Source: a virus
Virus record (IMG/VR): IMGVR_UViG_3300031146_000002
Location: 177-64,176 of that record
Strand: one strand, 5' to 3'
DNA: 64,000 nucleotides
Shown here: positions 1-64,000 of the stretch, piece after piece
Layout: each line of letters opens with the position of its first letter
Position numbering within the stretch: the stretch's first letter is position 1
Notes under the pieces: model-generated
Databases searched by the model: none
Told to the model about the DNA's origin: nothing
Seen by the model: the letters and a program-made list of their open reading frames with translations, nothing else
Made by a program: the position numbers and the translations under genes

Positions 1-2
1 GG

Positions 3-341
3 CCGCTCCCGGTACTCGATGGCCCGGCGGCACGTGCCGTAGTCGGACGGGCCGACCCCCCAGCCGTTACCGAGCCGTCCGGCGCGCTGGATCTCGGAGT
101 GGGCGGCGATGTCCGCGAGCGGGTCGCTCTCGTCCGCCGCGGCAGCGCGCCGGGCCAATTCCCACGCCGGATCGACGCGGAACTCGGAGCAGGCCGCGGT
201 CGAGTGGTCCGGTCTGGTTGCCCCGCAGACGCAGACGGCCGTGTCCGGGTCATTCGCCCGGCCAGCGGCCACGAACTCCCGGGCCCGGAGCACCTCCGGG
301 GAGAGATCAGCAGGCGCCGAAGCGCCCACAGTGCTCGTCAT
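3..341 (-). CDS. Hypothetical protein, partial (runs off left edge)
   Basis: Manual translation MTSTVGASAPADLSPEVLRAREF..., open to the window edge. GGGAGG RBS upstream and hairpin element at 362-382. Confidence 0.6.
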   Translation of the reverse strand, partial: MTSTVGASAPADLSPEVLRAREFVAAGRANDPDTAVCVCGATRPDHSTAACSEFRVDPAWELARRAAAADESDPLADIAAHSEIQRAGRLGNGWGVGPSDYGTCRRAIEYRER

Positions 342-361
342 AGGGCGGTTCCTCCCTTTTG

Positions 362-382
362 GGGCGGGTCGCTCACCCGCCT
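362..382 (-). promoter_or_regulatory. Leader hairpin element, variant copy (AGGCGGG-TGAGCGA-CCCGCCC)
   Basis: Same loop as other copies; T-A to G-C compensatory stem change; just upstream of RBS of the gene starting at 341. Confidence 0.65.
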
Positions 383-583
383 ACGCGACCCAGGCCGGCA
401 CCGTAGGTGCGGGCCTGGGTTTGCGTCGCGCCCACATCCTACGGGCGCTAGTCACAGTTATGCAAACTGCGCGGACCCCTGCGCGGCGGGCGTCGGCGTG
501 TCGCGCGCGCCGCGGAACTGGCCAGCCGCTAAGCTGAAGGAGCTTCCTTTAGATCCTGGTTCAGGGTCTCGTGGATGAAGGCG

Positions 584-618
584 ACAGAGCCCCACCTCAT
601 CTCAGGGTGGGGCTCTGT
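584..618. terminator. Probable intrinsic terminator hairpin downstream of TA-like pair
   Basis: ACAGAGCCCCACC / GGTGGGGCTCTGT perfect 13-bp inverted repeat. Confidence 0.6.
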
Positions 619-653
619 TACGTCTACGAGGCTGGCGAAACGAACCGCGGTGT

Positions 654-938
654 CTATGCCGCCTCGCGCTTGGCGAGGCGGGCGATCGCTGCCTGTAGGT
701 CGGCGACGCTCACGGTGGCGGACTGGTCAATCTCGGTGAGGCCTCTGTCGAGGATCTCCCGCATCAGCGCGGAGGGCTTCATCTGGCGTCGCTCGGCCTC
801 GCGGAAGATCCGCTCGGCCAAGGCGACCGGCATCCGCAGCGACATGACGACGGTTTCGGCTGGCTGGCCGGTGTCGGGAACCGCCCGGGACCAGTCGCGT
901 GACTCGAGGTGATCCGCCACTCTCATCGTCTTACCCAT
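654..938 (-). CDS. Ribbon-helix-helix/CopG-like protein, putative BrnA-like antitoxin
   Basis: VVMSLRMPVALAERIFREAERRQMKPSALMREIL is an RHH pattern; overlaps upstream toxin-like gene by 8 nt. Confidence 0.65.
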   Translation of the reverse strand: MGKTMRVADHLESRDWSRAVPDTGQPAETVVMSLRMPVALAERIFREAERRQMKPSALMREILDRGLTEIDQSATVSVADLQAAIARLAKREAA

Positions 939-1212
939 GGCTCTCTCCCCTCATCCGTGCGATGGCCTGGATCTCCTCCTGGTCGAGGTACCGGGCGGAC
1001 AGGACGAGGTACTCGTCGTCCCCCTGCTCGATCAGGGCGACCACCAGCCAGGTTCCGGCCCGGTCCTGGCCGGCGATGTGGAGGACCGAGCCGATGTGCC
1101 GTCGGGCGACCCTCCCGCCGTGGAGTACCTGCAGCACCGAAATGGGGCTGACCTCGACCTCGGCCAACCGGTCAAAGGTCTCCTCGGTGAAGTGGTATCG
1201 CTCCTCGGGCAC
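931..1212 (-). CDS. Putative BrnT-like toxin
   Basis: 93 aa; GQDRAGTWLVVALIE...VLSARYLDQEE resembles the BrnT pattern; precedes an RHH gene. Confidence 0.55.
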   Translation of the reverse strand: MPEERYHFTEETFDRLAEVEVSPISVLQVLHGGRVARRHIGSVLHIAGQDRAGTWLVVALIEQGDDEYLVLSARYLDQEEIQAIARMRGESHG

Positions 1213-1284
1213 ACGACCACTGTATTACAAGTGTAAACATGATCTTCTAATCTGGTAGCAGTTAGCAGCAGATTTGGCGGAAAG

Positions 1285-1328
1285 CGGTTGGGCCCGGGGT
1301 GGCTGTACGCCCACCCCGGGCCCAACCG
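1285..1328. terminator. Terminator hairpin downstream of Bet-like gene
   Basis: 18-bp perfect inverted repeat CGGTTGGGCCCGGGGTGG with 8-nt loop. Confidence 0.7.
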
Positions 1329-1340
1329 TCCGTGCCAGGA

Positions 1341-2609
1341 TCACGCCTGGCCGGCGCCCTCGGCTGCGTTGAGCAGTTCCGTGAGCTCCTCGAGCGACCG
1401 GCCGAACAGCAGCTGGACCGTGTTCGGGGCCGTCACGGTGCTGTAGGCGTCCGCCTCCTCGTGCAGGCCGGCGACCCGCAGCCGGTTGACCACCGCGGGC
1501 CGGACCGTCTGCACCAGCTCGGCCAGCTGCTCCTCGCTCAGCTGGTCCACCTCGTCGACGCCGTGAAGGCTCAGCTGCCGATGCGCCAGGGTCTCCCGCG
1601 CGACGCTCATGACGAGGGCCTGGGCGGTGAGCTCGTCCAGCAGCAGTGCCTTCCGGTCGACCTCAGCCGGAGCGTCCGGCAGCGGGTCCTCGGCGGCGGC
1701 CGCCGGCGCAGTGGCCGGCGGTGGCGCGGCGGCCGCCTGCTGGGCCGCCAGCATGGCCTCCTCGCGCCGCTTGCGCGCCCTCTCCGCGGCCTCTGCGGCG
1801 CGCGCCGCACGGTCCTCCTCCGCCTGCCGGGCCAACTCCTCCGGGGTGAAAACGCCGCTGAGGATCTGTGGGAACGCCTGCCGAAGCGCGAGCGCCTCGG
1901 CGACCTTGGCGAGCATCAGGCAGGCCTTGCCGCCCTGCGCGCCGGGCAACCACATCTTCACCGGCTTCCGGCCGATCTCGATCCGTTCTTTGCCGTCCGG
2001 TCCGGTGCCGTAGATCGGCTCCGTCGGGGCCACCTCGTCGTAGTAGACGACGCCGTAGATGATCTGGTCGTTGGCCTCGCGCATGACCCCGACCCGGCAG
2101 GCGAGCGGGGCACGGTTACGGTCCGTCCAGACATCCCTCCACACACCGTCCTCGCCGGCGAACTGCGGGGGCAGCTGGCCGCGGTACTCGCCGGTCTGCT
2201 CGCAGCGGGCACGCATGGTGTGGATCGAGACGTGCCGCACGTACCGCGCGCCGCCGAACGGGTCCCGGTACCGGAACAAGTAGATCTCGTTGAGCCACGG
2301 GTTGAAGCCCTGCGCCAGGGCGGCGACCAGGAACAGCTTGACGGCGGCAGGGTCCCAGTCGGCCTCGATGCCGAGCGGGCCGAGCACCGACATCTGCGCC
2401 TCGGTGAGGGTCTTCTGGTCCGGGGTGAAGGTCAGGATCAGGCCCGCGACCGGCGTGGGGATGTGGATGGTGCCGTCGGGGTCCGACCACGGCCCGCGGT
2501 GGAGGGTGACGTCGGGGCGGATCGCGACGACCTGACCCCCAGCCGAAGCGTCACCGGTCTCGTCGGGGTCGTCGGGAAGGTGGGCAGGGTCAACGACAGC
2601 AGCAGTCAT
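1341..2609 (-). CDS. bet: Single-strand annealing protein, Bet/RecT family, with C-terminal extension
   Basis: LFLVAALAQGFNPWLNEIY, VSIHTMRARCEQTGEYRG and MLAKVAEALALRQAFP are Bet-like motifs. Confidence 0.85.
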   Translation of the reverse strand: MTAAVVDPAHLPDDPDETGDASAGGQVVAIRPDVTLHRGPWSDPDGTIHIPTPVAGLILTFTPDQKTLTEAQMSVLGPLGIEADWDPAAVKLFLVAALAQGFNPWLNEIYLFRYRDPFGGARYVRHVSIHTMRARCEQTGEYRGQLPPQFAGEDGVWRDVWTDRNRAPLACRVGVMREANDQIIYGVVYYDEVAPTEPIYGTGPDGKERIEIGRKPVKMWLPGAQGGKACLMLAKVAEALALRQAFPQILSGVFTPEELARQAEEDRAARAAEAAERARKRREEAMLAAQQAAAAPPPATAPAAAAEDPLPDAPAEVDRKALLLDELTAQALVMSVARETLAHRQLSLHGVDEVDQLSEEQLAELVQTVRPAVVNRLRVAGLHEEADAYSTVTAPNTVQLLFGRSLEELTELLNAAEGAGQA

Positions 2610-2631
2610 GGGTGGTTAGTCCCTTCGCGTG

Positions 2632-2652
2632 GCGCCCGTCGCTCACGGGCGA
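2632..2652 (-). promoter_or_regulatory. Leader hairpin element, swapped-stem copy (TCGCCCG-TGAGCGA-CGGGCGC)
   Basis: Identical loop with a different but complementary stem; just upstream of the bet RBS. Confidence 0.65.
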
Positions 2653-3046
2653 TGATCTGCCGCGGACGCTCCTTGCGTCCGACCAGCAGTCTACTCCGGG
2701 CCGCCGACAGCGAGGAAATGATCAAGGCCCGGTCCGATGGACCGGGCCCGTCACGTAGGTCTCACCTGCAGCAGCTAGTCCGGATCTACGCGCGAGCGAA
2801 ACACTCCCCGGACAGGCACCCGGGCCCCCAGGGTTGGCACACCAGCTGTAGAGACAGCCGGCCGGCCGGCGGAAGGTACACTCCGACCGCGTTGGCGCCT
2901 AACCCAGGGCAGCGGATGCTTTTCGCTGCGACAAGTCTGAGACCTGTCGTAGTGACTGTAGCAAGATTCCCCGGGGCGAGGCGAATGGCTCGCCCTGATC
3001 TCCGGCCGGTACCATCCGATGTGACGTTGAGCGACCGTCTGAGGGG

Positions 3047-3532
3047 GTGCCCATGCCTGTAGAGGTAGATCCTGCCCGGCTTGCTGCCCTGGGCATGGCT
3101 GAGGACGACCAGTACCGGGAAGCCTTCATCGCCTACCTTGACCGCGGCCGGCCCGACGATCTCGCCGTGCTGTTCCGGCACCCAGCCCTTCGGCGCCGCA
3201 CGCAAAAGGCAATCGCGAAGGTGCTCCGATACGCGGATCGGCACGGCGACCGTCACGGCGCCCCCGAGAAGGACCGCGCCGCGTGGCGGCACCGGCGCGA
3301 GCAGGCGAAGGCTGAGCGCGCCGTGCTGCTCAGCCTGGCTGATACCGAGGCAGGCCCGCCTTCCCTGCGTCGGCTGGCCTTCCAGCGGCTCGCCGAGGAG
3401 TACGCGGACGACTGGCGGACGCTGGTGGATACCCGCCCTTCGCCGGTGAGTATGCGCGCGTTGGTCCAGCTCACCCCCGGGCATGCCCGTCGGTTCCTCC
3501 AGCTGCTCCGCGAGGAGCGGGAGCGGGCCTAG
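3047..3532 (+). CDS. Hypothetical helical protein
   Basis: 161-aa ORF with GAGGGGG RBS-like sequence; converges on the holin-like gene. Confidence 0.65.
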   Translation: MPMPVEVDPARLAALGMAEDDQYREAFIAYLDRGRPDDLAVLFRHPALRRRTQKAIAKVLRYADRHGDRHGAPEKDRAAWRHRREQAKAERAVLLSLADTEAGPPSLRRLAFQRLAEEYADDWRTLVDTRPSPVSMRALVQLTPGHARRFLQLLREERERA

Positions 3533-3963
3533 GGCGAGGACGAGGCCGCAGCCGCCGTCGGGTAGCCCTCCGGGTGGCTGGTGTTGACCGACGCCACACC
3601 CACCGCACGCCCGTCCGGGTAGGGGGTATCGACCACGGCACCGACGACCTGGCCGTCCACCGTCTTCTGCTGGTTCTGCACGGCCGCGGAGATGCGGGAC
3701 AGCACGGTTCGGTAGGCCGCCTCGGAGACGGCGACGACGACGGCGACCACGGTCAGCCAGTGCATGCCGTTGGTGATCTGGCCGGTGGCGATCGCGTCGC
3801 CTACGCCGGTGCACACCGCGATGACGAGCGCGGCGAGCTGCTTCTTCCAGCCCGTCCACCACTCGGGGTGGACGTTGGTGACGAGCGAGGTGAGCAGGGA
3901 GGCGACAACGCCGAGCGCCAGCGCCAGCGAGTGAGCGTCTGTCCACAGGAGAACGTCAGTCAT
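3529..3963 (-). CDS. Holin-like membrane protein
   Basis: About three hydrophobic segments; located after the tail genes. Confidence 0.65.
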   Translation of the reverse strand: MTDVLLWTDAHSLALALGVVASLLTSLVTNVHPEWWTGWKKQLAALVIAVCTGVGDAIATGQITNGMHWLTVVAVVVAVSEAAYRTVLSRISAAVQNQQKTVDGQVVGAVVDTPYPDGRAVGVASVNTSHPEGYPTAAAASSSP

Positions 3964-4217
3964 GCCCGCCAGGATGCGCGGTCGCCTCCTCTTGCGTCCT
4001 CGCGGTGCTCACGGCCGGCCGGGTCACCGGAGCCGAGGGCAAGCGGAAGGCCGAGGAGCACCATCGCCACGGTGATGACTCCCCACCGCATCTCGTCGGT
4101 GACGACGACCTCGTAGATCAGGACGCCGGCACCGAGGAGGTAGGACACCAGATCTCGAACGGATCGGAAGCCCGTGGGGAGGCGCCGGCGCGGTGGTTTC
4201 CTGTGCGCACCGGCCAT
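3960..4217 (-). CDS. Small membrane protein (lysis region)
   Basis: Two hydrophobic segments; 4-nt overlap with holin-like gene; start revised to the ATG 7 nt after the promoter element. Confidence 0.65.
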   Translation of the reverse strand: MAGAHRKPPRRRLPTGFRSVRDLVSYLLGAGVLIYEVVVTDEMRWGVITVAMVLLGLPLALGSGDPAGREHREDARGGDRASWRA

Positions 4218-4282
4218 GCCCGCCACCATAGGCGGCGGTCACAGCTACCGTCACCGATCGCTTAGATCGGGCTCATGTAGTC
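4213..4282. repeat. ~70-bp direct repeat, copy 1 (copy 2 at 4988-5056)
   Basis: Two substitutions and one indel; spans a gene 3' end, a promoter element and the next ATG. Confidence 0.9.
4225..4252 (-). promoter_or_regulatory. Putative late promoter
   Basis: GACGGTAG-N14-TATGGT-N7-ATG. Confidence 0.65.
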
Positions 4283-4762
4283 GAACCTGCCGACGATCGC
4301 GTCCCCGGGGGCGAACGGGAAGGGCACGTTGTTGCGGATGTATGCCGCTCCTGAGCCGTCAAGGAGCGACAGGTCCGCCACCGCGACTCCACCGGGGCCA
4401 CCGCTCCCCGTGTTGCGCGTCAGGAAGCCGAGCACAGACCCCCCTGTGTTGGAGTCGTCGCGGACGGTGAACTGACCCCAGATGTCGGCTCGCCCGGTCG
4501 ATCCGCCGGAGAAGAACCCGGTTGCCGGCGTGGGAAGGGTCACCCTGTATATGCCGTCGCCAGGATTGGCGCCTTGACCGAAGAGGATGTATAGCTCGCC
4601 CCACACTCTCCCTGTGATCGGGTCACGCCACCAGCGCCCGCCCGTGCTTCCAGCGCCGATCGACGGGTTAGTGATCGACGCCAGCAACTGCGGCTGGTAG
4701 GTCTGCATCTGGATGGCGTGATGCTCGACCCGGATCTTGCCGAGGGGGCCTGGCTGAGTCAT
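4262..4762 (-). CDS. Small tail-associated beta protein, paralog A
   Basis: Shares GRWWRDPITGRVWG and FDYMSPI with 5036-5539; follows tail proteins. Confidence 0.7.
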   Translation of the reverse strand: MTQPGPLGKIRVEHHAIQMQTYQPQLLASITNPSIGAGSTGGRWWRDPITGRVWGELYILFGQGANPGDGIYRVTLPTPATGFFSGGSTGRADIWGQFTVRDDSNTGGSVLGFLTRNTGSGGPGGVAVADLSLLDGSGAAYIRNNVPFPFAPGDAIVGRFDYMSPI

Positions 4763-4799
4763 GGCAGCCTTTCGTGACTTCCCGCGGAATGGATAGAGG

Positions 4800-4827
4800 A
4801 TGTTGTCAAGCGGTCCGGACTAATGTC
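4800..4827 (-). promoter_or_regulatory. Putative late promoter
   Basis: GACATTAG-N14-CAACAT upstream of the gene starting at 4762. Confidence 0.55.
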
Positions 4828-4833
4828 GCGGCG

Positions 4834-4992
4834 TCAGGGCGGGCCCGGATAGCAGAACGTGGCCGCGACCGCATCGCCATTCGTCCATGCAAACGGGTAG
4901 GCGTGGGTGACGTTCGTGGCGGTGCCGTCGAACAGAGACAGGAATGCGAGAGCGACCCCACCGGGCCCTGCGTTGACCGTGTTGCGAGCCAT
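4834..4992 (-). CDS. 52-aa ORF matching the C-terminal third of the flanking paralogs (not in ORF track)
   Basis: MARNTVNAGPGGVALAFLSLFDGTATNVTHAYPFAWTNGDAVAATFCYPGPP aligns to TRNT..GGPGGVA...LS.LDG......P......DAI...F.Y of both neighbours. Confidence 0.6.
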   Translation of the reverse strand: MARNTVNAGPGGVALAFLSLFDGTATNVTHAYPFAWTNGDAVAATFCYPGPP

Positions 4993-5056
4993 GCCCGCAA
5001 CCATAGGCGGCGGTAACAGCTACCGTCACCGATCGCTAGATCGGGCTCATGTAGTC
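4988..5056. repeat. ~70-bp direct repeat, copy 2
   Basis: Near-identical to 4213-4282. Confidence 0.9.
5000..5027 (-). promoter_or_regulatory. Putative late promoter
   Basis: GACGGTAG-N14-TATGGT-N7-ATG (4992). Confidence 0.6.
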
Positions 5057-5539
5057 AAACTTGCCGGCGATCGCATCGCGTGGGGCCCACGTCCATGGTG
5101 TCTGGTGGTCCACTCGGACGTTCGTTCCGTCCAAGATTGACAGGTGGACCAGTGCCACACCGCCGGGGCCACCGGCCTGGGTGTTGCGGGTCAAGTACCC
5201 TCGGCGAGACGCCGACGAGGCGGAGTCGTCGCGGATGCTGAACCAGCCCAGAATGTCGGCCTGGCCAACGGATGTCGACTCGAAGCCATCGAACGCCGTG
5301 GGCATGGTGACGCTGTATATGCCGTTACCGGCAGAAGTGCCCGCGGTGCCGAACTTAATAATGAAGTCGCCCCACACCCGTCCGGTGATGGGGTCACGCC
5401 ACCAGCGGCCGCGTACTAGTGGATCGGTACCCAGCGTTGGGTTGGTGTTCTCGGCAAGCAGCTGCGGCGTGTACGACTGAACCTTGATGACATGCTGCTC
5501 GGCGCGAATCCTGCCGAGGGGCATGACGGGCAGTGTCAC
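5036..5539 (-). CDS. Small tail-associated beta protein, paralog B
   Basis: Paralog of 4262-4762; GGAGG RBS. Confidence 0.7.
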   Translation of the reverse strand: MTLPVMPLGRIRAEQHVIKVQSYTPQLLAENTNPTLGTDPLVRGRWWRDPITGRVWGDFIIKFGTAGTSAGNGIYSVTMPTAFDGFESTSVGQADILGWFSIRDDSASSASRRGYLTRNTQAGGPGGVALVHLSILDGTNVRVDHQTPWTWAPRDAIAGKFDYMSPI

Positions 5540-5621
5540 GGGACAGACCTCCCGATCGCAGTTTAGGTCGATCGGGATGGTGCCGAGCGATGCGCGTTAC
5601 CGTCCCAGGGTCAGATCCGAG

Positions 5622-8480
5622 TCAAGGCAGGTACCTAGGGATCTTCGCTGGATGGATCTCCGCCCCGGCCGGGATCGTGCCGGTGGCCGGCCCAGCCACC
5701 GGCGTCTGCGAGATGGTGAACGCCTGCGGGCTGGAAGCGCCGGTGATGGCGGTGACCTCGAGCTCCCAGTCTGCGACCGCGATGACGAGCGGGAACTCGT
5801 CCGGGTCGGTGGGGCAGAGCGCCGGGGCGTCCACGTTGACGAGTAGGGCGGTGTCGACACCGACCTGGAACGGTGCTGCGACGGTGAGGCCGTCGCTGTC
5901 ATAGCGGTCCACGTCGTACAGGGCTGGCTCGATCGGACCCTCGTGGGTGGTGATCTCGGCGGCGCGGACTGACACGAAATGGGTTGGCGGCAGCACGATC
6001 CTTGCCGAGCCTTGCACCGTCCACGTGCGACCAGTGGCATCCAGGAAGGTGGTCAATCCAGGGGCGAGCCTGGAGAAGTCGACCTTGGCGACGATCACCC
6101 CGTCGAAGCCGCCGTCGCGGAGCTCGAAGGAGTGGATGGTGCCGGCGAACATCTCGAGAGTCCCACCCTCCCGGCTCCCCACCTCGACGGGGGCGTCCGA
6201 CGAGAGCATGGTCAGCTCAGCCGCCTCCAGCGGGTCACCGAGCTCGACCCAGGGGCCGTCCATGCTCGGCGCGGTGTAGTAGATGCACCGCGAAACGGAG
6301 CCGGCGTGGCCAGCCCAGTCGAGGCCGACGCAGAGACGGCCAGCCGACGGCGACGCGGCCGCGATCGTGGACACATAGTTCTCTGTTGAGAACCCGTCGT
6401 TGGAGACGTCGAGCCGGAGCCGCCCATCGGACTGAAGCCTCAGACGCCAAGAGCGACGAAGGCCGATGCCGATGTACTTGGCCGCGATCGTCTGCTCGCT
6501 GGCCGGCCTCCATGTGTTGGGCGTGATCTCCACCCGGACGCCGAACCGGTTGGGGGTGGTGAGGGCCGGGTGGTGTGGGGTAAACGCGAAGCTGCCTACC
6601 GCCCCGGGTAGCTTGAGGCCGCCAGGCTCCTCTAGGCCTGGGCCGGGCCCGATGGCGTGGCCGAACGAAAGGTACCGCGGCGGTTGGGTCAGGAGGTCGT
6701 CGTCTTCGACGATGAGGGTTTTAACGCCATTACGCAGGACGTGGATCTCGTTCAGCACTACGTGCAGCTCCATCTGAACGTCCTGGCCGGGCAACAAGCC
6801 CAGGACGGTGGCGGAAGCCAGCTCGGTCACGACGCCATCGACCCACCGGTGGACCGATAGCTTTCCCGACGGGTACGCCAGCCGAACCTCGTACCCGTTG
6901 AGCTCGGCGGATTGGTCCGTAGTGGACAGGTGCGCGGTCCACGTCCACCCGGAGGCGTCGCCAACCGACTCGGCTCGCCACGTCCAGCGGATCTCGGCGG
7001 CGCCATCGACGTCGTAGGGGATTGGGTTGGCCCAGCCTTGGGTGACCCAGGTGGAGCTTTCGAATGGGCCGGACAAGAGCTGGGGCACCACCCACCGATC
7101 CGGCGCCAGGAACGTCCCTCGATCCGCCACCCCGTGCTTGACGAACATGCCCGGCCAGGGTGCCTGGCCACGGTACGGGCTCGCGGCGGTCCGGTACCGG
7201 CCGGGGTCGCCTAGGTAGAGCGGCTCGGACGTGATCCAGCCATACGGCCCGTCGCCCCACTCGTCCCGCGACACGTGGTCAAAGGCGTGCACGAGAACAC
7301 GGAGGTCCGCTGCGACGTACTGTTCCGCGAGCTCCGGATACGCGCTGTCTGCGGCGAACAGCAGCCATCGGGCCCCGGTCGCAATCACCATCGCCGGCGG
7401 CGGCCGGTGGCCACCGAGGTTGGGGCTCGAGGCGTACCCCATCGCCTGGATGCCGGCTTGGGCCGCGGCCGCGGCACCGGCGAGGCCGATCGAACCGACC
7501 ACAACCCATTCCTGGGCGCGGTGGCGGAGAACGAGTTCAACGATCGCGGGAACGTCGGCGGTGTTCGAGGCGAACAGGAATACCGGCACGCGACCGTCCA
7601 CCTGGGTCAGGATCTCGTCGACCGTGATGACCGGGTACCCGGTGGACCAAGTACCGAACGAGAGGTCGGCCGCGGCGGGATGACCGATCGCTGTGGCCAG
7701 CGGCGACTGGTAGATGCTCGCGATGTCGGTCGAGAGCCCTAGGTGCGGGTTGAGCTGGCTGAGGAAGGCCGAGGGCACGAGGATGCCTTCGCCCGTGCGA
7801 ATAACGTCGACCCAGATCGGGATTGATGCTGATACAGCCCACGCGAGGGTCTGCGGATACGGTCCGGGCATCTGGCCGGGGAGCCGGATGTCGAGCAGGG
7901 CCACGCCCTTGGGCAGCTCGTCCGGGTAGAACTCTGGCCCAGGGAACCCTGGCCGCCACAGCTGCCCGTCCGGGTTGACGAGCAACGTGCCGTCGAGTGG
8001 CGGCACCGGGGAGACATCGGACAGCTCGGCGAGCCGTGGCGGCACCGCGGCCGGCAGCTGCTCGGCGGGAATTCTGCCACCACTGTCCAACGTGGCCAGA
8101 CCGTTGGGCTGCCCGGCGGATGCCTCAAGCGTCTGCAGGCGGGCGGTCACGTCCTGCGCTGTGGTGGTCGCGACCAGTAGCGCGTCTTCAATCGCGTCGA
8201 TCCGGTCAGCAAGACCAGTTGCGTGGACCAGGAGCCGGCCGCGGCCGAAGTCCACCCACAACTCGTCAACGTTGTTGGGGCCGAAAAACCGGAGGCGGGC
8301 CTGTCGGTCGGAGATCAGCACACCGTCGGGGATCGGTCGGCCTTCCTCGTCGAGCAGGTCGGTGTAGCGGACGCCGCCGGTTTGGGCTGACCAGGCGGTG
8401 CCGCGGGCGCCCGGGATGGCGGGGCCGGCCGGCGATCGTGTGACGAGCGCGGGTGTACCGCCGAACAGAAACCTGGGCAC
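5622..8480 (-). CDS. Tail/receptor-binding protein 3: shared N-terminal domain, degenerate GDPD-like domain, lectin/LamG-like beta domains
   Basis: N-terminus paralogous to the next two genes; GLATLDSGGRIP motif; eroded GDPD-like segment; beta-rich C-terminus. Confidence 0.65.
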   Translation of the reverse strand: MPRFLFGGTPALVTRSPAGPAIPGARGTAWSAQTGGVRYTDLLDEEGRPIPDGVLISDRQARLRFFGPNNVDELWVDFGRGRLLVHATGLADRIDAIEDALLVATTTAQDVTARLQTLEASAGQPNGLATLDSGGRIPAEQLPAAVPPRLAELSDVSPVPPLDGTLLVNPDGQLWRPGFPGPEFYPDELPKGVALLDIRLPGQMPGPYPQTLAWAVSASIPIWVDVIRTGEGILVPSAFLSQLNPHLGLSTDIASIYQSPLATAIGHPAAADLSFGTWSTGYPVITVDEILTQVDGRVPVFLFASNTADVPAIVELVLRHRAQEWVVVGSIGLAGAAAAAQAGIQAMGYASSPNLGGHRPPPAMVIATGARWLLFAADSAYPELAEQYVAADLRVLVHAFDHVSRDEWGDGPYGWITSEPLYLGDPGRYRTAASPYRGQAPWPGMFVKHGVADRGTFLAPDRWVVPQLLSGPFESSTWVTQGWANPIPYDVDGAAEIRWTWRAESVGDASGWTWTAHLSTTDQSAELNGYEVRLAYPSGKLSVHRWVDGVVTELASATVLGLLPGQDVQMELHVVLNEIHVLRNGVKTLIVEDDDLLTQPPRYLSFGHAIGPGPGLEEPGGLKLPGAVGSFAFTPHHPALTTPNRFGVRVEITPNTWRPASEQTIAAKYIGIGLRRSWRLRLQSDGRLRLDVSNDGFSTENYVSTIAAASPSAGRLCVGLDWAGHAGSVSRCIYYTAPSMDGPWVELGDPLEAAELTMLSSDAPVEVGSREGGTLEMFAGTIHSFELRDGGFDGVIVAKVDFSRLAPGLTTFLDATGRTWTVQGSARIVLPPTHFVSVRAAEITTHEGPIEPALYDVDRYDSDGLTVAAPFQVGVDTALLVNVDAPALCPTDPDEFPLVIAVADWELEVTAITGASSPQAFTISQTPVAGPATGTIPAGAEIHPAKIPRYLP

Positions 8481-8490
8481 GGTGGCGCTC

Positions 8491-10332
8491 CTAGGTGACC
8501 GTGATGTTGGCGAACGAGAACTGGTTGCTGGCCGAAATAGTGGCGTACAGCGATACGTAGCCGCCGCGGTGCGTGGCGTCGTTGCCGACGACCGAGGATG
8601 AGCCGACGCGCTCTAGAGTCACCGAGGTCGGGGTCACTGTGAACCGAAGGGTCGCCGTGGAACCGACGGACAACGCCGGCGTCGAAGCGGTTCCGAGCGA
8701 GGAGGTCGATCCCGAGGTCAGCCGCTGCAGGACGAGCTGGCCGTTGACCCGAAGGAAGCCGATGTAGCCGGACAGGCTGCCGGATGCGTCGGTGGGGGCG
8801 GCGACGATCAAACCTGCATGGCTGGTGGTGTCGGAACTCGCGTCGACGCGAATGTCTACCTGCACCTGGTAGGTGCCCGTCGGTGACGGGACAGGGGAAA
8901 GCCACCCACACAGCCAATGGGCACCCCCGGCGGCGGCGGGGGGTGTCTGCCACCAGTTTGGTGGCACGAACTGGCCGCGGCCCGGGGCGCTCGACCCAGG
9001 GACGAAACCAGGTGGCCACGTTTGACCGTCGAACGTCAGGTTCGTGCGCCGGTACACAGATGGGGGAAGCCCGATGTATTGAGGCTCCCGGGTGAACATC
9101 CCGTGTACCCCTTCCGCCAGCACCTCGTCTCGGGCTACCTGACGGTCGATGGTCCATATCACGACGCGCATCCCAGCGGCCAGCAGCGTCGCGACGGTGT
9201 TCGTGGATGCAGCGGTCGACAGCCCGACCCACTGGATGCCGGCCGCGAGCAGGGCCGCTGGGTCCAGGCCAACCCCGTCGGTGTGGAGCAGCATGCAGGG
9301 GATACCGGCCGCGGCCGCCGGCGCCAGGTCGGCCAGGGTGAAGCTCTGGATGATGACGGTCTTCTCCCGACGGGACCTGACCACCTCGGCGGTCGCCTGC
9401 AAGACGGCATTGGCGGTCTGGCATTCGATCGCCAGCGGCACCTGCCCGCGCGTCAGTGCGAGGACTTCGCGGAGCGTGGGCACCGAGGTACGTGGCCACG
9501 TCGCCCCGAACCAGGTGTCGCAGTCCACGACGCGGCCTTTCAGGGCTGAGGAGTAGACCTGCCACGGGCTGCCCTCGAGCACCGTGTGGGTGTCCAGCGG
9601 GTCCACTACGCAAACGGGCACCCCGTCGATGGTCGGGTTACAGGTGACGTCGACCGGCATCCCAGCAGCCACCAGCGCGGCGACACCCTCGAGGGTGTTG
9701 TGGGGGTGGACGTTCTGCCCGGTTCGCGCGGCGAAGATCAGCGGCCACAGGTCGGGGTCGTCGACCAGGGCGGCGTGCCCTGGGTATCCAGGGCGCCACT
9801 TGCCGCTCGCGGCGTCATAGACGAGCGCGGTACCGCGCGGCGCCGGCGTCGGCACGTCGACGTCGGCCAGGTCAGTGAGTGAGCGCGCTCCAGTCGGTAG
9901 CGTCGGCAGCTGCGAGACCGGCACCCGTCCTGTGCTGTCCAGTGTGGCCAGTCCGTTCGGCTGCCCGATGGTGGCCGCGAACCCGACGAACTCGGATGCC
10001 GCTTCGGCCACCTGGTCCTCTACGTCTTCGGTGGCGTCGCTGGCGTCGGCCACGCGCGAGCCGGCGTCGACCGCCTCGACCAGGAACCGGCCGTAGCCGA
10101 AGTCCAGCAGCAGCCGGTCGGTGCCGTCGTCCGGGCCGAAGAAAGCCACCAGCGCGTCTTCGTCGGCGACCAGCACCCCACCCGGGATCGGGTGCCCGTC
10201 GAGGGTCTGGATGTCGGTGACCCGGGTGATGCCGTCGAGACGCCACACGGTGCCTTGCGCGCCCGGTTGCGCCGCGCCGGTGCGCGGGTCCTCGACGCGC
10301 GCGTCAGGGGTACCTCCGAAGGGTCTGCGCAT
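8491..10332 (-). CDS. Tail/receptor-binding protein 2 with GDPD-like domain
   Basis: IFAARTG..HPHNTLEG...VDVTCNPTIDGVPV, LAIECQT, VIIQSF, VVIWTID, GVHGMFT follow the GDPD barrel pattern. Confidence 0.75.
   Translation of the reverse strand: MRRPFGGTPDARVEDPRTGAAQPGAQGTVWRLDGITRVTDIQTLDGHPIPGGVLVADEDALVAFFGPDDGTDRLLLDFGYGRFLVEAVDAGSRVADASDATEDVEDQVAEAASEFVGFAATIGQPNGLATLDSTGRVPVSQLPTLPTGARSLTDLADVDVPTPAPRGTALVYDAASGKWRPGYPGHAALVDDPDLWPLIFAARTGQNVHPHNTLEGVAALVAAGMPVDVTCNPTIDGVPVCVVDPLDTHTVLEGSPWQVYSSALKGRVVDCDTWFGATWPRTSVPTLREVLALTRGQVPLAIECQTANAVLQATAEVVRSRREKTVIIQSFTLADLAPAAAAGIPCMLLHTDGVGLDPAALLAAGIQWVGLSTAASTNTVATLLAAGMRVVIWTIDRQVARDEVLAEGVHGMFTREPQYIGLPPSVYRRTNLTFDGQTWPPGFVPGSSAPGRGQFVPPNWWQTPPAAAGGAHWLCGWLSPVPSPTGTYQVQVDIRVDASSDTTSHAGLIVAAPTDASGSLSGYIGFLRVNGQLVLQRLTSGSTSSLGTASTPALSVGSTATLRFTVTPTSVTLERVGSSSVVGNDATHRGGYVSLYATISASNQFSFANITVT
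9212..9369. repeat. 158-bp identical direct repeat, copy 1 (copy 2 at 11091-11248)
   Basis: Compared base by base; no mismatch found. Confidence 0.9.
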
Positions 10333-10333
10333 C

Positions 10334-12190
10334 CTAGATCACCTCGATGCGGCGGATCGTGCCTTCCCAGTGGCCGCCCACGCCGACAAAGAAGTAGGGG
10401 CCGCGGCGAGGGGTGATGTCCCACTCGGACCAGACCAGCGGAAAGGAGCCATCTCGCTCCACCATCAGCTCGGTCGGCGTGACGATGATCGTCAGCGTGA
10501 CCAGCGCTCCCGTGACCATGCTTGGGGTGCGAAACGCCGGCCCCTCGGTCTCGACGCCAGCGTCGTAGCGCCGCCAGGCCAGTTCACCGTCGGCGTGCAG
10601 CACGAGCAGGTGATAGCCGTCAGTCTCCGACGGGGGCGACTCGATGATGTTGTCGGTTGGGCAGCAGAGCGCGATCGCGAACAGAGCATCGGCCAGGTCA
10701 GGGTCCGCCCCGTGGGTGAAGTTGGGCTCGAGCTCGATGACGATCGAGTACGGGCCTTGAGGCCGCGGTAACGGACAGGCCCAGCCCTGCAGCACGAACA
10801 CGGTCGAACTGTCGGTGGAGCGGACGAACCAGTGGCCGGAGGTCGTGAACGAGGTCCGGATCGGCGCGTTCGGCAGAGAGCGGAGGCCGTGGATGCGGCT
10901 TCGGCCGGCGAACGGCGCTTCTGGCAGCCGGTAGCTCGTCGTGTCGTGGTTGAAGTAGACAGGCTCGGCTGTGAAGAGGGCGTGGACGCCTCGAGACAGC
11001 CACAGCTCACGGTCGGTGTGGAGCCGGATGGTGTAGATCGCGACCCGTAGCCCGCCCGCGATCAGATCCGCCACCGTGTCGGCCGAAGCCGCGGTCGACA
11101 GCCCGACCCACTGGATGCCGGCCGCGAGCAGGGCCGCTGGGTCCAGGCCAACCCCGTCGGTGTGGAGCAGCATGCAGGGGATACCGGCCGCGGCCGCCGG
11201 CGCCAGGTCGGCCAGGGTGAAGCTCTGGATGATGACGGTCTTCTCCCGGTTTCGCCGTAGGACGACCTGCGTGGCCTTGGCGACCGCGGCCGCCGACTGG
11301 CACTCGATCGTGACGATCACCCGGCCACCGGTGACGCGCAGTATGTCGTCCAGCGTTGGGATGGCTCGGGCGGTGTCGTACACGCCGACATCGAGGTTCG
11401 GTCGGATGGTCGAGAGCAGCGCCGCGTAGTAGTAGCTCTCGGGGTTAGTAATGCTGAACCCGCCGGGGATGGGGTTGACCGTGCAGACCGCTACCCCGTC
11501 CGCGGTGACGTTGCAGGTCACGTCGACCGCGATCCCGGCCGCGGCGAGGGCGGCCGCGCCAGCGAGGCTGTTCGCCGGGTAGACCGGTTCCCCGGTGCGT
11601 GAGGCGATGATGAGCGGGCTCGGCGGGTTCGCGACGCGAGCGACGGTTCCAGCCCGGCCAGGGGTCCACTTACCGAGCGAGGCCGAGTAAGCCAGTGGCG
11701 TGCTGTCGGCGGGCGGCTCGGTGATCTCCACGTCCAGGAAGGCACTGAGCTCGTCGGCAGCAACCGGGAACGGGGGTAGGTATCGGCGAGGAATCAGACC
11801 GTCGCCGTCGAGCGGCACCAGACCGCGAGACTGCCCAACGGACCCCTCAATCGCATCGAGCTCGCTCTGGATCGCGGCGACGTCGTTGGTGAGCACCGTC
11901 GTGGCCGCTGCGAGCTGGTCGACGGTCTCGTCCAAGTCGGTGGCGTGTAGCAGCACCCGGCCATGACCCCAGTCGGCGATGAGCTTCTGCACCCCGTCGG
12001 GCCCGAGGAATGTGAACCGGCCCAGCTGGTCGGCGGTGACCACCTGGATCGGGGTGCCGTCCGGTGTCTGCAGGTCGGTGATCTGCTGGCCGGCGAGGTC
12101 CCGGATGATGACGGTGGCGCCAGGGATTACGGCCCCGTCCGGGCCGGTTACCACCGCGTCGGGCCCGCCTCCGAATGGATGCCTAGCCAT
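10334..12190 (-). CDS. Tail/receptor-binding protein 1 with GDPD-like domain
   Basis: IIASRTG..YPANSLAG...VDVTCNVTADGV; paralogous N-terminus. Confidence 0.75.
   Translation of the reverse strand: MARHPFGGGPDAVVTGPDGAVIPGATVIIRDLAGQQITDLQTPDGTPIQVVTADQLGRFTFLGPDGVQKLIADWGHGRVLLHATDLDETVDQLAAATTVLTNDVAAIQSELDAIEGSVGQSRGLVPLDGDGLIPRRYLPPFPVAADELSAFLDVEITEPPADSTPLAYSASLGKWTPGRAGTVARVANPPSPLIIASRTGEPVYPANSLAGAAALAAAGIAVDVTCNVTADGVAVCTVNPIPGGFSITNPESYYYAALLSTIRPNLDVGVYDTARAIPTLDDILRVTGGRVIVTIECQSAAAVAKATQVVLRRNREKTVIIQSFTLADLAPAAAAGIPCMLLHTDGVGLDPAALLAAGIQWVGLSTAASADTVADLIAGGLRVAIYTIRLHTDRELWLSRGVHALFTAEPVYFNHDTTSYRLPEAPFAGRSRIHGLRSLPNAPIRTSFTTSGHWFVRSTDSSTVFVLQGWACPLPRPQGPYSIVIELEPNFTHGADPDLADALFAIALCCPTDNIIESPPSETDGYHLLVLHADGELAWRRYDAGVETEGPAFRTPSMVTGALVTLTIIVTPTELMVERDGSFPLVWSEWDITPRRGPYFFVGVGGHWEGTIRRIEVI
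11091..11248. repeat. 158-bp identical direct repeat, copy 2
   Basis: Identical to 9212-9369. Confidence 0.9.
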
Positions 12191-12821
12191 AGCGCCTCAC
12201 CTTGATGATCGGGATGAGCCCGCTCGGGGTGCTGGCCAACAGGTTCGGCAGATTGAAGGTCGACGTCCCGTTGCCGCTCCCGAAGCTGGTGCCGACCAGG
12301 CCGAACAGCTCTGAGTACTCGGCACGGCTGATCTCCGCACCGTCGCAGATCGCCCAGGTCGAGGGTGCGCTCGAGCCAGCGAAGTACTGGACCGACCCGA
12401 CGGGGGCGAAGTCAAGCCTCGCCCACAGGCCGAGCCCGGTAGGGCTCTCGCCGAGCACCGGGTTGCCGGCGGCGTCGACGAACATCCACAGCGGCGTGTT
12501 GGCGTCTGGCTGCCGTTCGTACATGACGAAGATCGGCGGCGCCGATGCACCGCCAGGGCGGCGGATCTGCAGGATCGGCCTGTGCTGAGGGTCGGGCCAT
12601 GGCGGTGCGGACGAGTCGTCACCGCCGCCGGTGGCAAACCTGGTCTGCCCGCCGGAGTCGGTCACTAGCATCACGCCGCCGCGCACCAAGAGCTTGGACC
12701 CGGCGTCCACCGCCTGGGTGCCGCGGCCGCCGGCCTCGAGCCGGGTAACACGCTGCTGCAGCTCCTGGAACCGCTCCAGAAGCAGCGCGAGCGTGTCGGA
12801 CGGACGGTTGTAGCCGGGCAC
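12183..12821 (-). CDS. Minor tail protein with tail collar domain
   Basis: PVGSVQYFAGSSAPSTWAICDGAEISRAEYSELFGLVGTSFGSGNGTSTFNLPNL. Confidence 0.9.
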   Translation of the reverse strand: MPGYNRPSDTLALLLERFQELQQRVTRLEAGGRGTQAVDAGSKLLVRGGVMLVTDSGGQTRFATGGGDDSSAPPWPDPQHRPILQIRRPGGASAPPIFVMYERQPDANTPLWMFVDAAGNPVLGESPTGLGLWARLDFAPVGSVQYFAGSSAPSTWAICDGAEISRAEYSELFGLVGTSFGSGNGTSTFNLPNLLASTPSGLIPIIKVRRYG

Positions 12822-13940
12822 CTACATCACCTCCGGGGGTCCGACTGAGATGGGCGCCATCGTGAGGACCACCTCGCGCACCGCGTCGCGGCTGGCCGGT
12901 GTGACCTGTACCTGCACGACCCGGAAGTAGCTGTCCACTCCTGGCCTGCCGCCAGGGCCGGGCAGGTGGTAGCAGGACGTCAACCGGACCCGGGCGAAGT
13001 CGCCGGGCAGGATCTTGCCCGGGGCCGGGGCGTGTTCCCCTCGTAGGGTGATGACTGGCACGACCCGATTGCCGAGCGCGATGCGGAGATCCTCGGCGGC
13101 GTGCGCCGCCAACGTCTCCGGTTCGATGACGTCGAGGTAGCTGGATATCCCGTCGAGCTGGGGGTAGCCAGCATCGGTCTCGGTGGTGTCGATGGCGGAC
13201 GCAATGAGCTGGCCCGAGCCGGTGCCTGCACCGAGCGCGAGCCAGTGGTTCGCGCTCGAGGCTCCGTCGCTGGGCCACCGGTACTCGGCGATGTTGCCCG
13301 CGAGGGGCTGGCCGGGGATCTCCCGGTACCAGAGCAGTTGCGGGTAGACCCGACCCAGGAACGGGTAGCCGAGCCGCAACGCCCACGTCGGCCGCTGCTG
13401 CGCGTCGTAGGCGAACTCCTCGCGCAGGTCGAATCCGTTCTCGACTCGAGACAGCTCGGCGATCGCTTCCCCGACGTATTTATTGATCGCGTACGATCGA
13501 TCCCGCTTGACGCCGCTGTCGGTGTCGGGGCGCACCTGGAGGTGAATGTCTCCGGCGGAGGCGCCCTGTACCGCGTCAACGAGAGTCCGAACGATTTCGA
13601 ACTGGTCGATGTTCTCGAACTGGGTGTTCTCAGGGATGCGCCGCCGGTCGAGGTAGGACAGCGGGCCTGCCGCGGAGACGCGGAGCGTGCGACTCCGGAG
13701 GTTCGGTTCGGTCGTCCAAACAATGCCACCGGCGACGAGAACCTCGTCCTCCTCGATCCACAGCACTGACTTCCGCTCAGGAAGGAGCGGGACTGGGTGG
13801 TCCGGTGCGTCGAGGCTGACCTCTCCCTCGATGACCGTCGGCGCGCCCAGGCTTAGCGTGTACCGGCGGATGCTCATGGGCAGGCTGTGGCACAGCTTGC
13901 GCTGGGTGAGCAGGTCAGATGTCCAGACCCTCATGGGCAT
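12822..13940 (-). CDS. Minor tail/baseplate hub protein (ReqiPepy6 Gp37-like)
   Basis: Position after Dit; LVAGGIVW, LSYLDRR, DQFEIVRTLV, YPQLDG motifs. Confidence 0.75.
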   Translation of the reverse strand: MPMRVWTSDLLTQRKLCHSLPMSIRRYTLSLGAPTVIEGEVSLDAPDHPVPLLPERKSVLWIEEDEVLVAGGIVWTTEPNLRSRTLRVSAAGPLSYLDRRRIPENTQFENIDQFEIVRTLVDAVQGASAGDIHLQVRPDTDSGVKRDRSYAINKYVGEAIAELSRVENGFDLREEFAYDAQQRPTWALRLGYPFLGRVYPQLLWYREIPGQPLAGNIAEYRWPSDGASSANHWLALGAGTGSGQLIASAIDTTETDAGYPQLDGISSYLDVIEPETLAAHAAEDLRIALGNRVVPVITLRGEHAPAPGKILPGDFARVRLTSCYHLPGPGGRPGVDSYFRVVQVQVTPASRDAVREVVLTMAPISVGPPEVM

Positions 13941-13943
13941 GGC

Positions 13944-14879
13944 TCACCTGCCCGCGGGCTGGACGATGATGCGTCGTTCGGCGATCGAGCATAGGGTGGA
14001 GGGGTCGTCAACCCTGGCCACGCCGGTGACCGAGTACTCCTCGCCCGGGGTCAAACCGGTGACCAGGAACGAGTTGGCCTTCTGGTCTCCGCCATCGATC
14101 AGGTCGGACACCTCGCTGGTCCTCACAGCGTCGCGGGAGTTCGGCAGGCGCTGGTAGGAGAGGGGACCGTCGATGCGCGCGGAGAACGCGACCCAGCCGC
14201 CGCCGGCGAGAAGCCGAAGCCGGGCAGCGACCGTCACCAAGACCTGCCCTTCCGGTGGCGCGACAAAGACGCCTTGGGGACCACCGGCCAGCGGAGCCCA
14301 GGTCTCCGAGGTTGTTGACTCCGGGGTGTCGCTCGTGAACTCGACGGTCAGCGACGACGGGGGTAGCTCGATGCCGGCCAGCCACCGGCGACGGTCCACG
14401 ATGGTCGTCGGTTCGGTGGCGCCGGCGCCGACGAGCACCTCGGCGAGGATCTCGCTGTTCGGGGGTGGTGTGGGGGCGGCGGGGAGCGCTGCCGGGGTGC
14501 CGGTCACTGGCTCGACGGTGTAGGTGGTGCTGCCGGCGTTGTCGACCACCCGCGCCACGATGAGGTCGAGCCGGTCGAACGACGGATCTGCCGGGGTGAG
14601 CGCCTCCTCTGCCTGTGCCGTCAGCGCCACCGCGTAGCCAGCCTGCGTGCCCGTCTCGGTGCCAGGGATGATCGCCAAAAACGGGTTGATACGGACGGCC
14701 AACCCGGCTGGCGCGGCGGTCACCAGCCCCGGGTGGCCGGGCGTCCAGCGGATTCCTCCGCGCACACCGATGGGGGAGTCGCCGGCGACGAACACGCCGA
14801 GCGCCAGCAGTCGCAGCGCCTCAGCGTTGATGGGCTGCGGCTGGCCATCGACCCAGACGCCCGTGAGTGCAGTAGGCAT
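13944..14879 (-). CDS. Minor tail protein
   Basis: ADPSFDRLDLIVARV...GTPAA.PAAP.PPPNSEILAEVLV, typical of actinophage minor tails; start revised. Confidence 0.75.
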   Translation of the reverse strand: MPTALTGVWVDGQPQPINAEALRLLALGVFVAGDSPIGVRGGIRWTPGHPGLVTAAPAGLAVRINPFLAIIPGTETGTQAGYAVALTAQAEEALTPADPSFDRLDLIVARVVDNAGSTTYTVEPVTGTPAALPAAPTPPPNSEILAEVLVGAGATEPTTIVDRRRWLAGIELPPSSLTVEFTSDTPESTTSETWAPLAGGPQGVFVAPPEGQVLVTVAARLRLLAGGGWVAFSARIDGPLSYQRLPNSRDAVRTSEVSDLIDGGDQKANSFLVTGLTPGEEYSVTGVARVDDPSTLCSIAERRIIVQPAGR

Positions 14880-14881
14880 GA

Positions 14882-15784
14882 TCAGCTCCAGCAGGGGTAG
14901 GCGGTCATGGACAGACGCGGGTGGCCGGTGGTCGTCCCTGCGAACCGGATTGCGTTGCGGCCCTGGGCGAGCAGCCACCAGTCGGTGCCGTAGGTAATCC
15001 AGCCCGATCGGTCGCCACCGGCTTGGTCACGCACCTGGCCGGTCGAGGCATCCAGGCGCAGGTATTCCCCGGCGCGAAGGGTGAGGCTGAGCTCGAGCAC
15101 TGCCCCGGTGGTGTCGTTGACGATGCGCGGGTTGGTGACCGGCCCGGTGATGATGGCGGTCCACGGGGCCGGCATGCTGCCGATGTTGTCGATGAGCAGG
15201 TGACCGGCGCCGCCAGGCGAGCCGAGCACGATCGGCAGCGTGATTGGCAGCGTGAGCCCAGGGCCCGGGCCGGTTGAGATTCCTACCTCCCCGGTCGCCG
15301 GGTATAGGCCGTACCGGCGAGCATCGGGGGCCAGCAGCGACACCTGGGCGGTGGCAGTGCGGGGGTTTGGCTTGTCGACGAGCAGCTGGCCGGTCCGCCG
15401 GACCAGCGCCCAGGTCGGCTGCGGTTTTGAGTCGACCACGAGTCGGGCGGTCGGGGTGAACGGGACCGCGGCCTCGAGTTGGGCGAGCGCAACGTCCCGG
15501 CGTTCCTCGTCGGGCGCGCTGATGGTGATGGTCAGCCGGATGGTCCGGCCAGTCATGTAAGCCGGTCCGGCCCACACGCCGTGGTCGGTCGGTTTGTTGG
15601 TGGTGGTCCCGCCGGCTTCTGGCGAATCCCACCAGCCGTCAAGGTCGGTGAGCACCCAGGCGACGTGGTTGGCGTCGACCTCGCCGACCACGATGTCGCC
15701 GAGCCGGGCCCACGTGTGGCCGAGCCTCATGCCGACCGGGAGACCCGGCCCTGACGATGCAGGTGGGGCGGAGAGGATGGGCAC
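14882..15784 (-). CDS. Distal tail protein (Dit-like)
   Basis: Directly after tape measure; beta-rich; GPVTNPRIVN, WWLLAQGRN. Confidence 0.75.
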   Translation of the reverse strand: MPILSAPPASSGPGLPVGMRLGHTWARLGDIVVGEVDANHVAWVLTDLDGWWDSPEAGGTTTNKPTDHGVWAGPAYMTGRTIRLTITISAPDEERRDVALAQLEAAVPFTPTARLVVDSKPQPTWALVRRTGQLLVDKPNPRTATAQVSLLAPDARRYGLYPATGEVGISTGPGPGLTLPITLPIVLGSPGGAGHLLIDNIGSMPAPWTAIITGPVTNPRIVNDTTGAVLELSLTLRAGEYLRLDASTGQVRDQAGGDRSGWITYGTDWWLLAQGRNAIRFAGTTTGHPRLSMTAYPCWS

Positions 15785-18703
15785 CTATCCTGCCCTCCTC
15801 ATCTCCCAGGCGATTCGGGCTCCCAGCATCTCTAGTTGCTCCTCCGCGGTCAGGTGTGACCCGTGGAGGTGGATGTTGGTCTGGTGACCGGCTTGTGTCG
15901 CGGTCGGTGCCATCGCGAACGGTCCGGTCAGCGTCGCCGCGAGGTTCTCGATCGTCGCGGCCAGCCCGCTTCGGCTGTCCTCGAGGCCGAGCCGGAGGCC
16001 AGCGCCGATCTGCTGGCCGAACTCCCTGAACAATCGGCTCGGCGAGCGGATGCCGAACACGGCCCGAACCTGAGATGCCAGGCCGTTGGCGATGCTCTTG
16101 CCGGTCGACCAGAGGTCCTGGGCTCGCGACCACAGGCCGCTGATGAGCGACGAGATGATGTTTCGGCCGATGGTCCAGAACGAGCTGGCCAGGCTCGCCG
16201 CGGCGCCACGCAGCGAGTCGAACAGCGACCGGCCCACCTGGAGCGCTGTCGCAAGGCCACTCCCCAGCCCGCTTGCCAGCCGGTCCACCCAGTCACGGAC
16301 GGTCCGGAGCGCGCTTCCGACCCCGCCGAGCAGCGTGTTGATCAAGTTGAGGGCGCCGTTGACAACATCGAGGGCGGTCTTGAGCGCCCAGAATGCGAAG
16401 GCGAGTGGACCAACCTTCACGTTGGCTTCCAGCATCAGCTGGATGAGCAGGAGGAAGGCGTCCAGCAGGCTGTACCCGGACGGGCCCTTCTCGGTGAATG
16501 CGGTGAGGAGTCTGGTGACGCTGACGATCAGCTGGACGATCGTCGGCAGAAGCTGGAGGAACGCCGGCAGCAGCTGCCTGACCGCCACGATGGCGAGTTC
16601 GGCGACCATGGGCGACAGCGGCACCAGCGCCAAGGCCAGGTCAAGGAACGCCTGGAAGAGCGTCGGGATGTGAGGGATCAGCTGCCGCACGGCGTCCAAG
16701 AGCGCCCCACCGACCTCACGGGCGAGTTCGAAGAAGAGCGGCACCAGTGGGCGCGCGGCGGCGATGAACTGCGGCAGGTACCGAAGAAGCTGGCTGATCA
16801 GCGTCCGGGTGAGCTCGAACAGCAGCGGCTGCAGCTCCTCGAACGCGCCGATCAGTTCGCGGGCGGCCTGCTGAGCGAACGCCGTCACCAGCGGGATCAG
16901 CGGCCGTAGAGCCGCCGATACCTGGCGCATCATCTCCGCGAACTGGTCGAGAGCCCGCGATTCCAGGAGCGCCTTCAGTAGCTCGTCGAGGAATGCCGAT
17001 GCCAGCGCGGAGACGAGCTCAATGACTGGCGCGAGGAGCATCGCGAGGGCGGCGAGGCTCTGCGCCAGCCCGACCAGCAGAACCGCGGCGAGCTTGCCGA
17101 TCACGGGCAGCAGAGGCGCCAGCGCCCGCATGATTTCGCCGAGGGCCCGACCGACAGGCTCGGCGGCCGGTACGAGTGCGTAGAGCGCGTCAGCGACGGC
17201 CTCGGCGAAAACGACGAGCCCGGGAAGGGCAGACTTGAGGAGCTCGACGAGGATCACCGCGATCGGCCGCAAGATCTCGCCGAAGACCGCGCCCAGCTGG
17301 CCGATCGCGGGCGCCATTTCCTGCAGCCCGCGACCCAGGATGTCGAGGACAGAGACCAGGGCTGGCGCGACGCCGGTAACAAGGGAGGCGATCGCCGGCG
17401 CGAGCCCGTTGGCGATCGCGTTGACGAGCGCGATGAAGACAGGGGTGGCCTGCTCGCCGAGGTCCTCGAGCGCGTAGAAGAAGTTGAGGAGTGCCGCCTG
17501 GCCCTCGACGGAGTTGGCCCAGTTGGCGAAGGCGCCAGTGATGGCCACGAGAGCGCCGAGCGCACCGCCCGGTCCGGCCGCCTTGTTGGCCGCCTCCAGG
17601 ATCGCGCCGACGCCGCTGGCGACGTTGCCGATGACCCGGCCGAGCTGCTTGAGGACCTCGAGGCCCTCCTCGATCCACTCCCGCAGCTGGCCGGTTTCCT
17701 TGGCGTGGCGGACGAACTCGGCCGCCGCCTGGGCTGCCAGATGGAAGCCCATGGTTGAGTCGGCCAGGATGTCCCCGCCGACCTCGGAGATGTCGAGGAA
17801 GATCTGCAGCATCGGGCCGAGGCCCGACAGCAGGTTGTCGACGAGCTCTTTGCCGTTGATGAGGACGCGGAAGAACGAGTTCTTGGTGGCCTCGGTGTCG
17901 ATGTACTCGAGGGCTCGGCGGAGGCGGTAGTTGATGACCCCGGCGGTGGCCGTGAGAGCAATCTGCAGCTCCGGCAGGAACGAGGTGGCGAGCCTGGCGA
18001 CGCTCTCACCGAGGCCGTTGAAGAGCCGCTCTTGGACGTCAAGCCTCAGCTGGGTGAAGGCCGGAGCGAGTTCGGAGATGCGCAGCACGAAATCGCGCGC
18101 AGCAGGGGAGAGCCGCTCGAGGGCCTCCGCCAGGCGCTCCTGCTCGGCGGCGGACAGCTTCCCGCCGGCGGCCAAGGTGGCGTAGGCGGAGAAGGTCTCC
18201 TTGAGCGCATCGCCGACACCCTGGACACCGACCGCCAGCGTGGCGAACAGGCCAATGACCGTCGTCAGAGCGGCGGGAAGAATCCCGAGCGCCTGCCAAG
18301 CCGGGATGACGGCGCCGGCGAAGGCGAGCAGGTTCGCTGCACTCGCCGCGAGCCAGGTCACCAGCACGGACAGGCCGGAGACGATGCCTCCGATGAGGAC
18401 TGTCCGGGTCAGGACGCCGCCGGCCGTTCGGAGCGCGCTCAGGAGACCATTGATGGCTGTGCGGGCCGGGTTGGTGTCAGCGTCGACGCGGATGGTTGCC
18501 CGGGTGGTACGTGAGACGGTCTGGGCAGCGGCGTACGCCTCGGACAGGAACGGTGACGTGTTGGCCCTGGTGTCGATGACCGCGCGAATCAGGGCCGCCG
18601 CGCGGTTGACACCGCGGCGCAGCTCCGCGGCGAATCCGCGGAGCTGCGCAACGACCGAGATTTCTAGCCTGCCGGCTTCCTCGGTGTCACCCGGCTGGGT
18701 CAC
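15785..18703 (-). CDS. Tape measure protein
   Basis: 972 aa, Ala/Leu-rich helical; SPSRLFREFG near the C-terminus; follows chaperones. Confidence 0.92.
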   Translation of the reverse strand: MTQPGDTEEAGRLEISVVAQLRGFAAELRRGVNRAAALIRAVIDTRANTSPFLSEAYAAAQTVSRTTRATIRVDADTNPARTAINGLLSALRTAGGVLTRTVLIGGIVSGLSVLVTWLAASAANLLAFAGAVIPAWQALGILPAALTTVIGLFATLAVGVQGVGDALKETFSAYATLAAGGKLSAAEQERLAEALERLSPAARDFVLRISELAPAFTQLRLDVQERLFNGLGESVARLATSFLPELQIALTATAGVINYRLRRALEYIDTEATKNSFFRVLINGKELVDNLLSGLGPMLQIFLDISEVGGDILADSTMGFHLAAQAAAEFVRHAKETGQLREWIEEGLEVLKQLGRVIGNVASGVGAILEAANKAAGPGGALGALVAITGAFANWANSVEGQAALLNFFYALEDLGEQATPVFIALVNAIANGLAPAIASLVTGVAPALVSVLDILGRGLQEMAPAIGQLGAVFGEILRPIAVILVELLKSALPGLVVFAEAVADALYALVPAAEPVGRALGEIMRALAPLLPVIGKLAAVLLVGLAQSLAALAMLLAPVIELVSALASAFLDELLKALLESRALDQFAEMMRQVSAALRPLIPLVTAFAQQAARELIGAFEELQPLLFELTRTLISQLLRYLPQFIAAARPLVPLFFELAREVGGALLDAVRQLIPHIPTLFQAFLDLALALVPLSPMVAELAIVAVRQLLPAFLQLLPTIVQLIVSVTRLLTAFTEKGPSGYSLLDAFLLLIQLMLEANVKVGPLAFAFWALKTALDVVNGALNLINTLLGGVGSALRTVRDWVDRLASGLGSGLATALQVGRSLFDSLRGAAASLASSFWTIGRNIISSLISGLWSRAQDLWSTGKSIANGLASQVRAVFGIRSPSRLFREFGQQIGAGLRLGLEDSRSGLAATIENLAATLTGPFAMAPTATQAGHQTNIHLHGSHLTAEEQLEMLGARIAWEMRRAG

Positions 18704-19097
18704 CTTCCTGGACCACCCTCACGCGGCCGGCGGCCGCCATGCGGCGCGCCATATCCAACAGCGTCACTGACCCGGGGGTGGTCTGTGGTCTGTCGGGCCG
18801 CGGCACCTTGATGGGCTCCCGGCGCCGTCGGTCCGCGGTGAGCACCGAAGTCTCCTCGAGGAGGAGAGCGAGGAGCTCGTGAGTCAGGTCCCAATGCGGG
18901 GCCTGCGGGTTCCTCTGGCGTGTGGCTGCCTGCTCTGGAAGTGCCCGTAGGTGCGCCCGGAGCAGGCGGAGCCCGATCAGGTCTGGGTGCGTAGCCGGGA
19001 GCCAGACCCGGCGCGCGTCAACGCCTTGCGCACGGAGGTCCGACTCGATGTACCTCCACCGTTGCTGGAGGAGGTACCGAAGCCCAATGCTTCCCCC
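18687..19097 (-). CDS. Tail assembly chaperone, frameshift (G-T) extension
   Basis: Reached from 18977-19507 by a -1 shift at GGGGGAA. Confidence 0.7.
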   Translation of the reverse strand, partial: GGSIGLRYLLQQRWRYIESDLRAQGVDARRVWLPATHPDLIGLRLLRAHLRALPEQAATRQRNPQAPHWDLTHELLALLLEETSVLTADRRRREPIKVPRPDRPQTTPGSVTLLDMARRMAAAGRVRVVQEGDPAG

Positions 19098-19507
19098 AGG
19101 CTCACCCCGTAGACCGACCACGCGAACTTGGCCACCTTGATGTAGTCCGGGATGGACGGGTTCTTCGACCGCCACCGCGGCCACTGCTCCTCGCCGATGA
19201 GCCGCCGGAACACCTCGTGGATCGCGTCGAGCAGGTTCACCAGGATCAGCGGCCGCTCACGAACCTTCGCGAACAGATCGGTGAGGTCGGCGCTGTCGGG
19301 GTCGGCCGGGTTTCCTTCCGCCGCAAGGTCGACGAGGATCGTGATCAGGTCGTCCAGCTTGTGCTCGAACAGCGGGTCGAGCACCGCGGCCGGCAGCTGG
19401 ACGGGAAGCGTGAAGGTCTCGCCGCCCAGCTTGATTCGCGGCGGCTGGGCGTTGGCCTCGCGCCGCGCGGCGTCCAGATCCAGCTCGTACTCGTCCATCG
19501 TGGACAT
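18977..19507 (-). CDS. Tail assembly chaperone (G)
   Basis: Between tail tube and tape measure. Confidence 0.8.
   Translation of the reverse strand: MSTMDEYELDLDAARREANAQPPRIKLGGETFTLPVQLPAAVLDPLFEHKLDDLITILVDLAAEGNPADPDSADLTDLFAKVRERPLILVNLLDAIHEVFRRLIGEEQWPRWRSKNPSIPDYIKVAKFAWSVYGVSLGEALGFGTSSSNGGGTSSRTSVRKALTRAGSGSRLRTQT
19091..19097 (-). other. Programmed -1 frameshift site GGGGGAA
   Basis: CTG GGG GAA; the -1 frame stays open to 18687. Confidence 0.65.
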
Positions 19508-19552
19508 ACCAGGGGGGTCCTTCCTCTTCGTGTGGTGGTTCGGCTCGGTCGA

Positions 19553-20113
19553 CTACGCCACGGCCAGAGCGGGGTCGTTGGTGAGCAGGTACCAGTCGTC
19601 CTGCCCCTCCGCGCCGAGGATCGACAGCCGCAGCGGCAAACGGGTCTCAGGCTGCTTGTTCAGCTGCAACTCGACCTCGGACCGGTTGAAGCAGCGGGCG
19701 GCGCAGAACCTGTAGTGCTTGGGCCCGTCGTAGACGTCGAGGACCGCGGATACCTCGGTACGGCCACCGAACGCGGGCGGCCTGTATCGGTAGAGGCCAT
19801 CGCCCTCGTTGGTGATGGTGCCGCCGCCGAAGACTGCCTTGAGGTTGTCGCCCTTCCACTCCATGAGCTCAATGTCGATGCCGGCCGCGGTAGAGACCTG
19901 CATGATCATCACCGGGTAGTCGGACTGGTGGGCCATGACCGATTGGAACTCGGGCGTGACCCGGAAGCGAGCCGACTCCTGGTTCGTGTAGCCAACGTCG
20001 AACCAGCCGGTTCCTGGCTGGCTGAGGTCGGAAGGCATGGTGGCGCCAACAGCTGCAAGCCAGAGCCTCACCAGCTTGGCCTGCAACAGGTTCGCGGGGT
20101 TCGGACCGGTCAT
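19553..20113 (-). CDS. Major tail (tube) protein
   Basis: WFDVGYTNQES, IELMEW, AVLDVYDG, VELQLNK pattern; synteny. Confidence 0.85.
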   Translation of the reverse strand: MTGPNPANLLQAKLVRLWLAAVGATMPSDLSQPGTGWFDVGYTNQESARFRVTPEFQSVMAHQSDYPVMIMQVSTAAGIDIELMEWKGDNLKAVFGGGTITNEGDGLYRYRPPAFGGRTEVSAVLDVYDGPKHYRFCAARCFNRSEVELQLNKQPETRLPLRLSILGAEGQDDWYLLTNDPALAVA

Positions 20114-20152
20114 GGTGATGGCTGCCTCTCATCTGGTTGGCGGACGAGAGGC

Positions 20153-20180
20153 ACGCTAAGGACGCGCCCAGGCTTACGTC
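20153..20180 (-). promoter_or_regulatory. Putative late promoter (tail tube)
   Basis: GACGTAAG-N14-TAGCGT; box lies in the loop of a 10-bp hairpin. Confidence 0.6.
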
Positions 20181-20205
20181 CTGGGCGCGGGATGCTCCAC
20201 TGTAG

Positions 20206-20637
20206 TCACGCCGGCCGGAGGTGCAGGGTGACGGTGTGCGCCCAGCAGGGCTGTTTGGTCGCCTGGTCCGGTTGCCACCGGGCGGTGCCGACCGTGTGGG
20301 CGTGGATGACGACGGGCTGGCCCGGCTCCTCGATCTCGCGTGCCATGCGCAGCACGTGCTCGACCGCCTGGTAGAGCAGGCGGCGAAGCTGCTCGGACCC
20401 GGGGCTGCCGTCGAGATCGCCCCACATCTCGATGTTCACCTCGCCGATGAGGCGGGTGTCGAGCACGCCGTCGTCGCCGCCCGCGCTGGGCGCCACCCGA
20501 AGGTGGGGGTAGGGCGGCTCGTTCAGCCCGCTCACCCGGGCAGGGTCGACTCCGCCCATCGCGGCGAGCAGTTCCGTGTTCGTCTGGAGTCTGGCGAGGA
20601 CGATCCGCACGGGATCGACGTCAGCGAAGCTCACCAT
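20206..20637 (-). CDS. Tail terminator/completion protein
   Basis: Synteny; PPYPHLRV, VNIEMWG. Confidence 0.7.
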   Translation of the reverse strand: MVSFADVDPVRIVLARLQTNTELLAAMGGVDPARVSGLNEPPYPHLRVAPSAGGDDGVLDTRLIGEVNIEMWGDLDGSPGSEQLRRLLYQAVEHVLRMAREIEEPGQPVVIHAHTVGTARWQPDQATKQPCWAHTVTLHLRPA

Positions 20638-20646
20638 GGCCGGCTC

Positions 20647-21162
20647 CTACAGGCCGAGGCGACGCTTGATGGCGCGCAGAACTCGCCCGAGCCAGCGGGT
20701 TCCGTTGTCGTGGCCGTTGCCGAACTCCGACTCGGCGATCCGTGGCCCGGTGACGATCACCTTGCCGGTGACCTCCGTGCCGTTGACCCGCACGTCGGTG
20801 CGGATGTCGTGGATGATGCCGCCCTGCCGGATGTGCAGCTTGCACCGGCAGTTCGCGGTCAGGCCAGGTGACGCCTCGGGGTCGCGTGGTTCCCGCAGCC
20901 ACTGGGTCGGGCCGACGTCGTAGTGCTGCCGGTCGTAGTTCGGGCTGGGCAGGAGGAACCGCAGGTTCATAGGGATCTCGGTGCCGTGCACCAGCCGGTG
21001 CTCCGGGCGAACGTTGTGGTCCTCCATCGTGACCCACACCTTGGTGTCGGTCGCGGTTCGCTTGGCCTCCCGCACGAGCTCCTCGGTGATGCGGTTGACC
21101 CGCTTGGCGACCAGCCGCGCGACTTTGTAGTCCAGGTCGCGGTCGGGAACGAACGTCGTCAC
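20647..21162 (-). CDS. Neck (HK97 gp10-like) protein carrying a MuF-like motif
   Basis: KVWVTMEDHNVRPEH...ANCRCKL inside an otherwise gp10-like protein ending AESEFGNGHDNGTRWL. Confidence 0.6.
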   Translation of the reverse strand: MTTFVPDRDLDYKVARLVAKRVNRITEELVREAKRTATDTKVWVTMEDHNVRPEHRLVHGTEIPMNLRFLLPSPNYDRQHYDVGPTQWLREPRDPEASPGLTANCRCKLHIRQGGIIHDIRTDVRVNGTEVTGKVIVTGPRIAESEFGNGHDNGTRWLGRVLRAIKRRLGL

Positions 21163-21506
21163 AGCGGACCTCCTGGTTGGCCGCGGTCCGGGTCCGGCGG
21201 GTCCTGCCGCGCGGTGACCCGTACGTGGTCAACGTCGGGGTGGTCGGGTACAGCGCTGAGCCGGGGCTCGCCGTAAACGACCCACCGACTCCCGTCCTCC
21301 CGCTCCACCGTGTCGCCGGCGTGCACCGGCCACACCGACGGGTCGAGCCGTAGAGACCAGGACCCATCCGGCTGCTGGCCCGCAGCCCCGTCAACGAACT
21401 CGGTCCACGTTCCACCACCGGGCACCGGGAGGCCGTGCCCGTCCCGCGGCTGCGGGTGCGGCAGTCTCAGCACCCTGTACCGGCCATCGGCGAGCACCAC
21501 CACCAT
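21159..21506 (-). CDS. Head closure/stopper-like protein
   Basis: Synteny and size; TGATG coupling with upstream gene. Confidence 0.6.
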   Translation of the reverse strand: MVVVLADGRYRVLRLPHPQPRDGHGLPVPGGGTWTEFVDGAAGQQPDGSWSLRLDPSVWPVHAGDTVEREDGSRWVVYGEPRLSAVPDHPDVDHVRVTARQDPPDPDRGQPGGPL

Positions 21507-21889
21507 CAGTCCGCCCTCGCCCTCGCCCGCATGGCCTCCCACTGCGCGACCGCCCGCGCCGCAGCTGCCCGCACCTTCGGTGACACCTTCCCGCCGCCGC
21601 GCGCCCAGCGCCTCATCGTGGCGACCGCGACCGCGATCGCCCTCGAGGTCGACATGCCGCGCCGGCGCAGCGCGTTGGCCACGATGCGGATGTAGCGGGG
21701 GAGGCCGCCTGCCCGGTCGACCCAGTTCTGCCGCCCGCCTGGTGTTCCCAGACGAGCGTCGTCACCGACTCGCCCACCAGGGGTGATGGTGAGCGCCTTC
21801 GACTCCTCGATGATCGCCGCCTCGAGCTCTGCATCGCTGGGCAGTTCAATGCGCTCAGCGTGCAGCGTCGGTACGAGCAGGACGGCCAT
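21506..21889 (-). CDS. Conserved-looking hypothetical protein
   Basis: NWVDRAGGLPRYIRIVANAL...SRAIAVAV; leaderless start after promoter element; begins MAVLLVP. Confidence 0.7.
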   Translation of the reverse strand: MAVLLVPTLHAERIELPSDAELEAAIIEESKALTITPGGRVGDDARLGTPGGRQNWVDRAGGLPRYIRIVANALRRRGMSTSRAIAVAVATMRRWARGGGKVSPKVRAAAARAVAQWEAMRARARAD

Positions 21890-21896
21890 GGTTGGC

Positions 21897-21924
21897 ACGG
21901 TACTGGCGGGGCGGGGGTTGCGTA
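21897..21924 (-). promoter_or_regulatory. Putative late promoter
   Basis: TACGCAAC-N14-TACCGT-N7-ATG. Confidence 0.6.
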
Positions 21925-21928
21925 CTCG

Positions 21929-23410
21929 CTACTGTCCACGGGCGAGGGTAGCCAGGATGCCGAGGGTGAACTGGCGCAAACCAGGGCCGGCGTCGTACTC
22001 CGGCACCACGCGGAAGAGCTCCTCGATGCCAGCCGAGAACACCTCCCAGTGCAGGCTCGCGGGATCGTCCGGCTCCGGCAGCCCGTCCTCAATGTCCTCG
22101 TACGTCTTGCCCACGTAAGGATCGATCCAGTCGTCCGGGTAGACCCACTCGCCTCGCGCGTAGTGGCTGCCACCCGGCAGATCCTGCCGGTCGCGCGCCA
22201 GCTCGAGGTTGCCGTCGGGTCCGGTTGCACGGCGGCGTAGGTAGCTGAACTCGAGCTCCTTTAGCCCCGGGACCATCTGCTCCATCCGATGCGCGAGCTC
22301 GTGCACCATCGTCTCGAGCGCGTAGTCGCCGAAGCCGTCGGACGGCACCTGGTCAGCCTCGGTTGGCAACACACCAAGCAGCTTTCTGTCCGGATAGTAG
22401 GAGCCTCGAGCGTCGCCGGTCACGTAGAGCTCGTCCTGCGCGGACAGTCGCAACCAGTCGCTCGGGAAGAACTTCTCCGCGGCCTTCAGTCGCTCCCTCC
22501 AGTCGGAGCGCAGCGGCACAGGGCTGCGCCCGTACCACTCGGTGACGTACGTGTGCGAAACGCCGCCCATCTCGCGGAGCTGAGAGAGCAGCGCGAACAG
22601 GATCTGCTGCCGGCGTTGGGCCAGTTGAGCCCGGGCCGGAGTGCGCTTCGGAAGACCTCTGACGCCCTCCTCAGTCACCACGATGGGACCGGTCACCGGG
22701 GCCAGATCCTCCGGGGTAAGCAGAGCCTCAAGTCGCTGGATCTCCGGGTCTGCCCGGTAGGCGGCCTGCAACGCCTCGTCCAGTGCCGCGCCAGCGTCCA
22801 GCACGGCGTCGAGGTAGCGGTGGTACGCCTCCGGCGGCATCTGCACGCCGTTGGCGTCTTCCTCGTATCGAGGCCAGAGTTCCTCGGGCATGTCCGGGTC
22901 CAGGTCGGGGTTGCGGGTTCGGGCCTCTCGTTCGACCCGGCGGAGAGCGGCCTCGAGGTTTGCAAGCTCTCGCCGTTCCCTGGTGAGCACGTAGTCGTTG
23001 GCTACACGCATGTCGATCTCGTCGGCAGACAGGCCGTACTCCCGAAGCTGTTCCGTCAGCTCCTGTTCCCGCTGAGCAATCCGTCTGCGGGTGTCCTCCA
23101 TCTGCGCCCGGACCTTCGCGACGCGACGCTCGCTCTCTTTCTGGGCTGGAAAGTAGTGGCCCCGGGCAGACATCCAGTCAGCACGACTGGCCGGAAGGAC
23201 GGCACGGGCCGCCTCGATGCGAGCCCGTTGGGCTCTGGTCAGCCGTGGGCCGCTCGACTGCCGCCGGGTCGTTGCCCGGCTGGGCGCGCGGCCGGTGGCC
23301 GGGCTTGCCGCCCCCAGCTTCCGGATGAACCGGCCACGCCAGTCTCGTGGATGCAGTTCTTCTCGCCACACGCGAGCCTTGGTCCAGGCTGGGAAAAGCA
23401 GAACGCCCAC
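21929..23410 (-). CDS. Tagged effector: HExxH zinc metallopeptidase-like protein
   Basis: Leader MGVLLFPAWTK-ARVWREELHPRDWRGRF; TMVHELAHRME and downstream WEVFS. Confidence 0.75.
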   Translation of the reverse strand: MGVLLFPAWTKARVWREELHPRDWRGRFIRKLGAASPATGRAPSRATTRRQSSGPRLTRAQRARIEAARAVLPASRADWMSARGHYFPAQKESERRVAKVRAQMEDTRRRIAQREQELTEQLREYGLSADEIDMRVANDYVLTRERRELANLEAALRRVEREARTRNPDLDPDMPEELWPRYEEDANGVQMPPEAYHRYLDAVLDAGAALDEALQAAYRADPEIQRLEALLTPEDLAPVTGPIVVTEEGVRGLPKRTPARAQLAQRRQQILFALLSQLREMGGVSHTYVTEWYGRSPVPLRSDWRERLKAAEKFFPSDWLRLSAQDELYVTGDARGSYYPDRKLLGVLPTEADQVPSDGFGDYALETMVHELAHRMEQMVPGLKELEFSYLRRRATGPDGNLELARDRQDLPGGSHYARGEWVYPDDWIDPYVGKTYEDIEDGLPEPDDPASLHWEVFSAGIEELFRVVPEYDAGPGLRQFTLGILATLARGQ

Positions 23411-23435
23411 ACCGACCTCCTCCGGTTCGGAGAGG

Positions 23436-23463
23436 ACGGTATGGGCGTTGGAGGCCTTGCGTA
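23436..23463 (-). promoter_or_regulatory. Putative late promoter
   Basis: TACGCAAG-N14-TACCGT, then GGAGG RBS. Confidence 0.6.
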
Positions 23464-23742
23464 CTAGTGGATGGCGCCGGGGTTAGCTGTGACTCTTGGG
23501 AGATCCGGTGGGGTGCCGGTCACGGTCACAGGGCCCGGGATGATGCGGAGTGCCTGCAGGTACAGCCACGCCTCGTCACGGGGTCCGGTGGGCATGTAGA
23601 GCGGCCCCGTCGGTGTCATCGGCACTGGCCGGCCCGCCTGCTCCACGCACTCTTGGTGCGTGATCCGGTCTGCGGTCCAGGTCCCCTTGTCGTCAACTTG
23701 GAGAAACCGGCCGTCAGGCCCCGCTACCTTCCACTTCGGCAC
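23464..23742 (-). CDS. Hypothetical protein, tandem paralog 2
   Basis: AGRPVPMTPTGP.Y.PT.P.DE..LYL.AL..IPGP shared with 23761-24039. Confidence 0.75.
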   Translation of the reverse strand: MPKWKVAGPDGRFLQVDDKGTWTADRITHQECVEQAGRPVPMTPTGPLYMPTGPRDEAWLYLQALRIIPGPVTVTGTPPDLPRVTANPGAIH

Positions 23743-23760
23743 CCCATCAGCGTACGCCGA

Positions 23761-24039
23761 TTATGGCGTAGCGCCGGCCGGCACCTCGGTGTCGAGGTCG
23801 GGCACCTGGGGTGGTGTGCCCGTGATGGTGTGCGGGCCGGGGATCATGTGGAGCGCGAGCAGGTACAGCCCGACCTCATCGTCGGGGCTGGTCGGCTGGT
23901 AGGCGGGCCCGGTTGGCGTGACCGGCACAGGCCGGCCAGCGAACGGCAGCACGTCGATGGTCGTGGTGGGATCGGCCGAGACAGACTTGCCGTCGTGGGC
24001 CATCCACCGACCCTCGCTGCCCTCTACACGCCAAGCCAT
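23761..24039 (-). CDS. Hypothetical protein, tandem paralog 1
   Basis: Paralog of 23464-23742. Confidence 0.75.
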   Translation of the reverse strand: MAWRVEGSEGRWMAHDGKSVSADPTTTIDVLPFAGRPVPVTPTGPAYQPTSPDDEVGLYLLALHMIPGPHTITGTPPQVPDLDTEVPAGATP

Positions 24040-24054
24040 GGCTCACCCCCAATC

Positions 24055-24075
24055 GTGGGGGTCGACTGCCCCCAC
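24055..24075 (-). promoter_or_regulatory. Leader hairpin element, divergent copy (GTGGGGG-CAGTCGA-CCCCCAC)
   Basis: Same geometry; compensatory C/G swap; TACGAT -10-like hexamer 4 nt upstream. Confidence 0.5.
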
Positions 24076-24131
24076 ACACATCGTATCCGAAAGCGATTGA
24101 ACCGATAATCACTCAGGTCGATTGGAGAGCG

Positions 24132-24335
24132 ATGAGCCGATACATCCCACCCGGCGGGGGACCGACCCGCGTCGACCCAGGCGACCTCACACCACGGCAG
24201 CGGCGGGCCCTCCGGCGCCTCGCCCGCCGTCCGCAGCGACCGACCGCTCGGAAGACGATGCGGGGCGACGCCGACCGTACGTCGCCCCGCACCCTAGACC
24301 CCCCCGGGCTGGCCGAGCACGATACGGACCGGTGA
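24132..24335 (+). CDS. Small basic hypothetical protein
   Basis: GGAG RBS before ATG; 67 aa. Confidence 0.4.
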   Translation: MSRYIPPGGGPTRVDPGDLTPRQRRALRRLARRPQRPTARKTMRGDADRTSPRTLDPPGLAEHDTDR

Positions 24336-24375
24336 CAGGTTGTGTCCTGTCGTACAGGCGATCTAGCCTGCGCTT

Positions 24376-24999
24376 GTGTCGCTGCTCGTCGTGGAAGGGC
24401 CGGTACCTGGGTGGGTCGATGAGCCGCCACCGCGACCCGAGGATCTGACCGATCCGCTCGCGCAGAGGCTGTACGCCAAGGTCGAGGTGGCGGCGGCCCC
24501 CGCCGGGCGGTGGTTCATGGGCGCCTGCTGGCGCTACACCGGCAACACCAGCGGCGGGTACGGCCGAATCAAGGTGGGCGGCAAGCTGCGCCAGGCGCAC
24601 CGGGTCGCGTGGGAGCTGGAGCACGGCCCCATCCCGCCCGGGCTAACCCTCGACCACATCTGCCACGAGCCGACCCTCTGCCCGGACTGGCGAGTCTGCC
24701 CACACCGGCAGTGCATCCGGCCCGACCACCTCGGCCTGGTGAGCCGACCGGTCAACGCCACCCGTAACCTGTCCCCGCCCGCGATCTACGGCCGGGCCAC
24801 CCACTGCGTGCACGGACACGAGCTGGCCGGCGCGAACCTCGTCATCCGGTCGCGCAAGCCGCGCCGGCCGGGCGAACGTCGCCGGCCGCGCCGCGACTGC
24901 CGCACCTGCCTGCTGCGTCGGTGGCGGGAGTGGAACGCGCGGCTCAACGCGATGGAGGCCGCTCGCGAAGCGGCGATGGCAGCAGCGGCCGTCGGGTAG
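24376..24999 (+). CDS. HNH endonuclease
   Basis: CWRYTG..GGYGRI..AHRVAWEL..GPIP.GLTLDHIC..HRQCIRPDHL..VN; C-terminal THCVHGH...CRTC; start uncertain. Confidence 0.88.
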   Translation: MSLLVVEGPVPGWVDEPPPRPEDLTDPLAQRLYAKVEVAAAPAGRWFMGACWRYTGNTSGGYGRIKVGGKLRQAHRVAWELEHGPIPPGLTLDHICHEPTLCPDWRVCPHRQCIRPDHLGLVSRPVNATRNLSPPAIYGRATHCVHGHELAGANLVIRSRKPRRPGERRRPRRDCRTCLLRRWREWNARLNAMEAAREAAMAAAAVG

Positions 25000-25492
25000 G
25001 TTGATGGTTCTGGTGCGCGAACATAATGGCCTCTGCCAGCCCGGTCGGAATGATGAGCACCCGAAGGTGGGCCCGGGCCCCAGGGTTGATCTCCGAGTGA
25101 TGGCCGGCGCATACACCGAAGGTGGCGCCGGGGCTGAACGTCCTGGTCTCGATGCGGAGCGGCGTCAGCCCGTCCACCTCGTAGTGGATGCTGGCGGGCG
25201 TGGTGCAGTCGGGGAAGGCGCATGGTTCCCAGAGCCGAACCCACTGACGTGGGTTAACGCCGAACCGAGGAAGCTCGCCAAGCTGGAGCTCCAGCGTGAG
25301 CGCAGCGTCTCGCAGCTCGTGGTCGTGGTCGGGGCACAGGTCAACAAAGTCGCCCTCGACGAAGACACGGCCAGCCAGCTGGATCGGGTCGCGCACGTAG
25401 AAGGCGACGAGGGCGACGCTCGTGCATCCGGGCCGGATGCACGGGTGCCCCTCGCGGCGACGACGTTCGATCAGCTCTCCGACGTTCGGCAT
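24944..25492 (-). CDS. Cys-rich protein with an internally duplicated module
   Basis: CIRPGC...DLCPDH repeated as CAFPDC...GVCAGH. Confidence 0.65.
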   Translation of the reverse strand: MPNVGELIERRRREGHPCIRPGCTSVALVAFYVRDPIQLAGRVFVEGDFVDLCPDHDHELRDAALTLELQLGELPRFGVNPRQWVRLWEPCAFPDCTTPASIHYEVDGLTPLRIETRTFSPGATFGVCAGHHSEINPGARAHLRVLIIPTGLAEAIMFAHQNHQPTRRPLLPSPLRERPPSR

Positions 25493-25513
25493 GGCGCTGA
25501 GCCTACCGGCGGG

Positions 25514-25696
25514 TCAGGACCCTAGCCCTTCACGCAGGAGTGGAGCGAAGGCGTGCCGCGGGTCGAGTGGCTGACCGGCGACAAACACCTCGCGGCAGTG
25601 CGAGCAGACCAGTACCGCAGCGGGCGCGAATCGGTCGTCGTCGGCGACGTCGTACCAGATGAGCATGCCCGGGCAGATGGTCTCGTCGGGGTGCAT
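25514..25696 (-). CDS. Small CxxC protein
   Basis: MHPDETICPG...VCSHCREV; start uncertain. Confidence 0.5.
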   Translation of the reverse strand: MHPDETICPGMLIWYDVADDDRFAPAAVLVCSHCREVFVAGQPLDPRHAFAPLLREGLGS

Positions 25697-25704
25697 TGGT
25701 GCCC

Positions 25705-26307
25705 TCAGTACTCGGGTGGTCGGGTCCAGCCGGGCCGGATGTAGACGGTGCGGCCGGCGATGCGCCACTTGTCCATCGTGGACATCGGCGGCACGCCCTC
25801 GGCGGTGGTCGAGTCGTTGGTCTTGGGCTCGTCCACGTAGGTAACGGACTGGCCGTCGGCGGAGACGGATTTGATCTGCCGCGGCACCTTCGCCTGGACG
25901 ACGAGGCGCCGGACGAGCGGGTGGGCGAACGCGGCCGCCTTCTCGATGTACCGGCGGATCGCCACGTACGGCCGCTCGCGGGCGTCGATGCCGCCGATGT
26001 ACCGCACCGTGTAGAGGCCGGTGGCGATCTCGTCTTCGTCGAGTTCGGCGGTCTCCTCGAGGATCTGGACGATCGGCGGGTGCTCGACGTCGTAGGTGCG
26101 GCTGTGCTCGTCGTAGATCGCCCGAACGTGCTTCTCGGTGTACTCGGCCGGGATGATCGGCCGGCCCAGGTACGCCTCGACGTCAGCGATGACGTCCTGG
26201 ATCGCCTCTCTCACGGTGTCGAGCACGCCCTGCTGACTGGGGTCGAGACCGGCGAGACGCGCGACCTTCGCGGGGTCGACAACGAGGGGCGGGTCGGGCT
26301 CGGACAT
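25705..26307 (-). CDS. Head-tail adaptor (gp6/gp15-like)
   Basis: AIQDVIADVEAYLGRPI, IKSVSADGQSVTY; synteny. Confidence 0.8.
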   Translation of the reverse strand: MSEPDPPLVVDPAKVARLAGLDPSQQGVLDTVREAIQDVIADVEAYLGRPIIPAEYTEKHVRAIYDEHSRTYDVEHPPIVQILEETAELDEDEIATGLYTVRYIGGIDARERPYVAIRRYIEKAAAFAHPLVRRLVVQAKVPRQIKSVSADGQSVTYVDEPKTNDSTTAEGVPPMSTMDKWRIAGRTVYIRPGWTRPPEY

Positions 26308-26314
26308 GCCGGGC

Positions 26315-26342
26315 ACCGTACCCGCCCCCGAGGTCTACGGTC
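26315..26342 (-). promoter_or_regulatory. Putative late promoter
   Basis: GACCGTAG-N14-TACGGT-N7-ATG. Confidence 0.65.
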
Positions 26343-26343
26343 G

Positions 26344-26961
26344 TCAGCCGCCGCTCGCGGCCTCCACCGCCTTCTCGGCGGCGAGCATCTGTTGCACGGT
26401 CGCCCGGCTGACGTAGCTGCCCGCGGTGAACTTGAGCTGCTGCATCGGGGTCGTCTGCCCGGGCGGCCGGAACTGGATCTCTATGGGCCGGAGCACCTTC
26501 ACGATCGGCCCCGGGCTCGACAGGTCGAGCGCGTCAGCCAGCTTGAGCGGCCGACCCATGGCGTCAACGAACCCGAGGAAGTCCCCATCGGGGTTCGGCC
26601 GCGGCTTGGGCAGCACCGGCGGGGGAGGTTCTGGCACCGGCGGCGGGTCGAGCGGGGCCGCTGGGCTGTCGAGCACAACCTTGCCCGGGTCAGCAACGGC
26701 TGCCGCGGCGGCAGCCTTCACCGGAGGAGTAGCGGCCGGTGGCGGTGTCTTCTCCGCCGGGGGAGCAGCCGGTGGCGTCGGGGCCTCCTCGTCGTCCAGG
26801 CCGGTGTCGGACCCAAGCTCCTCTCGGGCGATCTGAGCGGCGAGCTCGTCGTCGAGCGCCGCGTCAACGAGCGCATCCGCCTCGGGGTCGCTGTGCTCGC
26901 GCGCGAGGAGCTCGTCCGGGTCCGGCCGGCGAGCGGCCGTCCTCCGTGGGCGCGGTGGCAT
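26344..26961 (-). CDS. Pro/Ala-rich head-region protein
   Basis: GGAG RBS; low-complexity N-terminus, globular C-terminus. Confidence 0.65.
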   Translation of the reverse strand: MPPRPRRTAARRPDPDELLAREHSDPEADALVDAALDDELAAQIAREELGSDTGLDDEEAPTPPAAPPAEKTPPPAATPPVKAAAAAAVADPGKVVLDSPAAPLDPPPVPEPPPPVLPKPRPNPDGDFLGFVDAMGRPLKLADALDLSSPGPIVKVLRPIEIQFRPPGQTTPMQQLKFTAGSYVSRATVQQMLAAEKAVEAASGG

Positions 26962-26993
26962 AGAAGCTCCTTCCATGCGGGGGTCGGTGAGCG

Positions 26994-27021
26994 AAGGTAG
27001 GGCCGGCGGGCCGCTAACGGC
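26994..27021 (-). promoter_or_regulatory. Putative late promoter
   Basis: GCCGTTAG-N14-TACCTT. Confidence 0.55.
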
Positions 27022-27985
27022 CATACGCCGGGTTCAGCAGCGCACCAGCCACTGACTGGCACACGCCGATGCCGTAGGCGAAGTCCTCTTCCCACGACGA
27101 CCGTGGTCTGAACCGCACCAGCACCGCCATGGCCCACGTCTTGGAGACCGCCATGCAGTTGACCCGCCACAGCCCGTCGCGCACGTAGTGGTTCCACCCG
27201 TTCTTGATCGCCACCCGGCTCCGCCCCGGCTCGGGCAGGACGTCACGGATGCCCCAGTCACCGATCCGCACGGTCCGCATCGCATCGAGCAGCCACGGAG
27301 TCCACTGTGGCCCTGCGGCTCGCCCGTCGGCGATGCAGTCCGCCACCCGGGCGGCGTCCGCGGCGGACACGCTGACGAACGACCAGCCGCCACCGGGGGT
27401 GGTGTCGGTCAGGCCGCAGGTGGCGATCATCCGACGGAAGGTCTCGTCACCACCGAGCCGCCGGTACAGGGTCTGGGCCGCCGCGTTGTCGCTGTCCCGG
27501 ATCATCGTGTCCAGCAGCTCCCCGTCGCCCTCGGTCAGGTGCGGGGTACGCGCCAGGTAATCGGCCGCCAGCCACGCCTTGAGCATCGACGCCGGCCACG
27601 TCGTCTCGTGCATGGTGGGCGACCCCCACAGCTGGCCGGTGGCCCGGTCGAGGACCGCGTACCCGACCCACACCCCGTCGTCGATGCGCACGGCCGCGGG
27701 CCGGAACCGGCCGGTCGGGGTCGGCGGAGCGAACGGCGACTCCGCGACCGGAGCGGAGAGCGCTACCTGCTCCTGAGCAATGGTGGCGGGGTTCTCCTGA
27801 GAGAGCGTGGCCGGGGTCGCGACGAGCGACAGCACCGAGAGCCAGACGACGACGCGACGCCACCATCTGCGGATGTTCGGGTCCGACACGCCGCGGATGA
27901 TGTCGAGGCCGAGATGCTTGCGTCCCCAATCCGCCCCAGCTAGCGTCTCAATCACGTGGGGCTCCATTGAGGGAACTGCATCCAA
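27014..27985 (-). CDS. Secreted or membrane-anchored serine hydrolase, class A beta-lactamase/DD-peptidase fold
   Basis: SxxK (ASMLK), SDN and K(T/N)G (IKNGW) motifs; N-terminal hydrophobic segment; start uncertain. Confidence 0.85.
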   Translation of the reverse strand: MDAVPSMEPHVIETLAGADWGRKHLGLDIIRGVSDPNIRRWWRRVVVWLSVLSLVATPATLSQENPATIAQEQVALSAPVAESPFAPPTPTGRFRPAAVRIDDGVWVGYAVLDRATGQLWGSPTMHETTWPASMLKAWLAADYLARTPHLTEGDGELLDTMIRDSDNAAAQTLYRRLGGDETFRRMIATCGLTDTTPGGGWSFVSVSAADAARVADCIADGRAAGPQWTPWLLDAMRTVRIGDWGIRDVLPEPGRSRVAIKNGWNHYVRDGLWRVNCMAVSKTWAMAVLVRFRPRSSWEEDFAYGIGVCQSVAGALLNPAYGR

Positions 27986-28100
27986 GCTCAGCTTGGCTCC
28001 ACCACCATCCCGGCATTGCTGGACCCCACAACCCCGTCAACCGCGAGCACGTTGAGGGGCAGACCAGATGGTCTGCCCCTCAACGCTTGTTCAGGATCGG

Positions 28101-29417
28101 CTACTCCTCCAGGCTGCCCTTCACGAACGCCTCGGGCCGGTCCACCGTCAGGCAGATCCGCTCGTAGGCGCGGACCGTCACGACGCGCCGCTCGAAGTTG
28201 TCCTGGTTCTCGGTCGAGAAGTCGACCTGGGCGCCCCGCCGCTCGAACAGCTGGGCCCCCATGCCGAAGGCGCCGACGAGGTAGGTGCCCTGGGCGATCG
28301 CCGTGGTCGGAATGACCCGAGTCCGCCACACCCGGAGGGTGGAGCCGTCCTGGATCGAGGTGACCAGCGTCAGCCGGCCCATGTCGTCCTTCTCGAGCTC
28401 CATCTCCTCCCAGTCGAGCGGGTTCACGACCACGCCCGTGGCCTGGTACTCGGCCAGCTGGACGCGGGTGAGAGCCCGCCGGATGGTGGAGGTCATCGGG
28501 TCACCGGGGCGGCTGGCCCGGTTGAAGGTCTGCACCCCCGGCGTCTGGAAGATGCCGCGGATGTTGGGGTCCTGGCCGTCGCCGTGCAGGATGTCGTAGT
28601 CCTCGGCGAGGCGGAGGCCCTCGCGCATCTTGCCGTCGATCACGTTCCGCAGCCGGGGCTCGTCCTCGAGCACCGTCTGGTGGATGTAGTCGATGTGCCG
28701 AATCTCCGAGATCGGGTACGACACGTTCTCGAAGGTGATCTTGGAGCGCGGCGCCTTCCCGAACGTGTCGGTGTCGCCACCGGTCGGCGCGCTCTCCCCG
28801 TCGGCCGCGGTGCGCTCACGCACACCCCGGGCCGCGTTGACGAAGCCCGTCTGCCGGATGCCCCAGATCACCGCCGCCGTCGTCTGCTCCGGCGGGAACA
28901 GCTCCCGCAGGTGGTACGACCGGTCCGGCTGGACGACGATCGGCCGCTGCATGTCGCTGCCGAACGCCTGCCGGGTCAGCGTGCCGGCCGCCAGGCTCCA
29001 GACGTCCTTGGCCTCCATGCCGGCGGTGCTGTCCCACCACGAGGCGTCCTTGATCTCGATCGAGACCGAGTGACGCGACCGGTCGGCGCGCCACGCCTTC
29101 CACGCCTCGCTCTCGATGACGGCCTGGCCGATCGACTTGACCGACGGCCCGGCGGGCATGTACGGGTTGGCGTCCACCCCGCTGCCCTCGGGGGCGTCCA
29201 GGTAGGACTTGACGCGGTTGCCGGTCTCGATGGCCTTGCACGCCGCCTCGATCTGCTGGATCTCGTCCAGCAGCGCCTTCATGGCCTCGGACTGGCCCTG
29301 CGGCAGGACAACGGTGTCGCCCTTGACCTGGATCTGCTGGGTGATGCTGTCCAGCTCGGCTTGCTTCTGGTCAAGGACCTTGCGCAGGTCCTTGAGCGTG
29401 TCGGTTGCGGTAGGCAC
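28101..29417 (-). CDS. Major capsid protein, HK97 fold
   Basis: Coiled-coil delta domain; AEDYDILHGDG, VVVNPLDW, NFERRVVTVRAYER; GAGGAG RBS before GTG. Confidence 0.93.
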   Translation of the reverse strand: MPTATDTLKDLRKVLDQKQAELDSITQQIQVKGDTVVLPQGQSEAMKALLDEIQQIEAACKAIETGNRVKSYLDAPEGSGVDANPYMPAGPSVKSIGQAVIESEAWKAWRADRSRHSVSIEIKDASWWDSTAGMEAKDVWSLAAGTLTRQAFGSDMQRPIVVQPDRSYHLRELFPPEQTTAAVIWGIRQTGFVNAARGVRERTAADGESAPTGGDTDTFGKAPRSKITFENVSYPISEIRHIDYIHQTVLEDEPRLRNVIDGKMREGLRLAEDYDILHGDGQDPNIRGIFQTPGVQTFNRASRPGDPMTSTIRRALTRVQLAEYQATGVVVNPLDWEEMELEKDDMGRLTLVTSIQDGSTLRVWRTRVIPTTAIAQGTYLVGAFGMGAQLFERRGAQVDFSTENQDNFERRVVTVRAYERICLTVDRPEAFVKGSLEE

Positions 29418-29563
29418 GGTGGTGCTCCTCAGCTCCTCATGCGAACACAGACCCGAATGGATGGGTCGATGACGAGTGGGATGTGCCTGGGTTGCTGTTC
29501 GCCGCGCCGCCTGGCCAACACCGGGACGCCCTCGCAGCATCCGCAGCCCGAGGCTGATGCGGC

Positions 29564-29591
29564 ACGCTAGAGGGCGCCCAATGTTTGTGTC
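29564..29591 (-). promoter_or_regulatory. Putative late promoter (capsid)
   Basis: GACACAAA-N14-TAGCGT. Confidence 0.55.
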
Positions 29592-29602
29592 TCGTCGCCG
29601 GT

Positions 29603-31459
29603 TCAGGCGATCGGGGCTCGCCCGACAGACGCGAGGAGCTGGTTGAGCTCGTCGACGGACATGGTTTCGACCTGGCCACCGTCCTTGGTGGACAGGTCCC
29701 CGGTGCCGTCGCCGTCCACAACCTCGACGTCCTTCTCGGACAGCATGTCGAGGACGTTCTTCACCTCGCCCTCGATGCCGGAAGGCACCGGCACACCGGC
29801 ACTCGCCGCGAGGACCACCGAGTCCACGATCTCGTTGAGCGCGGAGCGGAGCGCCGCCTTGTCGACCGCGCTGGTGTCCGGCTGCTCGTAGCTCTTGCCC
29901 TCGGTGTCGGTCTCGTCGTTGAGGTCCGTGTTCGGCCGGATGACGGTCGCGCTGATCTCCACCGGAACCGGGGTACCGAGCCGAACCTCGGGGACCCCGC
30001 TGCTGGAGTCAATGGTGTACTCGACCTCGTAGGTCTCGGTCACCGACGGTCCGCGGTCCGGGGAGATGTGCACGCAGAAGACCGCCCGGTCGGGGTAGGT
30101 GCCGATGATCCGCACCCACCAGTGCGGCCTCTCCTCGCTGTCCTCGTCGTCCTCGTCGTACTCGTCGAGCAGGTCGGCGAGGATGTCGTCCCGGACGAGC
30201 TCCTCCACCGCGTGCTCGACCCGCTCGCGGGTCTCCTCGTACGAGCCCGCGAGGACCTCCATGAGCTTGACCTCGACCCCATCCAGTCCGTCGGCCACGA
30301 TCGGGGTCGCGCCTGCGAGCAGGATCTGGTCGTCGGTGGACAGGGCCTTGCCCTGGGCCTGGGTGCGCTTGCGGTGCTCGGCGTTCCACTGCCGGCGCCG
30401 CTCCCGCTCCGCGGCCATCACCTTGTCGAACGCCTCCTGCCACTGGCGGCGCCGTTCGCGCTCCTCCTGCTGCAGCCGCTTCTTCTCGTCGCCCTCGGCC
30501 GCGTCGATGCGGCGCTCGGCATCGAGCCGGCGCTGCTTCTCGGCCAGCCGCTCCTTGTCCATGGCCGAATCGAAGGCGTCCCGCCGGTCCATCTCCTCGT
30601 TCCGGGACGCGATCGCCGCCTCGTCCCGGCGGCTTCGGCTGCTGCCGCCACCGCCGCGGCCCTCCACGAAGCGGGTGTCGCCGGCGAGCACACGGGACAG
30701 CCAGTTCTGCGGCAACGCGAATCCGCCACCGCGGCGGGACCGGTCGTCATCGTCGTCATCATCGTCGTCGTCGGCCCACTGGCCACCGTCCGGCCGTCCG
30801 GCGGGGACGCGCGGCTGGTTGGGGTCGTACTTCACCTCGGTCGGGTCGGTGACGAAGCCGGTGGGCGTGGGCTCGGCGGGTTCGTCCTTGGTCTCCATGG
30901 TGGCCGTGTCGTCCGGTCCGGCGTCCTTGGCTGCGAGGGTCATGGTCAGCGGAGCGGCACCGTGGGCGACGTCAGACCACTCCCACAGGTCGATGTCACG
31001 CAGCTCGCGAACGCCGTCCTTCCGCCGGACGGCACCGTTGGGACCGTGCGGGTTGTAGCCGATCGACCACTGGCCCTCGGCACCGAAGAACTTGGCGTCC
31101 TCGAAGGCGTCGCGGCCGTCCTTCGTGTTGAGGTTGTACTGGGCCTTGACGTAGAGGGCCCCGGCCTCCTTCGGCCACGGGGTCACGCCGTCGGCCAACG
31201 TCTTGGGCAGCCGCGGGTCGCCAGGCATCCACTCCTCGATCACCAACGCCTTGGCGACCTTGCGGGTCTTGTCGTGGTAGCGCAGCCCGATGGGCTTGAG
31301 CTGCTTGAGGGTGCGCTGGTACGCGCCGGGGATGATGATGTCCTTCTGCCGGTCAACGACCCCGGTGATGGAGACGAGCGCCTCGACGATGCCCTGCTCC
31401 TCGTCGACGCCGAGCACGGTGCTCGTACCGGGGTCAGCCTGCTTGTACTCGATTCCCAC
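29603..31459 (-). CDS. Prohead protease (HK97 family) with long C-terminal extension containing the effector tag
   Basis: GIVEALVSITGVVDRQKDII.PGAY, GLRYHD, WSIGY, LWEWSDV..GA; then EVKYDPNQPRVPAGRPDGGQW. Confidence 0.9.
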   Translation of the reverse strand: MGIEYKQADPGTSTVLGVDEEQGIVEALVSITGVVDRQKDIIIPGAYQRTLKQLKPIGLRYHDKTRKVAKALVIEEWMPGDPRLPKTLADGVTPWPKEAGALYVKAQYNLNTKDGRDAFEDAKFFGAEGQWSIGYNPHGPNGAVRRKDGVRELRDIDLWEWSDVAHGAAPLTMTLAAKDAGPDDTATMETKDEPAEPTPTGFVTDPTEVKYDPNQPRVPAGRPDGGQWADDDDDDDDDDRSRRGGGFALPQNWLSRVLAGDTRFVEGRGGGGSSRSRRDEAAIASRNEEMDRRDAFDSAMDKERLAEKQRRLDAERRIDAAEGDEKKRLQQEERERRRQWQEAFDKVMAAERERRRQWNAEHRKRTQAQGKALSTDDQILLAGATPIVADGLDGVEVKLMEVLAGSYEETRERVEHAVEELVRDDILADLLDEYDEDDEDSEERPHWWVRIIGTYPDRAVFCVHISPDRGPSVTETYEVEYTIDSSSGVPEVRLGTPVPVEISATVIRPNTDLNDETDTEGKSYEQPDTSAVDKAALRSALNEIVDSVVLAASAGVPVPSGIEGEVKNVLDMLSEKDVEVVDGDGTGDLSTKDGGQVETMSVDELNQLLASVGRAPIA

Positions 31460-31492
31460 CGGAGTCCTCCGCCGTTGGTGATGGTCCGGCGC

Positions 31493-31520
31493 ATCGTGAC
31501 CCCGGCCGTCGGCTTACGTC
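31493..31520 (-). promoter_or_regulatory. Putative late promoter (protease)
   Basis: GACGTAAG-N14-CACGAT. Confidence 0.65.
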
Positions 31521-33877
31521 CCAGTCGCGGCGAGCTCAGCCATGAGGGTTCGGGTGCGGCGCAGCGAGTAACGGATGCGGCACCGGCAGTTGATGACCTC
31601 CTGCGGCGGGCCGAGCGGGTCGCGCGGGTACCGCAGCATCGCACCGCCGACCAAGAACGGCCGGCCGACCGGCTGTGTCTGGCCGTCCGCCACCCGGTGG
31701 GTGGGCCGAACACGGTCGTCGCGCTTGGAGATCCAGGTGCCGGCGACGGTGAAGCCGAGCTTACCGAGCAGGGTCACGGCGGCGTGCCGGCCGGACTCGA
31801 TGGCCGAGGCGGTCGCGGTGTTGGCCAGGCGCCGTGCCCAGCCGATCATGTCGATGGACCGGATGGCTCGCTCCATGTCGGCGATTGACGCCCCCTGGTG
31901 GTCCATCTGGGACAGTCGGTTCGCGAGGCTGGCGGCGGCGCCGGCCGCGGCGAGCCCGACGGCGGTGGCGACCACGGCCACGGCTTCGTACACGGCGGCG
32001 GACAGGTCGACCGCGGACACGGCCACCTTGCCCTGGACCGGCTGCTCACCGGTCAGGTCCACCACGGTGCGCAGGGCCGCCTCGTCGCCGGCGGTGGTGA
32101 GCAGGTGGGTCACGGCCTGGACAGCCTCCGACCGCCACCGGTCCGGGTTGACTGCGGACATGACGTCGAGCACCCGGTCACCGACCCGCTGGTCGACCGG
32201 CATGTTCGGGTCCGGGGTCCAGTGGCGGGTGCCGCTGCGCAGCTTCGGCGACCGCAGGCGGGCGATCGTGCGCTCCGTCCACCGGTCGACCAGCCCGACA
32301 AGCGCGGCCGCGACGCGGGCTTCGGCGAGGTCCTGGGCGCGTTCGTCGAGTTCGGACGTTGCGGTGTCGTCCGCCTTGGTCTGCAGGGCCAACGGCTGGC
32401 CCGCCTGGGTGGCGGCCTGCTGCCCGTCCTGCCGCATGGCGGCGAGCTGATCGACGGGGGTCGCGAGCGGCGACCGCTCCTGGTCGACCGGCAGCTGGCC
32501 AGCCTGTGCCGGCTGCCCGGGCAGCCCGGGCTGCTGTGCCTCGGCGGCTCCGGGTGGCAACTCGCCGGCCATCTGCTGCTGTGCGCTGGGCAGCTGAACC
32601 CGCTCCTCGGCGCCGTCCTCCTGGTCGAGCGCCGTCTTACCGCTGGTGGCGAACCACAGCGCCCGGGTCTCCGGGGTCTCCTTCACCTCGTCGGTCAGGC
32701 CCGCCAGCTTCGCATACGACCAGATCGACCGGACACCGGCGGCAACCTCCTGCAGGGCGAGCTGCTTCTTCCTGGTGAGCGGGATCTGCAGCTCCTCGAC
32801 CTCGCTGACGTCAAAGAACGGCTCCAGCTTGGGGTTGTCCCGGTCGTGCAGCTTCGCGGCGATGATGCGGAGGATCGGCAGCATCGTGATGCGCCAGAAG
32901 ATGTACGCCTCCGCCTCGGCGTTGTCGTAGGTGCGGCCCGAGGCGTTGCCCAGCTGGGACTCGGGAACGCCGAACGCGGCGAGGGTCTCGATCTTCGCGT
33001 TCTGCGCCAGCTCCTTGTACTGCATGTCCCGCGGCCGGCTGGACAAGTCCACGAACTCAGCGCCGCCCATGTCCTGGCCGTCAGCGACGACGATTTTGCC
33101 GGCGTCGATCGGGCCGACGCCGAAGGCTTTCTCCAGCCGCTTCACGGTTGCGTCGGACGCCTGCCCCTTGAGCGTGACGATGCCGCGGATGTTGCCGTCG
33201 TTGCTCATCCACGAAACGTTGACCAGCCGGCCGAGGTCGTCCATCTGCACCGACAGGCCGGCCGCCGACATCGGGGTGACGGACCGGTACGGGTCGAGGG
33301 GGTGGTCGTTCTTGATCCACCGGATGTTCCGCATCTCCTCGCCGATGATCTTCCGGATGTTGCCGTCCGGGTACAGGACCTCGAACCGGTCGAGCAGCTG
33401 CGGGCCGGGGGAGGGGACTGGCACGGTGCGGTTGGGCGGGAGCACGTCGAGTCGAATCACGTCACCGCGGCGGGAAAACGTGGGCTCGACGAACACGCCA
33501 CGCGGCGACATCAGCAGCTGCGCGGCGATGCGCTTCTTGATCCCGGGGCCGGAGGTGAGCGGGTTGGCTTCGGGGCCGTTGAGGACCTCGTACATCGGGT
33601 GGTCCTCGATGACCTTGCCCTGGCCGTCGCCCTTCTTCTCCCGGTACCGGAACGGCAGCGCCGCCACATGGCTCGTGATGGTTTCGATGGCCTTGAATGC
33701 CCAGACGGTGCGCTCGTACACCTCGACGACCGCCCGCTCGACGTCGTACTCCCGCCGCGGCGAGCGGGCGCGCGACATGACGTACGGGTTGTTCGGCCAG
33801 AGGTCGTACGTGAACGGCACGAAGGGCGTGAACGCCTTGGCGGCCAGCGCCTTGCGCAACTCTGGGAACCAAGTCAT
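31514..33877 (-). CDS. Portal protein fused to MuF (gpF-like) domain
   Basis: HK97-type portal N-terminus; C-terminal WISKRDDRVRPTH...RYPRDP.GP.QEVINCRC. Confidence 0.9.
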   Translation of the reverse strand: MTWFPELRKALAAKAFTPFVPFTYDLWPNNPYVMSRARSPRREYDVERAVVEVYERTVWAFKAIETITSHVAALPFRYREKKGDGQGKVIEDHPMYEVLNGPEANPLTSGPGIKKRIAAQLLMSPRGVFVEPTFSRRGDVIRLDVLPPNRTVPVPSPGPQLLDRFEVLYPDGNIRKIIGEEMRNIRWIKNDHPLDPYRSVTPMSAAGLSVQMDDLGRLVNVSWMSNDGNIRGIVTLKGQASDATVKRLEKAFGVGPIDAGKIVVADGQDMGGAEFVDLSSRPRDMQYKELAQNAKIETLAAFGVPESQLGNASGRTYDNAEAEAYIFWRITMLPILRIIAAKLHDRDNPKLEPFFDVSEVEELQIPLTRKKQLALQEVAAGVRSIWSYAKLAGLTDEVKETPETRALWFATSGKTALDQEDGAEERVQLPSAQQQMAGELPPGAAEAQQPGLPGQPAQAGQLPVDQERSPLATPVDQLAAMRQDGQQAATQAGQPLALQTKADDTATSELDERAQDLAEARVAAALVGLVDRWTERTIARLRSPKLRSGTRHWTPDPNMPVDQRVGDRVLDVMSAVNPDRWRSEAVQAVTHLLTTAGDEAALRTVVDLTGEQPVQGKVAVSAVDLSAAVYEAVAVVATAVGLAAAGAAASLANRLSQMDHQGASIADMERAIRSIDMIGWARRLANTATASAIESGRHAAVTLLGKLGFTVAGTWISKRDDRVRPTHRVADGQTQPVGRPFLVGGAMLRYPRDPLGPPQEVINCRCRIRYSLRRTRTLMAELAATGT

Positions 33878-34101
33878 CAGCTACGGCTCCGCGACAGGCG
33901 GGCGCCGGCAGCGATCGCGAGCCCCGACAGCCACGCCCAGCCCAGGCGGGTGTCGAAACCAAACGTCACGGTCGTCATGCCGGCCGCCCCGACAAGCAGC
34001 AGGACGAGGCCAGCCAGCTCGCGCAGCAGCTGTCGAGAGACACGGACGACGTTCTTCTCGTCGTCCTTCCACACGGCGCGAGGGTCGGCGGGGTTTGTCA
34101 C
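33877..34101 (-). CDS. Small two-TM protein preceding portal
   Basis: Hydrophobic; TGATG coupling to portal; start revised. Confidence 0.65.
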   Translation of the reverse strand: MTNPADPRAVWKDDEKNVVRVSRQLLRELAGLVLLLVGAAGMTTVTFGFDTRLGWAWLSGLAIAAGARLSRSRS

Positions 34102-34108
34102 GCGCCGC

Positions 34109-34136
34109 ACCGTAGGCGCCGGTGGATGCTTGTGTC
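34109..34136 (-). promoter_or_regulatory. Putative late promoter (portal operon)
   Basis: GACACAAG-N14-TACGGT-N7-GTG. Confidence 0.65.
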
Positions 34137-34148
34137 CGATCTACCTAC

Positions 34149-34577
34149 TCAGGCGACGGCACGCCAGCCGGCGATGACCTCCAGGGGCGGCATGGGAGGC
34201 CGCTGGTAGTTGTGCGGCTCCTCGTGGAGGTGCTCGCACTTCGTGTAGAGGTCGTTGTGGATCGGGCACTTGCGCTTGCGCCGCACCCCGATCGGCCCGC
34301 CCCGCAGGTGGGTGTTGTTGTTCGGGTCGTTGGCCACGCACGGTTCGTCCCGCACGTCGTCGAACGGCCGGCGGCACGAGTTGCAGAAGACCTCGAGCAC
34401 GATGACCTTTGTGTTGATCGGCAGGACCATCGCGGCATCTCGGGCAATCCGGGCCGGATCGTCCTCATCCTCGACCGGAACGTAGGTGGCGGCCACCCAA
34501 TCGTGGTCGGCACCGGTCTGGTGTCCAGTGCGGGCGGCACGCGCGGCAAGGGTCACAGGCACGACGACCTCCTGCAA
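34149..34577 (-). CDS. Hypothetical CxxC protein
   Basis: VFCNSCRRPFDDV..EPC...HLRGGP; start uncertain. Confidence 0.6.
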   Translation of the reverse strand: MQEVVVPVTLAARAARTGHQTGADHDWVAATYVPVEDEDDPARIARDAAMVLPINTKVIVLEVFCNSCRRPFDDVRDEPCVANDPNNNTHLRGGPIGVRRKRKCPIHNDLYTKCEHLHEEPHNYQRPPMPPLEVIAGWRAVA

Positions 34578-34737
34578 GTTGGGGAGGGGCAGGCAGCATT
34601 CGTCCGCAGGGGTGAGTGACGGCGGCCGGCCAATGACGTAGGTTGGCTCTCAGTGGCCGCCCACCCCACTTTAGTGGTGCGGTGACGTGAAACCTAGACT
34701 GAAGTGGTGAGGCAGCGCAAGAGGGGACCCGACGGCA

Positions 34738-35139
34738 GTGGCCGACTTCAAGTCAAAGCTGAACGCTCTCATCGGCCAGAGTCGCGATCCGAAGACCGGT
34801 CGGCCGTACACGAACGCGCAGATCGCCCGAGAGGTCGGGGTATCGGAGTCGCTCATCGGACAGCTCCGAAGCGGTGTGCGCGCCAACCCGACGTGGCAGA
34901 CCATCGACGCCCTCGCCAAGTTCTTCAAGGTCCCGGTTGGCTACTTCTTTGACGAGCAGCCGGAGCAACCGTCCACCGTGGACCCGAGAGTCCAGGAAGC
35001 CCTACGGAACGCCGGTGTGGTCCACATCGCGACGCGCGCAGCAGAGCTGTCAGAAGATGGGCTTAGAACCGTCATGGACGTCATCGACGCCGTGCTCGCC
35101 CGCGAGCAGCTGGACCGTCAATCCCGCCCGAACGGTTGA
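34738..35139 (+). CDS. XRE-family HTH regulator (EspR-like)
   Basis: YTNAQIAREVGVSESLIGQLRSG.RANPTWQTIDALAKFFKVPVGYF. Confidence 0.88.
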   Translation: MADFKSKLNALIGQSRDPKTGRPYTNAQIAREVGVSESLIGQLRSGVRANPTWQTIDALAKFFKVPVGYFFDEQPEQPSTVDPRVQEALRNAGVVHIATRAAELSEDGLRTVMDVIDAVLAREQLDRQSRPNG

Positions 35140-35205
35140 CGGGCGGCTCGCCGGGCGGGCGATTGTGGAAGCAACTAGCTAGATCACTACTCTTGCCCTT
35201 GCGCC

Positions 35206-35790
35206 GTGTCGCTGTTTGATCACGGAGGGCAGCACTTGACAGCGCATTCCCTGGATCTCCTACGCGACGTCGCGGACAGGGTGGATCTACCTGATCCGTG
35301 GAGCTTGTCCGCGTTCGCGGAGCATGTGAGCAGGCAGCGGGGCAGGCCGTTTCACCTGCTGCCGATGAGGCTGGCCGACCTTCACGGCATTTGGGTCGCC
35401 ACTGAAGAGGCCGATTACGTGGCGTACGAGGTCCAGACGTCCAAGCCGCACCAGGCCCAGATCGTTCTCCACGAGTTCGCGCACATGGTGCTCCAGCACG
35501 AGCCACGCTCGGGCGAAGATCTCGCCTTGCACCGCAGGGCCCGGCTGCCGTACCAGGCGTGGGAGGAGAGGCACGCCGAGGCTTTGGCGTCACTGCTGCT
35601 CCAACGGATCGGCCTGACCCCGGCGCCGCAACTCACCGATGTCCTGTCACCAGCAGCGGCCAGGGTCGTCGGCACTTTCATGGCAGCCGAGAAGGCCGGG
35701 AAGGAGCGAGGGCATCATGATCAAGGCGCTGCTGGCCATCTCCCTGTGGCTGTGCGTGGCCGGGCTCGGGTTCATCCTGCACACGCATAG
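35206..35790 (+). CDS. ImmA/IrrE-like metallopeptidase
   Basis: IVLHEFAHMVLQH and EERHAEALA. Confidence 0.8.
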   Translation: MSLFDHGGQHLTAHSLDLLRDVADRVDLPDPWSLSAFAEHVSRQRGRPFHLLPMRLADLHGIWVATEEADYVAYEVQTSKPHQAQIVLHEFAHMVLQHEPRSGEDLALHRRARLPYQAWEERHAEALASLLLQRIGLTPAPQLTDVLSPAAARVVGTFMAAEKAGKERGHHDQGAAGHLPVAVRGRARVHPAHA

Positions 35791-37042
35791 GCCGACATCT
35801 CGCTCCGCCACCTGGGGTCTCTTCATCATGATCAAAACGTTGGCGGTGGCGCAGACGTTGGCGATCCCGGCGGTGTACGAGTGGTTGAGCCGCGAGATAG
35901 CCCCGAACTATGGGCATCTGTGGTTCACCGTGGGATGGTCGGTAGCGCTGACCGTCGGGATGGCGGTGTTGGCCTACTGGAGGTTCGATCCCCTCCAAGC
36001 CAGGCGGCGGATCGGCACCCGCCTCGGCTGGGGCGGGGCGGCAACACTCGCTTTAGTGATCTTGTTCCTCGCGAACCCGACACCGCCAGCACCACCGTCG
36101 CTGTGGGCTGTGACCTACGCAGACGAACGGCCAGGGGTTGCCCTGTACTGGCTGATCTGGAGCGGGCTGCAGTTCGCAGCCGGATTCGAGGCTTTCCAGG
36201 GCGGCTCGCGGCTCGCCCGAGAACTCCCGAATTTCCCATATATGCGCATGGGGATGCGGGCACTGGCAGTCAGCGGCCTGCTCGCAATGATCTGGTGCTA
36301 CTTCGACGCCGTGGCCGCGCTGATGAGCCTCGCCGACGTGTCGTGGCTGGCCGACCTTCACGTCTACCGCACAGCCCGTGACTGGACCGTGAACGGCACC
36401 GTCGGTTCGATCGCCCTGTTCGTGCTGCTGCCGGTGTCGGTGGTTGTCGGGACCGCGTTGCACCAGGCGGCCCAGTCAATCCGGCTGCGTCCACTGTGGC
36501 AAGCGATCATCGACGAGTTCCCCGAGATCACGGTCGTCTCACGCCCGGCGCCGGGCTGGCTCAGGGAGTGGTGGCGGCTGGTGTGCATGCCGGACGCGCT
36601 GCCCCTGCACCGGCGGGTCATAGAGATCCGTGACGGCTACCTGCGCCTTCGGAAGTGGCTGTCGCCCGACGTGGCCGACTCAGCAGAGTTCCACGCCAAG
36701 TCCCACGGGCTCAGCGGCGAGCGGCTGTCGGCCGCGGTCGAGGCCGCCATGATCATGGTCGCGTTGGAAACCAAGAAGCGCGGCTGGGAGCCGCCCGACC
36801 TTGGCGAGATCGGCGTCGGATCGGGTGTGGACTTGTCCAGTGAGGCCAGCTGGCTGGTCAAGGTCGCCGACGCGATGCGATCACCCGCGGTGCGCGCGGC
36901 GGTTGAACACGTCCTGGCCCGCGAAGAGGAAAAGGCCAAGGGGCCCCGCAGGTGGTTGGTGGAGCAGTACGAGCGTCTCGGTGTACCAGACCCGATGAAG
37001 CAGGTCGCGCGCGGCGTCGCGTCGGTTACGCCCCGGCGATGA
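35717..37042 (+). CDS. Multi-TM protein resembling MAB_1171c family (DUF6545-like C-terminus)
   Basis: About seven TM segments; LRPLWQAI, LHRRVIEIRDGYL.LR, SEASWLVKVA. Confidence 0.75.
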   Translation: MIKALLAISLWLCVAGLGFILHTHRPTSRSATWGLFIMIKTLAVAQTLAIPAVYEWLSREIAPNYGHLWFTVGWSVALTVGMAVLAYWRFDPLQARRRIGTRLGWGGAATLALVILFLANPTPPAPPSLWAVTYADERPGVALYWLIWSGLQFAAGFEAFQGGSRLARELPNFPYMRMGMRALAVSGLLAMIWCYFDAVAALMSLADVSWLADLHVYRTARDWTVNGTVGSIALFVLLPVSVVVGTALHQAAQSIRLRPLWQAIIDEFPEITVVSRPAPGWLREWWRLVCMPDALPLHRRVIEIRDGYLRLRKWLSPDVADSAEFHAKSHGLSGERLSAAVEAAMIMVALETKKRGWEPPDLGEIGVGSGVDLSSEASWLVKVADAMRSPAVRAAVEHVLAREEEKAKGPRRWLVEQYERLGVPDPMKQVARGVASVTPRR

Positions 37043-38783
37043 TCCGCACCGTGTCAACGACCGGCTCGTAGATCGCGAGTGCGATCGCCTCCGCCCGGTC
37101 GGGCGAGGTCACTCCTCGCTTGCGCATCGACTCCTTGCTCTCGACGACCGTCTCGCCAGCGGTGTTGGTCGTCTTCCGCGGGGCGCTGATCTGGTTCGCG
37201 GTGCGCTGGTCGACGCGCAGCCGCAGCGCCGGGTCACCGTCCGGCGGCCGCGGGACCAGCAGGGACCGCAGCGCGAGCCACATCTCGTCCCGCTTCCGGG
37301 CTGGCCGGAGTGTGGCCGCGTCGGGGGTGCGACGCGGCCGCTCCCGCACGTCCACGCGCACGATCTCGGCCTCGTGCTTGCCTTCCTCCCGCCACGCCTC
37401 GAGCTGGGACGCGACCGCCCAGCCGACGCCGATGACGTCCACCTTCACCCGCACCCGGTTCTTGGACCCGAGCGCCCGGGCGATCATCTGGGCGCGGAGG
37501 ATCTGCTCGAGCACCCGACCGGACACGTCGACCGCGTTGTGGTTGGCCTCGCCGGCGGCCCGGTGCTCGATGGTCACCAGGTCGCCGATCGCCCGGGCGA
37601 CGACCACCTCGTCACCGCCGTCGGCGGCCACGTCGACCCCGAGCCGCACCCACGAGCCGGGCAGCACCAGCCACTCCCGGGTCTCCTCCGGAACCCGCAG
37701 CGACGCCAGCGTGACCGCAGCCGGGTCGTCCGGCTCGTCCATCGCGATCGCCGCGTCCACCCACGAGCTCGGGATGAGCGTGTCCGGCCCACCGTGCGGG
37801 AACTTCGCGTGGACCTTCGCGATCACGTACCGGCTGTCGGGGCCGTGGTCCGCGATCTGGGCCTGCACCCATCGCTGGTCGACCAGATGCTTCGCGAGCG
37901 AGTGGGGTGGCACGCTCGCCGGACAGGACCGGCACTGAGGTGCCTCCTCACCCGTGAACGCCGGCGTGTCGTACGCCGAGATCGGAATGACGTTGACGTC
38001 GAACGTATCGCTGGCGTCGCCGCCGGCCTTGCTGGTGCACAGCCGCTCGAACCAGGTGTCCTCGTCGTCCGTGGGCGGGTTCCCGATCGCCAGCATGTGC
38101 GAGTCGGAGCCGACCAGCAGACCAGCCAGGTTCCGGCCGATCGCCGGGGCGATACCACCGGCCTCGTCGACCACCAGCAGCAGGTGGGGCGCGTGGATAC
38201 CCTGCACCGCGTCCTCGGCGTGCGGGGCCGCGGCGATGCCGTACGCCTGCGCGTGCTGCAGCCCCATGTGGTCGGTGATCGTCCACTGCGCCTGGTCGAT
38301 CCGGCCGGGCAGCCCGGCCCGGGTGACGATCCCGCGGATCTCCGGCCAGATCTGCCGCAGCACCTGACGCCACCGCGGCGCCAACGTGACCACCTTCGCC
38401 GTGCCGGGCGGGTGGACCATGTAGAACCAGGTCGCGGCCAGCGCGGCGAGCCGCGTCTTCCCGGACCCGAAGCACGACGGGACCGCGGTGACCTGGTGCT
38501 CGGCGATCGACCGCAGCACCCGCTTCTGCACCGACCACACGGCCTCGCCCAGCACCTGCTCGACGAACCCAACCGGGTCGCCCTGCCACAGCGCGTACGG
38601 CGTGCCCATCTCCATCGCCGAGGCCTGCATGACCACGGCGATGTCGGCCTCGCTCAGCTCCTTGAGCGCACGCCACCGCTGCGCCGGCGGCGCCTCGAGC
38701 AGGGCGGAGAGCAGGTCCCGCGCGATCGCCGATCGGTCAACGACGGGTCGACGATCGCGGACAGCGGTACGTCTACCGGCCAT
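37026..38783 (-). CDS. terL: Terminase large subunit
   Basis: Walker A (SCFGSGKT), Walker B (LLVVDEA), GNP motif, nuclease GVDVA..GGDE, SPDRAEA. Confidence 0.92.
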   Translation of the reverse strand: MAGRRTAVRDRRPVVDRSAIARDLLSALLEAPPAQRWRALKELSEADIAVVMQASAMEMGTPYALWQGDPVGFVEQVLGEAVWSVQKRVLRSIAEHQVTAVPSCFGSGKTRLAALAATWFYMVHPPGTAKVVTLAPRWRQVLRQIWPEIRGIVTRAGLPGRIDQAQWTITDHMGLQHAQAYGIAAAPHAEDAVQGIHAPHLLLVVDEAGGIAPAIGRNLAGLLVGSDSHMLAIGNPPTDDEDTWFERLCTSKAGGDASDTFDVNVIPISAYDTPAFTGEEAPQCRSCPASVPPHSLAKHLVDQRWVQAQIADHGPDSRYVIAKVHAKFPHGGPDTLIPSSWVDAAIAMDEPDDPAAVTLASLRVPEETREWLVLPGSWVRLGVDVAADGGDEVVVARAIGDLVTIEHRAAGEANHNAVDVSGRVLEQILRAQMIARALGSKNRVRVKVDVIGVGWAVASQLEAWREEGKHEAEIVRVDVRERPRRTPDAATLRPARKRDEMWLALRSLLVPRPPDGDPALRLRVDQRTANQISAPRKTTNTAGETVVESKESMRKRGVTSPDRAEAIALAIYEPVVDTVRIIAGA

Positions 38784-38820
38784 CAGCAGATCAAAGGACG
38801 TCGGTGGGGGTCACCGGCGG

Positions 38821-38848
38821 ATCATGCCCGGGGTGGCCGGATAGCGTC
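38821..38848 (-). promoter_or_regulatory. Putative late promoter (terminase)
   Basis: GACGCTAT-N14-CATGAT-N6-GTG of a 7-codon mini-ORF. Confidence 0.5.
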
Positions 38849-38868
38849 CTACGTGGTATCATTTGTGT

Positions 38869-38889
38869 GTGCGGGCGAGCGACCCGCAC
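38869..38889 (+). promoter_or_regulatory. Leader hairpin element with TATCAT -10 six nt upstream
   Basis: GGTATCAT-N6-GTGCGGG-CGAGCGA-CCCGCAC. Confidence 0.75.
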
Positions 38890-38905
38890 GGAGGGAGTTG
38901 GAAAG

Positions 38906-39139
38906 TTGGACCTGTTGTTCGACGAGGCCAACCTGCTCCTCGTCCCCGTCATCGACGTTCCCGGTGAGCGCTGCCCGGCGTTCCTCCTCCAGACCGCTGA
39001 TGGCAAAGAGGGGTGCGGGAACCACGACTGCGGCCTTGGCAACCACGTCCCCGGGCCCGGCGAGTGGGTCCACCGGTGCCGCTACTGCGGCTACTCGTGG
39101 AACCTCTACGAGTCCCCCGAGGACTGGGCTGCCAGCTAA
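38906..39139 (+). CDS. Small Cys/His-rich hypothetical protein
   Basis: Follows hairpin element; CGNHDC...HRCRYCG; TTG start uncertain. Confidence 0.55.
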   Translation: MDLLFDEANLLLVPVIDVPGERCPAFLLQTADGKEGCGNHDCGLGNHVPGPGEWVHRCRYCGYSWNLYESPEDWAAS

Positions 39140-39177
39140 CGTTGAGGCCCCTGCCAACTAGGCAGGGGCCTCAACGT
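39139..39177. terminator. Bidirectional terminator between convergent genes
   Basis: 17-bp perfect inverted repeat ACGTTGAGGCCCCTGCC. Confidence 0.75.
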
Positions 39178-39528
39178 CTACATCGGCCGATGGTGGTACG
39201 TGGTGGTCTTCTGCCTAGTGAACAGCCAGTGGAAGAACCACACGATGCCCCAGCAGCCGCAAGTCACGAACGTCAGGATGAGGTGCACCGTCGTGCCCAT
39301 GGCGCTCAGCCCGGTCTTGGAGACCGTCTTCGTCGGAGGCGGATAGCCGGGCGGGTAGTTCGACGGCGGTGGCGGATACGTAGCCGGCAACTGCTGCTGC
39401 TGGTACCCGGGCTGCGGGGGAGGTGGCGGGTACCCGGCCGGCGGGTACGGCTGAGGAGCTGGCTGCTGGTATCCGCCGGGGCCGGCCGGTGGTTGCGCCC
39501 CCGGGGGTGGAGGTGGAGGGGTCGTCAT
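39178..39528 (-). CDS. Pro-rich small membrane protein
   Basis: Pro/Gln/Tyr-rich N-terminus, then HLILTFVTCGCWGIVWFFHW. Confidence 0.65.
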   Translation of the reverse strand: MTTPPPPPPGAQPPAGPGGYQQPAPQPYPPAGYPPPPPQPGYQQQQLPATYPPPPSNYPPGYPPPTKTVSKTGLSAMGTTVHLILTFVTCGCWGIVWFFHWLFTRQKTTTYHHRPM

Positions 39529-39623
39529 GGCAGCACAGTCTGCAACATGCGCCTCACCCGGCGTTGCCCCAGGGTCCAAGGTATGCAGATGCCCCACCAG
39601 CAAGATCGCCGGTGGGGCATCCG

Positions 39624-39845
39624 TCATGCTCCGCGACCGCCCGCCAACCGGGAATAGTAGTCGTCCTCCATCTCGGCAGTGGCCGCGATGTCGAGCGTGT
39701 GCTGGTTCGCGACCGACTCGGGGCCGACCTCGCCGAGCGGGAGGCCGGCCTCCTGGTCGGCGTACTTGCGTACCCACGCCGTGTGGGCGGCCTCGGTTGC
39801 TCGGAGCCGCTCCAGGCGCGCCGCTGACGGCCTGACTAGAGCCAC
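39624..39845 (-). CDS. Small partner protein of GNAT effector (homolog of 55613-55861)
   Basis: GGGAGG RBS; overlaps GNAT gene stop; aligns with 55613-55861. Confidence 0.7.
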   Translation of the reverse strand: MALVRPSAARLERLRATEAAHTAWVRKYADQEAGLPLGEVGPESVANQHTLDIAATAEMEDDYYSRLAGGRGA

Positions 39846-42436
39846 AGCACTGCCTCCCACTGCGATCCCATGCCGAGCCGCAAACCCAGCCACGTGTCAG
39901 TCTGCGGGCTCATGCCGGGTTGCCGGCCGATAGCGACGAACTCAGCGGGCGTCGGGAAGTCGTCGCTCCCCAGCCCGCCTTTCGTACGCTCAAGAATAGC
40001 ACGAGCGTCGATGAGTTCGCGCTTGAGTTGATCACGCAACGCGATCAGCTTCGCCTCGTCCCCGACGTTCTCTTTCTTGATCAACGGCACCGTCTGTGTG
40101 ATCTCGTACCTGTCGTCGGCGATTCGCTCCGGGGCGCGCGGGCGGCCGCCTTCCCGCTCGATCCGGATGTCACGGAGGAGCCGGTTCACCGCCCGCAGCG
40201 CGGATTCGTTCTCGGGGATGATGACCGACCGGAGCCTGGTGATCATCGAGTCGGCAGCGTCCTGGTCGCGGAAGTCGAAACCCGCCCGGGCCCAGGCGTA
40301 CCCGCCGACGTCGAGGCTGGCGAACAGGTGGATTCGCTCGACCCCGCCGGCCCTGTACCAGGCCTTGAGGTGCTCGAGGTACTCGGTCGCGAACCCCTGG
40401 CCGCGGACGCCCGGGTTGAGCTTGAGGATCTCGTGACGGGCGTTGAGCCCGGGCCCGTCCTCGTCGTCCTCGGTCCCGTCGGTCAGGAATCGTTCGCCGC
40501 CACCGACGAGGTTGCCGTCGTCGTCGTAGATCGAGATGTCGATGACGGTCTGGCCGGGCCTGAACCGAACCTCGTCCACCTTCACCGTCAGGCCGCCGAA
40601 GGTGCCCTCGTACGCCTCCCGGATTCCCTCCATCGCGGCGTCGCGGTCGAAGCTGCCGTCGTCGTCGTACGGCAAGATCACGTCGCGGGGCAGGTATTCC
40701 CAGTCCCTTCCCTGCGATCCCCGGCCGGCCGCGGCCGATGACCGTGCCGGCCGTGCCCGTGGCACGTCGCCGATGGCCCCGATGAGGTCGCTGACCCAAC
40801 GGCCGGAGAGGATGCCGTGCCCGGCCGGCACGCGAGGCTGGGTCCGCCAGTGATGGTCCTTGGTGCCCCACGTGAGGCTGATCGTCTTGGTGTCCGCTGT
40901 GGCGTCCAGCAGGGCGAGGACCCCAATCACGAACGCCCGCAAATCTCCCTTCGGGTCGAACCGACTCTTCCGGCCGAAGGTCTCCTCCATCCCCGTCGTG
41001 AACACCTCGGAGTGCTCGAAACCGTGACGGGCCACGGTGAAGAGCACGCCGTCGACGGTGGTGGTCGGCTCGTAGGTCCGCCCGGTGTAGGCGTCGGCCA
41101 GCTGGTCGCGGAACGTGTACTCGTTCTCCTGGCCGCTGATTCCGGGGCGGGCCTCTGTCATCGAGACCACGGGCTCGACCACGCCGCGGTGGGTCGTTCG
41201 GCGGCGCAGCCAGGCGAACTGGAGCTCCATCAGCCCGGGGATCACCGACTCCATCTGGTGCCCGAGCTCGTGAACAACAACCTGCTCGGTGTGATCACGG
41301 AAGGCCCCGGCGTAGGGCATGCGGTCGTCGGCCCCGCCCTCCCTGGGCATGGCGAGGACGGCGCTGGTGCCCCGGTCGAGGTGGTATGCGCGAGCGCTGG
41401 AGGCGATCGTCAGCCGCATCTGGGACGATCGCTCGATCCACGAGGTCGGGTAGTACTGCTCGGCCGCAGTCAGCCGCTCACGCCAGTCGCTCCGTGCACC
41501 GCCGGTCCGCGCCGCGGATGGATAGACCCGGGCATGGGTGGCGCCGCCGAACGGTCGGACCTGGGCCAGCAGCGCCCGCACCGTCTCAGCCTCGAGCGTC
41601 CGAACCTCACGGCCGGCCTCGGAACGCTCCAACACGGCCCGGGCACGCTCCCGGCTGCCGGCGGGCAGGAAGGCGATCGCCTCGGGTGACAGGTCCCCGA
41701 CCGTGAGCCGGCGGGCCAGCTCCCGGTACCGCTGATGGCGACGCAGGTACGCCTCGGCTTCATCGAGGATCGCCTGGCCAACCTCGAGCACAGTGTCGAG
41801 GTGGCGCTCGAGCTCGGGCGACGGCACCCGTTGGCCGAACGGGTCGGTGCGCAGGGCGGTCTGTGTCCCGGCGGGAATGGCCGGCAGCATGTCCTCATCG
41901 GGTCCCGCCCGCTCCGCCGCGGCCCGCGCCTCAGCTAGGGCCTTCTCCGCGGCCCGCACCCGCTCCCGGTATTCGGCCACCACCGAGTCGCGCCCGAGCT
42001 GCAGAAGACCCTGCCGGAACTGCTCGGCGTGCTGCACGGGAACCGGGTCACCGTCGAGCCAGCTTTCGATGGCGGCGAGATGCTGCCGGGCCCGGTCGAG
42101 CGCGACTTCGGCCTCCGCGACCTTCCGGTCTACCGCCCGCTCCTGCGGCCGCACCCATGCGTCGCCGACCCAGCCAGCGCGGGTAGTCGGCAGGGAGGCC
42201 CGGGCCCGTTCGATCCGGGCACGGAGGTCGGCCGACAGCGAGGGGGTCACGCTGCTCCTCGCCGGCGCCGGCGAAGTCCGGGACGCCGCCACCCGCGTCG
42301 GGGTGCTCCGCGAGAGGCGCAGCGGCGCCCTCAACAGCGAGCTGGGTTTGCGGGCGAACCGGCCACGCCAGTCCCGCACGACTCGCGACTCGTCCCAGAT
42401 CCGAGCCTTGGTGTAGTAGCGGGCTGCCAGGAGCAC
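39836..42436 (-). CDS. Tagged effector fusion: HExxH peptidase + internal second tag + GNAT-like domain
   Basis: Leader MLLAARYYTK-ARIWDESRVVRDWRGRF; VVHELGH; TWGTKDHHWRTQPRVPAG..SGRW; PGVRGQGFA..VGGYAWA. Confidence 0.8.
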   Translation of the reverse strand: MLLAARYYTKARIWDESRVVRDWRGRFARKPSSLLRAPLRLSRSTPTRVAASRTSPAPARSSVTPSLSADLRARIERARASLPTTRAGWVGDAWVRPQERAVDRKVAEAEVALDRARQHLAAIESWLDGDPVPVQHAEQFRQGLLQLGRDSVVAEYRERVRAAEKALAEARAAAERAGPDEDMLPAIPAGTQTALRTDPFGQRVPSPELERHLDTVLEVGQAILDEAEAYLRRHQRYRELARRLTVGDLSPEAIAFLPAGSRERARAVLERSEAGREVRTLEAETVRALLAQVRPFGGATHARVYPSAARTGGARSDWRERLTAAEQYYPTSWIERSSQMRLTIASSARAYHLDRGTSAVLAMPREGGADDRMPYAGAFRDHTEQVVVHELGHQMESVIPGLMELQFAWLRRRTTHRGVVEPVVSMTEARPGISGQENEYTFRDQLADAYTGRTYEPTTTVDGVLFTVARHGFEHSEVFTTGMEETFGRKSRFDPKGDLRAFVIGVLALLDATADTKTISLTWGTKDHHWRTQPRVPAGHGILSGRWVSDLIGAIGDVPRARPARSSAAAGRGSQGRDWEYLPRDVILPYDDDGSFDRDAAMEGIREAYEGTFGGLTVKVDEVRFRPGQTVIDISIYDDDGNLVGGGERFLTDGTEDDEDGPGLNARHEILKLNPGVRGQGFATEYLEHLKAWYRAGGVERIHLFASLDVGGYAWARAGFDFRDQDAADSMITRLRSVIIPENESALRAVNRLLRDIRIEREGGRPRAPERIADDRYEITQTVPLIKKENVGDEAKLIALRDQLKRELIDARAILERTKGGLGSDDFPTPAEFVAIGRQPGMSPQTDTWLGLRLGMGSQWEAVLWL

Positions 42437-42442
42437 GCCAGG

Positions 42443-42470
42443 AGGGTGCCCGCCCCGACCCGCTACCGTC
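42443..42470 (-). promoter_or_regulatory. Putative late promoter
   Basis: GACGGTAG-N14-CACCCT-N6-GTG. Confidence 0.6.
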
Positions 42471-42488
42471 CCCGGCCGCGCCGCCGGC

Positions 42489-43145
42489 CTACGTAGCCTG
42501 CACGGTCGCCTGGACGGGCACAATCCGCTGGCGCTCGTACACGAGCTCGTAGCCGGGTCTCACAACGGTGGCCGTGGCGCCGCGAGGAATGGGAGAGCCG
42601 ACGCTGCGCATCGAGGTCGGGTCGAACCGAACAGTGTCCCCGACGTTCGCTCCCGCGACCAGGGTCATCCTTCGCGCGGCCGCGATCGACGCGACCGCAT
42701 CCCTGATCTTGTCCGGGTCACCGTCACGTAGCGCCCGCGTGAGGGGCGCGAGGACCCGCTGAACCTCCTTCGGCAGCCGCCCATGGGTGTTGGCCGCCCA
42801 GTTCAGCGTCCGCTGGCTGGCCTCGTTCTCGACCATCTCGAGAGCGTCCGCTAGGGCGTCGCCCACCGTGCGGAACTCGGCGATGACCGTCTGCCGAGCC
42901 TGCTCCCGGGCCGCCTGCGCCGGAACGCCGCGGTCGAGCGCGTCAGCCAGAGCACGCAGCGCGGGCGTCCGCAGGCCGGGAGGGATGCTCACGCCGTGCC
43001 GGCGCACCCGGGACCGCAGAAGGCTGAGCGGCGATCGCCGGCCGCCCGGCTTAGGGGCAAACCGCCCTAGGGCGTCACGGAAGACCCGCGACTCGTCCCA
43101 GACGCGGGCCTTGGTGTACCAGAGCGGCGCATAGAGAACGGGCAC
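42489..43145 (-). CDS. Tagged protein with GrpE-like C-terminal beta domain
   Basis: MPVLYAPLWYTK-ARVWDESRVFRDALGRF; GDTVRFDP...ATVVRPGY. Confidence 0.7.
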   Translation of the reverse strand: MPVLYAPLWYTKARVWDESRVFRDALGRFAPKPGGRRSPLSLLRSRVRRHGVSIPPGLRTPALRALADALDRGVPAQAAREQARQTVIAEFRTVGDALADALEMVENEASQRTLNWAANTHGRLPKEVQRVLAPLTRALRDGDPDKIRDAVASIAAARRMTLVAGANVGDTVRFDPTSMRSVGSPIPRGATATVVRPGYELVYERQRIVPVQATVQAT

Positions 43146-43152
43146 GGCCGGG

Positions 43153-43180
43153 ATGCTCGCCCGGCCGTGCCCGTAACGTC
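43153..43180 (-). promoter_or_regulatory. Putative late promoter
   Basis: GACGTTAC-N14-GAGCAT-N7-GTG. Confidence 0.65.
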
Positions 43181-43184
43181 CCGA

Positions 43185-43613
43185 TCAGGCGTCCCTGTAC
43201 TCAAGCGGTCCCGTGCGGCGGTGGGCAACGTCGACTCCATGCGCTACCTCGCGCACAAAGGTGCCGGATCGGCGAAGAGCGTTCGCCGCGTCGTACGCCG
43301 CCTCGCGGGCCTCCCCCCGCGTTCGGCCGGCGATGGTGACGTTCTGGTCGTCGGCGAGCTGCTCCATGCGGTCACCGAGCTGGTTCAGAATCTGCTGCAG
43401 GCTGCCCAGCGCGGGTCGGAGCCCGCCCAGGACCTCGTACACCTGACTCGGGTACTGCAGGGAGCGCGACGTCCGGGTCGCGTTGGCGATCCGCCGCGTC
43501 AGCTCTCTGATCGCCTCGGCAGCGTCGACAATGGCCTGCGGGTCGTGGGGGCCGTCGTACCGCAACACCGCGTCGGCCCAGGTATCGACGTTGAAGGTCT
43601 GCGGGTTGTCCAC
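43185..43613 (-). CDS. Hypothetical helical protein
   Basis: GGAGG RBS; 142 aa. Confidence 0.7.
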   Translation of the reverse strand: MDNPQTFNVDTWADAVLRYDGPHDPQAIVDAAEAIRELTRRIANATRTSRSLQYPSQVYEVLGGLRPALGSLQQILNQLGDRMEQLADDQNVTIAGRTRGEAREAAYDAANALRRSGTFVREVAHGVDVAHRRTGPLEYRDA

Positions 43614-43626
43614 GGGTACCTCCGGT

Positions 43627-43968
43627 TCAGTCGATTCTCTTCAAGGTCACCGTGGGCTGGATCGCGTCCCGAATACACAGGTCACTGACGGGCCCGATCA
43701 TCGCCTTCGGTTCGGGTCGCGGTCCGAGCTGGTAGGTGACCCGCCCGACTCCGGCCCCGAAGGTTCCGAACGACACCCTGGTCCGGTACGGGAGCACCTC
43801 GACGACGAAGTACGGACCAAATGCGCCGTGAAGCAGTCCCTCCACAACATTGAAACCGAGCGTGACCTCTTCATCGGCCCGGTCCACGATCAGCCGGTCA
43901 CCGTCCACATGCGCGACGATCCCGCCTAGGTCGAGCTCCATGGGCGGCTCGGCGGTGTTGTCAGCCAT
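43627..43968 (-). CDS. Hypothetical beta-rich protein
   Basis: Realistic composition from MADNTAEP; start revised. Confidence 0.6.
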   Translation of the reverse strand: MADNTAEPPMELDLGGIVAHVDGDRLIVDRADEEVTLGFNVVEGLLHGAFGPYFVVEVLPYRTRVSFGTFGAGVGRVTYQLGPRPEPKAMIGPVSDLCIRDAIQPTVTLKRID

Positions 43969-44017
43969 GGCCCCGGACTCTACTGGCAGGTGCCCGGGCC
44001 GCCGGGGTCGCAACGCG

Positions 44018-44266
44018 CTACAGGATGCTGCGCGTCTCAGACGTTTCCGACCCCAGCTTGTGCTCGGGCGGCCAGACGTGCCAGTTGCAGCCCTCGGTCG
44101 CGGCGCAGTACCAGACGTGGTGGCCGCGTTGCCCGGGGGTGCAGGTGCAGTGGGCAAACGAGAGCGACACCTTCCCACCTGTCCAGGGCTGGCCGCATCC
44201 GCCGCACCGGGCCGGCACCCAATCGGGCCAGTGGTCGGGTCGGCGCTCCCACGTTTCCCACGGCAC
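44018..44266 (-). CDS. Small Cys/His-rich (Zn-binding) protein
   Basis: CGGC, HCTC, HHVWYC...C. Confidence 0.55.
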   Translation of the reverse strand: MPWETWERRPDHWPDWVPARCGGCGQPWTGGKVSLSFAHCTCTPGQRGHHVWYCAATEGCNWHVWPPEHKLGSETSETRSIL

Positions 44267-44287
44267 ACCGTGGATAGTACGGGTGTA

Positions 44288-44458
44288 CTACTCCTGGGTG
44301 GCGTCTGCGGACCGGCCCTCGTCCTGCTGCGCGGTGAGCCGGCGGAACAGCTCCTGCTGTGCGGCCCGACCGCCGTGCAGGGCCGCGAGCGTGATCATCT
44401 CGTCGGATATCTCCGTCACCTGGTCCGACGAGATGATGCCATCGAGCCTGTCTGCCAT
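44288..44458 (-). CDS. Small protein downstream of zincin effector
   Basis: GAGGAG RBS; adjacent to stop of 44467-46806. Confidence 0.6.
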   Translation of the reverse strand: MADRLDGIISSDQVTEISDEMITLAALHGGRAAQQELFRRLTAQQDEGRSADATQE

Positions 44459-44466
44459 CGGTCTCC

Positions 44467-46806
44467 TCACCGGTTAGGGCGGGGGCGCTTCCGCCAACCG
44501 TACCTGCGGGCGTACGCGAGGACCGCGGGGTTGTCGGTCTCCCCGTAGGTGTGGAACCACTCGGCCCACGCCTCGGCGTACCCCTCCGATGCGTCGGTTT
44601 GCCCGTACTCCCCGAGGTGGTGCATGTGCCCGGCGTGGAAGTCGTGATCCGAGCCGTCCCCGCCTCGCCGCTCCGGGTCCACGATGTGACCCCACTCGTG
44701 GGCGAGCGTGTACGCGCCCGGTGACACCGAGCTCGAGCTCGGCATGTAGAACCCCGGCCCGGGGCCCTGGTCGGGGATGCCCGACCGGCGGCGGCCTGTG
44801 AACCGGTCGTCATACAAGAAGATGGTCCGCGAGTCTGGCCACGCGAACGCGGTTAGGTCGGCCAGCGCCGCGAACGGGAAGTGCTGGCGGATACCGGCGC
44901 GCGACTCGAACCGCACGGTGACCGGCTCGGGGAAGTCCTCGCCGGTCAGCGCGATCAGTTCGTCGATCTCGGCGAGAGCCGCCTCCCGGTGGTCATCGGG
45001 TACGTCAGCGTCCCACGAGACGATCATGGTGTGGGGCCCGTTGACGTACACGTCGTCGGGCGGGTTGTCGTCGAGCCGGGCCAGCGCCTCCTCGAGCCGG
45101 GCCTGGAACTGGTCGAGTTCCTCCTGCGACGGGTCCGGGTGTTCCCGACGGAACATCTCCTCCAAGGACCGACGCAGGCTGTCCTTGCGCCGCTCCATGA
45201 CCTCCCGACCGTCAACCCGGTACCACCGGCCGGGCTGGTAGTCCTCGGGTACCTCGTCGAGAGGTGTGATGCCGTGGCTCGACTGGTCACGGATAGCGGC
45301 GAGCAGGCGCCGCTCGGCCGCGGCCCGGTCGCTACTGCTCTGGCCGAGCCTCCGCGGCGGCTGAAAGCCCGGCTTGGGCCGCGGGGTCGTTGGTGAGGTG
45401 GAGCCCAGCGTGATGGGTCCGGGCGGACCAATCTCGACCGGCTCGTCCGGGGCCTCGCCGAGCAGCCGGCGCAGGTCGTCCTCGCTGGTGTCGCGGAAGC
45501 TCGACGTGATGCCGAACCGGTCCCGGGCCTCGTCGTACAGGTCCGCCTTGGTCCGGCGTCGGGCGGCGGGACGGGCCGCCTGCGCCACCGCCCGATCGAC
45601 CGACGCCCTGTCGCTTCTGCGTGGCGCCTCACGGTCCCCGGACGGTGTGGCTGCCGATCCCACTGCGGACCGGGTGTCCGGAACGGCATCGGCGTTCGGC
45701 GTAGGTGAGGAGTCACGGCCACGCACAGCAGCGGGAATGACCGCCTCCACACGGTCATCGGTGACCCGGACCAGGCCGTCGCGCTCCAGCTGCCGTACCG
45801 TCTCGCCCGTGAGCGGAACGCTGTCCATGAGCGTTCGCACCGACCGGCTGGTCTCCGGGTCGCCGCGCAGCAGCAGGGCGTACAGCTGGCCTGCGGTGGT
45901 GAGCCGCAGGACCTGCTCCGGTTCACCTCGTGGGCCCGTGCCCATCTGGCCGACCTCGGCCAGGCCGTGCTCCATGAGCCACGACGAGGTGGCCTCGTCG
46001 ACGTCGGCCGCGCGGAGCCCGGTGCTCTCCGACAGCCGGTCGATCACGGCCCGGTCCGGGCCTTGGCCGGCCGCCCCTGTGGCCGAGGTCGTCGCCGGCC
46101 GGCGAGGCGTAGCCGGTCGCCGGGGTGTGGCCGGGGCGGCGGCCGGTGTCGCGGGAGCCTCGCCGGGCTGACCGGCCAGGTGTGCCCTGATACGGGCGAT
46201 CAGGTCGGGCTTCTCCCCGTCCTCGGGGAGCCCGTAGTAGCGGGCGAGGTTACGCAGCCCGGCCTTCGGCATCCGGTCGAGCACCGACGGGTCCGCCGTC
46301 CAGTCACCGAACATCCGCTGCGCGGCCTCGAAGCCGGTGATGGTGCCGCCATCGGCGGTCGGGTAGGTGGCCGCCAACGGCGACTGGCGAGCGGCCGGCG
46401 CGGTGGTCTTCTTCGCCGGCGGCACGGCCTTCGCCGGTGTGGCCTTGGCCGGGGTCGCCTTCTTGGCCGCCGTCTTCTTCGCGGCCGCCGGCGTCGTCTT
46501 GACCGGGGGCGCCGTCCGCTTCGTCGGGGTCGGCTCCGCACGTGACGCGGCCGGGGGCACGCGGGGAGCCCGCACAGCGGTCTGGCGGGGCTGCTGCGCC
46601 GGCGAGGACACCGCCCCGGCGGCCAGCGCCGACCCGCCCGTGGCGCCGGCCGCCCGCCGCCGAACAGGGTCAGGAGTGTCGATGAACCGGCCCCGGTGGT
46701 CCCGCGGGTGCAGGTCCGGGTTCCAGTTCACCTTCGGCGCACGCGGCGCCCGGACTCGAGGAGCCCGAACCTTGGTCGACCACGCGGGGACGAGCAGCTG
46801 CGCCAC
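44467..46806 (-). CDS. Tagged effector: large protein with C-terminal HExxH zincin domain and Lys/Ala/Pro repeats
   Basis: MAQLLVPAWSTK...WNPDLHPRDHRGRF; AAKKTAAKKATPAKATPAK; YTLAHEWGH...YGQTDASEGYAEAWA. Confidence 0.8.
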   Translation of the reverse strand: MAQLLVPAWSTKVRAPRVRAPRAPKVNWNPDLHPRDHRGRFIDTPDPVRRRAAGATGGSALAAGAVSSPAQQPRQTAVRAPRVPPAASRAEPTPTKRTAPPVKTTPAAAKKTAAKKATPAKATPAKAVPPAKKTTAPAARQSPLAATYPTADGGTITGFEAAQRMFGDWTADPSVLDRMPKAGLRNLARYYGLPEDGEKPDLIARIRAHLAGQPGEAPATPAAAPATPRRPATPRRPATTSATGAAGQGPDRAVIDRLSESTGLRAADVDEATSSWLMEHGLAEVGQMGTGPRGEPEQVLRLTTAGQLYALLLRGDPETSRSVRTLMDSVPLTGETVRQLERDGLVRVTDDRVEAVIPAAVRGRDSSPTPNADAVPDTRSAVGSAATPSGDREAPRRSDRASVDRAVAQAARPAARRRTKADLYDEARDRFGITSSFRDTSEDDLRRLLGEAPDEPVEIGPPGPITLGSTSPTTPRPKPGFQPPRRLGQSSSDRAAAERRLLAAIRDQSSHGITPLDEVPEDYQPGRWYRVDGREVMERRKDSLRRSLEEMFRREHPDPSQEELDQFQARLEEALARLDDNPPDDVYVNGPHTMIVSWDADVPDDHREAALAEIDELIALTGEDFPEPVTVRFESRAGIRQHFPFAALADLTAFAWPDSRTIFLYDDRFTGRRRSGIPDQGPGPGFYMPSSSSVSPGAYTLAHEWGHIVDPERRGGDGSDHDFHAGHMHHLGEYGQTDASEGYAEAWAEWFHTYGETDNPAVLAYARRYGWRKRPRPNR

Positions 46807-46814
46807 GGCACGGG

Positions 46815-46842
46815 ATGCTCCCGGCTGGGTGGCCCTAACGTC
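46815..46842 (-). promoter_or_regulatory. Putative late promoter
   Basis: GACGTTAG-N14-GAGCAT-N8-GTG. Confidence 0.6.
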
Positions 46843-47068
46843 CCTCGGTCTCCGACTCCTCGCCGTCGGCCGGATCGTCGTCGTCGAGCGTCAGCTGGTC
46901 GGCGTTGCCGGCCGTCCAGCCCGCCACCCAGGCCCGGCGCATCGCAGCCTCCCAGGGCCCGCCGTCCGTCCGGAAGCGACAGTCGGTGAAGTCACGGCCC
47001 TCCTGCGCTGCCAGCAGACCCATGACCGTGGCCTGTCGCAGCTCATCCCTGGTCGGATGCCGGCTCAT
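46835..47068 (-). CDS. Rmf/CrpP-fold-like small protein
   Basis: G..AAQEG...DC.F......RRAWVAGW resembles the RMF motif; ATGA-coupled to 47065-47865. Confidence 0.55.
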   Translation of the reverse strand: MSRHPTRDELRQATVMGLLAAQEGRDFTDCRFRTDGGPWEAAMRRAWVAGWTAGNADQLTLDDDDPADGEESETEGR

Positions 47069-47865
47069 GCGACCATCCTCCTCCCACGGATCGGTCGGCC
47101 GGTCAGCCCAGGCAGCGCCTGGTCGCGTGGCGTGTCAGGGCTGCGTCGCGACGAGCGCCGCCGGCCGGGCGAGAGAACCGGCGCGTACTGGGCCCGCCAA
47201 TCGCGGAACGTCTTCCACGCTTCGGGGTGCGCCGCCCGGTAGTCCTGCAGCTCCCGGCTCGCGTACCGCTCGAAGTCACGCTCGGATGTCCAGACCCGCA
47301 GCGCCGACACCCCGGCCCGGCGGCCACGCTCGTTCACGAAGTAGCCCATCGTCTCCGCCTCGGCCGCGATCATCTGCTCCTGCACCCACGCGAGGTACTC
47401 GTTTCGCAGATACCGCATGGCGTTCATGTCGCCGCGCCGCGCCAGGATCTGCCGGGTCAGGTCCCGCAGGTACTCCTCGTTGGCCCGGGCCTCCTCGATC
47501 CGCCGCTCCCGCTCCTCACGCTCCTCGAGCAGCCGGTCAGCCTTCTCGACGAGGGTGGAGTCCCGCTCGGTGACGACCAGGAAAGCGGCCCGGAACCGCT
47601 CGCTGTTCCAGTCCCGCGTCTCCAGCTCCTGCAGGAGCTCGGCGTTCGTCATGCGCCGCGCGGCAGCAAGCACACGGGGCCGGATCGACTGCGCCGGGCT
47701 GGCCGGCTCGTCCGCGGGGGCCGCCCGGCCGCGGCCCGTACGGCGCGGCTCGGGCAGGTCGACCGCGGCCGTGAGCTTACGGATGAACCGCCCATCCGGG
47801 CCGCGCGGATGCTTGCTGGGGTCCCACGCCTTCGCAAACCACGCCGCGACCAACAGCAGTGCCAC
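47065..47865 (-). CDS. Tagged protein of unknown function
   Basis: MALLLVAAWFAK-AWDPSKHPRGPDGRF; helical C-terminal domain. Confidence 0.75.
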   Translation of the reverse strand: MALLLVAAWFAKAWDPSKHPRGPDGRFIRKLTAAVDLPEPRRTGRGRAAPADEPASPAQSIRPRVLAAARRMTNAELLQELETRDWNSERFRAAFLVVTERDSTLVEKADRLLEEREERERRIEEARANEEYLRDLTRQILARRGDMNAMRYLRNEYLAWVQEQMIAAEAETMGYFVNERGRRAGVSALRVWTSERDFERYASRELQDYRAAHPEAWKTFRDWRAQYAPVLSPGRRRSSRRSPDTPRDQALPGLTGRPIRGRRMVA

Positions 47866-47872
47866 GGCCGGG

Positions 47873-47900
47873 ATCGTCCCGGCCCAGACGGTCTACTGTC
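47873..47900 (-). promoter_or_regulatory. Putative late promoter
   Basis: GACAGTAG-N14-GACGAT-N7-GTG. Confidence 0.6.
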
Positions 47901-47961
47901 CCAGCAGTTCAGGTCAGGCGGTCGCCACGCGAACGCCGAGGATGGTGCCCTCCAGCCGGGT

Positions 47962-47999
47962 CGTCATGACTTCATGATGGCCGTCATGACGTCATGACG
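47962..47999. other. Candidate tyrosine-recombinase core site (16-bp arms, 6-bp asymmetric spacer)
   Basis: CGTCATGACTTCATGA-TGGCCG-TCATGACGTCATGACG, one mismatch; overlaps the recombinase stop codon. Confidence 0.55.
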
Positions 48000-49011
48000 G
48001 ATCGGATGGCCCGAGGAGGTCCTCGGCGATCGCGAACGACGGGTGCGTGTCCCGGTCGAGATGGGACCGGTCGTAGCCGCGCGTGGTGTTGACGCTGGCG
48101 TGGCCGGCCGCCCGCTGGAGCCGGTCGACGGGGATGCGCAGCTCGTGGCCGCGGGTGATGTAGGCGTGCCGCAGGGTGTGCGGGCCGATCGCGGCCCTGA
48201 TGCCGGCGTCCCGGCCGAGCCGGCGGATGATCCGCCACGCCTCCTTGCGGCCGAGCTGCTTCCCCATCGAGTTGCAGATGATCAGGCCTTCTCGACGGCC
48301 GGCTGCGCAGCGCATGATCCGCTCGTACGCCGGGTCGGGGAGTGGTACCTTCTCGCCCTTGTCGCCCTTGCGGACCACCCACAGCAGGTGGGTGCCGTTC
48401 TCGTAGGTGATCTCCTCCAGTCGGGCACGCAGGGCCTCGGAGACCCGCAGGCACACGAGCACCAGCAGCGCCACCAGGGCGGCCGAACGCGGCCCGTCCT
48501 GGTCGGCGGCGGCGATCAGCGCCCGGATCTCGTCCGGGGCGAGGTATGGCTGCCGCGACTCGCGGTTGACCCGCGGCCGGTCCTTGATCGGCACCGGGTT
48601 CCGGTCCGTGAACTGCTCCTCGACGCAGCGGGTGTAGAACGACGACAGGGCGGACAGGTGCCGGTTGACCGACCGGCGCGACAGCGGCCGCGGCCGCTCC
48701 ACCGCCGGGTTCCCCACCCGCTGGAGCGCGGCGGTGTAGGCGTCAACATCGGACCGCAGCGCTTCGAACGGCGGAACGTTGATGATCTGGCACCAGGTCC
48801 GCCACGACAGGTACACCCGCCGGTACTGGTCCACCGTGCCGTTCGCGAACCGCGTGCTCCGGAGCCACACTTCCGCAGCCGCGTCCGCCCGCCGCCACGG
48901 ATCGGCTTCGTCGTGCAGCGCCTCCTGCTCAGCCGCCCGGGCAGCGGCCGCGATTGAAAGGAACCGCTGCCGCACGACCTCCGGCGAGACGGCCGCCAGT
49001 GCCTGGCTCAC
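47992..49011 (-). CDS. Tyrosine recombinase (XerC/Cre-like)
   Basis: LRVSE, KGDK, HTLRH, AGH, TRGY catalytic set; start revised by GTGA coupling. Confidence 0.92.
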   Translation of the reverse strand: MSQALAAVSPEVVRQRFLSIAAAARAAEQEALHDEADPWRRADAAAEVWLRSTRFANGTVDQYRRVYLSWRTWCQIINVPPFEALRSDVDAYTAALQRVGNPAVERPRPLSRRSVNRHLSALSSFYTRCVEEQFTDRNPVPIKDRPRVNRESRQPYLAPDEIRALIAAADQDGPRSAALVALLVLVCLRVSEALRARLEEITYENGTHLLWVVRKGDKGEKVPLPDPAYERIMRCAAGRREGLIICNSMGKQLGRKEAWRIIRRLGRDAGIRAAIGPHTLRHAYITRGHELRIPVDRLQRAAGHASVNTTRGYDRSHLDRDTHPSFAIAEDLLGPSDPS

Positions 49012-49190
49012 CGTATCGCCTCCCTGTGCTGGCAGGGGCACCAGGTGGATCGCACCGTGACCAGCTGCGGCTTCCGGGTACCGTCGCAGCACTCACCCTG
49101 CTCGGGGCGGCAAGCCCCCTCGCAGGGGTTCACGACCTCGACGGCGGGGCACTGAGCGTGGTTGCCCTGGGCACATGGCTCGCAGATCAT
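49008..49190 (-). CDS. Small Cys-rich protein
   Basis: MICEPCAQGNHAQCP...CPCQH; coupled to both neighbours. Confidence 0.6.
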   Translation of the reverse strand: MICEPCAQGNHAQCPAVEVVNPCEGACRPEQGECCDGTRKPQLVTVRSTWCPCQHREAIR

Positions 49191-49882
49191 CGATGACCCT
49201 CCAAGGTGGGAGCGGAGACTCCGGTGATCCGGCACATAGTGCGGATGCACGCCCTGCAGGTGGGGTAGTCGGCATCCGGCGTGTCGAGGTCGGGGAAGTC
49301 CTGGTGACGCTGCCGGCTCGGGACCGTGCACAGCGCGGACCGGGCCGCCCGGTGGAGCCGGCCGGCGCTGAGCTCCTCGAGCGCGATGACGTGCCTGGCA
49401 CCCTGACTCCACCCCGCGTAGTGGTGGCCGCCCGAGTAGTTGTAGGCGACGGCCACGGGCACCGGGAACGCCTGGCGCAGGGCTGCCCACTCAGCCCACC
49501 GCGCGTCCTCGACGGCCGCCCGCCGCTGCTTTGCGGCCTCCCGCTCAGCCGCCTCGCGCTCACGCTGCTCGACCAGCCACGCCGGCCGCGGCGGGTCCAG
49601 GTCCCGCTCGTCCGCGATCAGCAGCATGTGCAGGTCCAGCAGAGACGGCCGCAGCCCCGGGTCGTGGCCGAGCACCGCGACTCGCCAGTCATATGGCCGG
49701 CGCAGCTCCTCGAAACGGCGCAGCTTCGCGGGGTCAACGAAGCCGCCATCGGCCCGTATCGACGCCTCGGCTGCGGCCTGCAGCTCCTCGTACCCGGGGT
49801 ACGGCGACGTCAGAGTGCCCACGATTCGTGCGGGTCGAACGGCGACGTCGCGGTGCCCCTCGCGACGAGTGATTGTCGGCAT
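49187..49882 (-). CDS. Hypothetical protein with C-terminal CxxC
   Basis: GGAGG RBS; follows hairpin element; PTCRAC. Confidence 0.7.
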   Translation of the reverse strand: MPTITRREGHRDVAVRPARIVGTLTSPYPGYEELQAAAEASIRADGGFVDPAKLRRFEELRRPYDWRVAVLGHDPGLRPSLLDLHMLLIADERDLDPPRPAWLVEQREREAAEREAAKQRRAAVEDARWAEWAALRQAFPVPVAVAYNYSGGHHYAGWSQGARHVIALEELSAGRLHRAARSALCTVPSRQRHQDFPDLDTPDADYPTCRACIRTMCRITGVSAPTLEGHR

Positions 49883-49899
49883 GTAGATCCTCCATCCGT

Positions 49900-49920
49900 G
49901 TGCGGGTCGCTCACCCGCAT
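49900..49920 (-). promoter_or_regulatory. Leader hairpin element
   Basis: ATGCGGG-TGAGCGA-CCCGCAC upstream of the RBS. Confidence 0.7.
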
Positions 49921-49924
49921 CTCA

Positions 49925-50383
49925 CTACGGTAGTGGATCGATCAGCTCTACCGGCACGCCGACCTTGCGTGCGTACCGGATGGTGGCCCACGTGCCAGAC
50001 CTCAGCTCCTGTTCGAGGGTGCGCGGGGTGGCGAGCAGGACGTTGCTCTCGTGCACGATGTGGCGGTTCCGTACGAGAGGGGGCTTCGGCTCCCGTACCT
50101 CGGCCCCAGGGACAACCGCTGCTGTGAACGCCGCCCGGTCGGACGGGTGCGAGATGATCCGGCAGCCGAGGTCGTGCGCGATCGCGCCAGCCTCGTCGTC
50201 CGCCCCAACGGCCTGGCCGTAGTGGAACACCACCTCACCGTGCTCAGCCTGCAGCTCAGCCAACCGCGCACGGAGTCGGTCACGCTGGTAGGGCGTCATG
50301 CCGGACCGGGGGCCGGTGAAGCCGACATGGAAGCCCGCGCGCAGGCTGAACAGCGCCAGATCGTGCTGCCTTCGTTCGCTCAT
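49925..50383 (-). CDS. SLOG-superfamily (YspA/DprA-like) nucleotide-binding protein
   Basis: VGFTGPR, HYGQAVGAD, RNRHIV, SGTWATIRYA. Confidence 0.8.
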   Translation of the reverse strand: MSERRQHDLALFSLRAGFHVGFTGPRSGMTPYQRDRLRARLAELQAEHGEVVFHYGQAVGADDEAGAIAHDLGCRIISHPSDRAAFTAAVVPGAEVREPKPPLVRNRHIVHESNVLLATPRTLEQELRSGTWATIRYARKVGVPVELIDPLP

Positions 50384-50670
50384 CCAAGTGCACCGGCCGC
50401 GCTGTGGGATGCGAGCAGTCTCGCATGATCAACACCGCCGAACCAGCGATCACAGATCGCCTCGGTGGAGGCCGTCATTAGATCGATGACGGCCTGTGCC
50501 TCGGGTGTCAGGCCCGACTCGGGACCAGCGCTGGGTCGCAGGTAGTCGCGAGCGGTGTTCCGCGGGTCAACGTGGCCCAACGACGCCGACAGGGGCCCGA
50601 GTCGAAGGAGCACTTCGCCGATCTGAGCCGGGTCGAGGTCCATGAACGGAGGGTGGTTTGTAGTGCTCAC
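50380..50670 (-). CDS. Hypothetical protein
   Basis: 96 aa; coupled to SLOG gene. Confidence 0.55.
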   Translation of the reverse strand: MSTTNHPPFMDLDPAQIGEVLLRLGPLSASLGHVDPRNTARDYLRPSAGPESGLTPEAQAVIDLMTASTEAICDRWFGGVDHARLLASHSAAGALG

Positions 50671-50713
50671 AGGGCCAGTCTACGCCACGAAACTGTGATT
50701 TAGCGGCACCTAG

Positions 50714-50750
50714 AAACACAGTGGCGACACGGCGTGTCGCCACTGTGTTT
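50714..50750. promoter_or_regulatory. 17-bp perfect palindrome between divergent genes (operator-like)
   Basis: AAACACAGTGGCGACAC-GGC-GTGTCGCCACTGTGTTT. Confidence 0.6.
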
Positions 50751-50780
50751 GTTCGATGTCTTGTTGGTACAGTCTTGATC

Positions 50781-51074
50781 ATGTCCGAAGGCCAAGATGA
50801 TCTCGTCCAGCGGGCGCTGCGGTCCGCCGCCTTGGATGAGCTGACGGCCGCTCGCCGGCACTACGAGGCTGTCGCCCGCACGATGAAGGAGGCGCAGGAC
50901 CGGCTGACAGCGGCGGTCGTTCGGGCCCTGCGACACAGCGACGACGTGAGCGAGATCGTGGAGGCGTCAGGGTTCTCGGCGACGTACGTCCGTCGGCTCG
51001 CGAGGGCCGCCGGGCTGCCCGCCCGCAAGGGCGGGCCAAAGCCCCGTTCGACAGGTGCGGGTGAGCGCCGGTAG
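50781..51074 (+). CDS. Small HTH DNA-binding protein
   Basis: VSEIVEASGFSATYVRRLAR; TACAGT -10-like hexamer 7 nt before ATG. Confidence 0.75.
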   Translation: MSEGQDDLVQRALRSAALDELTAARRHYEAVARTMKEAQDRLTAAVVRALRHSDDVSEIVEASGFSATYVRRLARAAGLPARKGGPKPRSTGAGERR

Positions 51075-51084
51075 CGGCAGGCCG

Positions 51085-52512
51085 TCAGCGCGCCGTTGCG
51101 CCGTCTCCTCCGATCTGGTGGCGTGCGTGCCAGGCCCGGATGTCGGCCGGCCGGTAGAGCGGCACTCCCCGGTCGGTGCCGACCGGCTCGGGGAAGTCGT
51201 CGAACTGGACGATCCACTGCCGGAGCAGCTCCCGGTTGATGCCGAGGATCTGGGCGGCGTCGCTGACGGTCTTGGCGAGGTCCTCCTGGCGGCCGGGCGC
51301 CTTGAGGGCCACCCTGCCGGGGTGGCCGGGCTCGAGCGCCAGCCACGCCCGGATCTGCTCCGGGTCGTAGTAGAACACCCCGTCCACCTCAGCGACGGGC
51401 CCAGGGAAGCCCGGCTCGCGCGACCAGGCAGCAAGCTGCTCGGGCTGCACACCGAGAGCCCGGGCGAGGTCCGCGCGGCGGACGGCGCCCGGCGGTGGCC
51501 CGCCGGCCGGCCGGTCCTGACCGGCCCGGGCCCGGATCTCCGCGAGCCGGGCCATCATGCTGGCGTACCAGTCTTGCCGGCCGCGCCGCTCGAACTCGGG
51601 CTCGAGGAGCCGGAGTCTGGCCTCCACTTCGTCCAGGTCGATGCCGGCGCCAGCGATGACTTCCCCCCAGCGACCCTCACGGTTGACCTCGGTGAGGTAC
51701 AACGCGAACGGTGAGGCGTTGCCGCGCAGGCCGGGGAACTCCTCGTAGCGCTGCCGCCGCAGTACCTCGTCGATCCCGACCTCCGGGCCGACCCCGAACG
51801 AGCCACCCTGATCGATGGGGACCGTGCGACCGTCCGGAGTCCGCATGATGTTGAGGGGGTGCCGGTCACCTTCCGCGGTGAGCAGGTCAGCGATGCCGAG
51901 CCGCACCCCGACGGGTTCAGCGGCCCAGCCTTCCTGCCGCCACGGAAGGAACCGCCAGTGGGTGCCCTCGACGTACTCCATGTAGACGGTGCCTGGCCGA
52001 TCACCGGAGACAGCGACTGGCACACCGGTGTCGAGCGCATCGAGGACCAAGGCACCCAGCTCTTCCCGCTCGGCTTCCCTCACCCCAGCCGGCGTCGGCC
52101 CGTACTCCTTCACCACGATGGACTCGCTGCCGGCGGTCCATTCTTCGATCGACCGAGCCGACCGCCTGGCCGCGGCCGCCTCCGGTGACGAGGAGGGGAA
52201 GACGCGCCGCTCGACGTGGGCGATGTTCCCACCGCCGAGCGCGATCCGGTGGTAGTCGGTACGGGCGGCCAGCTGCCGGAGCTTCTCCTGGCGTTCCCGG
52301 TACGACTCCAGCCACCGCCTCGCCGAGGCCGCCCGGTCACCGCTGCTGCTCGATCCGCCACCACGAGGGCGGGCGGCCGCGGCGAAGCTCCGTGCGGCGG
52401 GCCGCCACCGGCCGCCGACCGAGATGCCGCCGATGATGGCGCCGGAGGGCCAACGCGGCTGCAGCGGGTTGAACCGCTTGGCCTCGAATCTAGGGGTGAG
52501 CAGCACGGGCAC
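51085..52512 (-). CDS. Tagged effector: atypical (PI3/4K/HipA-like) kinase with two C-terminal MerR/Xis-like wHTH domains
   Basis: MPVLLTPRFEAK-RFNPLQPRW...GGRW; VVKE, EREE, DRHPLN, IDQG; LARALGV.PEQLAAW and AAQILGINRELLRQW. Confidence 0.82.
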   Translation of the reverse strand: MPVLLTPRFEAKRFNPLQPRWPSGAIIGGISVGGRWRPAARSFAAAARPRGGGSSSSGDRAASARRWLESYRERQEKLRQLAARTDYHRIALGGGNIAHVERRVFPSSSPEAAAARRSARSIEEWTAGSESIVVKEYGPTPAGVREAEREELGALVLDALDTGVPVAVSGDRPGTVYMEYVEGTHWRFLPWRQEGWAAEPVGVRLGIADLLTAEGDRHPLNIMRTPDGRTVPIDQGGSFGVGPEVGIDEVLRRQRYEEFPGLRGNASPFALYLTEVNREGRWGEVIAGAGIDLDEVEARLRLLEPEFERRGRQDWYASMMARLAEIRARAGQDRPAGGPPPGAVRRADLARALGVQPEQLAAWSREPGFPGPVAEVDGVFYYDPEQIRAWLALEPGHPGRVALKAPGRQEDLAKTVSDAAQILGINRELLRQWIVQFDDFPEPVGTDRGVPLYRPADIRAWHARHQIGGDGATAR

Positions 52513-52519
52513 GGGCAGC

Positions 52520-52547
52520 ATGGTGCCCCCCGTGCAGGGCTTGTGGC
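52520..52547 (-). promoter_or_regulatory. Putative late promoter
   Basis: GCCACAAG-N14-CACCAT-N7-GTG. Confidence 0.6.
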
Positions 52548-52772
52548 CTACGACAACGGCGACTCGGGCGGGATCGGGTAGAACGCGAGGTAGCCGTTCG
52601 ACCAGCCGCCCTGCATCACCTCGTCGACCACCTTGGCGACGTCGCCGTTCAGCTGCCGGATGCGGTGAGCGAGCACCATCTCCGCATCGCCCTCCAGCCG
52701 ACGCTCCTCGCCGTCGCGGACCACCGCCCCGATCGCCTCTCCGGTGCTGACCACCCGCAGTTCACGCCGCAC
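52548..52772 (-). CDS. Hypothetical protein (74 aa)
   Basis: GGGAGG RBS before GTG; start revised. Confidence 0.6.
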   Translation of the reverse strand: MRRELRVVSTGEAIGAVVRDGEERRLEGDAEMVLAHRIRQLNGDVAKVVDEVMQGGWSNGYLAFYPIPPESPLS

Positions 52773-52850
52773 CTTGTGCCTCCCTTCCCTGCACAGTCTG
52801 CCCTGAGATGTCGGTACGCGCGCCACATCAAGATCTGGTATCATCAATGT

Positions 52851-52871
52851 GTGCGGGCGAGCGACCCGCAT
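52851..52871 (+). promoter_or_regulatory. Leader hairpin element with TATCAT six nt upstream
   Basis: GGTATCAT-N6-GTGCGGG-CGAGCGA-CCCGCAT. Confidence 0.75.
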
Positions 52872-52891
52872 GAGGATGAAGTGAGGAACCG

Positions 52892-52975
52892 GTGGATCAC
52901 TCCGCCCAGCGGTACGGCCTGGACCGGAATCAGCTGGCGGCCGCGAGCCCATACCGGTACACCGGACCCGCCTGA
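52892..52975 (+). CDS. Candidate 27-aa small ORF (or sRNA)
   Basis: GAGGA RBS, GTG; MDHSAQRYGLDRNQLAAASPYRYTGPA; bracketed by promoter element and terminator. Confidence 0.4.
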   Translation: MDHSAQRYGLDRNQLAAASPYRYTGPA

Positions 52976-52979
52976 CGCG

Positions 52980-53014
52980 AGAGCCCTCCGGCTATGCCGG
53001 GGGGCTCTTCTTTT
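52980..53014 (+). terminator. Intrinsic terminator
   Basis: AGAGCCCTCCGG/CCGGGGGGCTCT stem followed by TCTTTT. Confidence 0.7.
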
Positions 53015-53345
53015 GGGCGAGAAACACCGTAATCCGCATGGCTTTTTCGTCGTGGCTGTGGCCGTCCCACTCGCCGTCGTAGGGCGGCGACGGCGGTGTC
53101 CCGGTGGGCAGATGCCAGGACACCTGGCCCGTGGGCAGGTCGATGTAGGCAACCACCGAGAAGTCGCGGAACTTCCGGTCGTGGCCGTATCCGGCCCGCA
53201 GGCCGGCGGCGAGCGCCAGCTCGACCGATCGGATGACGAGCTTGTTTCGCAACGCCCATTCGGTTGAGGTTCCGGCATCGGGCTTGTGGTCGAGCCGCTG
53301 GTCAAGCTCGAGCAGTTGGCGAAGACAGTCCCGTAACTCGTGCAC
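52992..53345 (-). CDS. WDGH-type domain protein
   Basis: VAYIDLPTGQVSWH...WDGHS. Confidence 0.7.
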   Translation of the reverse strand: MHELRDCLRQLLELDQRLDHKPDAGTSTEWALRNKLVIRSVELALAAGLRAGYGHDRKFRDFSVVAYIDLPTGQVSWHLPTGTPPSPPYDGEWDGHSHDEKAMRITVFLAQKKSPPA

Positions 53346-53493
53346 GGGTGCAATTTACTGCGATCGTTGCGGCTCCCTGCGCATTGACTCCCAGATACGA
53401 GGGTCGCGATTTCGGCCGGTATTTGACACGAATCCGAACGACCGGTAAAAGCGGATCAACCTGGCCACGTTTGTTCGCTCGCCAGCGGGCGGC

Positions 53494-54693
53494 TCAGGGG
53501 TCAGTCCGATTCGTAGCCCGTCCGTCGCCGGTAAGGCGCTTGGAAGTCACGCCGTCCGGGCGGCGCCGATAGCCCATGCGCTCCCAGAAGCCACGCGACG
53601 AGTCGAGAAGGGTGATCTCCTCGACGCCCTCGTCCCGGAGTACGACTTCCAGCCGCTCGACCCACCGCCGCGCGATGCCGCGGCCACGGAACTGGTCGCG
53701 GACGGAGATGCCGTCGACCTCGGCGCGCAGCTCCTCGCCGTTGGTCTTGAGCTGGATGCTCCATGACCCGGCCCACTGCTCGTCGATGTAGAAGTCGCCG
53801 GTGATGCCGCCGATGCGGAAGCTGCCGGTGCCGCTGACGTAGGTGCTGCGGATCTCCGACCGCTCCCCCGCCGGGTCGCTGTACTGCAGATGGTCGGTCG
53901 CCCACTGCCGCAGCCCTGGGCTTTCCGCGCCGAACGACTCCGGAGCGGACGACAAGGTGTCCAGCAGCGCTCGGCGCGGCTGCTCCCCGCCCGATTCTTC
54001 GCCTCGCTCGGGGGCCGTGTCGTCCTGAGCGCCGCCAGGGTTGCGCCGCCGCTCGAACCACTCACGTACGGCCCGGCGGGAGTAGACCGCCCGCCCGTTG
54101 CGGTAGTCGATGGGCTTCGGGAAGTCCGGGTGCCGGGCCGCCCAGTTGGACACGGCGGATGGCCTGACGCCGAGCTCGCGGGCGATGTCGGCGGCGTACA
54201 CCTCGTCGTCCGGGTCCCGGCCCTCCGTGGGAGGGTTGACCTCCGCCGGCCTGGACTGGCCCGGGCGGAGCAGCCCGAGCTGCTCGCGCCGTTCCCGCCG
54301 CTCACGCTTCTCCCGCTCGGCTTGGGCCTGGCGCTCACGCGCCTCGCGTTGCGCCTGCTGCCGCCGATCGAGCCACGCGAGGACCTCAGAGCGGCGGTAC
54401 ATGACGGATGCGGATGGGCTGTCGATCCGCTTGGGGAAGTCCGGGTGCCGGGCCGCCCAGTTGGTGATGGCCGCGCGGGTGACGCCCAGCTCACGGGCCA
54501 GCTGGGCAGATGTAGCGATGTCAGGGTCGTTGATGGCTCCCGCCGACTGTGATCGGCGCCGACCACGGCCGCCCCTGCCGTGCTCCGGTGCCCACCGCCC
54601 ACCGACGGAGATCCCGCCGATGATCGTGCCGGCGGCCCAACGCAGCTGGTCCGGGCGAAACCGTTTGACCTCGAATCGGGGCACGAGCAGCAC
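53494..54693 (-). CDS. Tagged effector: two wHTH domains plus GNAT acetyltransferase
   Basis: MLLVPRFEVK-RFRPDQLRW...GGRW; ARELGV...NWAARHPDFPK twice; VRDQFRGRGIA...FWERMGY. Confidence 0.82.
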   Translation of the reverse strand: MLLVPRFEVKRFRPDQLRWAAGTIIGGISVGGRWAPEHGRGGRGRRRSQSAGAINDPDIATSAQLARELGVTRAAITNWAARHPDFPKRIDSPSASVMYRRSEVLAWLDRRQQAQREARERQAQAEREKRERRERREQLGLLRPGQSRPAEVNPPTEGRDPDDEVYAADIARELGVRPSAVSNWAARHPDFPKPIDYRNGRAVYSRRAVREWFERRRNPGGAQDDTAPERGEESGGEQPRRALLDTLSSAPESFGAESPGLRQWATDHLQYSDPAGERSEIRSTYVSGTGSFRIGGITGDFYIDEQWAGSWSIQLKTNGEELRAEVDGISVRDQFRGRGIARRWVERLEVVLRDEGVEEITLLDSSRGFWERMGYRRRPDGVTSKRLTGDGRATNRTDP

Positions 54694-54699
54694 GCGGGG

Positions 54700-54727
54700 A
54701 TCGTGCATGCCCGAAAGGGCTTGTGAC
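54700..54727 (-). promoter_or_regulatory. Putative late promoter
   Basis: GTCACAAG-N14-CACGAT-N6-GTG. Confidence 0.6.
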
Positions 54728-54738
54728 TCAGGCGTGAA

Positions 54739-55566
54739 CTACGCGAGCACCGTCGGCTTCTCGAGCACGACGACGGTGCCGTCGGGCAGCTGCCAGCGGT
54801 ATCCGGGGCGGATCACCTGGGCGGTACGGCCGCGGGCGATCGATCCGATCGGGGTGTGCTCGCTCGGGTCGAACATGACCCGCTCGCCGGGCTGGGCGAT
54901 GGGCTCGAATCCGGCCTGGGACATGAGCCGACGAACCTCGGCGACGATCGAGTCCCGGGGCTCGCCGGCGCTGACCATCGCCTCCACCTGGGTGGCGATC
55001 GCGGCGAGCGTGCCCGCAGCGACCTGCTCGATCTCGGTGCGGGTGTTGACGTCGTGCACCCGCCCGACCGTCGGCGTGATCGGCAGGTCCTGGTCGGGCT
55101 GCCGCCACGTGTAGGAGACCGCGCTGCCGGTGCCGGTTGGCTCGAGGCGCAGCCGGCGCATGTGGGACCGGACCCGGTGCAGCACCGCTCGGTCCGAGGC
55201 GCCCTTGGCGATGTCCTCCTCGACCTGGGAGGCCAGGCCAACGACCTCGCGGGCGGTGTCGGTGCGGACCTGCTCGAGCGCCGACGACGGGCCGGTCGTG
55301 CCGAGAGCTTCGCGGCCGGCGTCGGTGAGCTCCCACCCACCGTCCGGCCTCTGCCTGATGAGCCCGCGGCGGCTCAGGGCCCGGATCGTTGCTGGCCGGC
55401 CACCGCTGCCGCCGGAGGCGAGCGACCGGAGCGCCCTCGTCTGGGGCAGCGACAGCCGTGGGCCCCCGATCCTCACCCAGCGGCCAGCGCCGGGCATGCC
55501 GCGTGGGATGCGCGGCTGGTCGGGCCGGTACTTGACCTCGAGGCCGGGGAAGAGCAGCACGGGCAC
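54739..55566 (-). CDS. Tagged protein: wHTH plus GrpE-like C-terminal domain
   Basis: MPVLLFPGLEVK-YRPDQPRIPRG..GAGRW; RALSRRGLI...WELTDAG; GERVMFDPSEH...VIRPGY. Confidence 0.75.
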   Translation of the reverse strand: MPVLLFPGLEVKYRPDQPRIPRGMPGAGRWVRIGGPRLSLPQTRALRSLASGGSGGRPATIRALSRRGLIRQRPDGGWELTDAGREALGTTGPSSALEQVRTDTAREVVGLASQVEEDIAKGASDRAVLHRVRSHMRRLRLEPTGTGSAVSYTWRQPDQDLPITPTVGRVHDVNTRTEIEQVAAGTLAAIATQVEAMVSAGEPRDSIVAEVRRLMSQAGFEPIAQPGERVMFDPSEHTPIGSIARGRTAQVIRPGYRWQLPDGTVVVLEKPTVLA

Positions 55567-55572
55567 GGCGGG

Positions 55573-55600
55573 ATCATGCCCGCCTGGACCGCCTTACGGC
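55573..55600 (-). promoter_or_regulatory. Putative late promoter
   Basis: GCCGTAAG-N14-CATGAT-N6-GTG. Confidence 0.65.
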
Positions 55601-55612
55601 TCGGGCCCGCTC

Positions 55613-55861
55613 CTAGTCGGTGGCGGGCCCGTCGCTGAGGATCTCGTTGAGGCGCCGGAAGAACCGGTCCTGCGCCTCGGCGGGGGCGTCCATCATCGTC
55701 GCGTGCAGGTTGTAGTCGGACGATTCCCGGTTCGTTCGGTCATCAGGCACGGGGCCGTCTACGCCGGCGGTGAGCTGCTCAGCGATCCACTGGCTGTGGA
55801 GCGCCTGCATCTCTCGGGCGCGCCGTACCCGCTCGTCGACGGGAAGAAGTCTCACCGCCAT
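55613..55861 (-). CDS. Small partner protein of GNAT effector (homolog of 39624-39845)
   Basis: Directly after GNAT gene; aligns with 39624-39845. Confidence 0.7.
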   Translation of the reverse strand: MAVRLLPVDERVRRAREMQALHSQWIAEQLTAGVDGPVPDDRTNRESSDYNLHATMMDAPAEAQDRFFRRLNEILSDGPATD

Positions 55862-55892
55862 GTCCTAAGTGTACCAGTTGCATCGATGGGCT

Positions 55893-57719
55893 TTACAGGT
55901 ACAGGACGCCGCGCCAGCTCGAGCCCAGCATCAGCCACTTGCCTGGCCAGATCGCGTTCCGACCGCCTTGGCCTTCCTGGCGGCCGAATCGGGCGATCTC
56001 CGGGGCGCTTGCCGGGCGTCGACCGGCGAGCATGTCGTCAATGTAGTCGAGCAGCTCGTCCATCTGCTGACGAGTCAGCCCCGCCGGGGGTGCGTTCCGT
56101 GCGGCCTCGACCCTGGTGCGTGCCCATCTGAGGAACGAATCAGCGGCGGCCTCGTTCTCGAACTCGAATCCCTGGGTGGCCCATGTGTAGCCGCCCACGT
56201 CGATGTTGGCGTGGAGGCGGACCCTGGTAACACCCGAGCGCCGGTACCAGTCGAAGAGGTTTGCCATGAGGCCGTGGGCGAACCCCGTCCCCCGCACGTT
56301 CGGCTCGAGGCGCAGGTAGGAGTGGTAGGCAACGAGTTCGCCGGTGAACGGATCGCGGTCGATCCGCGCTTCGGCGTGGCCGACCCGCCGACCAGTGGCG
56401 TCGTAGACGCTCGCGTCGAATGAAAGCCCGCTGGCCCGGCCGTCACTGCCACGCGCCACGGTGGCGCGGTCGACCTCCAGCCGCAGATCGCCGTACGTTC
56501 CCTCGACACCCATGCGGATGCCCTGCACGGCCTGCTCTTCCTGGGTCGACGCGGTAGCGATGAGCTCATTCAGCGGCCGGGTCCTACGGTTGAGGAGCAT
56601 GGACGGGTCCGGTGCTGCGACCGTGGGAGCGGCCGGCTCCCGGACCGTGACCCTCGACGTTCTAAGCCGTGGTGTCGGCGTCGGTGGGGTTTGCCGCGCC
56701 CGCCGGCGGGCCTGTTCCTCGGCGAACAACGCCAGGGCATCCATTGCGGCCTGGCGTGTGCGGAACGGTCCGCCAGGCACCCGGATGCCGGGCTCACCCG
56801 CAGGTGGAAGGGCGTACGCCTCCCATCCCGTCGAGCCTCGCTGACGCACCACCTGGCCCACGTACTCCCCGCCGCCGGATCTAGCGCTCGGGCCGGCGTA
56901 GACGTCGTACACGCCGGCCATGGCGGGAGCGCGGACTGCCCTGGTAGCCGGCGGCGTCCTTGTGCTCGGTGCGGATTCACCGGCTGCTGCGTCCATTAGC
57001 AGCCGGATCGCGCTGTCGCGGTCGTCGACAGCAGCTGCGGCACCCGGGGAACGCACGATCCGGCCATCCGGGGCAAGCGCAAGCCACCGCCCGGCCGGGG
57101 TGTCAACGACGATGCCCAGGTTGCGTTCGCCCTGCGTGACCCGGAACGCGGACCGCTCAGGAGCGGGCCAGGACCACGGGGTGAGCGTCACCTCCGGCAC
57201 GGACGTCGCCGCCTGGCGGGCCGCGCGGTCCTGCATCCGCTGGTGGTGGGCCAGCACCGTTTGAACCGCGGAGGCTTTCAGCCTGTTCGGGCCGTTGACC
57301 TGCAGCCACTGCCCGTCGGCGTCCTCAACGGACCACCCGAAGCTCCAGCGGTGGATGGCTCCCACCCTGGTGGAGCCCACGTAGATGTCGTGACTCTCCC
57401 TGGCAGGCCCCCATTGGTTCCGCGCCGGGGTCTCCCGACGAACCCCGTACACACCGGTCATGCCACCGGTGAGGTTCCGCGGCAGGGTTACCGCGCCTTC
57501 CGGAAGGCCTGCTGGGCGGGTACGTCTCGTTGACCGTGGCGCCGACCGTCGCGTGGTCGTCCGAGCCGCGCTGCTGGACCGCCGCGGCCTGGCCGATGAG
57601 CCGCCGAGGATGGCCGCCCAGCGGCCGCCGACGGCGATGCCGCCGATGATGGTGCCGGCGGGGTGGCGCGGCTGGTTGGGGTTGAAGCGTTTGACGGTGT
57701 ACCGCGGCGTCAGGAGCAC
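55893..57719 (-). CDS. Tagged effector with C-terminal GNAT-like domain
   Basis: MLLTPRYTVK-RFNPNQPRHP...GGRW; LEPNVRGTGFA...ANIDVGGYTWATQGF. Confidence 0.8.
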   Translation of the reverse strand: MLLTPRYTVKRFNPNQPRHPAGTIIGGIAVGGRWAAILGGSSARPRRSSSAARTTTRRSAPRSTRRTRPAGLPEGAVTLPRNLTGGMTGVYGVRRETPARNQWGPARESHDIYVGSTRVGAIHRWSFGWSVEDADGQWLQVNGPNRLKASAVQTVLAHHQRMQDRAARQAATSVPEVTLTPWSWPAPERSAFRVTQGERNLGIVVDTPAGRWLALAPDGRIVRSPGAAAAVDDRDSAIRLLMDAAAGESAPSTRTPPATRAVRAPAMAGVYDVYAGPSARSGGGEYVGQVVRQRGSTGWEAYALPPAGEPGIRVPGGPFRTRQAAMDALALFAEEQARRRARQTPPTPTPRLRTSRVTVREPAAPTVAAPDPSMLLNRRTRPLNELIATASTQEEQAVQGIRMGVEGTYGDLRLEVDRATVARGSDGRASGLSFDASVYDATGRRVGHAEARIDRDPFTGELVAYHSYLRLEPNVRGTGFAHGLMANLFDWYRRSGVTRVRLHANIDVGGYTWATQGFEFENEAAADSFLRWARTRVEAARNAPPAGLTRQQMDELLDYIDDMLAGRRPASAPEIARFGRQEGQGGRNAIWPGKWLMLGSSWRGVLYL

Positions 57720-57730
57720 GGCCGGATGAT
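57616..57730. repeat. 115-bp direct repeat, copy 1 (copy 2 at 58761-58875), encoding the tag
   Basis: Four mismatches, all synonymous in the tag. Confidence 0.9.
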
Positions 57731-57753
57731 CCGCTGGCCGCTCCGTTTACGTC
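57726..57753 (-). promoter_or_regulatory. Putative late promoter
   Basis: GACGTAAA-N14-GATCAT-N6-GTG. Confidence 0.65.
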
Positions 57754-57757
57754 GAGG

Positions 57758-58864
57758 TCAGCGGCCCCGTCTGCGGCTGCGCTGCGCGGCCGCCAGCGAC
57801 CCGTCGAACATCCAGTCGTAGTCCGGGACCTTCGGCTTACGACGGTCGTCGGCCGCCTTGGTTTCGACCAGCTGGCCCGTGTCGGGGTCATACACGCCGA
57901 CCTGCTCGAGCTCGATCAGGTAGCGGTCGCCATCCTCCGCTGAGGTCTTCTCGACGCGCACAATGCGGAACCTACCCCCGGTGACGTACTCCCGCGGGTC
58001 GTAGCGCTCCATGAACTGGGTGTATTCGCCGGCCGGGAGGTCATCGGGCGCGTCCAGTTGCCCACCCCGGACCGCCTTGGCGTCCCGGACCACGAACGTC
58101 ACGTCGGTTCCGTATCGGGCAACAACGTCCGCACGGGTGCCGAACGACGCGAGCGGCAGGTCGATGAAGGCGCCTTCCTTGAAGACAGCCGGCAGACCCA
58201 TGCCCATCAGGTCGACCCCGCGGTACAGCTCGGGCACACGAGGCGCGTCGCGAACGCCGCTCATCAGCACGTAGGCCTGCATGCGTCGAAGCTCTGGGAC
58301 GTTTAGGTTCCGCGTCACGCTGAAGCCGACGCGAGCCCCCGGGGCCTCGTCGTGGGAGACGTGTACATCCGCCTCGCGCCCTTCTGTGTCGAAACCGGCG
58401 AGCTCGAAGGCAGCGCGGCGGATCTCCCGTGCTGGAATCCAGTAGTCCCAGTCGCCACCCGACGCCATCAGCCGGGCTAGCACCTGCGGCGTGACCTCAC
58501 CGTCGTCCAGGCCGACCTCATCGAGCAGGCGGAGCTTCACGCCGGTCGTGTCACCGATCCGAACCCTGATCCGCTCGAGCTCAATCTGGCTCTCGCCGGC
58601 CTGACGCCGCCGGTGGTAGTCCCGCACCTGCTCGAGCAGCTCCTGGGCCCTCTCCCGGGCCCGGGAGCGAACGAGCGCCAGCGGATCGGGCGCGGCCGGC
58701 GCCGACGCTGCAGACCCTCCCGGCCAACGCCGCGAACGAAGGGCGCGGCCCAGGACCCGAGCCCAGCGGCCGCCGACGGCGATGCCTCCGATGATCGTGC
58801 CGGCGGGGTGGCGCGGCTGGTTCGGGTTGAAGCGCTTGACGGTGTACCGCGGCGTCAGGAGCAC
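57758..58864 (-). CDS. Tagged effector: ADP-ribosyltransferase (VIP2/exoenzyme, R-S-E type)
   Basis: LYRG, LASFGT, PREYVTGGRFRIV. Confidence 0.8.
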   Translation of the reverse strand: MLLTPRYTVKRFNPNQPRHPAGTIIGGIAVGGRWARVLGRALRSRRWPGGSAASAPAAPDPLALVRSRARERAQELLEQVRDYHRRRQAGESQIELERIRVRIGDTTGVKLRLLDEVGLDDGEVTPQVLARLMASGGDWDYWIPAREIRRAAFELAGFDTEGREADVHVSHDEAPGARVGFSVTRNLNVPELRRMQAYVLMSGVRDAPRVPELYRGVDLMGMGLPAVFKEGAFIDLPLASFGTRADVVARYGTDVTFVVRDAKAVRGGQLDAPDDLPAGEYTQFMERYDPREYVTGGRFRIVRVEKTSAEDGDRYLIELEQVGVYDPDTGQLVETKAADDRRKPKVPDYDWMFDGSLAAAQRSRRRGR

Positions 58865-58875
58865 GGCCGGATGAT
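58761..58875. repeat. 115-bp direct repeat, copy 2
   Basis: Matches 57616-57730. Confidence 0.9.
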
Positions 58876-58898
58876 GCCGACCAGAGGGGACTTGCGTA
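58871..58898 (-). promoter_or_regulatory. Putative late promoter
   Basis: TACGCAAG-N14-CATCAT-N6-GTG. Confidence 0.65.
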
Positions 58899-58909
58899 CG
58901 AACAGCGAG

Positions 58910-58939
58910 AGGCCCCCGACCTTTGTGGATCGGGGGCCT
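58910..58939. terminator. Terminator hairpin after ArdC-like gene
   Basis: AGGCCCCCGA/TCGGGGGCCT. Confidence 0.6.
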
Positions 58940-58945
58940 GGGGCG

Positions 58946-59347
58946 TCAGGCGGCCTTCCGCTCGGCGATCTCGTCCGTCTGGGAGATGTCGAACACGTAG
59001 GCCACCCGGTAGCGCATGCGCCCTTCCTCGACGACGTTCCCCTCATCGTCGGTGACGGGCTCCGTCTGACCGGCGGGGGCGAAGATCAGGATGCCCTGCT
59101 CACCCTTGCGGACCTGCCGACCCCGCTTCTGCCAGGCCTTGTACCCGTCGACGTCGGTGGCGGTCGGCATCTGCATCGCGATCAGCAGAGCGTTCCGCAT
59201 CGAGTAGCCGTCGAACCGGGCGGTGATGACCGCGATCTCGGCCTCGCTCAGCTCCGCCTCGTACTGCTCGAGCCTTGCCTTGAGGTCGGCGATCTGCTGG
59301 CGCCGGGCGGCGATGTCGGCTGCGGTCTTGCGGCGACGGTAGCTCAT
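58946..59347 (-). CDS. Stand-alone ArdC-like N-terminal ssDNA-binding domain protein
   Basis: YSMRNALLI, GYKAWQKRGRQVRKGE.GI.I, VFDISQT. Confidence 0.88.
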   Translation of the reverse strand: MSYRRRKTAADIAARRQQIADLKARLEQYEAELSEAEIAVITARFDGYSMRNALLIAMQMPTATDVDGYKAWQKRGRQVRKGEQGILIFAPAGQTEPVTDDEGNVVEEGRMRYRVAYVFDISQTDEIAERKAA

Positions 59348-59365
59348 CGTGGCGATCTCCCTCCT

Positions 59366-59386
59366 GTGCGGGTCGCTCACCCGCAC
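59366..59386 (-). promoter_or_regulatory. Leader hairpin element with TATCAT six nt upstream
   Basis: GGTATCAT-N6-GTGCGGG-TGAGCGA-CCCGCAC. Confidence 0.75.
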
Positions 59387-59427
59387 ACACATATGATACC
59401 ACGATGATCGTCAGTGGCGCAAGATCA

Positions 59428-59781
59428 CTAGCCGGCGTAGTAGGCGTTCGGCTGGCCCGCCCTGGCCGGGTCCTCCTCACGGCCGCTCCGCTTCGCGGGC
59501 TTCTTCGCCGGTGCCTTCGCCCCGGAGCTCGTGTCCGCGGTACGGCCTTCGTCGGCCGGCTGATTCCTGGGCTCCTCGCCGGCGTTCTGCTGCGCTGGCT
59601 GGCCACCTCGAGGTCGGGTCCGCGGCTTCGGGTTGCGGATCCAGTCGGGTAGGTCGTCGACGGTCTCGGCCTCGTCCGCGGCCCGGAGGAGCTCGTCGAA
59701 CTCGGGGTCGCCGGGCAGCAGCTGCATGACGTTGACGGCGCGGGCGCACGCTCGGCTGATCTCGGGGTCATCCTCAGCCAC
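59428..59781 (-). CDS. Small protein downstream of ART-like effector
   Basis: GGAGG RBS; acidic N-terminal half, low-complexity tail. Confidence 0.65.
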   Translation of the reverse strand: MAEDDPEISRACARAVNVMQLLPGDPEFDELLRAADEAETVDDLPDWIRNPKPRTRPRGGQPAQQNAGEEPRNQPADEGRTADTSSGAKAPAKKPAKRSGREEDPARAGQPNAYYAG

Positions 59782-59840
59782 GGCTGGCCTCCTTCACGCT
59801 TGTCGATCGGTCTGGCATCGTAACCAACGCCGTACCGCCG

Positions 59841-60665
59841 TTAGGCCTTCTCAACGATCACCGCGGTCCGGTTGAAGATCACGATGTAGTCGCGGCCCTC
59901 GACGTGCATCGCGTCGTAGCCGAGCCGCGCAGCCAGCGCCCCGGGGTCGATGAACACCCCCGTCTGCTCGTACTCCTCCCGAGCCAGCCGGGCCATCTCC
60001 AGCCCCGATGCGATCACAGCGTCGCGGTGCAGGACCATGCGGATCATCACCCCGCCCATGTCGGGCTGGGCCCACGCACTGACCTTCTCCCGGTTCATGC
60101 CGGTGTAGATGCCGTTGCCGTGGGTGCCCTCGCCGTAGTAGGCCGGGCCAGTGCGGAACTGCTCGGCCTGCTGCAGAGAGATCTTCCGCTTCTCCCGGCG
60201 GGATAGGGTCTGCCCATCCCGGCCGCGCTGGTGGATACCGCGCCACAGCTCGATGCCGCCGGCCTCGATCTCCGCATCCAGGTCTGCTGCCGTGCCCACC
60301 CGCGGCGGGCCGTCGAAACCCTGCAGGTGCGCGTACGCAGCCACCAGCCTGGAGTTGGGCGTCGAGTGCTCCTTGACCGCCTCGAGGGCCTCGGTGATGT
60401 CCACGTCCCGGCCAAGGTCTCGGCCACGAACCATGATGTGAGTCGTCACCCTAGGCTGCTGCTGGCCCGACGGCCTGCCAGGCTGCTGCTGTCCTGGGAC
60501 CGGCCCAGGGCCTGACGGGCTCGCCGATCGTCGGCCACGGCCGCCACTGCTCCGCGGGGCATCGGGGACGTCGATGAACCGTCCGTCGGGCCCGCGGGGG
60601 TGCAGCAGGGCGTTCCACGGCCGGCGGATCTTCACCTCGTATCGGGGCACCAGGATCGCCGGCAT
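59841..60665 (-). CDS. Tagged effector with probable ART-fold domain
   Basis: MPAILVPRYEVK...WNALLHPRGPDGRF; ELWRG, YYGEGTHGNGIY, LGYDAM, YIVIFNR. Confidence 0.65.
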   Translation of the reverse strand: MPAILVPRYEVKIRRPWNALLHPRGPDGRFIDVPDAPRSSGGRGRRSASPSGPGPVPGQQQPGRPSGQQQPRVTTHIMVRGRDLGRDVDITEALEAVKEHSTPNSRLVAAYAHLQGFDGPPRVGTAADLDAEIEAGGIELWRGIHQRGRDGQTLSRREKRKISLQQAEQFRTGPAYYGEGTHGNGIYTGMNREKVSAWAQPDMGGVMIRMVLHRDAVIASGLEMARLAREEYEQTGVFIDPGALAARLGYDAMHVEGRDYIVIFNRTAVIVEKA

Positions 60666-60672
60666 GCCGGCC

Positions 60673-60700
60673 ATCATCCGCACCAGCCCCGGCTAAGGTC
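60673..60700 (-). promoter_or_regulatory. Putative late promoter
   Basis: GACCTTAG-N14-GATGAT-N7-ATG. Confidence 0.6.
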
Positions 60701-60722
60701 CGGGCCCCTGCCGGCAGGCATG

Positions 60723-60762
60723 AAAAGAGGGCCACCCCGCCGGCTGAACGGGATGGCCCTCC
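60723..60762 (-). terminator. Intrinsic terminator
   Basis: AGGGCCATCCCG/CGGGGTGGCCCT stem followed by CTTTT on the minus strand. Confidence 0.7.
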
Positions 60763-60809
60763 TCGGCGTGCCTGGCGTTCAGCCGGACCGCCAGGTCCGA
60801 CCGAGCCTG

Positions 60810-61436
60810 TTACGCCTGTGCACCAGCGTAGGTGCCGTTGACCGGGGCGGCCGGGGCAGCCGGGCCGACCACCGGGCTCTTGGGGGCGATGTCGTCGATC
60901 TTGGGAGCGACGGGCGCCTTGCGTGGCCGCCGCGTCCTCGTCTTGCTGCTGGCCGCGATCCTTTGCGCCGCTGGCGTCATCCGAGGCTGGGCGGTTTGCT
61001 CCGCGCGCTTCTTCTGCCGCCGGCGTTTGGGTCGACGGCCCCTGATCATGGAAACGCCGGTCTCCACCACCAGGATCACGACGACTAGGAACAGGCCGTA
61101 ACCCGCTACTCCCCAGGCTCCGTCGATGAGGCCCGAGCCGACGTTGCAGGCGGTGGACATCGCGAAGCCGAAGATCATCACCCAGAACCCGTACCGGCGG
61201 GCGTGGCGCGTGAACGTCAGCAGCTTGCCGTACACGGCCACGAAGTCGATGAAAATGAATAGGGTTTCCGCCTGGTAACCGGGTAGGCCTAACCAATGCC
61301 CGATATGGGTGATGTGGGCGCGGGAGATGAAGAGGCCATACCCCATGATCGCGAAGCCGGAGACGTAGCTCAGGATCTCTGCGGCGAGATCCAGCCGACT
61401 GAGCTTCTTCTTGCCCCCCTGCTGCTTCTTCTCCAT
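60810..61436 (-). CDS. DUF2637-like multi-TM protein with basic tail
   Basis: ISRAHITHIGHWLG..GYQA..LFIFIDF; four TM segments; GGAGG RBS. Confidence 0.7.
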   Translation of the reverse strand: MEKKQQGGKKKLSRLDLAAEILSYVSGFAIMGYGLFISRAHITHIGHWLGLPGYQAETLFIFIDFVAVYGKLLTFTRHARRYGFWVMIFGFAMSTACNVGSGLIDGAWGVAGYGLFLVVVILVVETGVSMIRGRRPKRRRQKKRAEQTAQPRMTPAAQRIAASSKTRTRRPRKAPVAPKIDDIAPKSPVVGPAAPAAPVNGTYAGAQA

Positions 61437-61634
61437 CGGTCCCTCCTCCGATGTGAGGCCAGGTGCGTCCTGGCGTCCGGGGCTCGCGCTTTCGCTGGCC
61501 CCCGCGACCAGCGACGTGCTGCGGTAGCCCTTTTGGGTCGGCGCTGCGGTCGCGGCTCGTGCCGTTCGCGCGCTCGAGGCCCGTTGGACTGCACCTGGGG
61601 CGATGGGGCGACGATTGAGTTGTCAAGGAAACCA

Positions 61635-61655
61635 GTGCGGGTCGCTCACCCGCGC
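61635..61655 (-). promoter_or_regulatory. Leader hairpin element with TATCAT six nt upstream
   Basis: TATCAT-N6-GCGCGGG-TGAGCGA-CCCGCAC. Confidence 0.7.
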
Positions 61656-61705
61656 ACAACAATGATAGTTGTGGTCGGGAGGCTATGCAAGCCTAGTCAT
61701 GAAGA

Positions 61706-61733
61706 AACCCCGGCACCGTGCAGTGCCGGGGTT
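61706..61733. terminator. Terminator hairpin
   Basis: AACCCCGGCAC/GTGCCGGGGTT. Confidence 0.65.
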
Positions 61734-61754
61734 AGCCCCTTCCCACCTTGGCCG

Positions 61755-61973
61755 CTATGCCTCCTGGCTGCCCTCCTCCTTGGTGTCACCAGCCTCGGCC
61801 GGGCCCTCCGAGCTGCCAGCCTGCTCGGCGGACTCGTCCGTGCTGTCGCCCGAGCTGACCGCCGAGTCGCTGGCCTCCGGCGCCGGGTCCGTCTCGCCGC
61901 TCGAGGCGTACTCCTGCGCGGCGGTGTCCGGGCCCGACGTGTCGACCGCGATCGCGGTCTCGTCTCCTGCCAC
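61755..61973 (-). CDS. Small acidic, probably disordered protein
   Basis: GGGAGG RBS before GTG. Confidence 0.55.
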   Translation of the reverse strand: MAGDETAIAVDTSGPDTAAQEYASSGETDPAPEASDSAVSSGDSTDESAEQAGSSEGPAEAGDTKEEGSQEA

Positions 61974-62075
61974 TCTGCCTCCCGAATCGGTCGGTGCGAT
62001 CGTTCGGGTACCGAAGCTAGGCACGAAACCGGCCAGAGACCTGGAGCAACTTCTGCTCGGCGTGTCGTGCGCGGA

Positions 62076-63224
62076 CTACCGCGCACCCCGCAGCCGCGCC
62101 TGCAAGTCGAGCAGCTGCCGGTGCAGCTCCACCCGCTCGCGGAGCAGAGCCTCGGCCTCGGGCCGGCTCATTCGAGCTGGCACACCCACCTTGGCGATGT
62201 TCCGCGAGAGGGTCACCGTGTTACGGCTGGCCGGCCCGATGACGGCCTGCAGCTCAGCGAGTGACCACCCATACGTGAGGTGAAGCACCGCGGCGGCCTG
62301 GTAGATAGTCTCGCGGACCTCCGCACGCGCCTTCCGCAGAGCGGACCGTGCCGGAACCTTTCCCCGGCCCGTCGCGAGCGCCGTCTCGACCTGCTCGGAG
62401 AGCGCCTCGATGTTAGGGACCTCGGCCGGCCGGTAGCGTTGCCGCTTGGCGTGGCGGACGGTCAGCCGCTGCGCCTCGTTCAGGTCCTCGATACGGTCAC
62501 GCAGCTCCCGGGCCCGGATGGAGAGGTCGGCGAGCCGCCGGTCCAGGTTGGGCCGCTTGGGAGCCGGCTCGGCCGCGAGGGTTCGGTCCCGCCCGGTGCC
62601 GGCGATCCGCCGGACCGGCTCGACCGGCCAGCCCCAGTGCTCGATGACCGCCCGGGCGACAGCGTTCCGCTCGCCGGTCACCTCGGCGAGCTCCGCCTTC
62701 GTGGAGGCGATCCGCTCCCGAATGTGGGCGAGCCGCTCGTCGGGGGCGTCCGGCAGGTCGTCCGGCGGGGTCGGGGTGTGCCGCGACGCCTCCCAGGCGC
62801 GTGCCGCGGCCTCGAGCGCCTCGGACCAAACACGGTGCACGCCAGCCGACAGCTCAACTAGGTCGGTGAGCCGCTCCTCTGCCTTCGGAACCCGCTTGGG
62901 CTGGGGGTTCCGAAGGACGGCCCGCTCGAAGGCCGCGCGGTCGCGCGGGCCGACACCGATGATCCGGCCGACCCGGCTCAGCGGCCAACCTGCCCGGTGC
63001 ACGAGGTACGCGGCGACGACGTTGCGCTCGTCAACGAGGCGGTCCCGCAACACGTGCGCCCGGCAGGCGACCATCTCCAGTTCGATGGCGCGCCGCACGG
63101 GGTCGTCGATCCCGCTGGCCGTGGCCAGCGCGTCGCGCAGCGCGTCGATGTCGTAGCGAGTCACGGTTGGCTCCAGAGCCTCGTCGTCAAGCACCACATA
63201 AGTGGCCTCGACGGTGATTGTCAT
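62076..63224 (-). CDS. Protein with three repeated helix + HTH-like modules
   Basis: GWPLSRVGRIIG, GWPVEPVRRIAG, GWSLAELQAVIG; GGAGG RBS. Confidence 0.7.
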   Translation of the reverse strand: MTITVEATYVVLDDEALEPTVTRYDIDALRDALATASGIDDPVRRAIELEMVACRAHVLRDRLVDERNVVAAYLVHRAGWPLSRVGRIIGVGPRDRAAFERAVLRNPQPKRVPKAEERLTDLVELSAGVHRVWSEALEAAARAWEASRHTPTPPDDLPDAPDERLAHIRERIASTKAELAEVTGERNAVARAVIEHWGWPVEPVRRIAGTGRDRTLAAEPAPKRPNLDRRLADLSIRARELRDRIEDLNEAQRLTVRHAKRQRYRPAEVPNIEALSEQVETALATGRGKVPARSALRKARAEVRETIYQAAAVLHLTYGWSLAELQAVIGPASRNTVTLSRNIAKVGVPARMSRPEAEALLRERVELHRQLLDLQARLRGAR

Positions 63225-63244
63225 TGTCGTTGTACCTCCCATCC

Positions 63245-63265
63245 GTGCGGGTCGCTCGCCCGCAC
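63245..63265 (-). promoter_or_regulatory. Leader hairpin element
   Basis: GGTAGCAG-N5-GTGCGGG-CGAGCGA-CCCGCAC. Confidence 0.7.
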
Positions 63266-63292
63266 ACACACTGCTACCGTAGCACACGAAAA

Positions 63293-63317
63293 CGGGCCAG
63301 GAGCAACTCCTGGCCCG
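63293..63317 (-). terminator. Intrinsic terminator
   Basis: CGGGCCAGGAG/CTCCTGGCCCG followed by TTTT on the minus strand. Confidence 0.7.
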
Positions 63318-63332
63318 CCTAACGGGTGAAGA

Positions 63333-63557
63333 TCAGACGCCCAGCCGGGCGTACACCCTGTCGCGCAGCTCCCGCGCCTTGTCGGGACCCAACCTCTCGA
63401 CGATGGCGTACGCCTGCTTCCGCCGCTCCTGCTGCTGGTCGGGCGGAAGCTGCGCGATCCAGTCGATCGGTATCTTGTTGCTGCTCCGCTGCTGCTCCCA
63501 GTCCCACCACTCGATGAGGTCGGCAACCTCCAGATCTATAGGTTCCGGTGCTGTCAC
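63333..63557 (-). CDS. Hypothetical protein
   Basis: GGAGG RBS before GTG. Confidence 0.6.
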   Translation of the reverse strand: MTAPEPIDLEVADLIEWWDWEQQRSSNKIPIDWIAQLPPDQQQERRKQAYAIVERLGPDKARELRDRVYARLGV

Positions 63558-63630
63558 GGGTGAGCCTCCCGGGGGTAGCGGATCGGGGTGCGCCAGGACG
63601 GCCGAGCGCACCCCGAAGTTGGACGGGGAA

Positions 63631-63999
63631 TCAGGCGGCGGCCTTCATCTGGGCGTTCGCCGCGAGAATCTGGGCCAGCGTCTTGGCGGCCGACGGTAGG
63701 ACCAGGATCGTGACGGTGATGGTCCCCTGGACCTTCCTCGCCGCGCTGTACACGTCGCGCGCGACGGTGCCGGTCACGATCACGTCGTGAGTGACCTCGA
63801 GGAAAGGATCGACCCGCGGAACCACGTCGGCACCGAGCACCAACGGGCGCCAGGCCTGGCCGCAGATCAGGCGATGCAGCGCGTTCTCACCTCGTGTGGT
63901 CGTCGCGGTCTCGATGTCCACGTTGGCGACCCGGGCCGCGGCGAGGACCTCACGGCGCGTGTCGTCGTCGTCGGTGATCAGCAGAGGGGTGGTGGCCAC
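63631..63999 (-). CDS. Hypothetical protein, possibly 5'-truncated; weak resemblance to Ssd/CpaE N-terminal receiver-like domain
   Basis: PLLITDDDDTRREVLAAARVANV...LVLGAD...LVLPS. Confidence 0.5.
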   Translation of the reverse strand: MATTPLLITDDDDTRREVLAAARVANVDIETATTTRGENALHRLICGQAWRPLVLGADVVPRVDPFLEVTHDVIVTGTVARDVYSAARKVQGTITVTILVLPSAAKTLAQILAANAQMKAAA

Positions 64000-64000
64000 T

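Follow-up and report, generated by a model that had tools for sequence, protein, structure and literature searches.

A covarying hairpin with a near-invariant loop precedes the ribosome-binding sites of non-virion genes in related actinophages and is probably a docking site for a regulatory factor

Introduction

The described systems closest to the element reported here are multi-copy phage repeats that sit ahead of early or non-structural genes. The promoter-early stem-loops (PeSLs) of the T4-type phages RB49 and phi1 are intergenic cassettes present in multiple copies, each combining a GC stem-loop with an early promoter of host type and a Shine-Dalgarno (SD) sequence, before variable, non-essential early genes (Arbiol et al. 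2010; PMC2839356). Their stem-loop functions as a terminator, has no fixed loop and is found at five different positions with respect to the promoter (PMC2839356). The SAS/ESAS elements of Cluster K occur in 10-20 copies per genome, in one orientation, at non-structural genes only and just before the start codons: SAS is a conserved 13-bp asymmetric sequence that includes the SD and lies 3-8 nt before the start, and ESAS consists of 17-bp inverted repeats in which the arm sequence is conserved and the spacer varies from 4 to 13 bp (PMC3203893; PMC12699233).

We analysed a 64,000-nt stretch of viral DNA (positions 177 to 64,176 of IMG/VR record IMGVR_UViG_3300031146_000002; hereafter the window, numbered from its first letter) from a temperate actinobacterial phage with genes for integrase, ImmA/IrrE-like protease and XRE-type HTH proteins, in which a 21-nt hairpin recurs ahead of genes. 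We found no published description of this hairpin in the literature. An Rfam scan of the window returned no match at gathering scores, and the sole match at E<=10 around the copy at 59366 was a 7-bit chance hit.

Results

Nine hairpins lie ahead of genes in the same orientation

The initial annotation had reported nine copies of the hairpin, three of them with altered stems, and a hairpin is indeed present at every one of these positions. A search with a covariance model (CM) trained on 64 copies out of five sequences, a kind of search that the annotation had proposed for related phages, recovered exactly these nine in the window at 22.9 bits or more (range 22.9-37.2); the next window match, at 20.1 bits (43145), is a different, 'late' element. 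The variant copies also agree with their earlier description, namely a T-A to G-C exchange at 362, the stem CGCCCG/CGGGCG around the loop TGAGCGA at 2632, and GTGGGGG-CAGTCGA-CCCCCAC at 24055. A loose pattern search also gave matches at 1461 and 16670, neither of which is a hairpin of this type. In transcribed-strand order the copies read 5' arm, loop YGAGCGA, 3' arm:

362-382, minus strand: hairpin AGGCGGG-TGAGCGA-CCCGCCC, 34.3 bits
2632-2652, minus strand: hairpin TCGCCCG-TGAGCGA-CGGGCGC, 23.4 bits
24055-24075, minus strand: hairpin GTGGGGG-CAGTCGA-CCCCCAC, the weakest copy, 22.9 bits (lowest)
38869-38889, plus strand: consensus hairpin GTGCGGG-CGAGCGA-CCCGCAC, 36.0 bits
49900-49920, minus strand: hairpin ATGCGGG-TGAGCGA-CCCGCAC, 32.1 bits
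52851-52871, plus strand: hairpin GTGCGGG-CGAGCGA-CCCGCAT, 33.7 bits
59366-59386, minus strand: consensus hairpin GTGCGGG-TGAGCGA-CCCGCAC, 37.2 bits
61635-61655, minus strand: hairpin GCGCGGG-TGAGCGA-CCCGCAC, 31.6 bits
63245-63265, minus strand: consensus hairpin GTGCGGG-CGAGCGA-CCCGCAC, 36.0 bits

Because seven copies lie on the minus strand, the loops given earlier on the plus strand as TCGCTCA and TCGCTCG are TGAGCGA and CGAGCGA in the sense of the RNA. All nine copies have the orientation of the gene downstream, and in eight of them the start codon follows the end of the copy by 9-22 nt. Copy 362 is followed by the SD AGGGAGG and, at 20 nt, by the ATG at 341, and copy 2632 lies 22 nt ahead of the ATG of a gene for a RecT-family annealing protein (1341-2609). 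Copy 49900 is separated by only 4 nt from the stop codon of the gene before it and by 17 nt from the ATG (49882) of a 231-aa gene, after which comes a tyrosine integrase gene (47992-49092). An SD and a start codon likewise follow the copies at 38869 (GGAGGGAG, then TTG 38906 of a 77-aa gene, in a divergent region adjoining the large terminase gene), 52851 (GAGGA, then GTG 52881 of a 128-aa gene), 59366 (AGGAGGGAG, then ATG 59347 of an ArdC-N-like anti-restriction protein) and 63245 (GGGAGG, then ATG 63224 of a 382-aa gene). Copy 24055, with TACGAT 4 nt upstream, stands 15 nt before the ATG (24039) of a 92-aa gene within the virion block; its loop deviates (CAGTCGA), and in the predicted context fold its 3' arm favours the downstream GGGGG/SD region. 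Copy 61635 opens a leader of about 200 nt, the next convincing start being ATG 61436 with the SD GGAGGAGGG.

The hairpin recurs in related phages at corresponding genes

The same element, with the N-GAGCGA loop constant and the stems changed in a compensatory manner, is present in G001, an 87-kb IMG/VR phage (about 24 copies; CheckV completeness 95%), in an 86.7-kb Micromonospora contig (about 23 copies) and in two metagenome contigs (three and four copies). A sister form with the loop AGAGCA occurs in the cultured Streptomyces phage Gilgamesh and in many IMG/VR contigs of 84-128 kb. Nearly all copies in these relatives are co-oriented with the next gene. In G001 and the Micromonospora contig, 4-18 nt separate the end of the hairpin from the motif GGAGACCC, and in Gilgamesh 13-15 nt separate it from the SD; the virion modules of G001 and of the Micromonospora contig contain no hairpin. 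When a 6.9-Mb Micromonospora genome was searched with the CM, the 20 best hits all fell on the 86.7-kb phage contig; the element is a property of the phages and not a host regulon.

Across phages the hairpin is kept at the RecT gene and at genes 3-341, 49187-49882 and 62076-63224, even though the proteins are only 28-38% identical. Homologues of gene 3-341 lie behind hairpins in the Micromonospora contig, the Gilgamesh homologue of the 231-aa gene (49187-49882) also does, and so do weak homologues of the 382-aa gene in G001 and the Micromonospora contig. RecT homologues in G001 (hairpin at 38643), the Micromonospora contig (18077) and G002 (22266) are preceded by the same GCCCG/CGGGC stem as at 2632 in the window, a private stem thus kept in four genomes. 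Judged on such comparisons, the element is old and moves together with its genes. A tblastn search (E<=1e-3) for a non-structural protein common to all five hairpin-bearing genomes found none, and the loop is retained in phages that have unrelated early proteins. The contigs L185 and L186 have nothing in common with the window except a 30-70-nt cassette of up to 96% identity.

The arms covary around a near-invariant loop

The 64.2-kb genome contains 62 occurrences of the hexamer GAGCGA, and the complementarity of its flanks is bimodal, with 54 occurrences allowing 0-2 pairs and eight allowing at least five. In G001, 21 of 58 occurrences form hairpins by the same measure (at least five flanking pairs, no pre-selection for pairing), and the background frequency of any hairpin with a 7-nt loop is 0.25%. 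The bimodal flanks, set against this background, and the recovery of exactly nine copies by the CM exclude chance.

Among the 64 copies from five sequences, changes on both sides were seen at all seven stem pairs. The inner five pairs were formed in 249 of 250 cells of this alignment set, a proportion that is partly built in because copies were selected by requiring 4-5 pairs beside the loop. Nonetheless, the observed covariation was reached by none of 500 shuffles, and pairing was lost when partner columns were slid. Where G001 and the Micromonospora contig (about 78% nucleotide identity) have orthologous sites, they differ at only 1 of 112 loop positions, the free first position, versus 24 of 224 arm positions. 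Several of the arm changes are compensatory, among them C-G to G-C at 77205/53316 (twice) and A-U to G-C at 34929/13889. The GC-rich stem always forms five pairs, with up to eight possible, around the 6-7-nt loop N-GAGCGA, and its arms appear as GCGGG, GCCGG, CCCGG, GCCCG, CGCGG or GCGGA, each still matched by its complement, so that only the asymmetric centre is fixed. The alignments indicate that selection acts on the structure and not on the sequence of the arms, and the view of the initial annotation that this is a structured element, not a plain dsDNA operator, is borne out by the two-sided stem changes and the near-invariant loop.

Isolated 21-mers are predicted to fold with -12 to -15 kcal/mol (-14.7 kcal/mol for copy 59366). 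Compared with shuffles of this 70% GC sequence, the in-context folding energies of the leaders showed no significant gain (z of -0.1 to -1.9), and most predicted in-context folds leave the SD outside the stem. In the three best-sampled genomes, with no bias towards G.U allowed, the inner pairs held about 3-4 G.U versus 0 A.C, numbers too few to prove which strand folds.

The position of the hairpin follows the SD rather than the promoter

The box TATCAT, reported at the outset to lie 6 nt ahead of four copies, occurs only four times in the window on both strands together, each time exactly 6 nt upstream of a hairpin:

38857-38862, plus strand: TATCAT -10 box (TGG-TATCAT, extended -10 type), before hairpin 38869
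52839-52844, plus strand: TATCAT -10 box, before hairpin 52851
59393-59398, minus strand: TATCAT -10 box, before hairpin 59366
61662-61667, minus strand: TATCAT -10 box, before hairpin 61635

In these four copies the box is preceded by TGG, and other copies have TAnnnT boxes; a -35 consensus was looked for upstream of the window hairpins and none was found. The distance between -10 box and hairpin is 6 nt in the four window cases, 6-8 nt in L185 and L186 and 7-9 nt in G001, and by the usual -10-to-start spacing transcription would begin at the base of the hairpin. The RNA data are low-depth metatranscriptome contigs in which 5' ends are not resolvable and DNA carry-over is possible.

The earlier suggestion that the hairpin forms the 5' end of the transcript is plausible for copies with a -10 box 4-8 nt upstream, but it does not define the element. 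The nearest -10-like boxes lie 53 nt upstream of copy 362 (TAGGAT) and 39 nt upstream of copy 2632, and about ten of the 24 copies in G001 (about 40%) lack a -10 box and follow the stop codon of a gene in the same direction at 4-50 nt. The constant feature is the place just upstream of the SD. As this holds for the promoterless copies within operons as well, the element is tied to the start of translation and not to the promoter.

Discussion

Relatives that include a cultured Streptomyces phage place the same hairpin before the ribosome-binding sites (RBSs) of non-virion genes, and for this reason we think that it is probably an undescribed docking site of a putative factor that co-controls non-virion messages. 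Our preferred reading, to which we assign a probability of roughly 0.58, is a sense-strand mRNA leader hairpin of early, non-virion genes whose loop is bound by a putative factor controlling translation or stability. Of the candidates put forward in the initial annotation, a protein-bound RNA hairpin acting on translation or stability fits best, the binder being putative. Copy 61635, so far removed from the next good start codon, speaks against this reading. That the hairpin acts as RNA, that a factor binds its loop, and in which direction the effect would run are points that we infer from the features described above.

Under the preferred reading, the stem would serve only to present the 6-7-nt loop, N-GAGCGA or, in the Gilgamesh branch, AGAGCA, and a sequence-specific factor encoded by phage or host would bind the exposed loop. 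The hairpin stands a few to about 20 nt ahead of the SD, between two cistrons in the case of intra-operon copies; promoter-proximal copies begin 0-3 nt from the predicted transcription start and would therefore also cap the 5' end. Because the site adjoins the 5' end as well as the ribosome landing zone, the bound factor would govern the access of ribosomes and/or the 5'-end-dependent decay (RNase E/J) of all these messages together. The result would be a post-transcriptional switch that sets the leadered genes apart from virion and 'effector' genes, whose promoter element is a different and apparently leaderless one. In a bolder form, which is possible but which we put forward tentatively, the hairpin would be the operator of a regulon-wide post-transcriptional switch throughout a clade of temperate actinophages with large genomes (about 65-130 kb), in which a single RNA-binding protein, either a phage protein of the late/virion module or a conserved actinomycete factor, reads (N)GAGC(G)A on 10-25 leadered messages per genome. 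Such a switch would shut off, or protect, the leadered messages as a block, and late and 'effector' genes would escape it because their leaderless mRNAs arise from a different element. If this is true, early/late control of a new kind would exist in Actinobacteria, and it would be directly testable in cultured Gilgamesh.

5'-terminal stem-loops of the ompA type stabilise bacterial mRNAs, and a purely structural 5'-terminal or intercistronic stem-loop that blocks RNase E/J decay and insulates the RBS without a specific binder is conceivable but unlikely. The proximity of promoter-proximal copies to the predicted start, the tightly kept spacing to the -10 box and the stable predicted hairpins with the SD mostly outside the stem are consistent with it. 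However, a protective hairpin needs no particular loop, yet the loop is far more constant than the arms and persists across phages with unrelated early proteins, and several copies lie 22-53 nt from a promoter or within operons. A boxB-like recruitment site for a phage antiterminator on RNA polymerase, as in lambda N/nut, or a RAT-like target, is a reading that we consider improbable. In its favour are the short GC stem and the conserved, purine-rich loop, which would lie in nascent early RNA just past early promoters, and a small arginine-rich protein (3047-3532, plus strand), one of the few non-structural proteins shared with G001. In lambda nut, boxB is a 5-bp stem with a GNRA-like pentaloop next to a conserved boxA, at one or two sites per genome that lie after early promoters and ahead of terminators. 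The boxB-type candidate of the initial annotation fits poorly with what we found: the loop has 6-7 nt and could at best present the pentaloop GAGCG when N is U, the aligned copies show no boxA-like flank conserved beyond the -10 box and the SD, genomes hold 9-25 sites instead of one or two per operon, and the site is placed by the SD and not by a promoter or terminator. Moreover, no homologue of the arginine-rich protein was detected in either G002 or Gilgamesh.

The temperate lifestyle and the repressor-type proteins bring to mind a dsDNA operator or 'stoperator'-like roadblock through which a prophage repressor (the HTH_3 protein at 34738-35139 with its ImmA-like partner) would silence non-virion genes in lysogens. 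The consensus copies cover +1 to +21 of their promoters, a classic operator position, and many copies lie in one orientation in short intergenic gaps, like Cluster A stoperators. Still, a dimeric DNA binder reads arms, whereas the arms are rewritten here and only an asymmetric 6 nt is constant; the repressor gene has no copy nearby (no CM match at 34.1-35.7 kb), and G002 and Gilgamesh bear the element without a homologue of the HTH_3 protein. The operator reading is unlikely, and we give it little weight. Hardly more probable is a PeSL-like cassette, in which a terminator or attenuator lacking a U-tract would insulate early genes and the repeat would serve mainly as a homology patch for module swaps. 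At copies with a -10 box, the arrangement of early promoter, stem-loop and SD resembles that of T4-type PeSLs (PMC2839356), the cassette is all that L185 and L186 have in common with the window, and of the 60 homology-block boundaries in the comparison of G001 with the Micromonospora contig, 12 are no more than 50 nt away from a hairpin. This enrichment is far above random placement but equals the hairpin-bearing share of gene junctions, about one quarter, and so is what between-gene boundaries would give. Nothing upstream needs terminating at copies 24055, 38869 and 52851, which lie in divergent regions; no T-run follows any window copy, Gilgamesh stop codons already have a separate, much longer GC hairpin behind them, and a recombination patch leaves the invariant loop with its covarying arms unexplained. 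An intrinsic terminator as such was rejected, as there is no U-tract and the copies precede an SD and start codon instead of ending a transcription unit; a terminator scan of the window called none of the nine hairpins.

Finally, we regard as very improbable a hairpin active as ssDNA, either as a promoter on the extruded non-template strand in the manner of the N4 virion RNA polymerase or as a replication or entry signal. Covariation does not separate RNA from the sense DNA strand, the late element of the phage likewise has a -10-like box within an inverted repeat rich in GC, and the contig represents only about half of the genome, so that a special polymerase could be encoded outside it. However, at about half of the copies a conventional -10 box is already suitably spaced for a start at the hairpin, stems of 5-7 bp are short for extrusion, and no phage RNA polymerase was seen in the window, where the largest ORFs are below 1000 aa and no polymerase family was recognised among those scanned. 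As to activity on incoming ssDNA, which the initial annotation had listed, nothing speaks for it, since the DNA of tailed dsDNA phages does not reach the cell in single-stranded form.

Among known phage RNA operators, those of lambda/P22 boxB-N, the MS2/PP7 coat proteins, T4 gp43 and RegA resemble the hairpin in that a short stem displays a specific loop, the stem is free to vary if paired, and the site lies beside an RBS or at the start of an early RNA. By contrast, they occur once or twice per genome, or, for RegA, at many but unstructured targets, whereas here 9-25 structured sites are found, and none resembles the N-GAGCGA loop in sequence. The E. coli ompA-type stabilisers match the promoter-proximal copies as stable hairpins 0-3 nt from the 5' end, but they have no loop requirement, and the internal copies and those 22-53 nt away do not fit them. 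Cluster A mycobacteriophage stoperators, bound by L5 gp71, are similarly numerous (about 25 per genome), lie in intra-operon gaps in one orientation and belong to temperate actinophages; unlike the hairpin, they are 13-bp asymmetric duplexes without dyad or covariation, while here 6 nt are fixed and the flanks pair.

With PeSLs the hairpin shares a cassette that can be the sole sequence common to otherwise unrelated gene neighbourhoods (PMC2839356), but it differs in its invariant loop, covarying stem, SD-fixed position, many promoterless copies and lack of a T-run, and in phage group and host phylum. Like the Cluster K SAS/ESAS elements, the hairpin is restricted to non-structural genes, keeps a single orientation and recurs at orthologous genes, without sequence similarity to GGGATAGGAGCCC. 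A SAS-like extended SD, GGAGACCCC, whose sequence differs from SAS, lies 0-3 nt before starts at 30 sites in G001 and 31 in the Micromonospora contig, about two thirds of them with a hairpin ahead; the window contains neither this motif nor a SAS-type 13-bp sequence. Relative to ESAS the arrangement is reversed: here the arms, of 5-8 bp, vary, and the loop is fixed in both length and sequence.

Nine hairpins in the sense of the gene that follows

All nine 21-nt elements described in the initial annotation (362, 2632, 24055, 38869, 49900, 52851, 59366, 61635 and 63245) were confirmed, and a covariance model gave exactly these nine copies, with scores of 22.9-37.2 bits. Read in the sense of the downstream gene, each copy consists of a 5' arm, the loop YGAGCGA and a 3' arm, with the exception of 24055 (loop CAGTCGA), a weak copy and the window's only one within the virion block. 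The orientation is that of the next gene in 9/9 copies, and in all but one of them the hairpin ends 9-22 nt before a start codon equipped with a GGAGG-type Shine-Dalgarno (SD) sequence. Chance does not account for this set: GAGCGA occurs 62 times in the genome, and at these sites, taken without pre-selection for pairing, the number of complementary flanking pairs is either 0-2 or at least 5, and eight of them are hairpins, versus a background of 0.25%.

The hexamer TATCAT, noted before at 6 nt upstream of four copies, occurs only four times in the window, each time in this very place, behind a TGG or comparable extended -10 context. No -35 accompanies the TATCAT boxes in the window, and a sigma-70 two-hexamer scan of 49-64 kb returned zero promoters, those of this region lacking a -35. 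Going by the usual -10 spacing, transcription would begin at or beside the first base of the hairpin. The earlier proposal that the hairpin forms the 5' end of the transcript is plausible for the TATCAT copies; for 362 and 2632, the nearest -10-like boxes lie 53 and 39 nt upstream, respectively. Copy 49900 begins 4 nt past the preceding stop codon. Four phyllosphere metatranscriptome runs contained exact low-depth contigs from window positions 44001-64000, two of them spanning the hairpins at 52851 and 63245; such contigs are uninformative on 5' ends and may stem from carry-over DNA.

The element is carried by related and by otherwise dissimilar phages

Exact-pattern scans gave the same element in four further sequences.

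Further carriers of the element
G001 (87-kb IMG/VR phage relative): ~24 copies
L185 (metagenome contig): four copies
L186 (metagenome contig): three copies
Micromonospora sp. NPDC006766, 86.7-kb contig: ~23 copies

The Micromonospora contig is circularly permuted relative to G001, at ~78% nucleotide identity. As the 20 best model matches in this 6.9-Mb Micromonospora genome all fall on the phage-sized contig, the element is borne by the phage and not by the host. L185 and L186 have only the cassette (promoter box, hairpin and SD) in common with the window; G001 shares almost exclusively virion genes with it. A sister form was found in Streptomyces phage Gilgamesh (MN234216), where at least 11 hairpins present AGAGCA as the loop on varied GC stems, with ACCAC, GAGGAAC and ATG coming next in this order; some lie 7-8 nt after TGGTGTACTAT, and others are internal to operons, preceded by a long GC hairpin distinct from the element. 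In the 91-kb relative G002, three to four copies have the loop CGAGCGA or TGAGCA, and an IMG/VR scan with one AGAGCA version yielded ~30 matches in the order promoter, hairpin, SD, ATG on contigs of roughly 84-128 kb, the remaining matches being an unrelated coding repeat. The hairpin is kept at orthologues despite protein identities of 28-38% (RecT, 3-341, 49187-49882 and 62076-63224), and four genomes have retained the private GCCCG stem at RecT.

No copy was found in Arthrobacter and Microbacterium phages with terminases 37-40% identical. A 17-mer core searched against 185,579 species genomes gave at least 120 single matches, almost all within unrelated genes, and among the matches listed the sole true relative was the Micromonospora contig. 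When the cassette was compared with 50,697 phage records by blastn, only chance matches came up; Rfam contained nothing resembling the element, and no description of it was found in the literature.

The window covers nearly all of its source contig (64,188 bp, 70% G+C), which is judged about half complete; since a protein identical to that encoded at 34149-34577 is recorded on a 119-kb contig, the full genome probably measures about 119 kb. Terminase identity is 48% with Gilgamesh and 63% with G001.

Virion, packaging and lysogeny genes of the window
28101-29540: major capsid
29603-31459: protease
31514-33877: portal
34738-35139: XRE-type HTH protein (lysogeny set), ImmA-like protein adjoining
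37026-38783: large terminase
47992-49092: tyrosine integrase (lysogeny set)

Several side observations concern these phages. An immunity-type cassette (34738-37042, plus strand), coding for the XRE HTH protein, an ImmA/IrrE-like protease and a DUF6545 protein, lies in reverse orientation in the interval that separates the terminase gene from the portal operon; G001 and the Micromonospora contig have this layout too. The gene at 3047-3532 (plus strand), which diverges from that of RecT, encodes a 161-aa arginine-rich helical protein of no family, 42% identical to its G001 counterpart and among the very few non-structural proteins that both have. A tRNA-Ala (GGC) called by ARAGORN at 11588-11667 (plus strand) falls inside a 618-aa tail-region gene, on its antisense strand, and is probably spurious. 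Metagenomes of phyllosphere, mixed cultures, soil and manure, produced by several studies, contain near-complete DNA copies of the phage. In Gilgamesh, an 11-15-bp GC hairpin with no T-run follows the stop codon in nearly every gap between genes 125 and 138 (111-119 kb), and the start of gene 137 is probably mis-called, since the annotated position (118223) overlaps an AGAGCA hairpin and an ATG with a good SD lies ~45 nt further on.

The stem covaries around a fixed loop

Across an alignment of 64 copies, CGA of the loop is invariant and GAG at least 90% conserved, and the stems GCGGG, GCCGG, CCCGG, GCCCG, CGCGG, GCGGA and GAGGG all occur, each with its exact complement. Two-sided changes were found at 7/7 pairs. 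Of the 250 cells that make up the inner five pairs, 249 are paired, a percentage partly built in because collection required 4-5 pairs beside the loop; the GAGCGA bimodality test and the comparison of orthologues are free of this bias. No shuffle matched the observed covariation, and sliding the register reduced pairing to 34-47%. When orthologous hairpins of the Micromonospora phage and G001 are compared, the arms differ at 24 of 224 positions, several in a compensatory manner, and the loop at a single one of 112, the free first base. These data bear out the initial view of a structured element that keeps pairing and loop while its stem sequence changes. Isolated hairpins have a predicted fold of -12 to -15 kcal/mol; within the GC-rich leaders the folding energy was indistinguishable from that of shuffles, and wobble asymmetry offered too few cases to show which strand folds. 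As judged from sequence, the pattern of fixed loop and free stem says that the element would fold and that the loop would be the part being read.

The hairpin is tied to the translation start

About 60% of the copies in G001 and the Micromonospora phage lie behind a private promoter motif, TTAAT-N3-4-GCTACACT-TTGGGGTGT (for example L053:6187-6220, minus strand, in G001), and the remainder, which have no -10 box, are found 4-50 nt past a co-directional gene's stop codon. Two copies are 22-31 nt downstream of the promoter motif. The spacing between hairpin and ribosome-binding site stays constant, with 4-18 nt to GGAGACCC in these two phages and 13-15 nt to the SD in Gilgamesh. The hairpin is therefore tied to the translation start rather than to the promoter, and from its occurrence within operons it must be transcribed there. 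The virion modules of G001 and the Micromonospora phage contain zero copies.

Only 3-4 nt separate the TTAAT block from the extended -10, so that the block does not occupy a -35 position; it may be the site of a phage transcription factor. An extended SD motif, GGAGACCCC, stands 0-3 nt before ~30 start codons each in G001 and the Micromonospora contig, and its ACCCC part has no match to the anti-SD; about two thirds of the GGAGACCCC sites have a hairpin 4-18 nt upstream. A second helix between an upstream GGGGU and the ACCCC after the SD was considered for G001 and rejected, as promoter-less copies without GGGGU keep GGAGACCCC.

Virion and 'effector' genes carry a different element

The virion and 'effector' genes use a late element with a cATGAT-type -10 inside a GC inverted repeat. 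It comprises an ACGTAA-like (-35-like) sequence, ~17 nt, and GGCCGGG-(c)ATGAT/ATCAT/GAGCAT-CCCGGCC, directly followed by GTG.

Late elements of the window
43146-43169, minus strand
46807-46831, minus strand
47866-47889, minus strand
55567-55589, minus strand
57720-57742, minus strand
58865-58887, minus strand

With the start codon at the expected transcription start, messages from the late element would be leaderless. The build is similar to that of the hairpin (arm, 6-7-nt core, arm), and the hairpin model scores one late element at 20.1 bits.

A loop-specific binder is the favoured reading

A hairpin that is merely protective needs no invariant loop, and on this ground we favour a loop-specific binder. 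A dimeric DNA-binding protein reads the arms of its site; here the arms are free with complementarity kept, the repressor gene has no hairpin copy beside it, and two carrier genomes gave no member of the repressor family, making a duplex DNA operator unlikely, in line with the preference for a structured element over a plain operator expressed at the outset. Antitermination of the boxB type, a candidate in the initial annotation, fails on loop type, on the absence of boxA and on copy number. A terminator role is unlikely because no T-run follows any copy, three copies lie in divergent regions and Gilgamesh has a separate terminator-like hairpin. An enhancer pairing with rRNA through the loop was dismissed, as the Micromonospora 16S rRNA holds no loop complement (TCGCTC and TGCTC are absent), and the enrichment at module boundaries vanishes under an intergenic null. 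The sense hexamer GAGCGA itself occurs three times in the 1516-nt Micromonospora 16S rRNA (L210; GGAGCGAAAGCG, GGGGAGCGAACAGG and GGTGGAGCGAATCC) versus ~0.4 expected, which may be chance.

The hairpin borders the ribosome landing zone on its 5' side and in many copies would form the 5' end; this position suggests that a candidate factor bound to the loop might control ribosome access and/or 5'-end-dependent decay. More speculatively, such a factor on leadered, hairpin-tagged messages could split this class from the leaderless virion and 'effector' genes. A phylogenetic profile found no non-structural protein common to all five carrier genomes. Beyond virion and packaging proteins, the sole protein in all five hairpin-bearing genomes is a 142-aa product encoded just upstream of the portal gene (34149-34577, minus strand), with no Pfam or PHROG family and only six database relatives; a 41% relative occurs in Micromonospora echinospora.

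Implications and relation to known leader elements

Conservation extends over uncultured phages of phyllosphere and soil as well as a (pro)phage of Micromonospora, and the sister form in a cultured phage of Streptomyces lividans makes experiments possible at present. Should there be a binder, hairpin and binder would constitute a new RNA-protein gene-control pair for Streptomyces and relatives, which are not known to possess Hfq, ProQ or CsrA. In annotation, the hairpin flags genuine translation starts and sets apart a gene class of its own.

Among known elements, the PeSL cassettes of T4-type phages (PMC2839356) and the SAS/ESAS of Cluster K mycobacteriophages (PMC3203893, PMC12699233) come closest: they likewise occur in many copies, at early or non-structural genes only, in one orientation, near start codons and conserved at orthologues; GGAGACCCC of G001 and the Micromonospora contig also recalls the start-associated sequence of Cluster K. 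However, the PeSL stem-loop is a terminator with no fixed loop (PMC2839356), and ESAS has conserved arms and a variable spacer (PMC3203893, PMC12699233). By analogy, the working mode would be most like that of single-copy phage RNA operators (boxB, coat-protein, gp43), yet regulon-wide here. We assign the element to none of these families and file it under repeated early-gene leader cassettes. Repeated motifs at gene starts, such as the Cluster K SAS/ESAS, entered the actinophage literature in 2011, and as late as 2025 their function was still described there as unverified (PMC12699233); compared to them, the present element is the cleaner case, its fixed loop and free stem narrowing the mechanisms to testable ones.

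Follow-up and report, generated by a model that had tools for sequence, protein, structure and literature searches.

A phage-clade-specific class of promoter-like elements ahead of tagged, structural and lysis genes in a partial actinobacterial phage genome

The window analysed here (64 kb) covers 51% of a ~126.5-kb phage genome and derives from a partial actinobacterial phage whose host type is a high-GC actinobacterium. It raises the question of whether a bipartite element recurring ahead of tagged and virion genes constitutes a promoter class of its own, and which protein would read it. A first-pass annotation had claimed 22 copies of this element; the motif proved real and the count slightly low, as 27 copies were curated in the window. 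The strict pattern (KACNNWAG-N14-NANNNT, hereafter class I, with the box refined as gGAC(G/A)nWAG) was matched 17 times, 16 of these on the minus (coding) strand, compared to 0.73 ± 0.79 matches in 100 dinucleotide shuffles. The empirical background was 0.26 per 64-kb strand in 51 further loci from high-GC actinophages (1.7 Mb summed over both strands) and likewise 0.26 per 64-kb strand in a 6.9-Mb Micromonospora genome, which results in P(≥16 copies) of ~1e-23. A position weight matrix trained on the 16 strict copies retrieved 22 coding-strand sites and none on the opposite strand at ≥14 bits (0.27 in shuffles). One-mismatch matches by themselves were not significant (51 versus 33.5 expected), and the 11 one-mismatch copies of the curated set were admitted only for their gene-start position and matching geometry.

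Spacing was as rigid as had been claimed: the hexamer lay exactly 14 nt from the box in 16 of 27 coding-strand boxes, with one case each at N13 and N12 and none at N15 or N16. The box alone was not enriched, because the 11 hexamer-less boxes on the coding strand match 15 boxes on the other strand. The elements look like a separate, non-canonical promoter-like class, in agreement with the upstream box described earlier: a canonical scan of 40 kb for TTGACA-N16-18-TATAAT yielded no match, no TT precedes GAC in class I boxes (WAG is as invariant as GAC, and the two T positions ahead of GAC are unconserved), a TG extension occurs in 1 of 27 copies only, and most class I hexamers are without T at -12. 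Four window boxes read GACAC.

All 11 tagged genes carry a class I copy, as stated in the annotation (all copies listed here and below are on the minus strand). Six are strict, i.e., 60673..60700 (leaderless ATG 60665, 274 aa), 58871..58898 (leaderless GTG 58864, 368 aa), 47873..47900 (leaderless GTG 47865, 266 aa), 46815..46842 (GTG 46806 at 8 nt past the hexamer, SAP domain), 42443..42470 (leaderless GTG 42436, 866 aa), and 23436..23463 (25-nt leader with GGAGG, then GTG 23410, 493 aa). The five with one mismatch, all leaderless, are 57726..57753 (GACGTAAA; GTG 57719, GNAT, 608 aa), 55573..55600 (GTG 55566, 275 aa), 54700..54727 (GTCACAAG; GTG 54693, HTH and GNAT), 52520..52547 (GTG 52512, MerR-type HTH), and 43153..43180 (GTG 43145, 218 aa). 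Across these 11 copies, box and hexamer are kept and spacers and flanks are divergent. T at -12 was found in 1 of 11 tagged-gene copies compared to 9 of the 16 others (Fisher p=0.018), indicating a distinct -10 subtype.

Virion genes accounted for a second group of copies, again as reported before. Strict copies precede the portal operon (34109..34136; leaderless GTG 34101, 74 aa, followed by the portal-MuF gene), the prohead protease gene (31493..31520; 33-nt leader, GTG 31459), a 200-aa head-tail region gene (26315..26342; leaderless ATG 26307), and the tail tube gene (20153..20180; 39-nt leader, ATG 20113), and one-mismatch copies precede the terminase large subunit gene (38821..38848; 37-nt leader, ATG 38783) and the major capsid gene (29564..29591, GACACAAA; 23-nt leader, ATG 29540). 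In the holin-like region, strict copies at 4225..4252 and 3971..3998 stand ahead of leaderless membrane protein genes (ATG 4217, 85 aa, and ATG 3963, 144 aa, respectively). Nearby, two further strict copies are located at 5000..5027 (leaderless ATG 4992, 52 aa; a near-duplicate of the 4252 copy) and 4800..4827 (37-nt leader, ATG 4762, 166 aa; the sole copy with TGn before the hexamer), and a one-mismatch copy at 5577..5604 (37-nt leader, GTG 5539, 167 aa).

The annotation had interpreted the set as a late regulon, of which the separate promoter class was retained and the purely late, virion-linked character was not, as the class also covers a methylase gene, a lysin-like gene, a putatively secreted beta-lactamase-like gene (strict, 27897..27924; leaderless GTG 27889, N-terminus signal-peptide-like), RecT (strict, 2652..2679; 42-nt leader with a GTGAGCGAC hairpin, ATG 2609), and the exonuclease-WhiB operon (one mismatch, 400..427, GACGCAAA; 58-nt hairpin leader, ATG 341). 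The PDDEXK exonuclease gene starting at this ATG leaves the window, and a gene for a WhiB-HTH protein follows next in longer contigs. Two other one-mismatch copies are found at 21897..21924 (leaderless ATG 21889, 127 aa, tag-like N-terminus) and 24319..24346, the latter just beyond a plus-strand HNH gene with no nearby start (next minus-strand gene, 24039). The additional claim that the elements are independent evidence for tagged effectors being made with virion proteins is weak: the class is broad, tagged genes have their own -10 subtype, and promoter and tag are physically contiguous, with at least one gene pair, 58864 and 57719 (promoter copies 58898 and 57753), being identical in sequence from the hexamer onward.

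The position of the copies relative to gene starts was equally regular. Each of the 16 strict coding-strand copies lies 6-42 nt ahead of a GC3-supported open reading frame start. An ATG or GTG occurs 6-8 nt past the hexamer in 17 of the 27 window copies, bearing out the leaderless geometry noted before, for which 15 copies had been given, and the remaining leadered copies have leaders of 23-58 nt. The earlier start choices at 60665, 54693, 52512, and 42436 are consistent with this geometry. Across the whole ~126.5-kb phage, at least 35 class I copies were counted; five are located in the early two-fifths of the gene array (~36 kb; record positions 93911, 82466, 69246, 68631, and 59464), and the divergent ParA/FtsK/Xre arm (~13 kb) contains none.

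Class I is phage-clade-specific and not a host-wide promoter type. Counts on the coding and other strand were 18/0 in this phage (G000), 12/1 in G003, and 3/1 in the more distant G002 (46% terminase identity), and the C21 contig carries 11-13 copies on the coding strand. Six relatives at 53-57% terminase identity have class I copies with matching leaderless geometry, three cases among the motif-positive relatives (≥53%) being at orthologous junctions; relatives at ≤49% terminase identity have no class I copies. At the portal-operon and protease junctions of G000, C21, and G003, box and hexamer are kept and spacers and flanks have diverged, and an orthologous copy precedes the tail tube gene of C21. 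The box register is kept across phages with 40-60% identity between orthologous proteins. In the 6.9-Mb Micromonospora genome, there was no excess outside the phage contig (55 motif matches versus 74 for the reversed control).

A second type of putative promoter (class II) consists of the extended -10 TGGTATCAT and a hairpin leader. It was found on the minus strand ahead of the ArdC-N gene 58946-59392 (59393..59401, with GGAGGGAG) and on the plus strand at 38854..38862, divergent from the terminase promoter, and at 52836..52844. A class II-like extended -10 (TGCTACGGT) with hairpin leader is located at 63276..63284, and two further extended -10 elements are located at 55868..55876 (TGGTACACT; 6 nt ahead of ATG 55861, 82 aa) and 2955..2963 (TGCTACAGT; ~280 nt ahead of the class I copy at RecT), all three on the minus strand; TGCTACACT stands ahead of RecT in C21 and G003. 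Class II is conserved in C21 with an identical hairpin loop and occurs at ArdC and small-gene clusters, where class I copies are few or none. It is likely self-sufficient with host polymerase. This distribution makes a pair of promoter tiers likely, and the placement of class II at early-type clusters fits class I as a factor-dependent later tier.

We consider it reasonably probable (about 0.6) that class I copies are real promoters of one phage-clade-specific class whose box is read by a phage factor, probably the WhiB-HTH protein, and which act as a later tier. In the mechanism inferred for promoter firing, factor requirement, factor identity, and timing, host RNA polymerase with its principal sigma factor would read nAnnnT as the -10 element, and transcription would start 6-8 nt past the hexamer, i.e., at the A or G of the start codon in 17 window copies, yielding leaderless mRNAs; the other copies would give Shine-Dalgarno-bearing leaders of 23-58 nt. 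The asymmetric box gGAC(G/A)nWAG, which spans approximately -34 to -27 and is separated from the hexamer by exactly 14 bp, would replace the canonical -35 and be read in fixed register with sigma by a dedicated factor, most likely phage-encoded; box reading probably needs a phage protein. Class II would work with host polymerase alone and serve ArdC and the early small-gene clusters, and class I would form the later, factor-dependent tier, broader than virion genes (tagged, structural, and lysis genes, RecT, the exonuclease-WhiB operon, and others). The five copies in the early two-fifths of the gene array count against a strictly later tier.

The annotation had named no activator in the window, and the best candidate is indeed encoded just past the contig end: a 169-aa WhiB-HTH fusion whose gene, present where contigs of this phage extend further, lies 1.5 kb outside the low end of the window, directly after the exonuclease gene. 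Its Pfam scores all exceed the cut-off (Whib 91.6, HTH_23 28.9, and HTH_7 25.2 bits), its invariant residues include the four Cys, the aromatic-patch FF, and the GxWGG motif, and its HTH fold is predicted confidently (pLDDT 83-90). Fused orthologues are present in the motif-positive C21 and G003, and the motif-positive G004 encodes a split, adjacent pair of WhiB and HTH-like proteins; among motif-negative relatives, G002 is without WhiB and G009-G013 have stand-alone WhiB only. The protein is proposed as best candidate by this co-occurrence, which is not phylogenetically independent, as all cases fall within one clade and any clade-specific gene would correlate equally. WhiB-HTH-type fusions also exist in cluster F mycobacteriophages and Gordonia phages, for which we know of no reported promoter class of this kind, and in L031, a phage with such a fusion, no bipartite motif of similar kind was present in 20 kb. 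The WhiB-HTH operon of G000 is itself located downstream of class I copies 427 and 2679, so its activation would need the extended -10 at 2963, basal firing, or feedback. Wbl proteins including phage ones bind sigma-A region 4, most being without a DNA-binding domain (PMC13013590), and WhiB together with the HTH of WhiA reads GACAC beside sigma-A region 4 (PMC10243135). In the proposed arrangement, WhiB-HTH would contact sigma-A region 4 through its Wbl domain and recognise the box through its C-terminal HTH. It counts against this assignment that the DNA read by known Wbl partners (the WhiB7 AT-hook, WhiA) lies upstream of the -35 and not in its place. A conserved Zn-ribbon protein with a weak Atlas lead to Ogr/Delta (score 0.83) is encoded at 34149-34577. 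Alternative readers may be this protein or other phage HTH proteins.

Three rival explanations were weighed against this reading. In the first, the phage clade would have adopted a promoter type of the host that is read by an alternative sigma factor, or by an activator, having its own small regulon there, and a phage factor would be unnecessary. Spacing as rigid as these 14 bp typically goes with a single protein that contacts both elements, in the manner of alternative sigmas, and the Micromonospora genome contains ~46 sigma genes; a sigma-70 region 2 gene is absent from G000, the C21 contig, and the Pfam listings through which ~123 kb of the 126.5-kb record were examined. We nevertheless regard this as unlikely, since the motif tracks phage phylogeny sharply (present at ≥53%, absent at ≤49% terminase identity) and the host-like genome is without motif excess, a scan that is sensitive only to host regulons of at least ~10 genes. 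Moreover, the class I -10 keeps the A(-11)/T(-7) signature. This signature belongs to group 1 sigmas, unlike ECF or group 3 types.

The box could also be an operator, such that the -10 alone drives the promoters and a phage repressor bound to the box over the -35 silences the copies in lysogeny, similar to L5-type operators and stoperators. The phage is probably temperate, as it encodes a tyrosine integrase and Xre-type HTH genes; the sites are many, asymmetric, and in a single orientation relative to transcription, and in C21 and G003 the extended -10 ahead of RecT is closely followed by a box-like GGACGTTAT. L5 stoperators, however, occur independently of promoters, whereas the class I box alone is unenriched, and most hexamers, lacking T at -12 or a TG extension, should be weak unaided, which makes this reading quite improbable. 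Under the operator reading, an activator could use the box as well. Very unlikely, in our view, are ordinary principal-sigma promoters in which GAC serves as an incomplete -35 (nnGACn, 18-nt spacer) and the remaining box positions owe their conservation only to descent of the promoters from one another by duplication. GAC does correspond to positions 3-5 of TTGACA with an allowed spacer length, and there are clear duplicates (5027/4252 and 58898/57753), but the invariance of WAG and the unconserved T positions do not fit, spacers and flanks have fully diverged with box and register kept even across phages, and a principal sigma should tolerate ±1 nt in the spacer, at odds with the 16:1:0 distribution over N14, N13, and N15.

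Among known systems, the phage-factor reading of class I closely parallels T4 middle promoters (MotA box plus sigma-70 -10, with sigma appropriation by AsiA/MotA): in T4 and, as predicted, in class I, a host-type -10 is kept, an asymmetric box near -30 replaces the -35 at a fixed short distance, and many copies per phage form a tier after host-only early promoters. The box sequences are unrelated, no MotA or AsiA family was found in the Pfam lists of the phage genome, and the candidate reader is a single WhiB-HTH polypeptide in a high-GC actinobacterial host, with most transcripts predicted to be leaderless. Actinobacterial leaderless promoters reportedly (Cortes 2013, Shell 2015) have TANNNT 6-7 nt ahead of a start codon at which transcription begins as well; class I resembles them in the hexamer-to-start distance (6-8 nt in 17 copies), in ATG or GTG coming first, and in having no Shine-Dalgarno sequence, and differs in the often missing T at -12 and in its additional upstream box, which is conserved and invariantly spaced. 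WhiB7 (AT-hook) and WhiA/WhiB at GACAC (PMC10243135, PMC13013590) couple a Wbl domain on sigma-A region 4 to a DNA-reading module, as would the candidate here, and the class I box shares its initial GAC with GACAC and with the GACA of TTGACA. Those systems leave the -35 intact and read DNA upstream of it, in a spacing and orientation that vary, whereas the class I box lies across the -35 position and keeps a single spacing, and the putative DNA reader is fused to the Wbl domain or encoded adjacent to it (G004). The stoperators and operators of mycobacteriophage L5 (cluster A) share with class I dozens of asymmetric, transcription-oriented sites genome-wide, but the class I box shows enrichment only in combination with a -10-like hexamer and gene start. 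In temperate phages, late-gene activators (P2 Ogr/Delta, RinA/ArpU) switch on structural genes from non-canonical promoters, as proposed here for a phage factor; those activators usually serve one or few late operons, while in this phage roughly one gene in two or three carries a copy of its own.

The recurrent element described in the first-pass annotation (class I: box KACNNWAG, a 14-nt spacer, and hexamer NANNNT) was found in 17 strict matches in the window vs. 0.73 expected, with all but one of the matches on the coding strand. Its fixed spacing was borne out as well, with 16 copies at a spacer of 14 nt vs. zero to one at 12, 13, 15, and 16 nt. The hexamer was coupled to 16 of 27 coding-strand boxes, and the uncoupled boxes were at background. 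Empirically, the background rate was 0.26 matches per 64-kb strand, both in a 6.9-Mb Micromonospora genome and in high-GC DNA from other actinophages (1.7 Mb with both strands included). A chance origin of the motif is excluded. Further one-mismatch copies were contributed by a PWM; since one-mismatch matches in bulk showed no significant excess, bulk counts were not used as evidence and only 11 were retained, which lie at gene starts and have the same geometry. Curation yielded 27 class I copies in the window, including one at each of the 11 genes sharing an N-terminal tag (tagged genes) and one at every virion gene for which a copy had been reported. In 17 of the 27 copies, slightly more than the 15 counted initially, an ATG or GTG follows 6–8 nt past the predicted −10 hexamer without a Shine–Dalgarno sequence (SD), i.e., in leaderless geometry. 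The remaining copies have 23–58-nt leaders with an SD, except for the copy at 24346, which has no gene start close by.

The window covers nearly the entire 64,188-bp IMG/VR virus record, which is linear, has about 70% GC, and was estimated by CheckV to be 51% complete. Its genes are located almost throughout on the minus strand and encode, among others, a terminase (37026–38783), a portal-MuF fusion (31514–33877), an HK97-type capsid protein (28101–29540), an S78-type prohead protease, a tyrosine integrase, an ArdC-N protein, and RecT. The packaging module is split between terminase and portal by an Xre-type HTH gene and a DUF6545 membrane-protein gene (34738–37042, plus strand), a pair also found in C21, contig NZ_JBEYIX010000021 of Micromonospora sp. 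NPDC006766; the class I promoter at 34136 may restart transcription beyond this pair. The closest named phage is Streptomyces phage Gilgamesh (48% terminase identity). C21 (86.7 kb) and the IMG/VR record G003 (87.3 kb) are closer, each with 63% terminase identity, and the relative G002 is more distant (46%). By exact-protein look-ups, the same phage was recognized in a 126,536-bp JGI record that is circularly permuted relative to the window sequence, and about 123 kb of this record was fetched for a genome-wide survey. The ORF leaving the window at 341 encodes a 422-aa PDDEXK exonuclease, whose stop codon overlaps the start of a 169-aa fusion gene (WhiB-HTH); these two genes are followed by those of an HTH_36 protein and an IstB-like ATPase (fetched locus L010, 10908–12682). 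A divergent arm of about 13 kb (L021 5602–18442; record 95.6–108.8 kb) encodes Xre/DUF5753, an MFS transporter, an FtsK/SpoIIIE-like ATPase, DUF3560, and an intein-carrying ParA-type ATPase, which suggests a plasmid-like maintenance (phage-plasmid) or lysogeny module.

Within the approximately 123 kb fetched, at least 35 class I copies were present. Outside the window, a 12th tagged gene (L023 10577–12181, minus strand; 534 aa, ADP-ribosyltransferase exotoxin-type Pfam domain) carries the same N-terminal tag and a leaderless class I promoter (GACGTAAG ... CACGAT, 6 nt, GTG), and further copies precede the adjoining 119-aa gene, a PG-binding lysin-like gene, a TIG-domain gene, an intein-bearing methylase gene, a small gene close to the array start, and two genes beyond the replication genes. 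Neither the divergent arm nor the stretch of small genes (about 12 kb) lying upstream of the window's first tagged gene contained any copy. Because non-virion genes, i.e., RecT, the exonuclease-WhiB operon, the methylase, and a beta-lactamase-like gene, also lie behind class I promoters, the label “late regulon” originally applied to the set is too narrow. The beta-lactamase-family protein (Pfam Beta-lactamase2; 27014–27889, minus strand) is encoded between the capsid and head-tail genes, has an arginine-rich and then hydrophobic N-terminus resembling a signal peptide as well as a leaderless class I promoter of its own, and looks like a moron. Regarding the hexamers, tagged genes have the type SAnnAT (S = C or G; no T at −12) and many structural genes TAnnGT, with T at −12 in 1 of 11 tagged copies vs. 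9 of 16 others (p = 0.018). This difference in sequence hints that tagged and other class I promoters differ in strength or timing, and the shared promoter class is therefore weak evidence for the earlier proposal that the tagged proteins are made together with virions. The tagged-protein finding should accordingly be read with caution, as a common promoter class alone does not prove co-expression with virion proteins.

Orthologous proteins of the phage and its relatives share merely 40–60% identity. At the orthologous portal-operon and protease junctions, the register of box and hexamer was kept while spacers and flanks had diverged, and the orthologous tail tube gene also has a class I copy upstream. 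C21 carries 11–13 copies, G003 carries 12 on its coding strand vs. 1 on the opposite one, and both show the box variant GACGYTAA where the window phage has GACGnWAG; six more IMG/VR fragments (53–57% terminase identity) have copies with leaderless geometry; relatives at 49% terminase identity or less had none. Spacers and upstream flanks show no relatedness from one tagged gene to another, which argues that box and hexamer were kept by selection rather than by recent copying; the tagged pair 58864/57719 is identical from the hexamer onward. Class I is a real and well-defined, clade-specific class of predicted phage promoters. No earlier description of its consensus or architecture was found in the searchable literature, including that on Streptomyces and Micromonospora phages.

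A dyad formed by the box and TAnnGT-type hexamers (ACnnTAG/CTAnnGT) was judged a coincidence: the flanks do not extend it, and C precedes the hexamer in 4 of 9 such copies, close to base frequency. The exception is the portal-operon promoter of C21 (40260–40288) and G003 (63155–63183), a near-perfect palindrome where the pattern matches both strands; the corresponding copy at 34136 in the window is non-palindromic. At the tail-tube promoter (20150–20195, minus strand), a perfect 9-bp inverted repeat (cgcgcccag/ctgggcgcg) flanks the box, which occupies its loop; the repeat could be a terminator or attenuator of the upstream gene overlapping the promoter. A terminator scan gave a marginal enrichment (11 vs. 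5.3 ± 2.1 in one 20-kb segment and 5 vs. 4.1 in the other).

A second promoter class (class II) was reached via a separate first-pass observation on a leader hairpin. Its cassette consists of an extended −10 (TGGTATCAT), the hairpin GTGCGGG-YGAGCGA-CCCGCAC with an invariant loop YGAGCGA(C), a strong SD (GGAGGGAG), and the start codon. In the window, it is located at 59393–59440 (minus strand, ahead of the ArdC-N gene), 38854–38900 and 52836–52885 (both plus strand), and, with a looser extended −10, at 63240–63284 (minus strand); looser extended −10 sites were noted at 63284, 55876, and 2963, the last one upstream of RecT. Seven further copies (L025 590, 2841, and 3418; L023 8994, 8505, and 8041; L024 16005) lie in small-gene clusters with few or no class I copies. 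In C21, the cassette has TGCTACACT and an identical loop, with eight promoter copies, one of them directly before RecT, and its coding strand carries 20 hairpins vs. 1 on the opposite strand; G003 likewise has TGCTACACT and the hairpin upstream of RecT. Class II-type hairpins also occur downstream of some class I promoters (2679, 427), and the conserved loop suggests a protein-binding or stabilizing 5′ UTR element. Extended −10 promoters function without a −35, so class II would be the natural host-only, early class, and class I correspondingly a factor-dependent tier. This contrast supports the core of the original proposal, a factor-dependent class; its parts on lateness and on co-production with virions go too far. 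A box-like sequence, GGACGTTAT, was observed just 3′ of the extended −10 promoter before RecT in C21 (about 18100–18150, minus strand) and in G003 (L082 7142–7200, plus strand). In both relatives, no class I hexamer follows it at the 14-nt distance, and the sequence may serve in autoregulation of the operon containing WhiB-HTH.

The factor reading the class I box is probably phage-encoded in some form, and WhiB-HTH is a tentative candidate for it. In the proposed mechanism, WhiB-HTH would be a one-polypeptide sigma appropriator: its Wbl domain would clamp region 4 of the host sigma-A, the tethered HTH would read gGAC(G/A)nWAG in place of a −35, and host RNA polymerase would be retargeted to at least 35 mostly leaderless promoters, which would give the 126-kb actinophage its second temporal tier. 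We assign this mechanism as a whole a probability of roughly 0.25. Wbl proteins, including phage ones, bind sigma-A region 4 via an aromatic patch, and the majority have no DNA-binding motif (PMC13013590); GACAC beside sigma-A region 4 is read by WhiB together with the HTH of WhiA (PMC10243135). Among the proteins of the phage, only WhiB-HTH has a known way of engaging the polymerase. Its matches to Pfam Whib (91.6 bits), HTH_23, and HTH_7 are all above cut-off, and the Wbl signature is complete, with four cysteines for a [4Fe-4S] cluster (C33, C56, C59, C65), the FF aromatic patch (F41, F42), and the GxWGG turn (W79-G80-G81) invariant in the alignment. The C-terminal HTH spans residues 105–169 approximately; its fold was predicted confidently and that of the WhiB part poorly (pLDDT < 50). 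Sigma-4 chains were among many tied structure matches to the HTH, at Z 5.3–6.8; as this is below a meaningful level and there was no sequence match, the domain was not called sigma region 4-like, and its predicted fold is that of a generic three-helix HTH.

C21 and G003 encode WhiB-HTH as a fusion, whereas the relative G004 has its two parts in separate, overlapping genes; all three are motif-positive. Among motif-negative relatives, G002 has no WhiB-HTH and G009–G013 have stand-alone WhiB, and the motif was absent from 79 other WhiB-encoding phage loci. This co-occurrence is suggestive but is a correlation within a single clade. Naive k-mer/spacing discovery recovered the motif in the window phage and C21 and gave nothing clear in G002 and L031, another WhiB-HTH phage, an outcome that neither supports nor refutes the link. 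The WhiB-HTH gene of the window phage itself lies behind class I copies, and the extended −10 at 2963 could prime its expression. Directly upstream of the portal operon, a Cys/His-rich, Zn-ribbon-like protein of 142 aa is encoded (34149–34577, minus strand; C21 orthologue 44% identical), which is a candidate alternative regulator; the phage also encodes a 162-aa HTH_23 protein. PHROGs and Pfam searches on 34149–34577 and other conserved proteins (e.g., 3047–3532) gave no matches, and the Atlas leads for 34149–34577, to Zn-ribbon and Ogr/Delta clusters, were only weak.

Little is understood of gene timing in actinobacteriophages, where WhiB-like genes of uncertain role are very common. The locus supplies a high-copy, rigid promoter class, a host-only contrast class, conservation within a clade, and a named candidate reader, and the central question is whether a Wbl-HTH fusion reads class I. 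If so, a DNA target and a promoter class would be defined for a phage Wbl protein for the first time, and the case would show how such a protein acquires sequence specificity. C21 comes from a Micromonospora strain numbered in the NPDC collection, of which a culture may still exist, and class I promoters could serve as compact, orthogonal, leaderless expression parts in high-GC hosts.

Of the competing explanations, ordinary principal-sigma promoters with a partial −35 are the least probable. As in principal-sigma (sigma-70/HrdB type) promoters, the second base of the hexamer is A and the sixth is T; both bases belong to the pattern definition, and their occurrence exactly 14 nt from the box exceeds chance by far. 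The two positions preceding GAC are not T-rich as in a TTGACA-like −35, a scan for the canonical consensus (TTGACA-like −35, 16–18 nt upstream) gave 0 matches in 40 kb, a TG extension is present in 1 copy only, and T at −12 in 10 of 27. Judged on these features, the class I element is a non-standard promoter. Somewhat less improbable, though still unlikely, is that the box works as a repressor operator. With the start codon as the transcription start, the box would cover roughly −34 to −27 and so overlap the −35 region; L5-type stoperators, however, are enriched independently of promoter elements, whereas the class I box alone is not enriched (11 hexamer-less boxes on the coding strand vs. 15 boxes on the other). 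A host alternative sigma factor or activator with a small regulon is the strongest of the three and nevertheless doubtful. Profile searches and Pfam lists over the approximately 123 kb revealed no recognizable sigma or RNA polymerase genes; Sigma70_r2 was absent from the window phage and C21, and Sigma70_r4_2 gave sub-threshold HTH matches only. In ECF-sigma promoters, the −35 ends in AAC and the −10 is of the CGT(C/T) type, whereas 20 of 27 class I boxes have AG as their last two bases and the class I −10 is nAnnnT.

Compared to known activator-dependent systems, class I differs from WhiA/WhiB-dependent promoters, where GACAC lies upstream of the −35 at variable spacing: the class I box sits within the −35 region at a fixed distance, and GACAC occurs in only 4 of 27 boxes. 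The MotA and AsiA families of T4 were absent from the precomputed Pfam matches over the approximately 123 kb fetched. The class is of a kind already known, i.e., phage-specific, factor-dependent promoters replacing the −35. In T4 middle (sigma-appropriation) promoters, the MotA box replaces the −35, and the class I box would likewise take its place near −30, at a fixed spacing to a host-type −10, a resemblance by which no membership is claimed; if WhiB-HTH reads the box, class I would be an actinobacterial parallel to T4 sigma appropriation.
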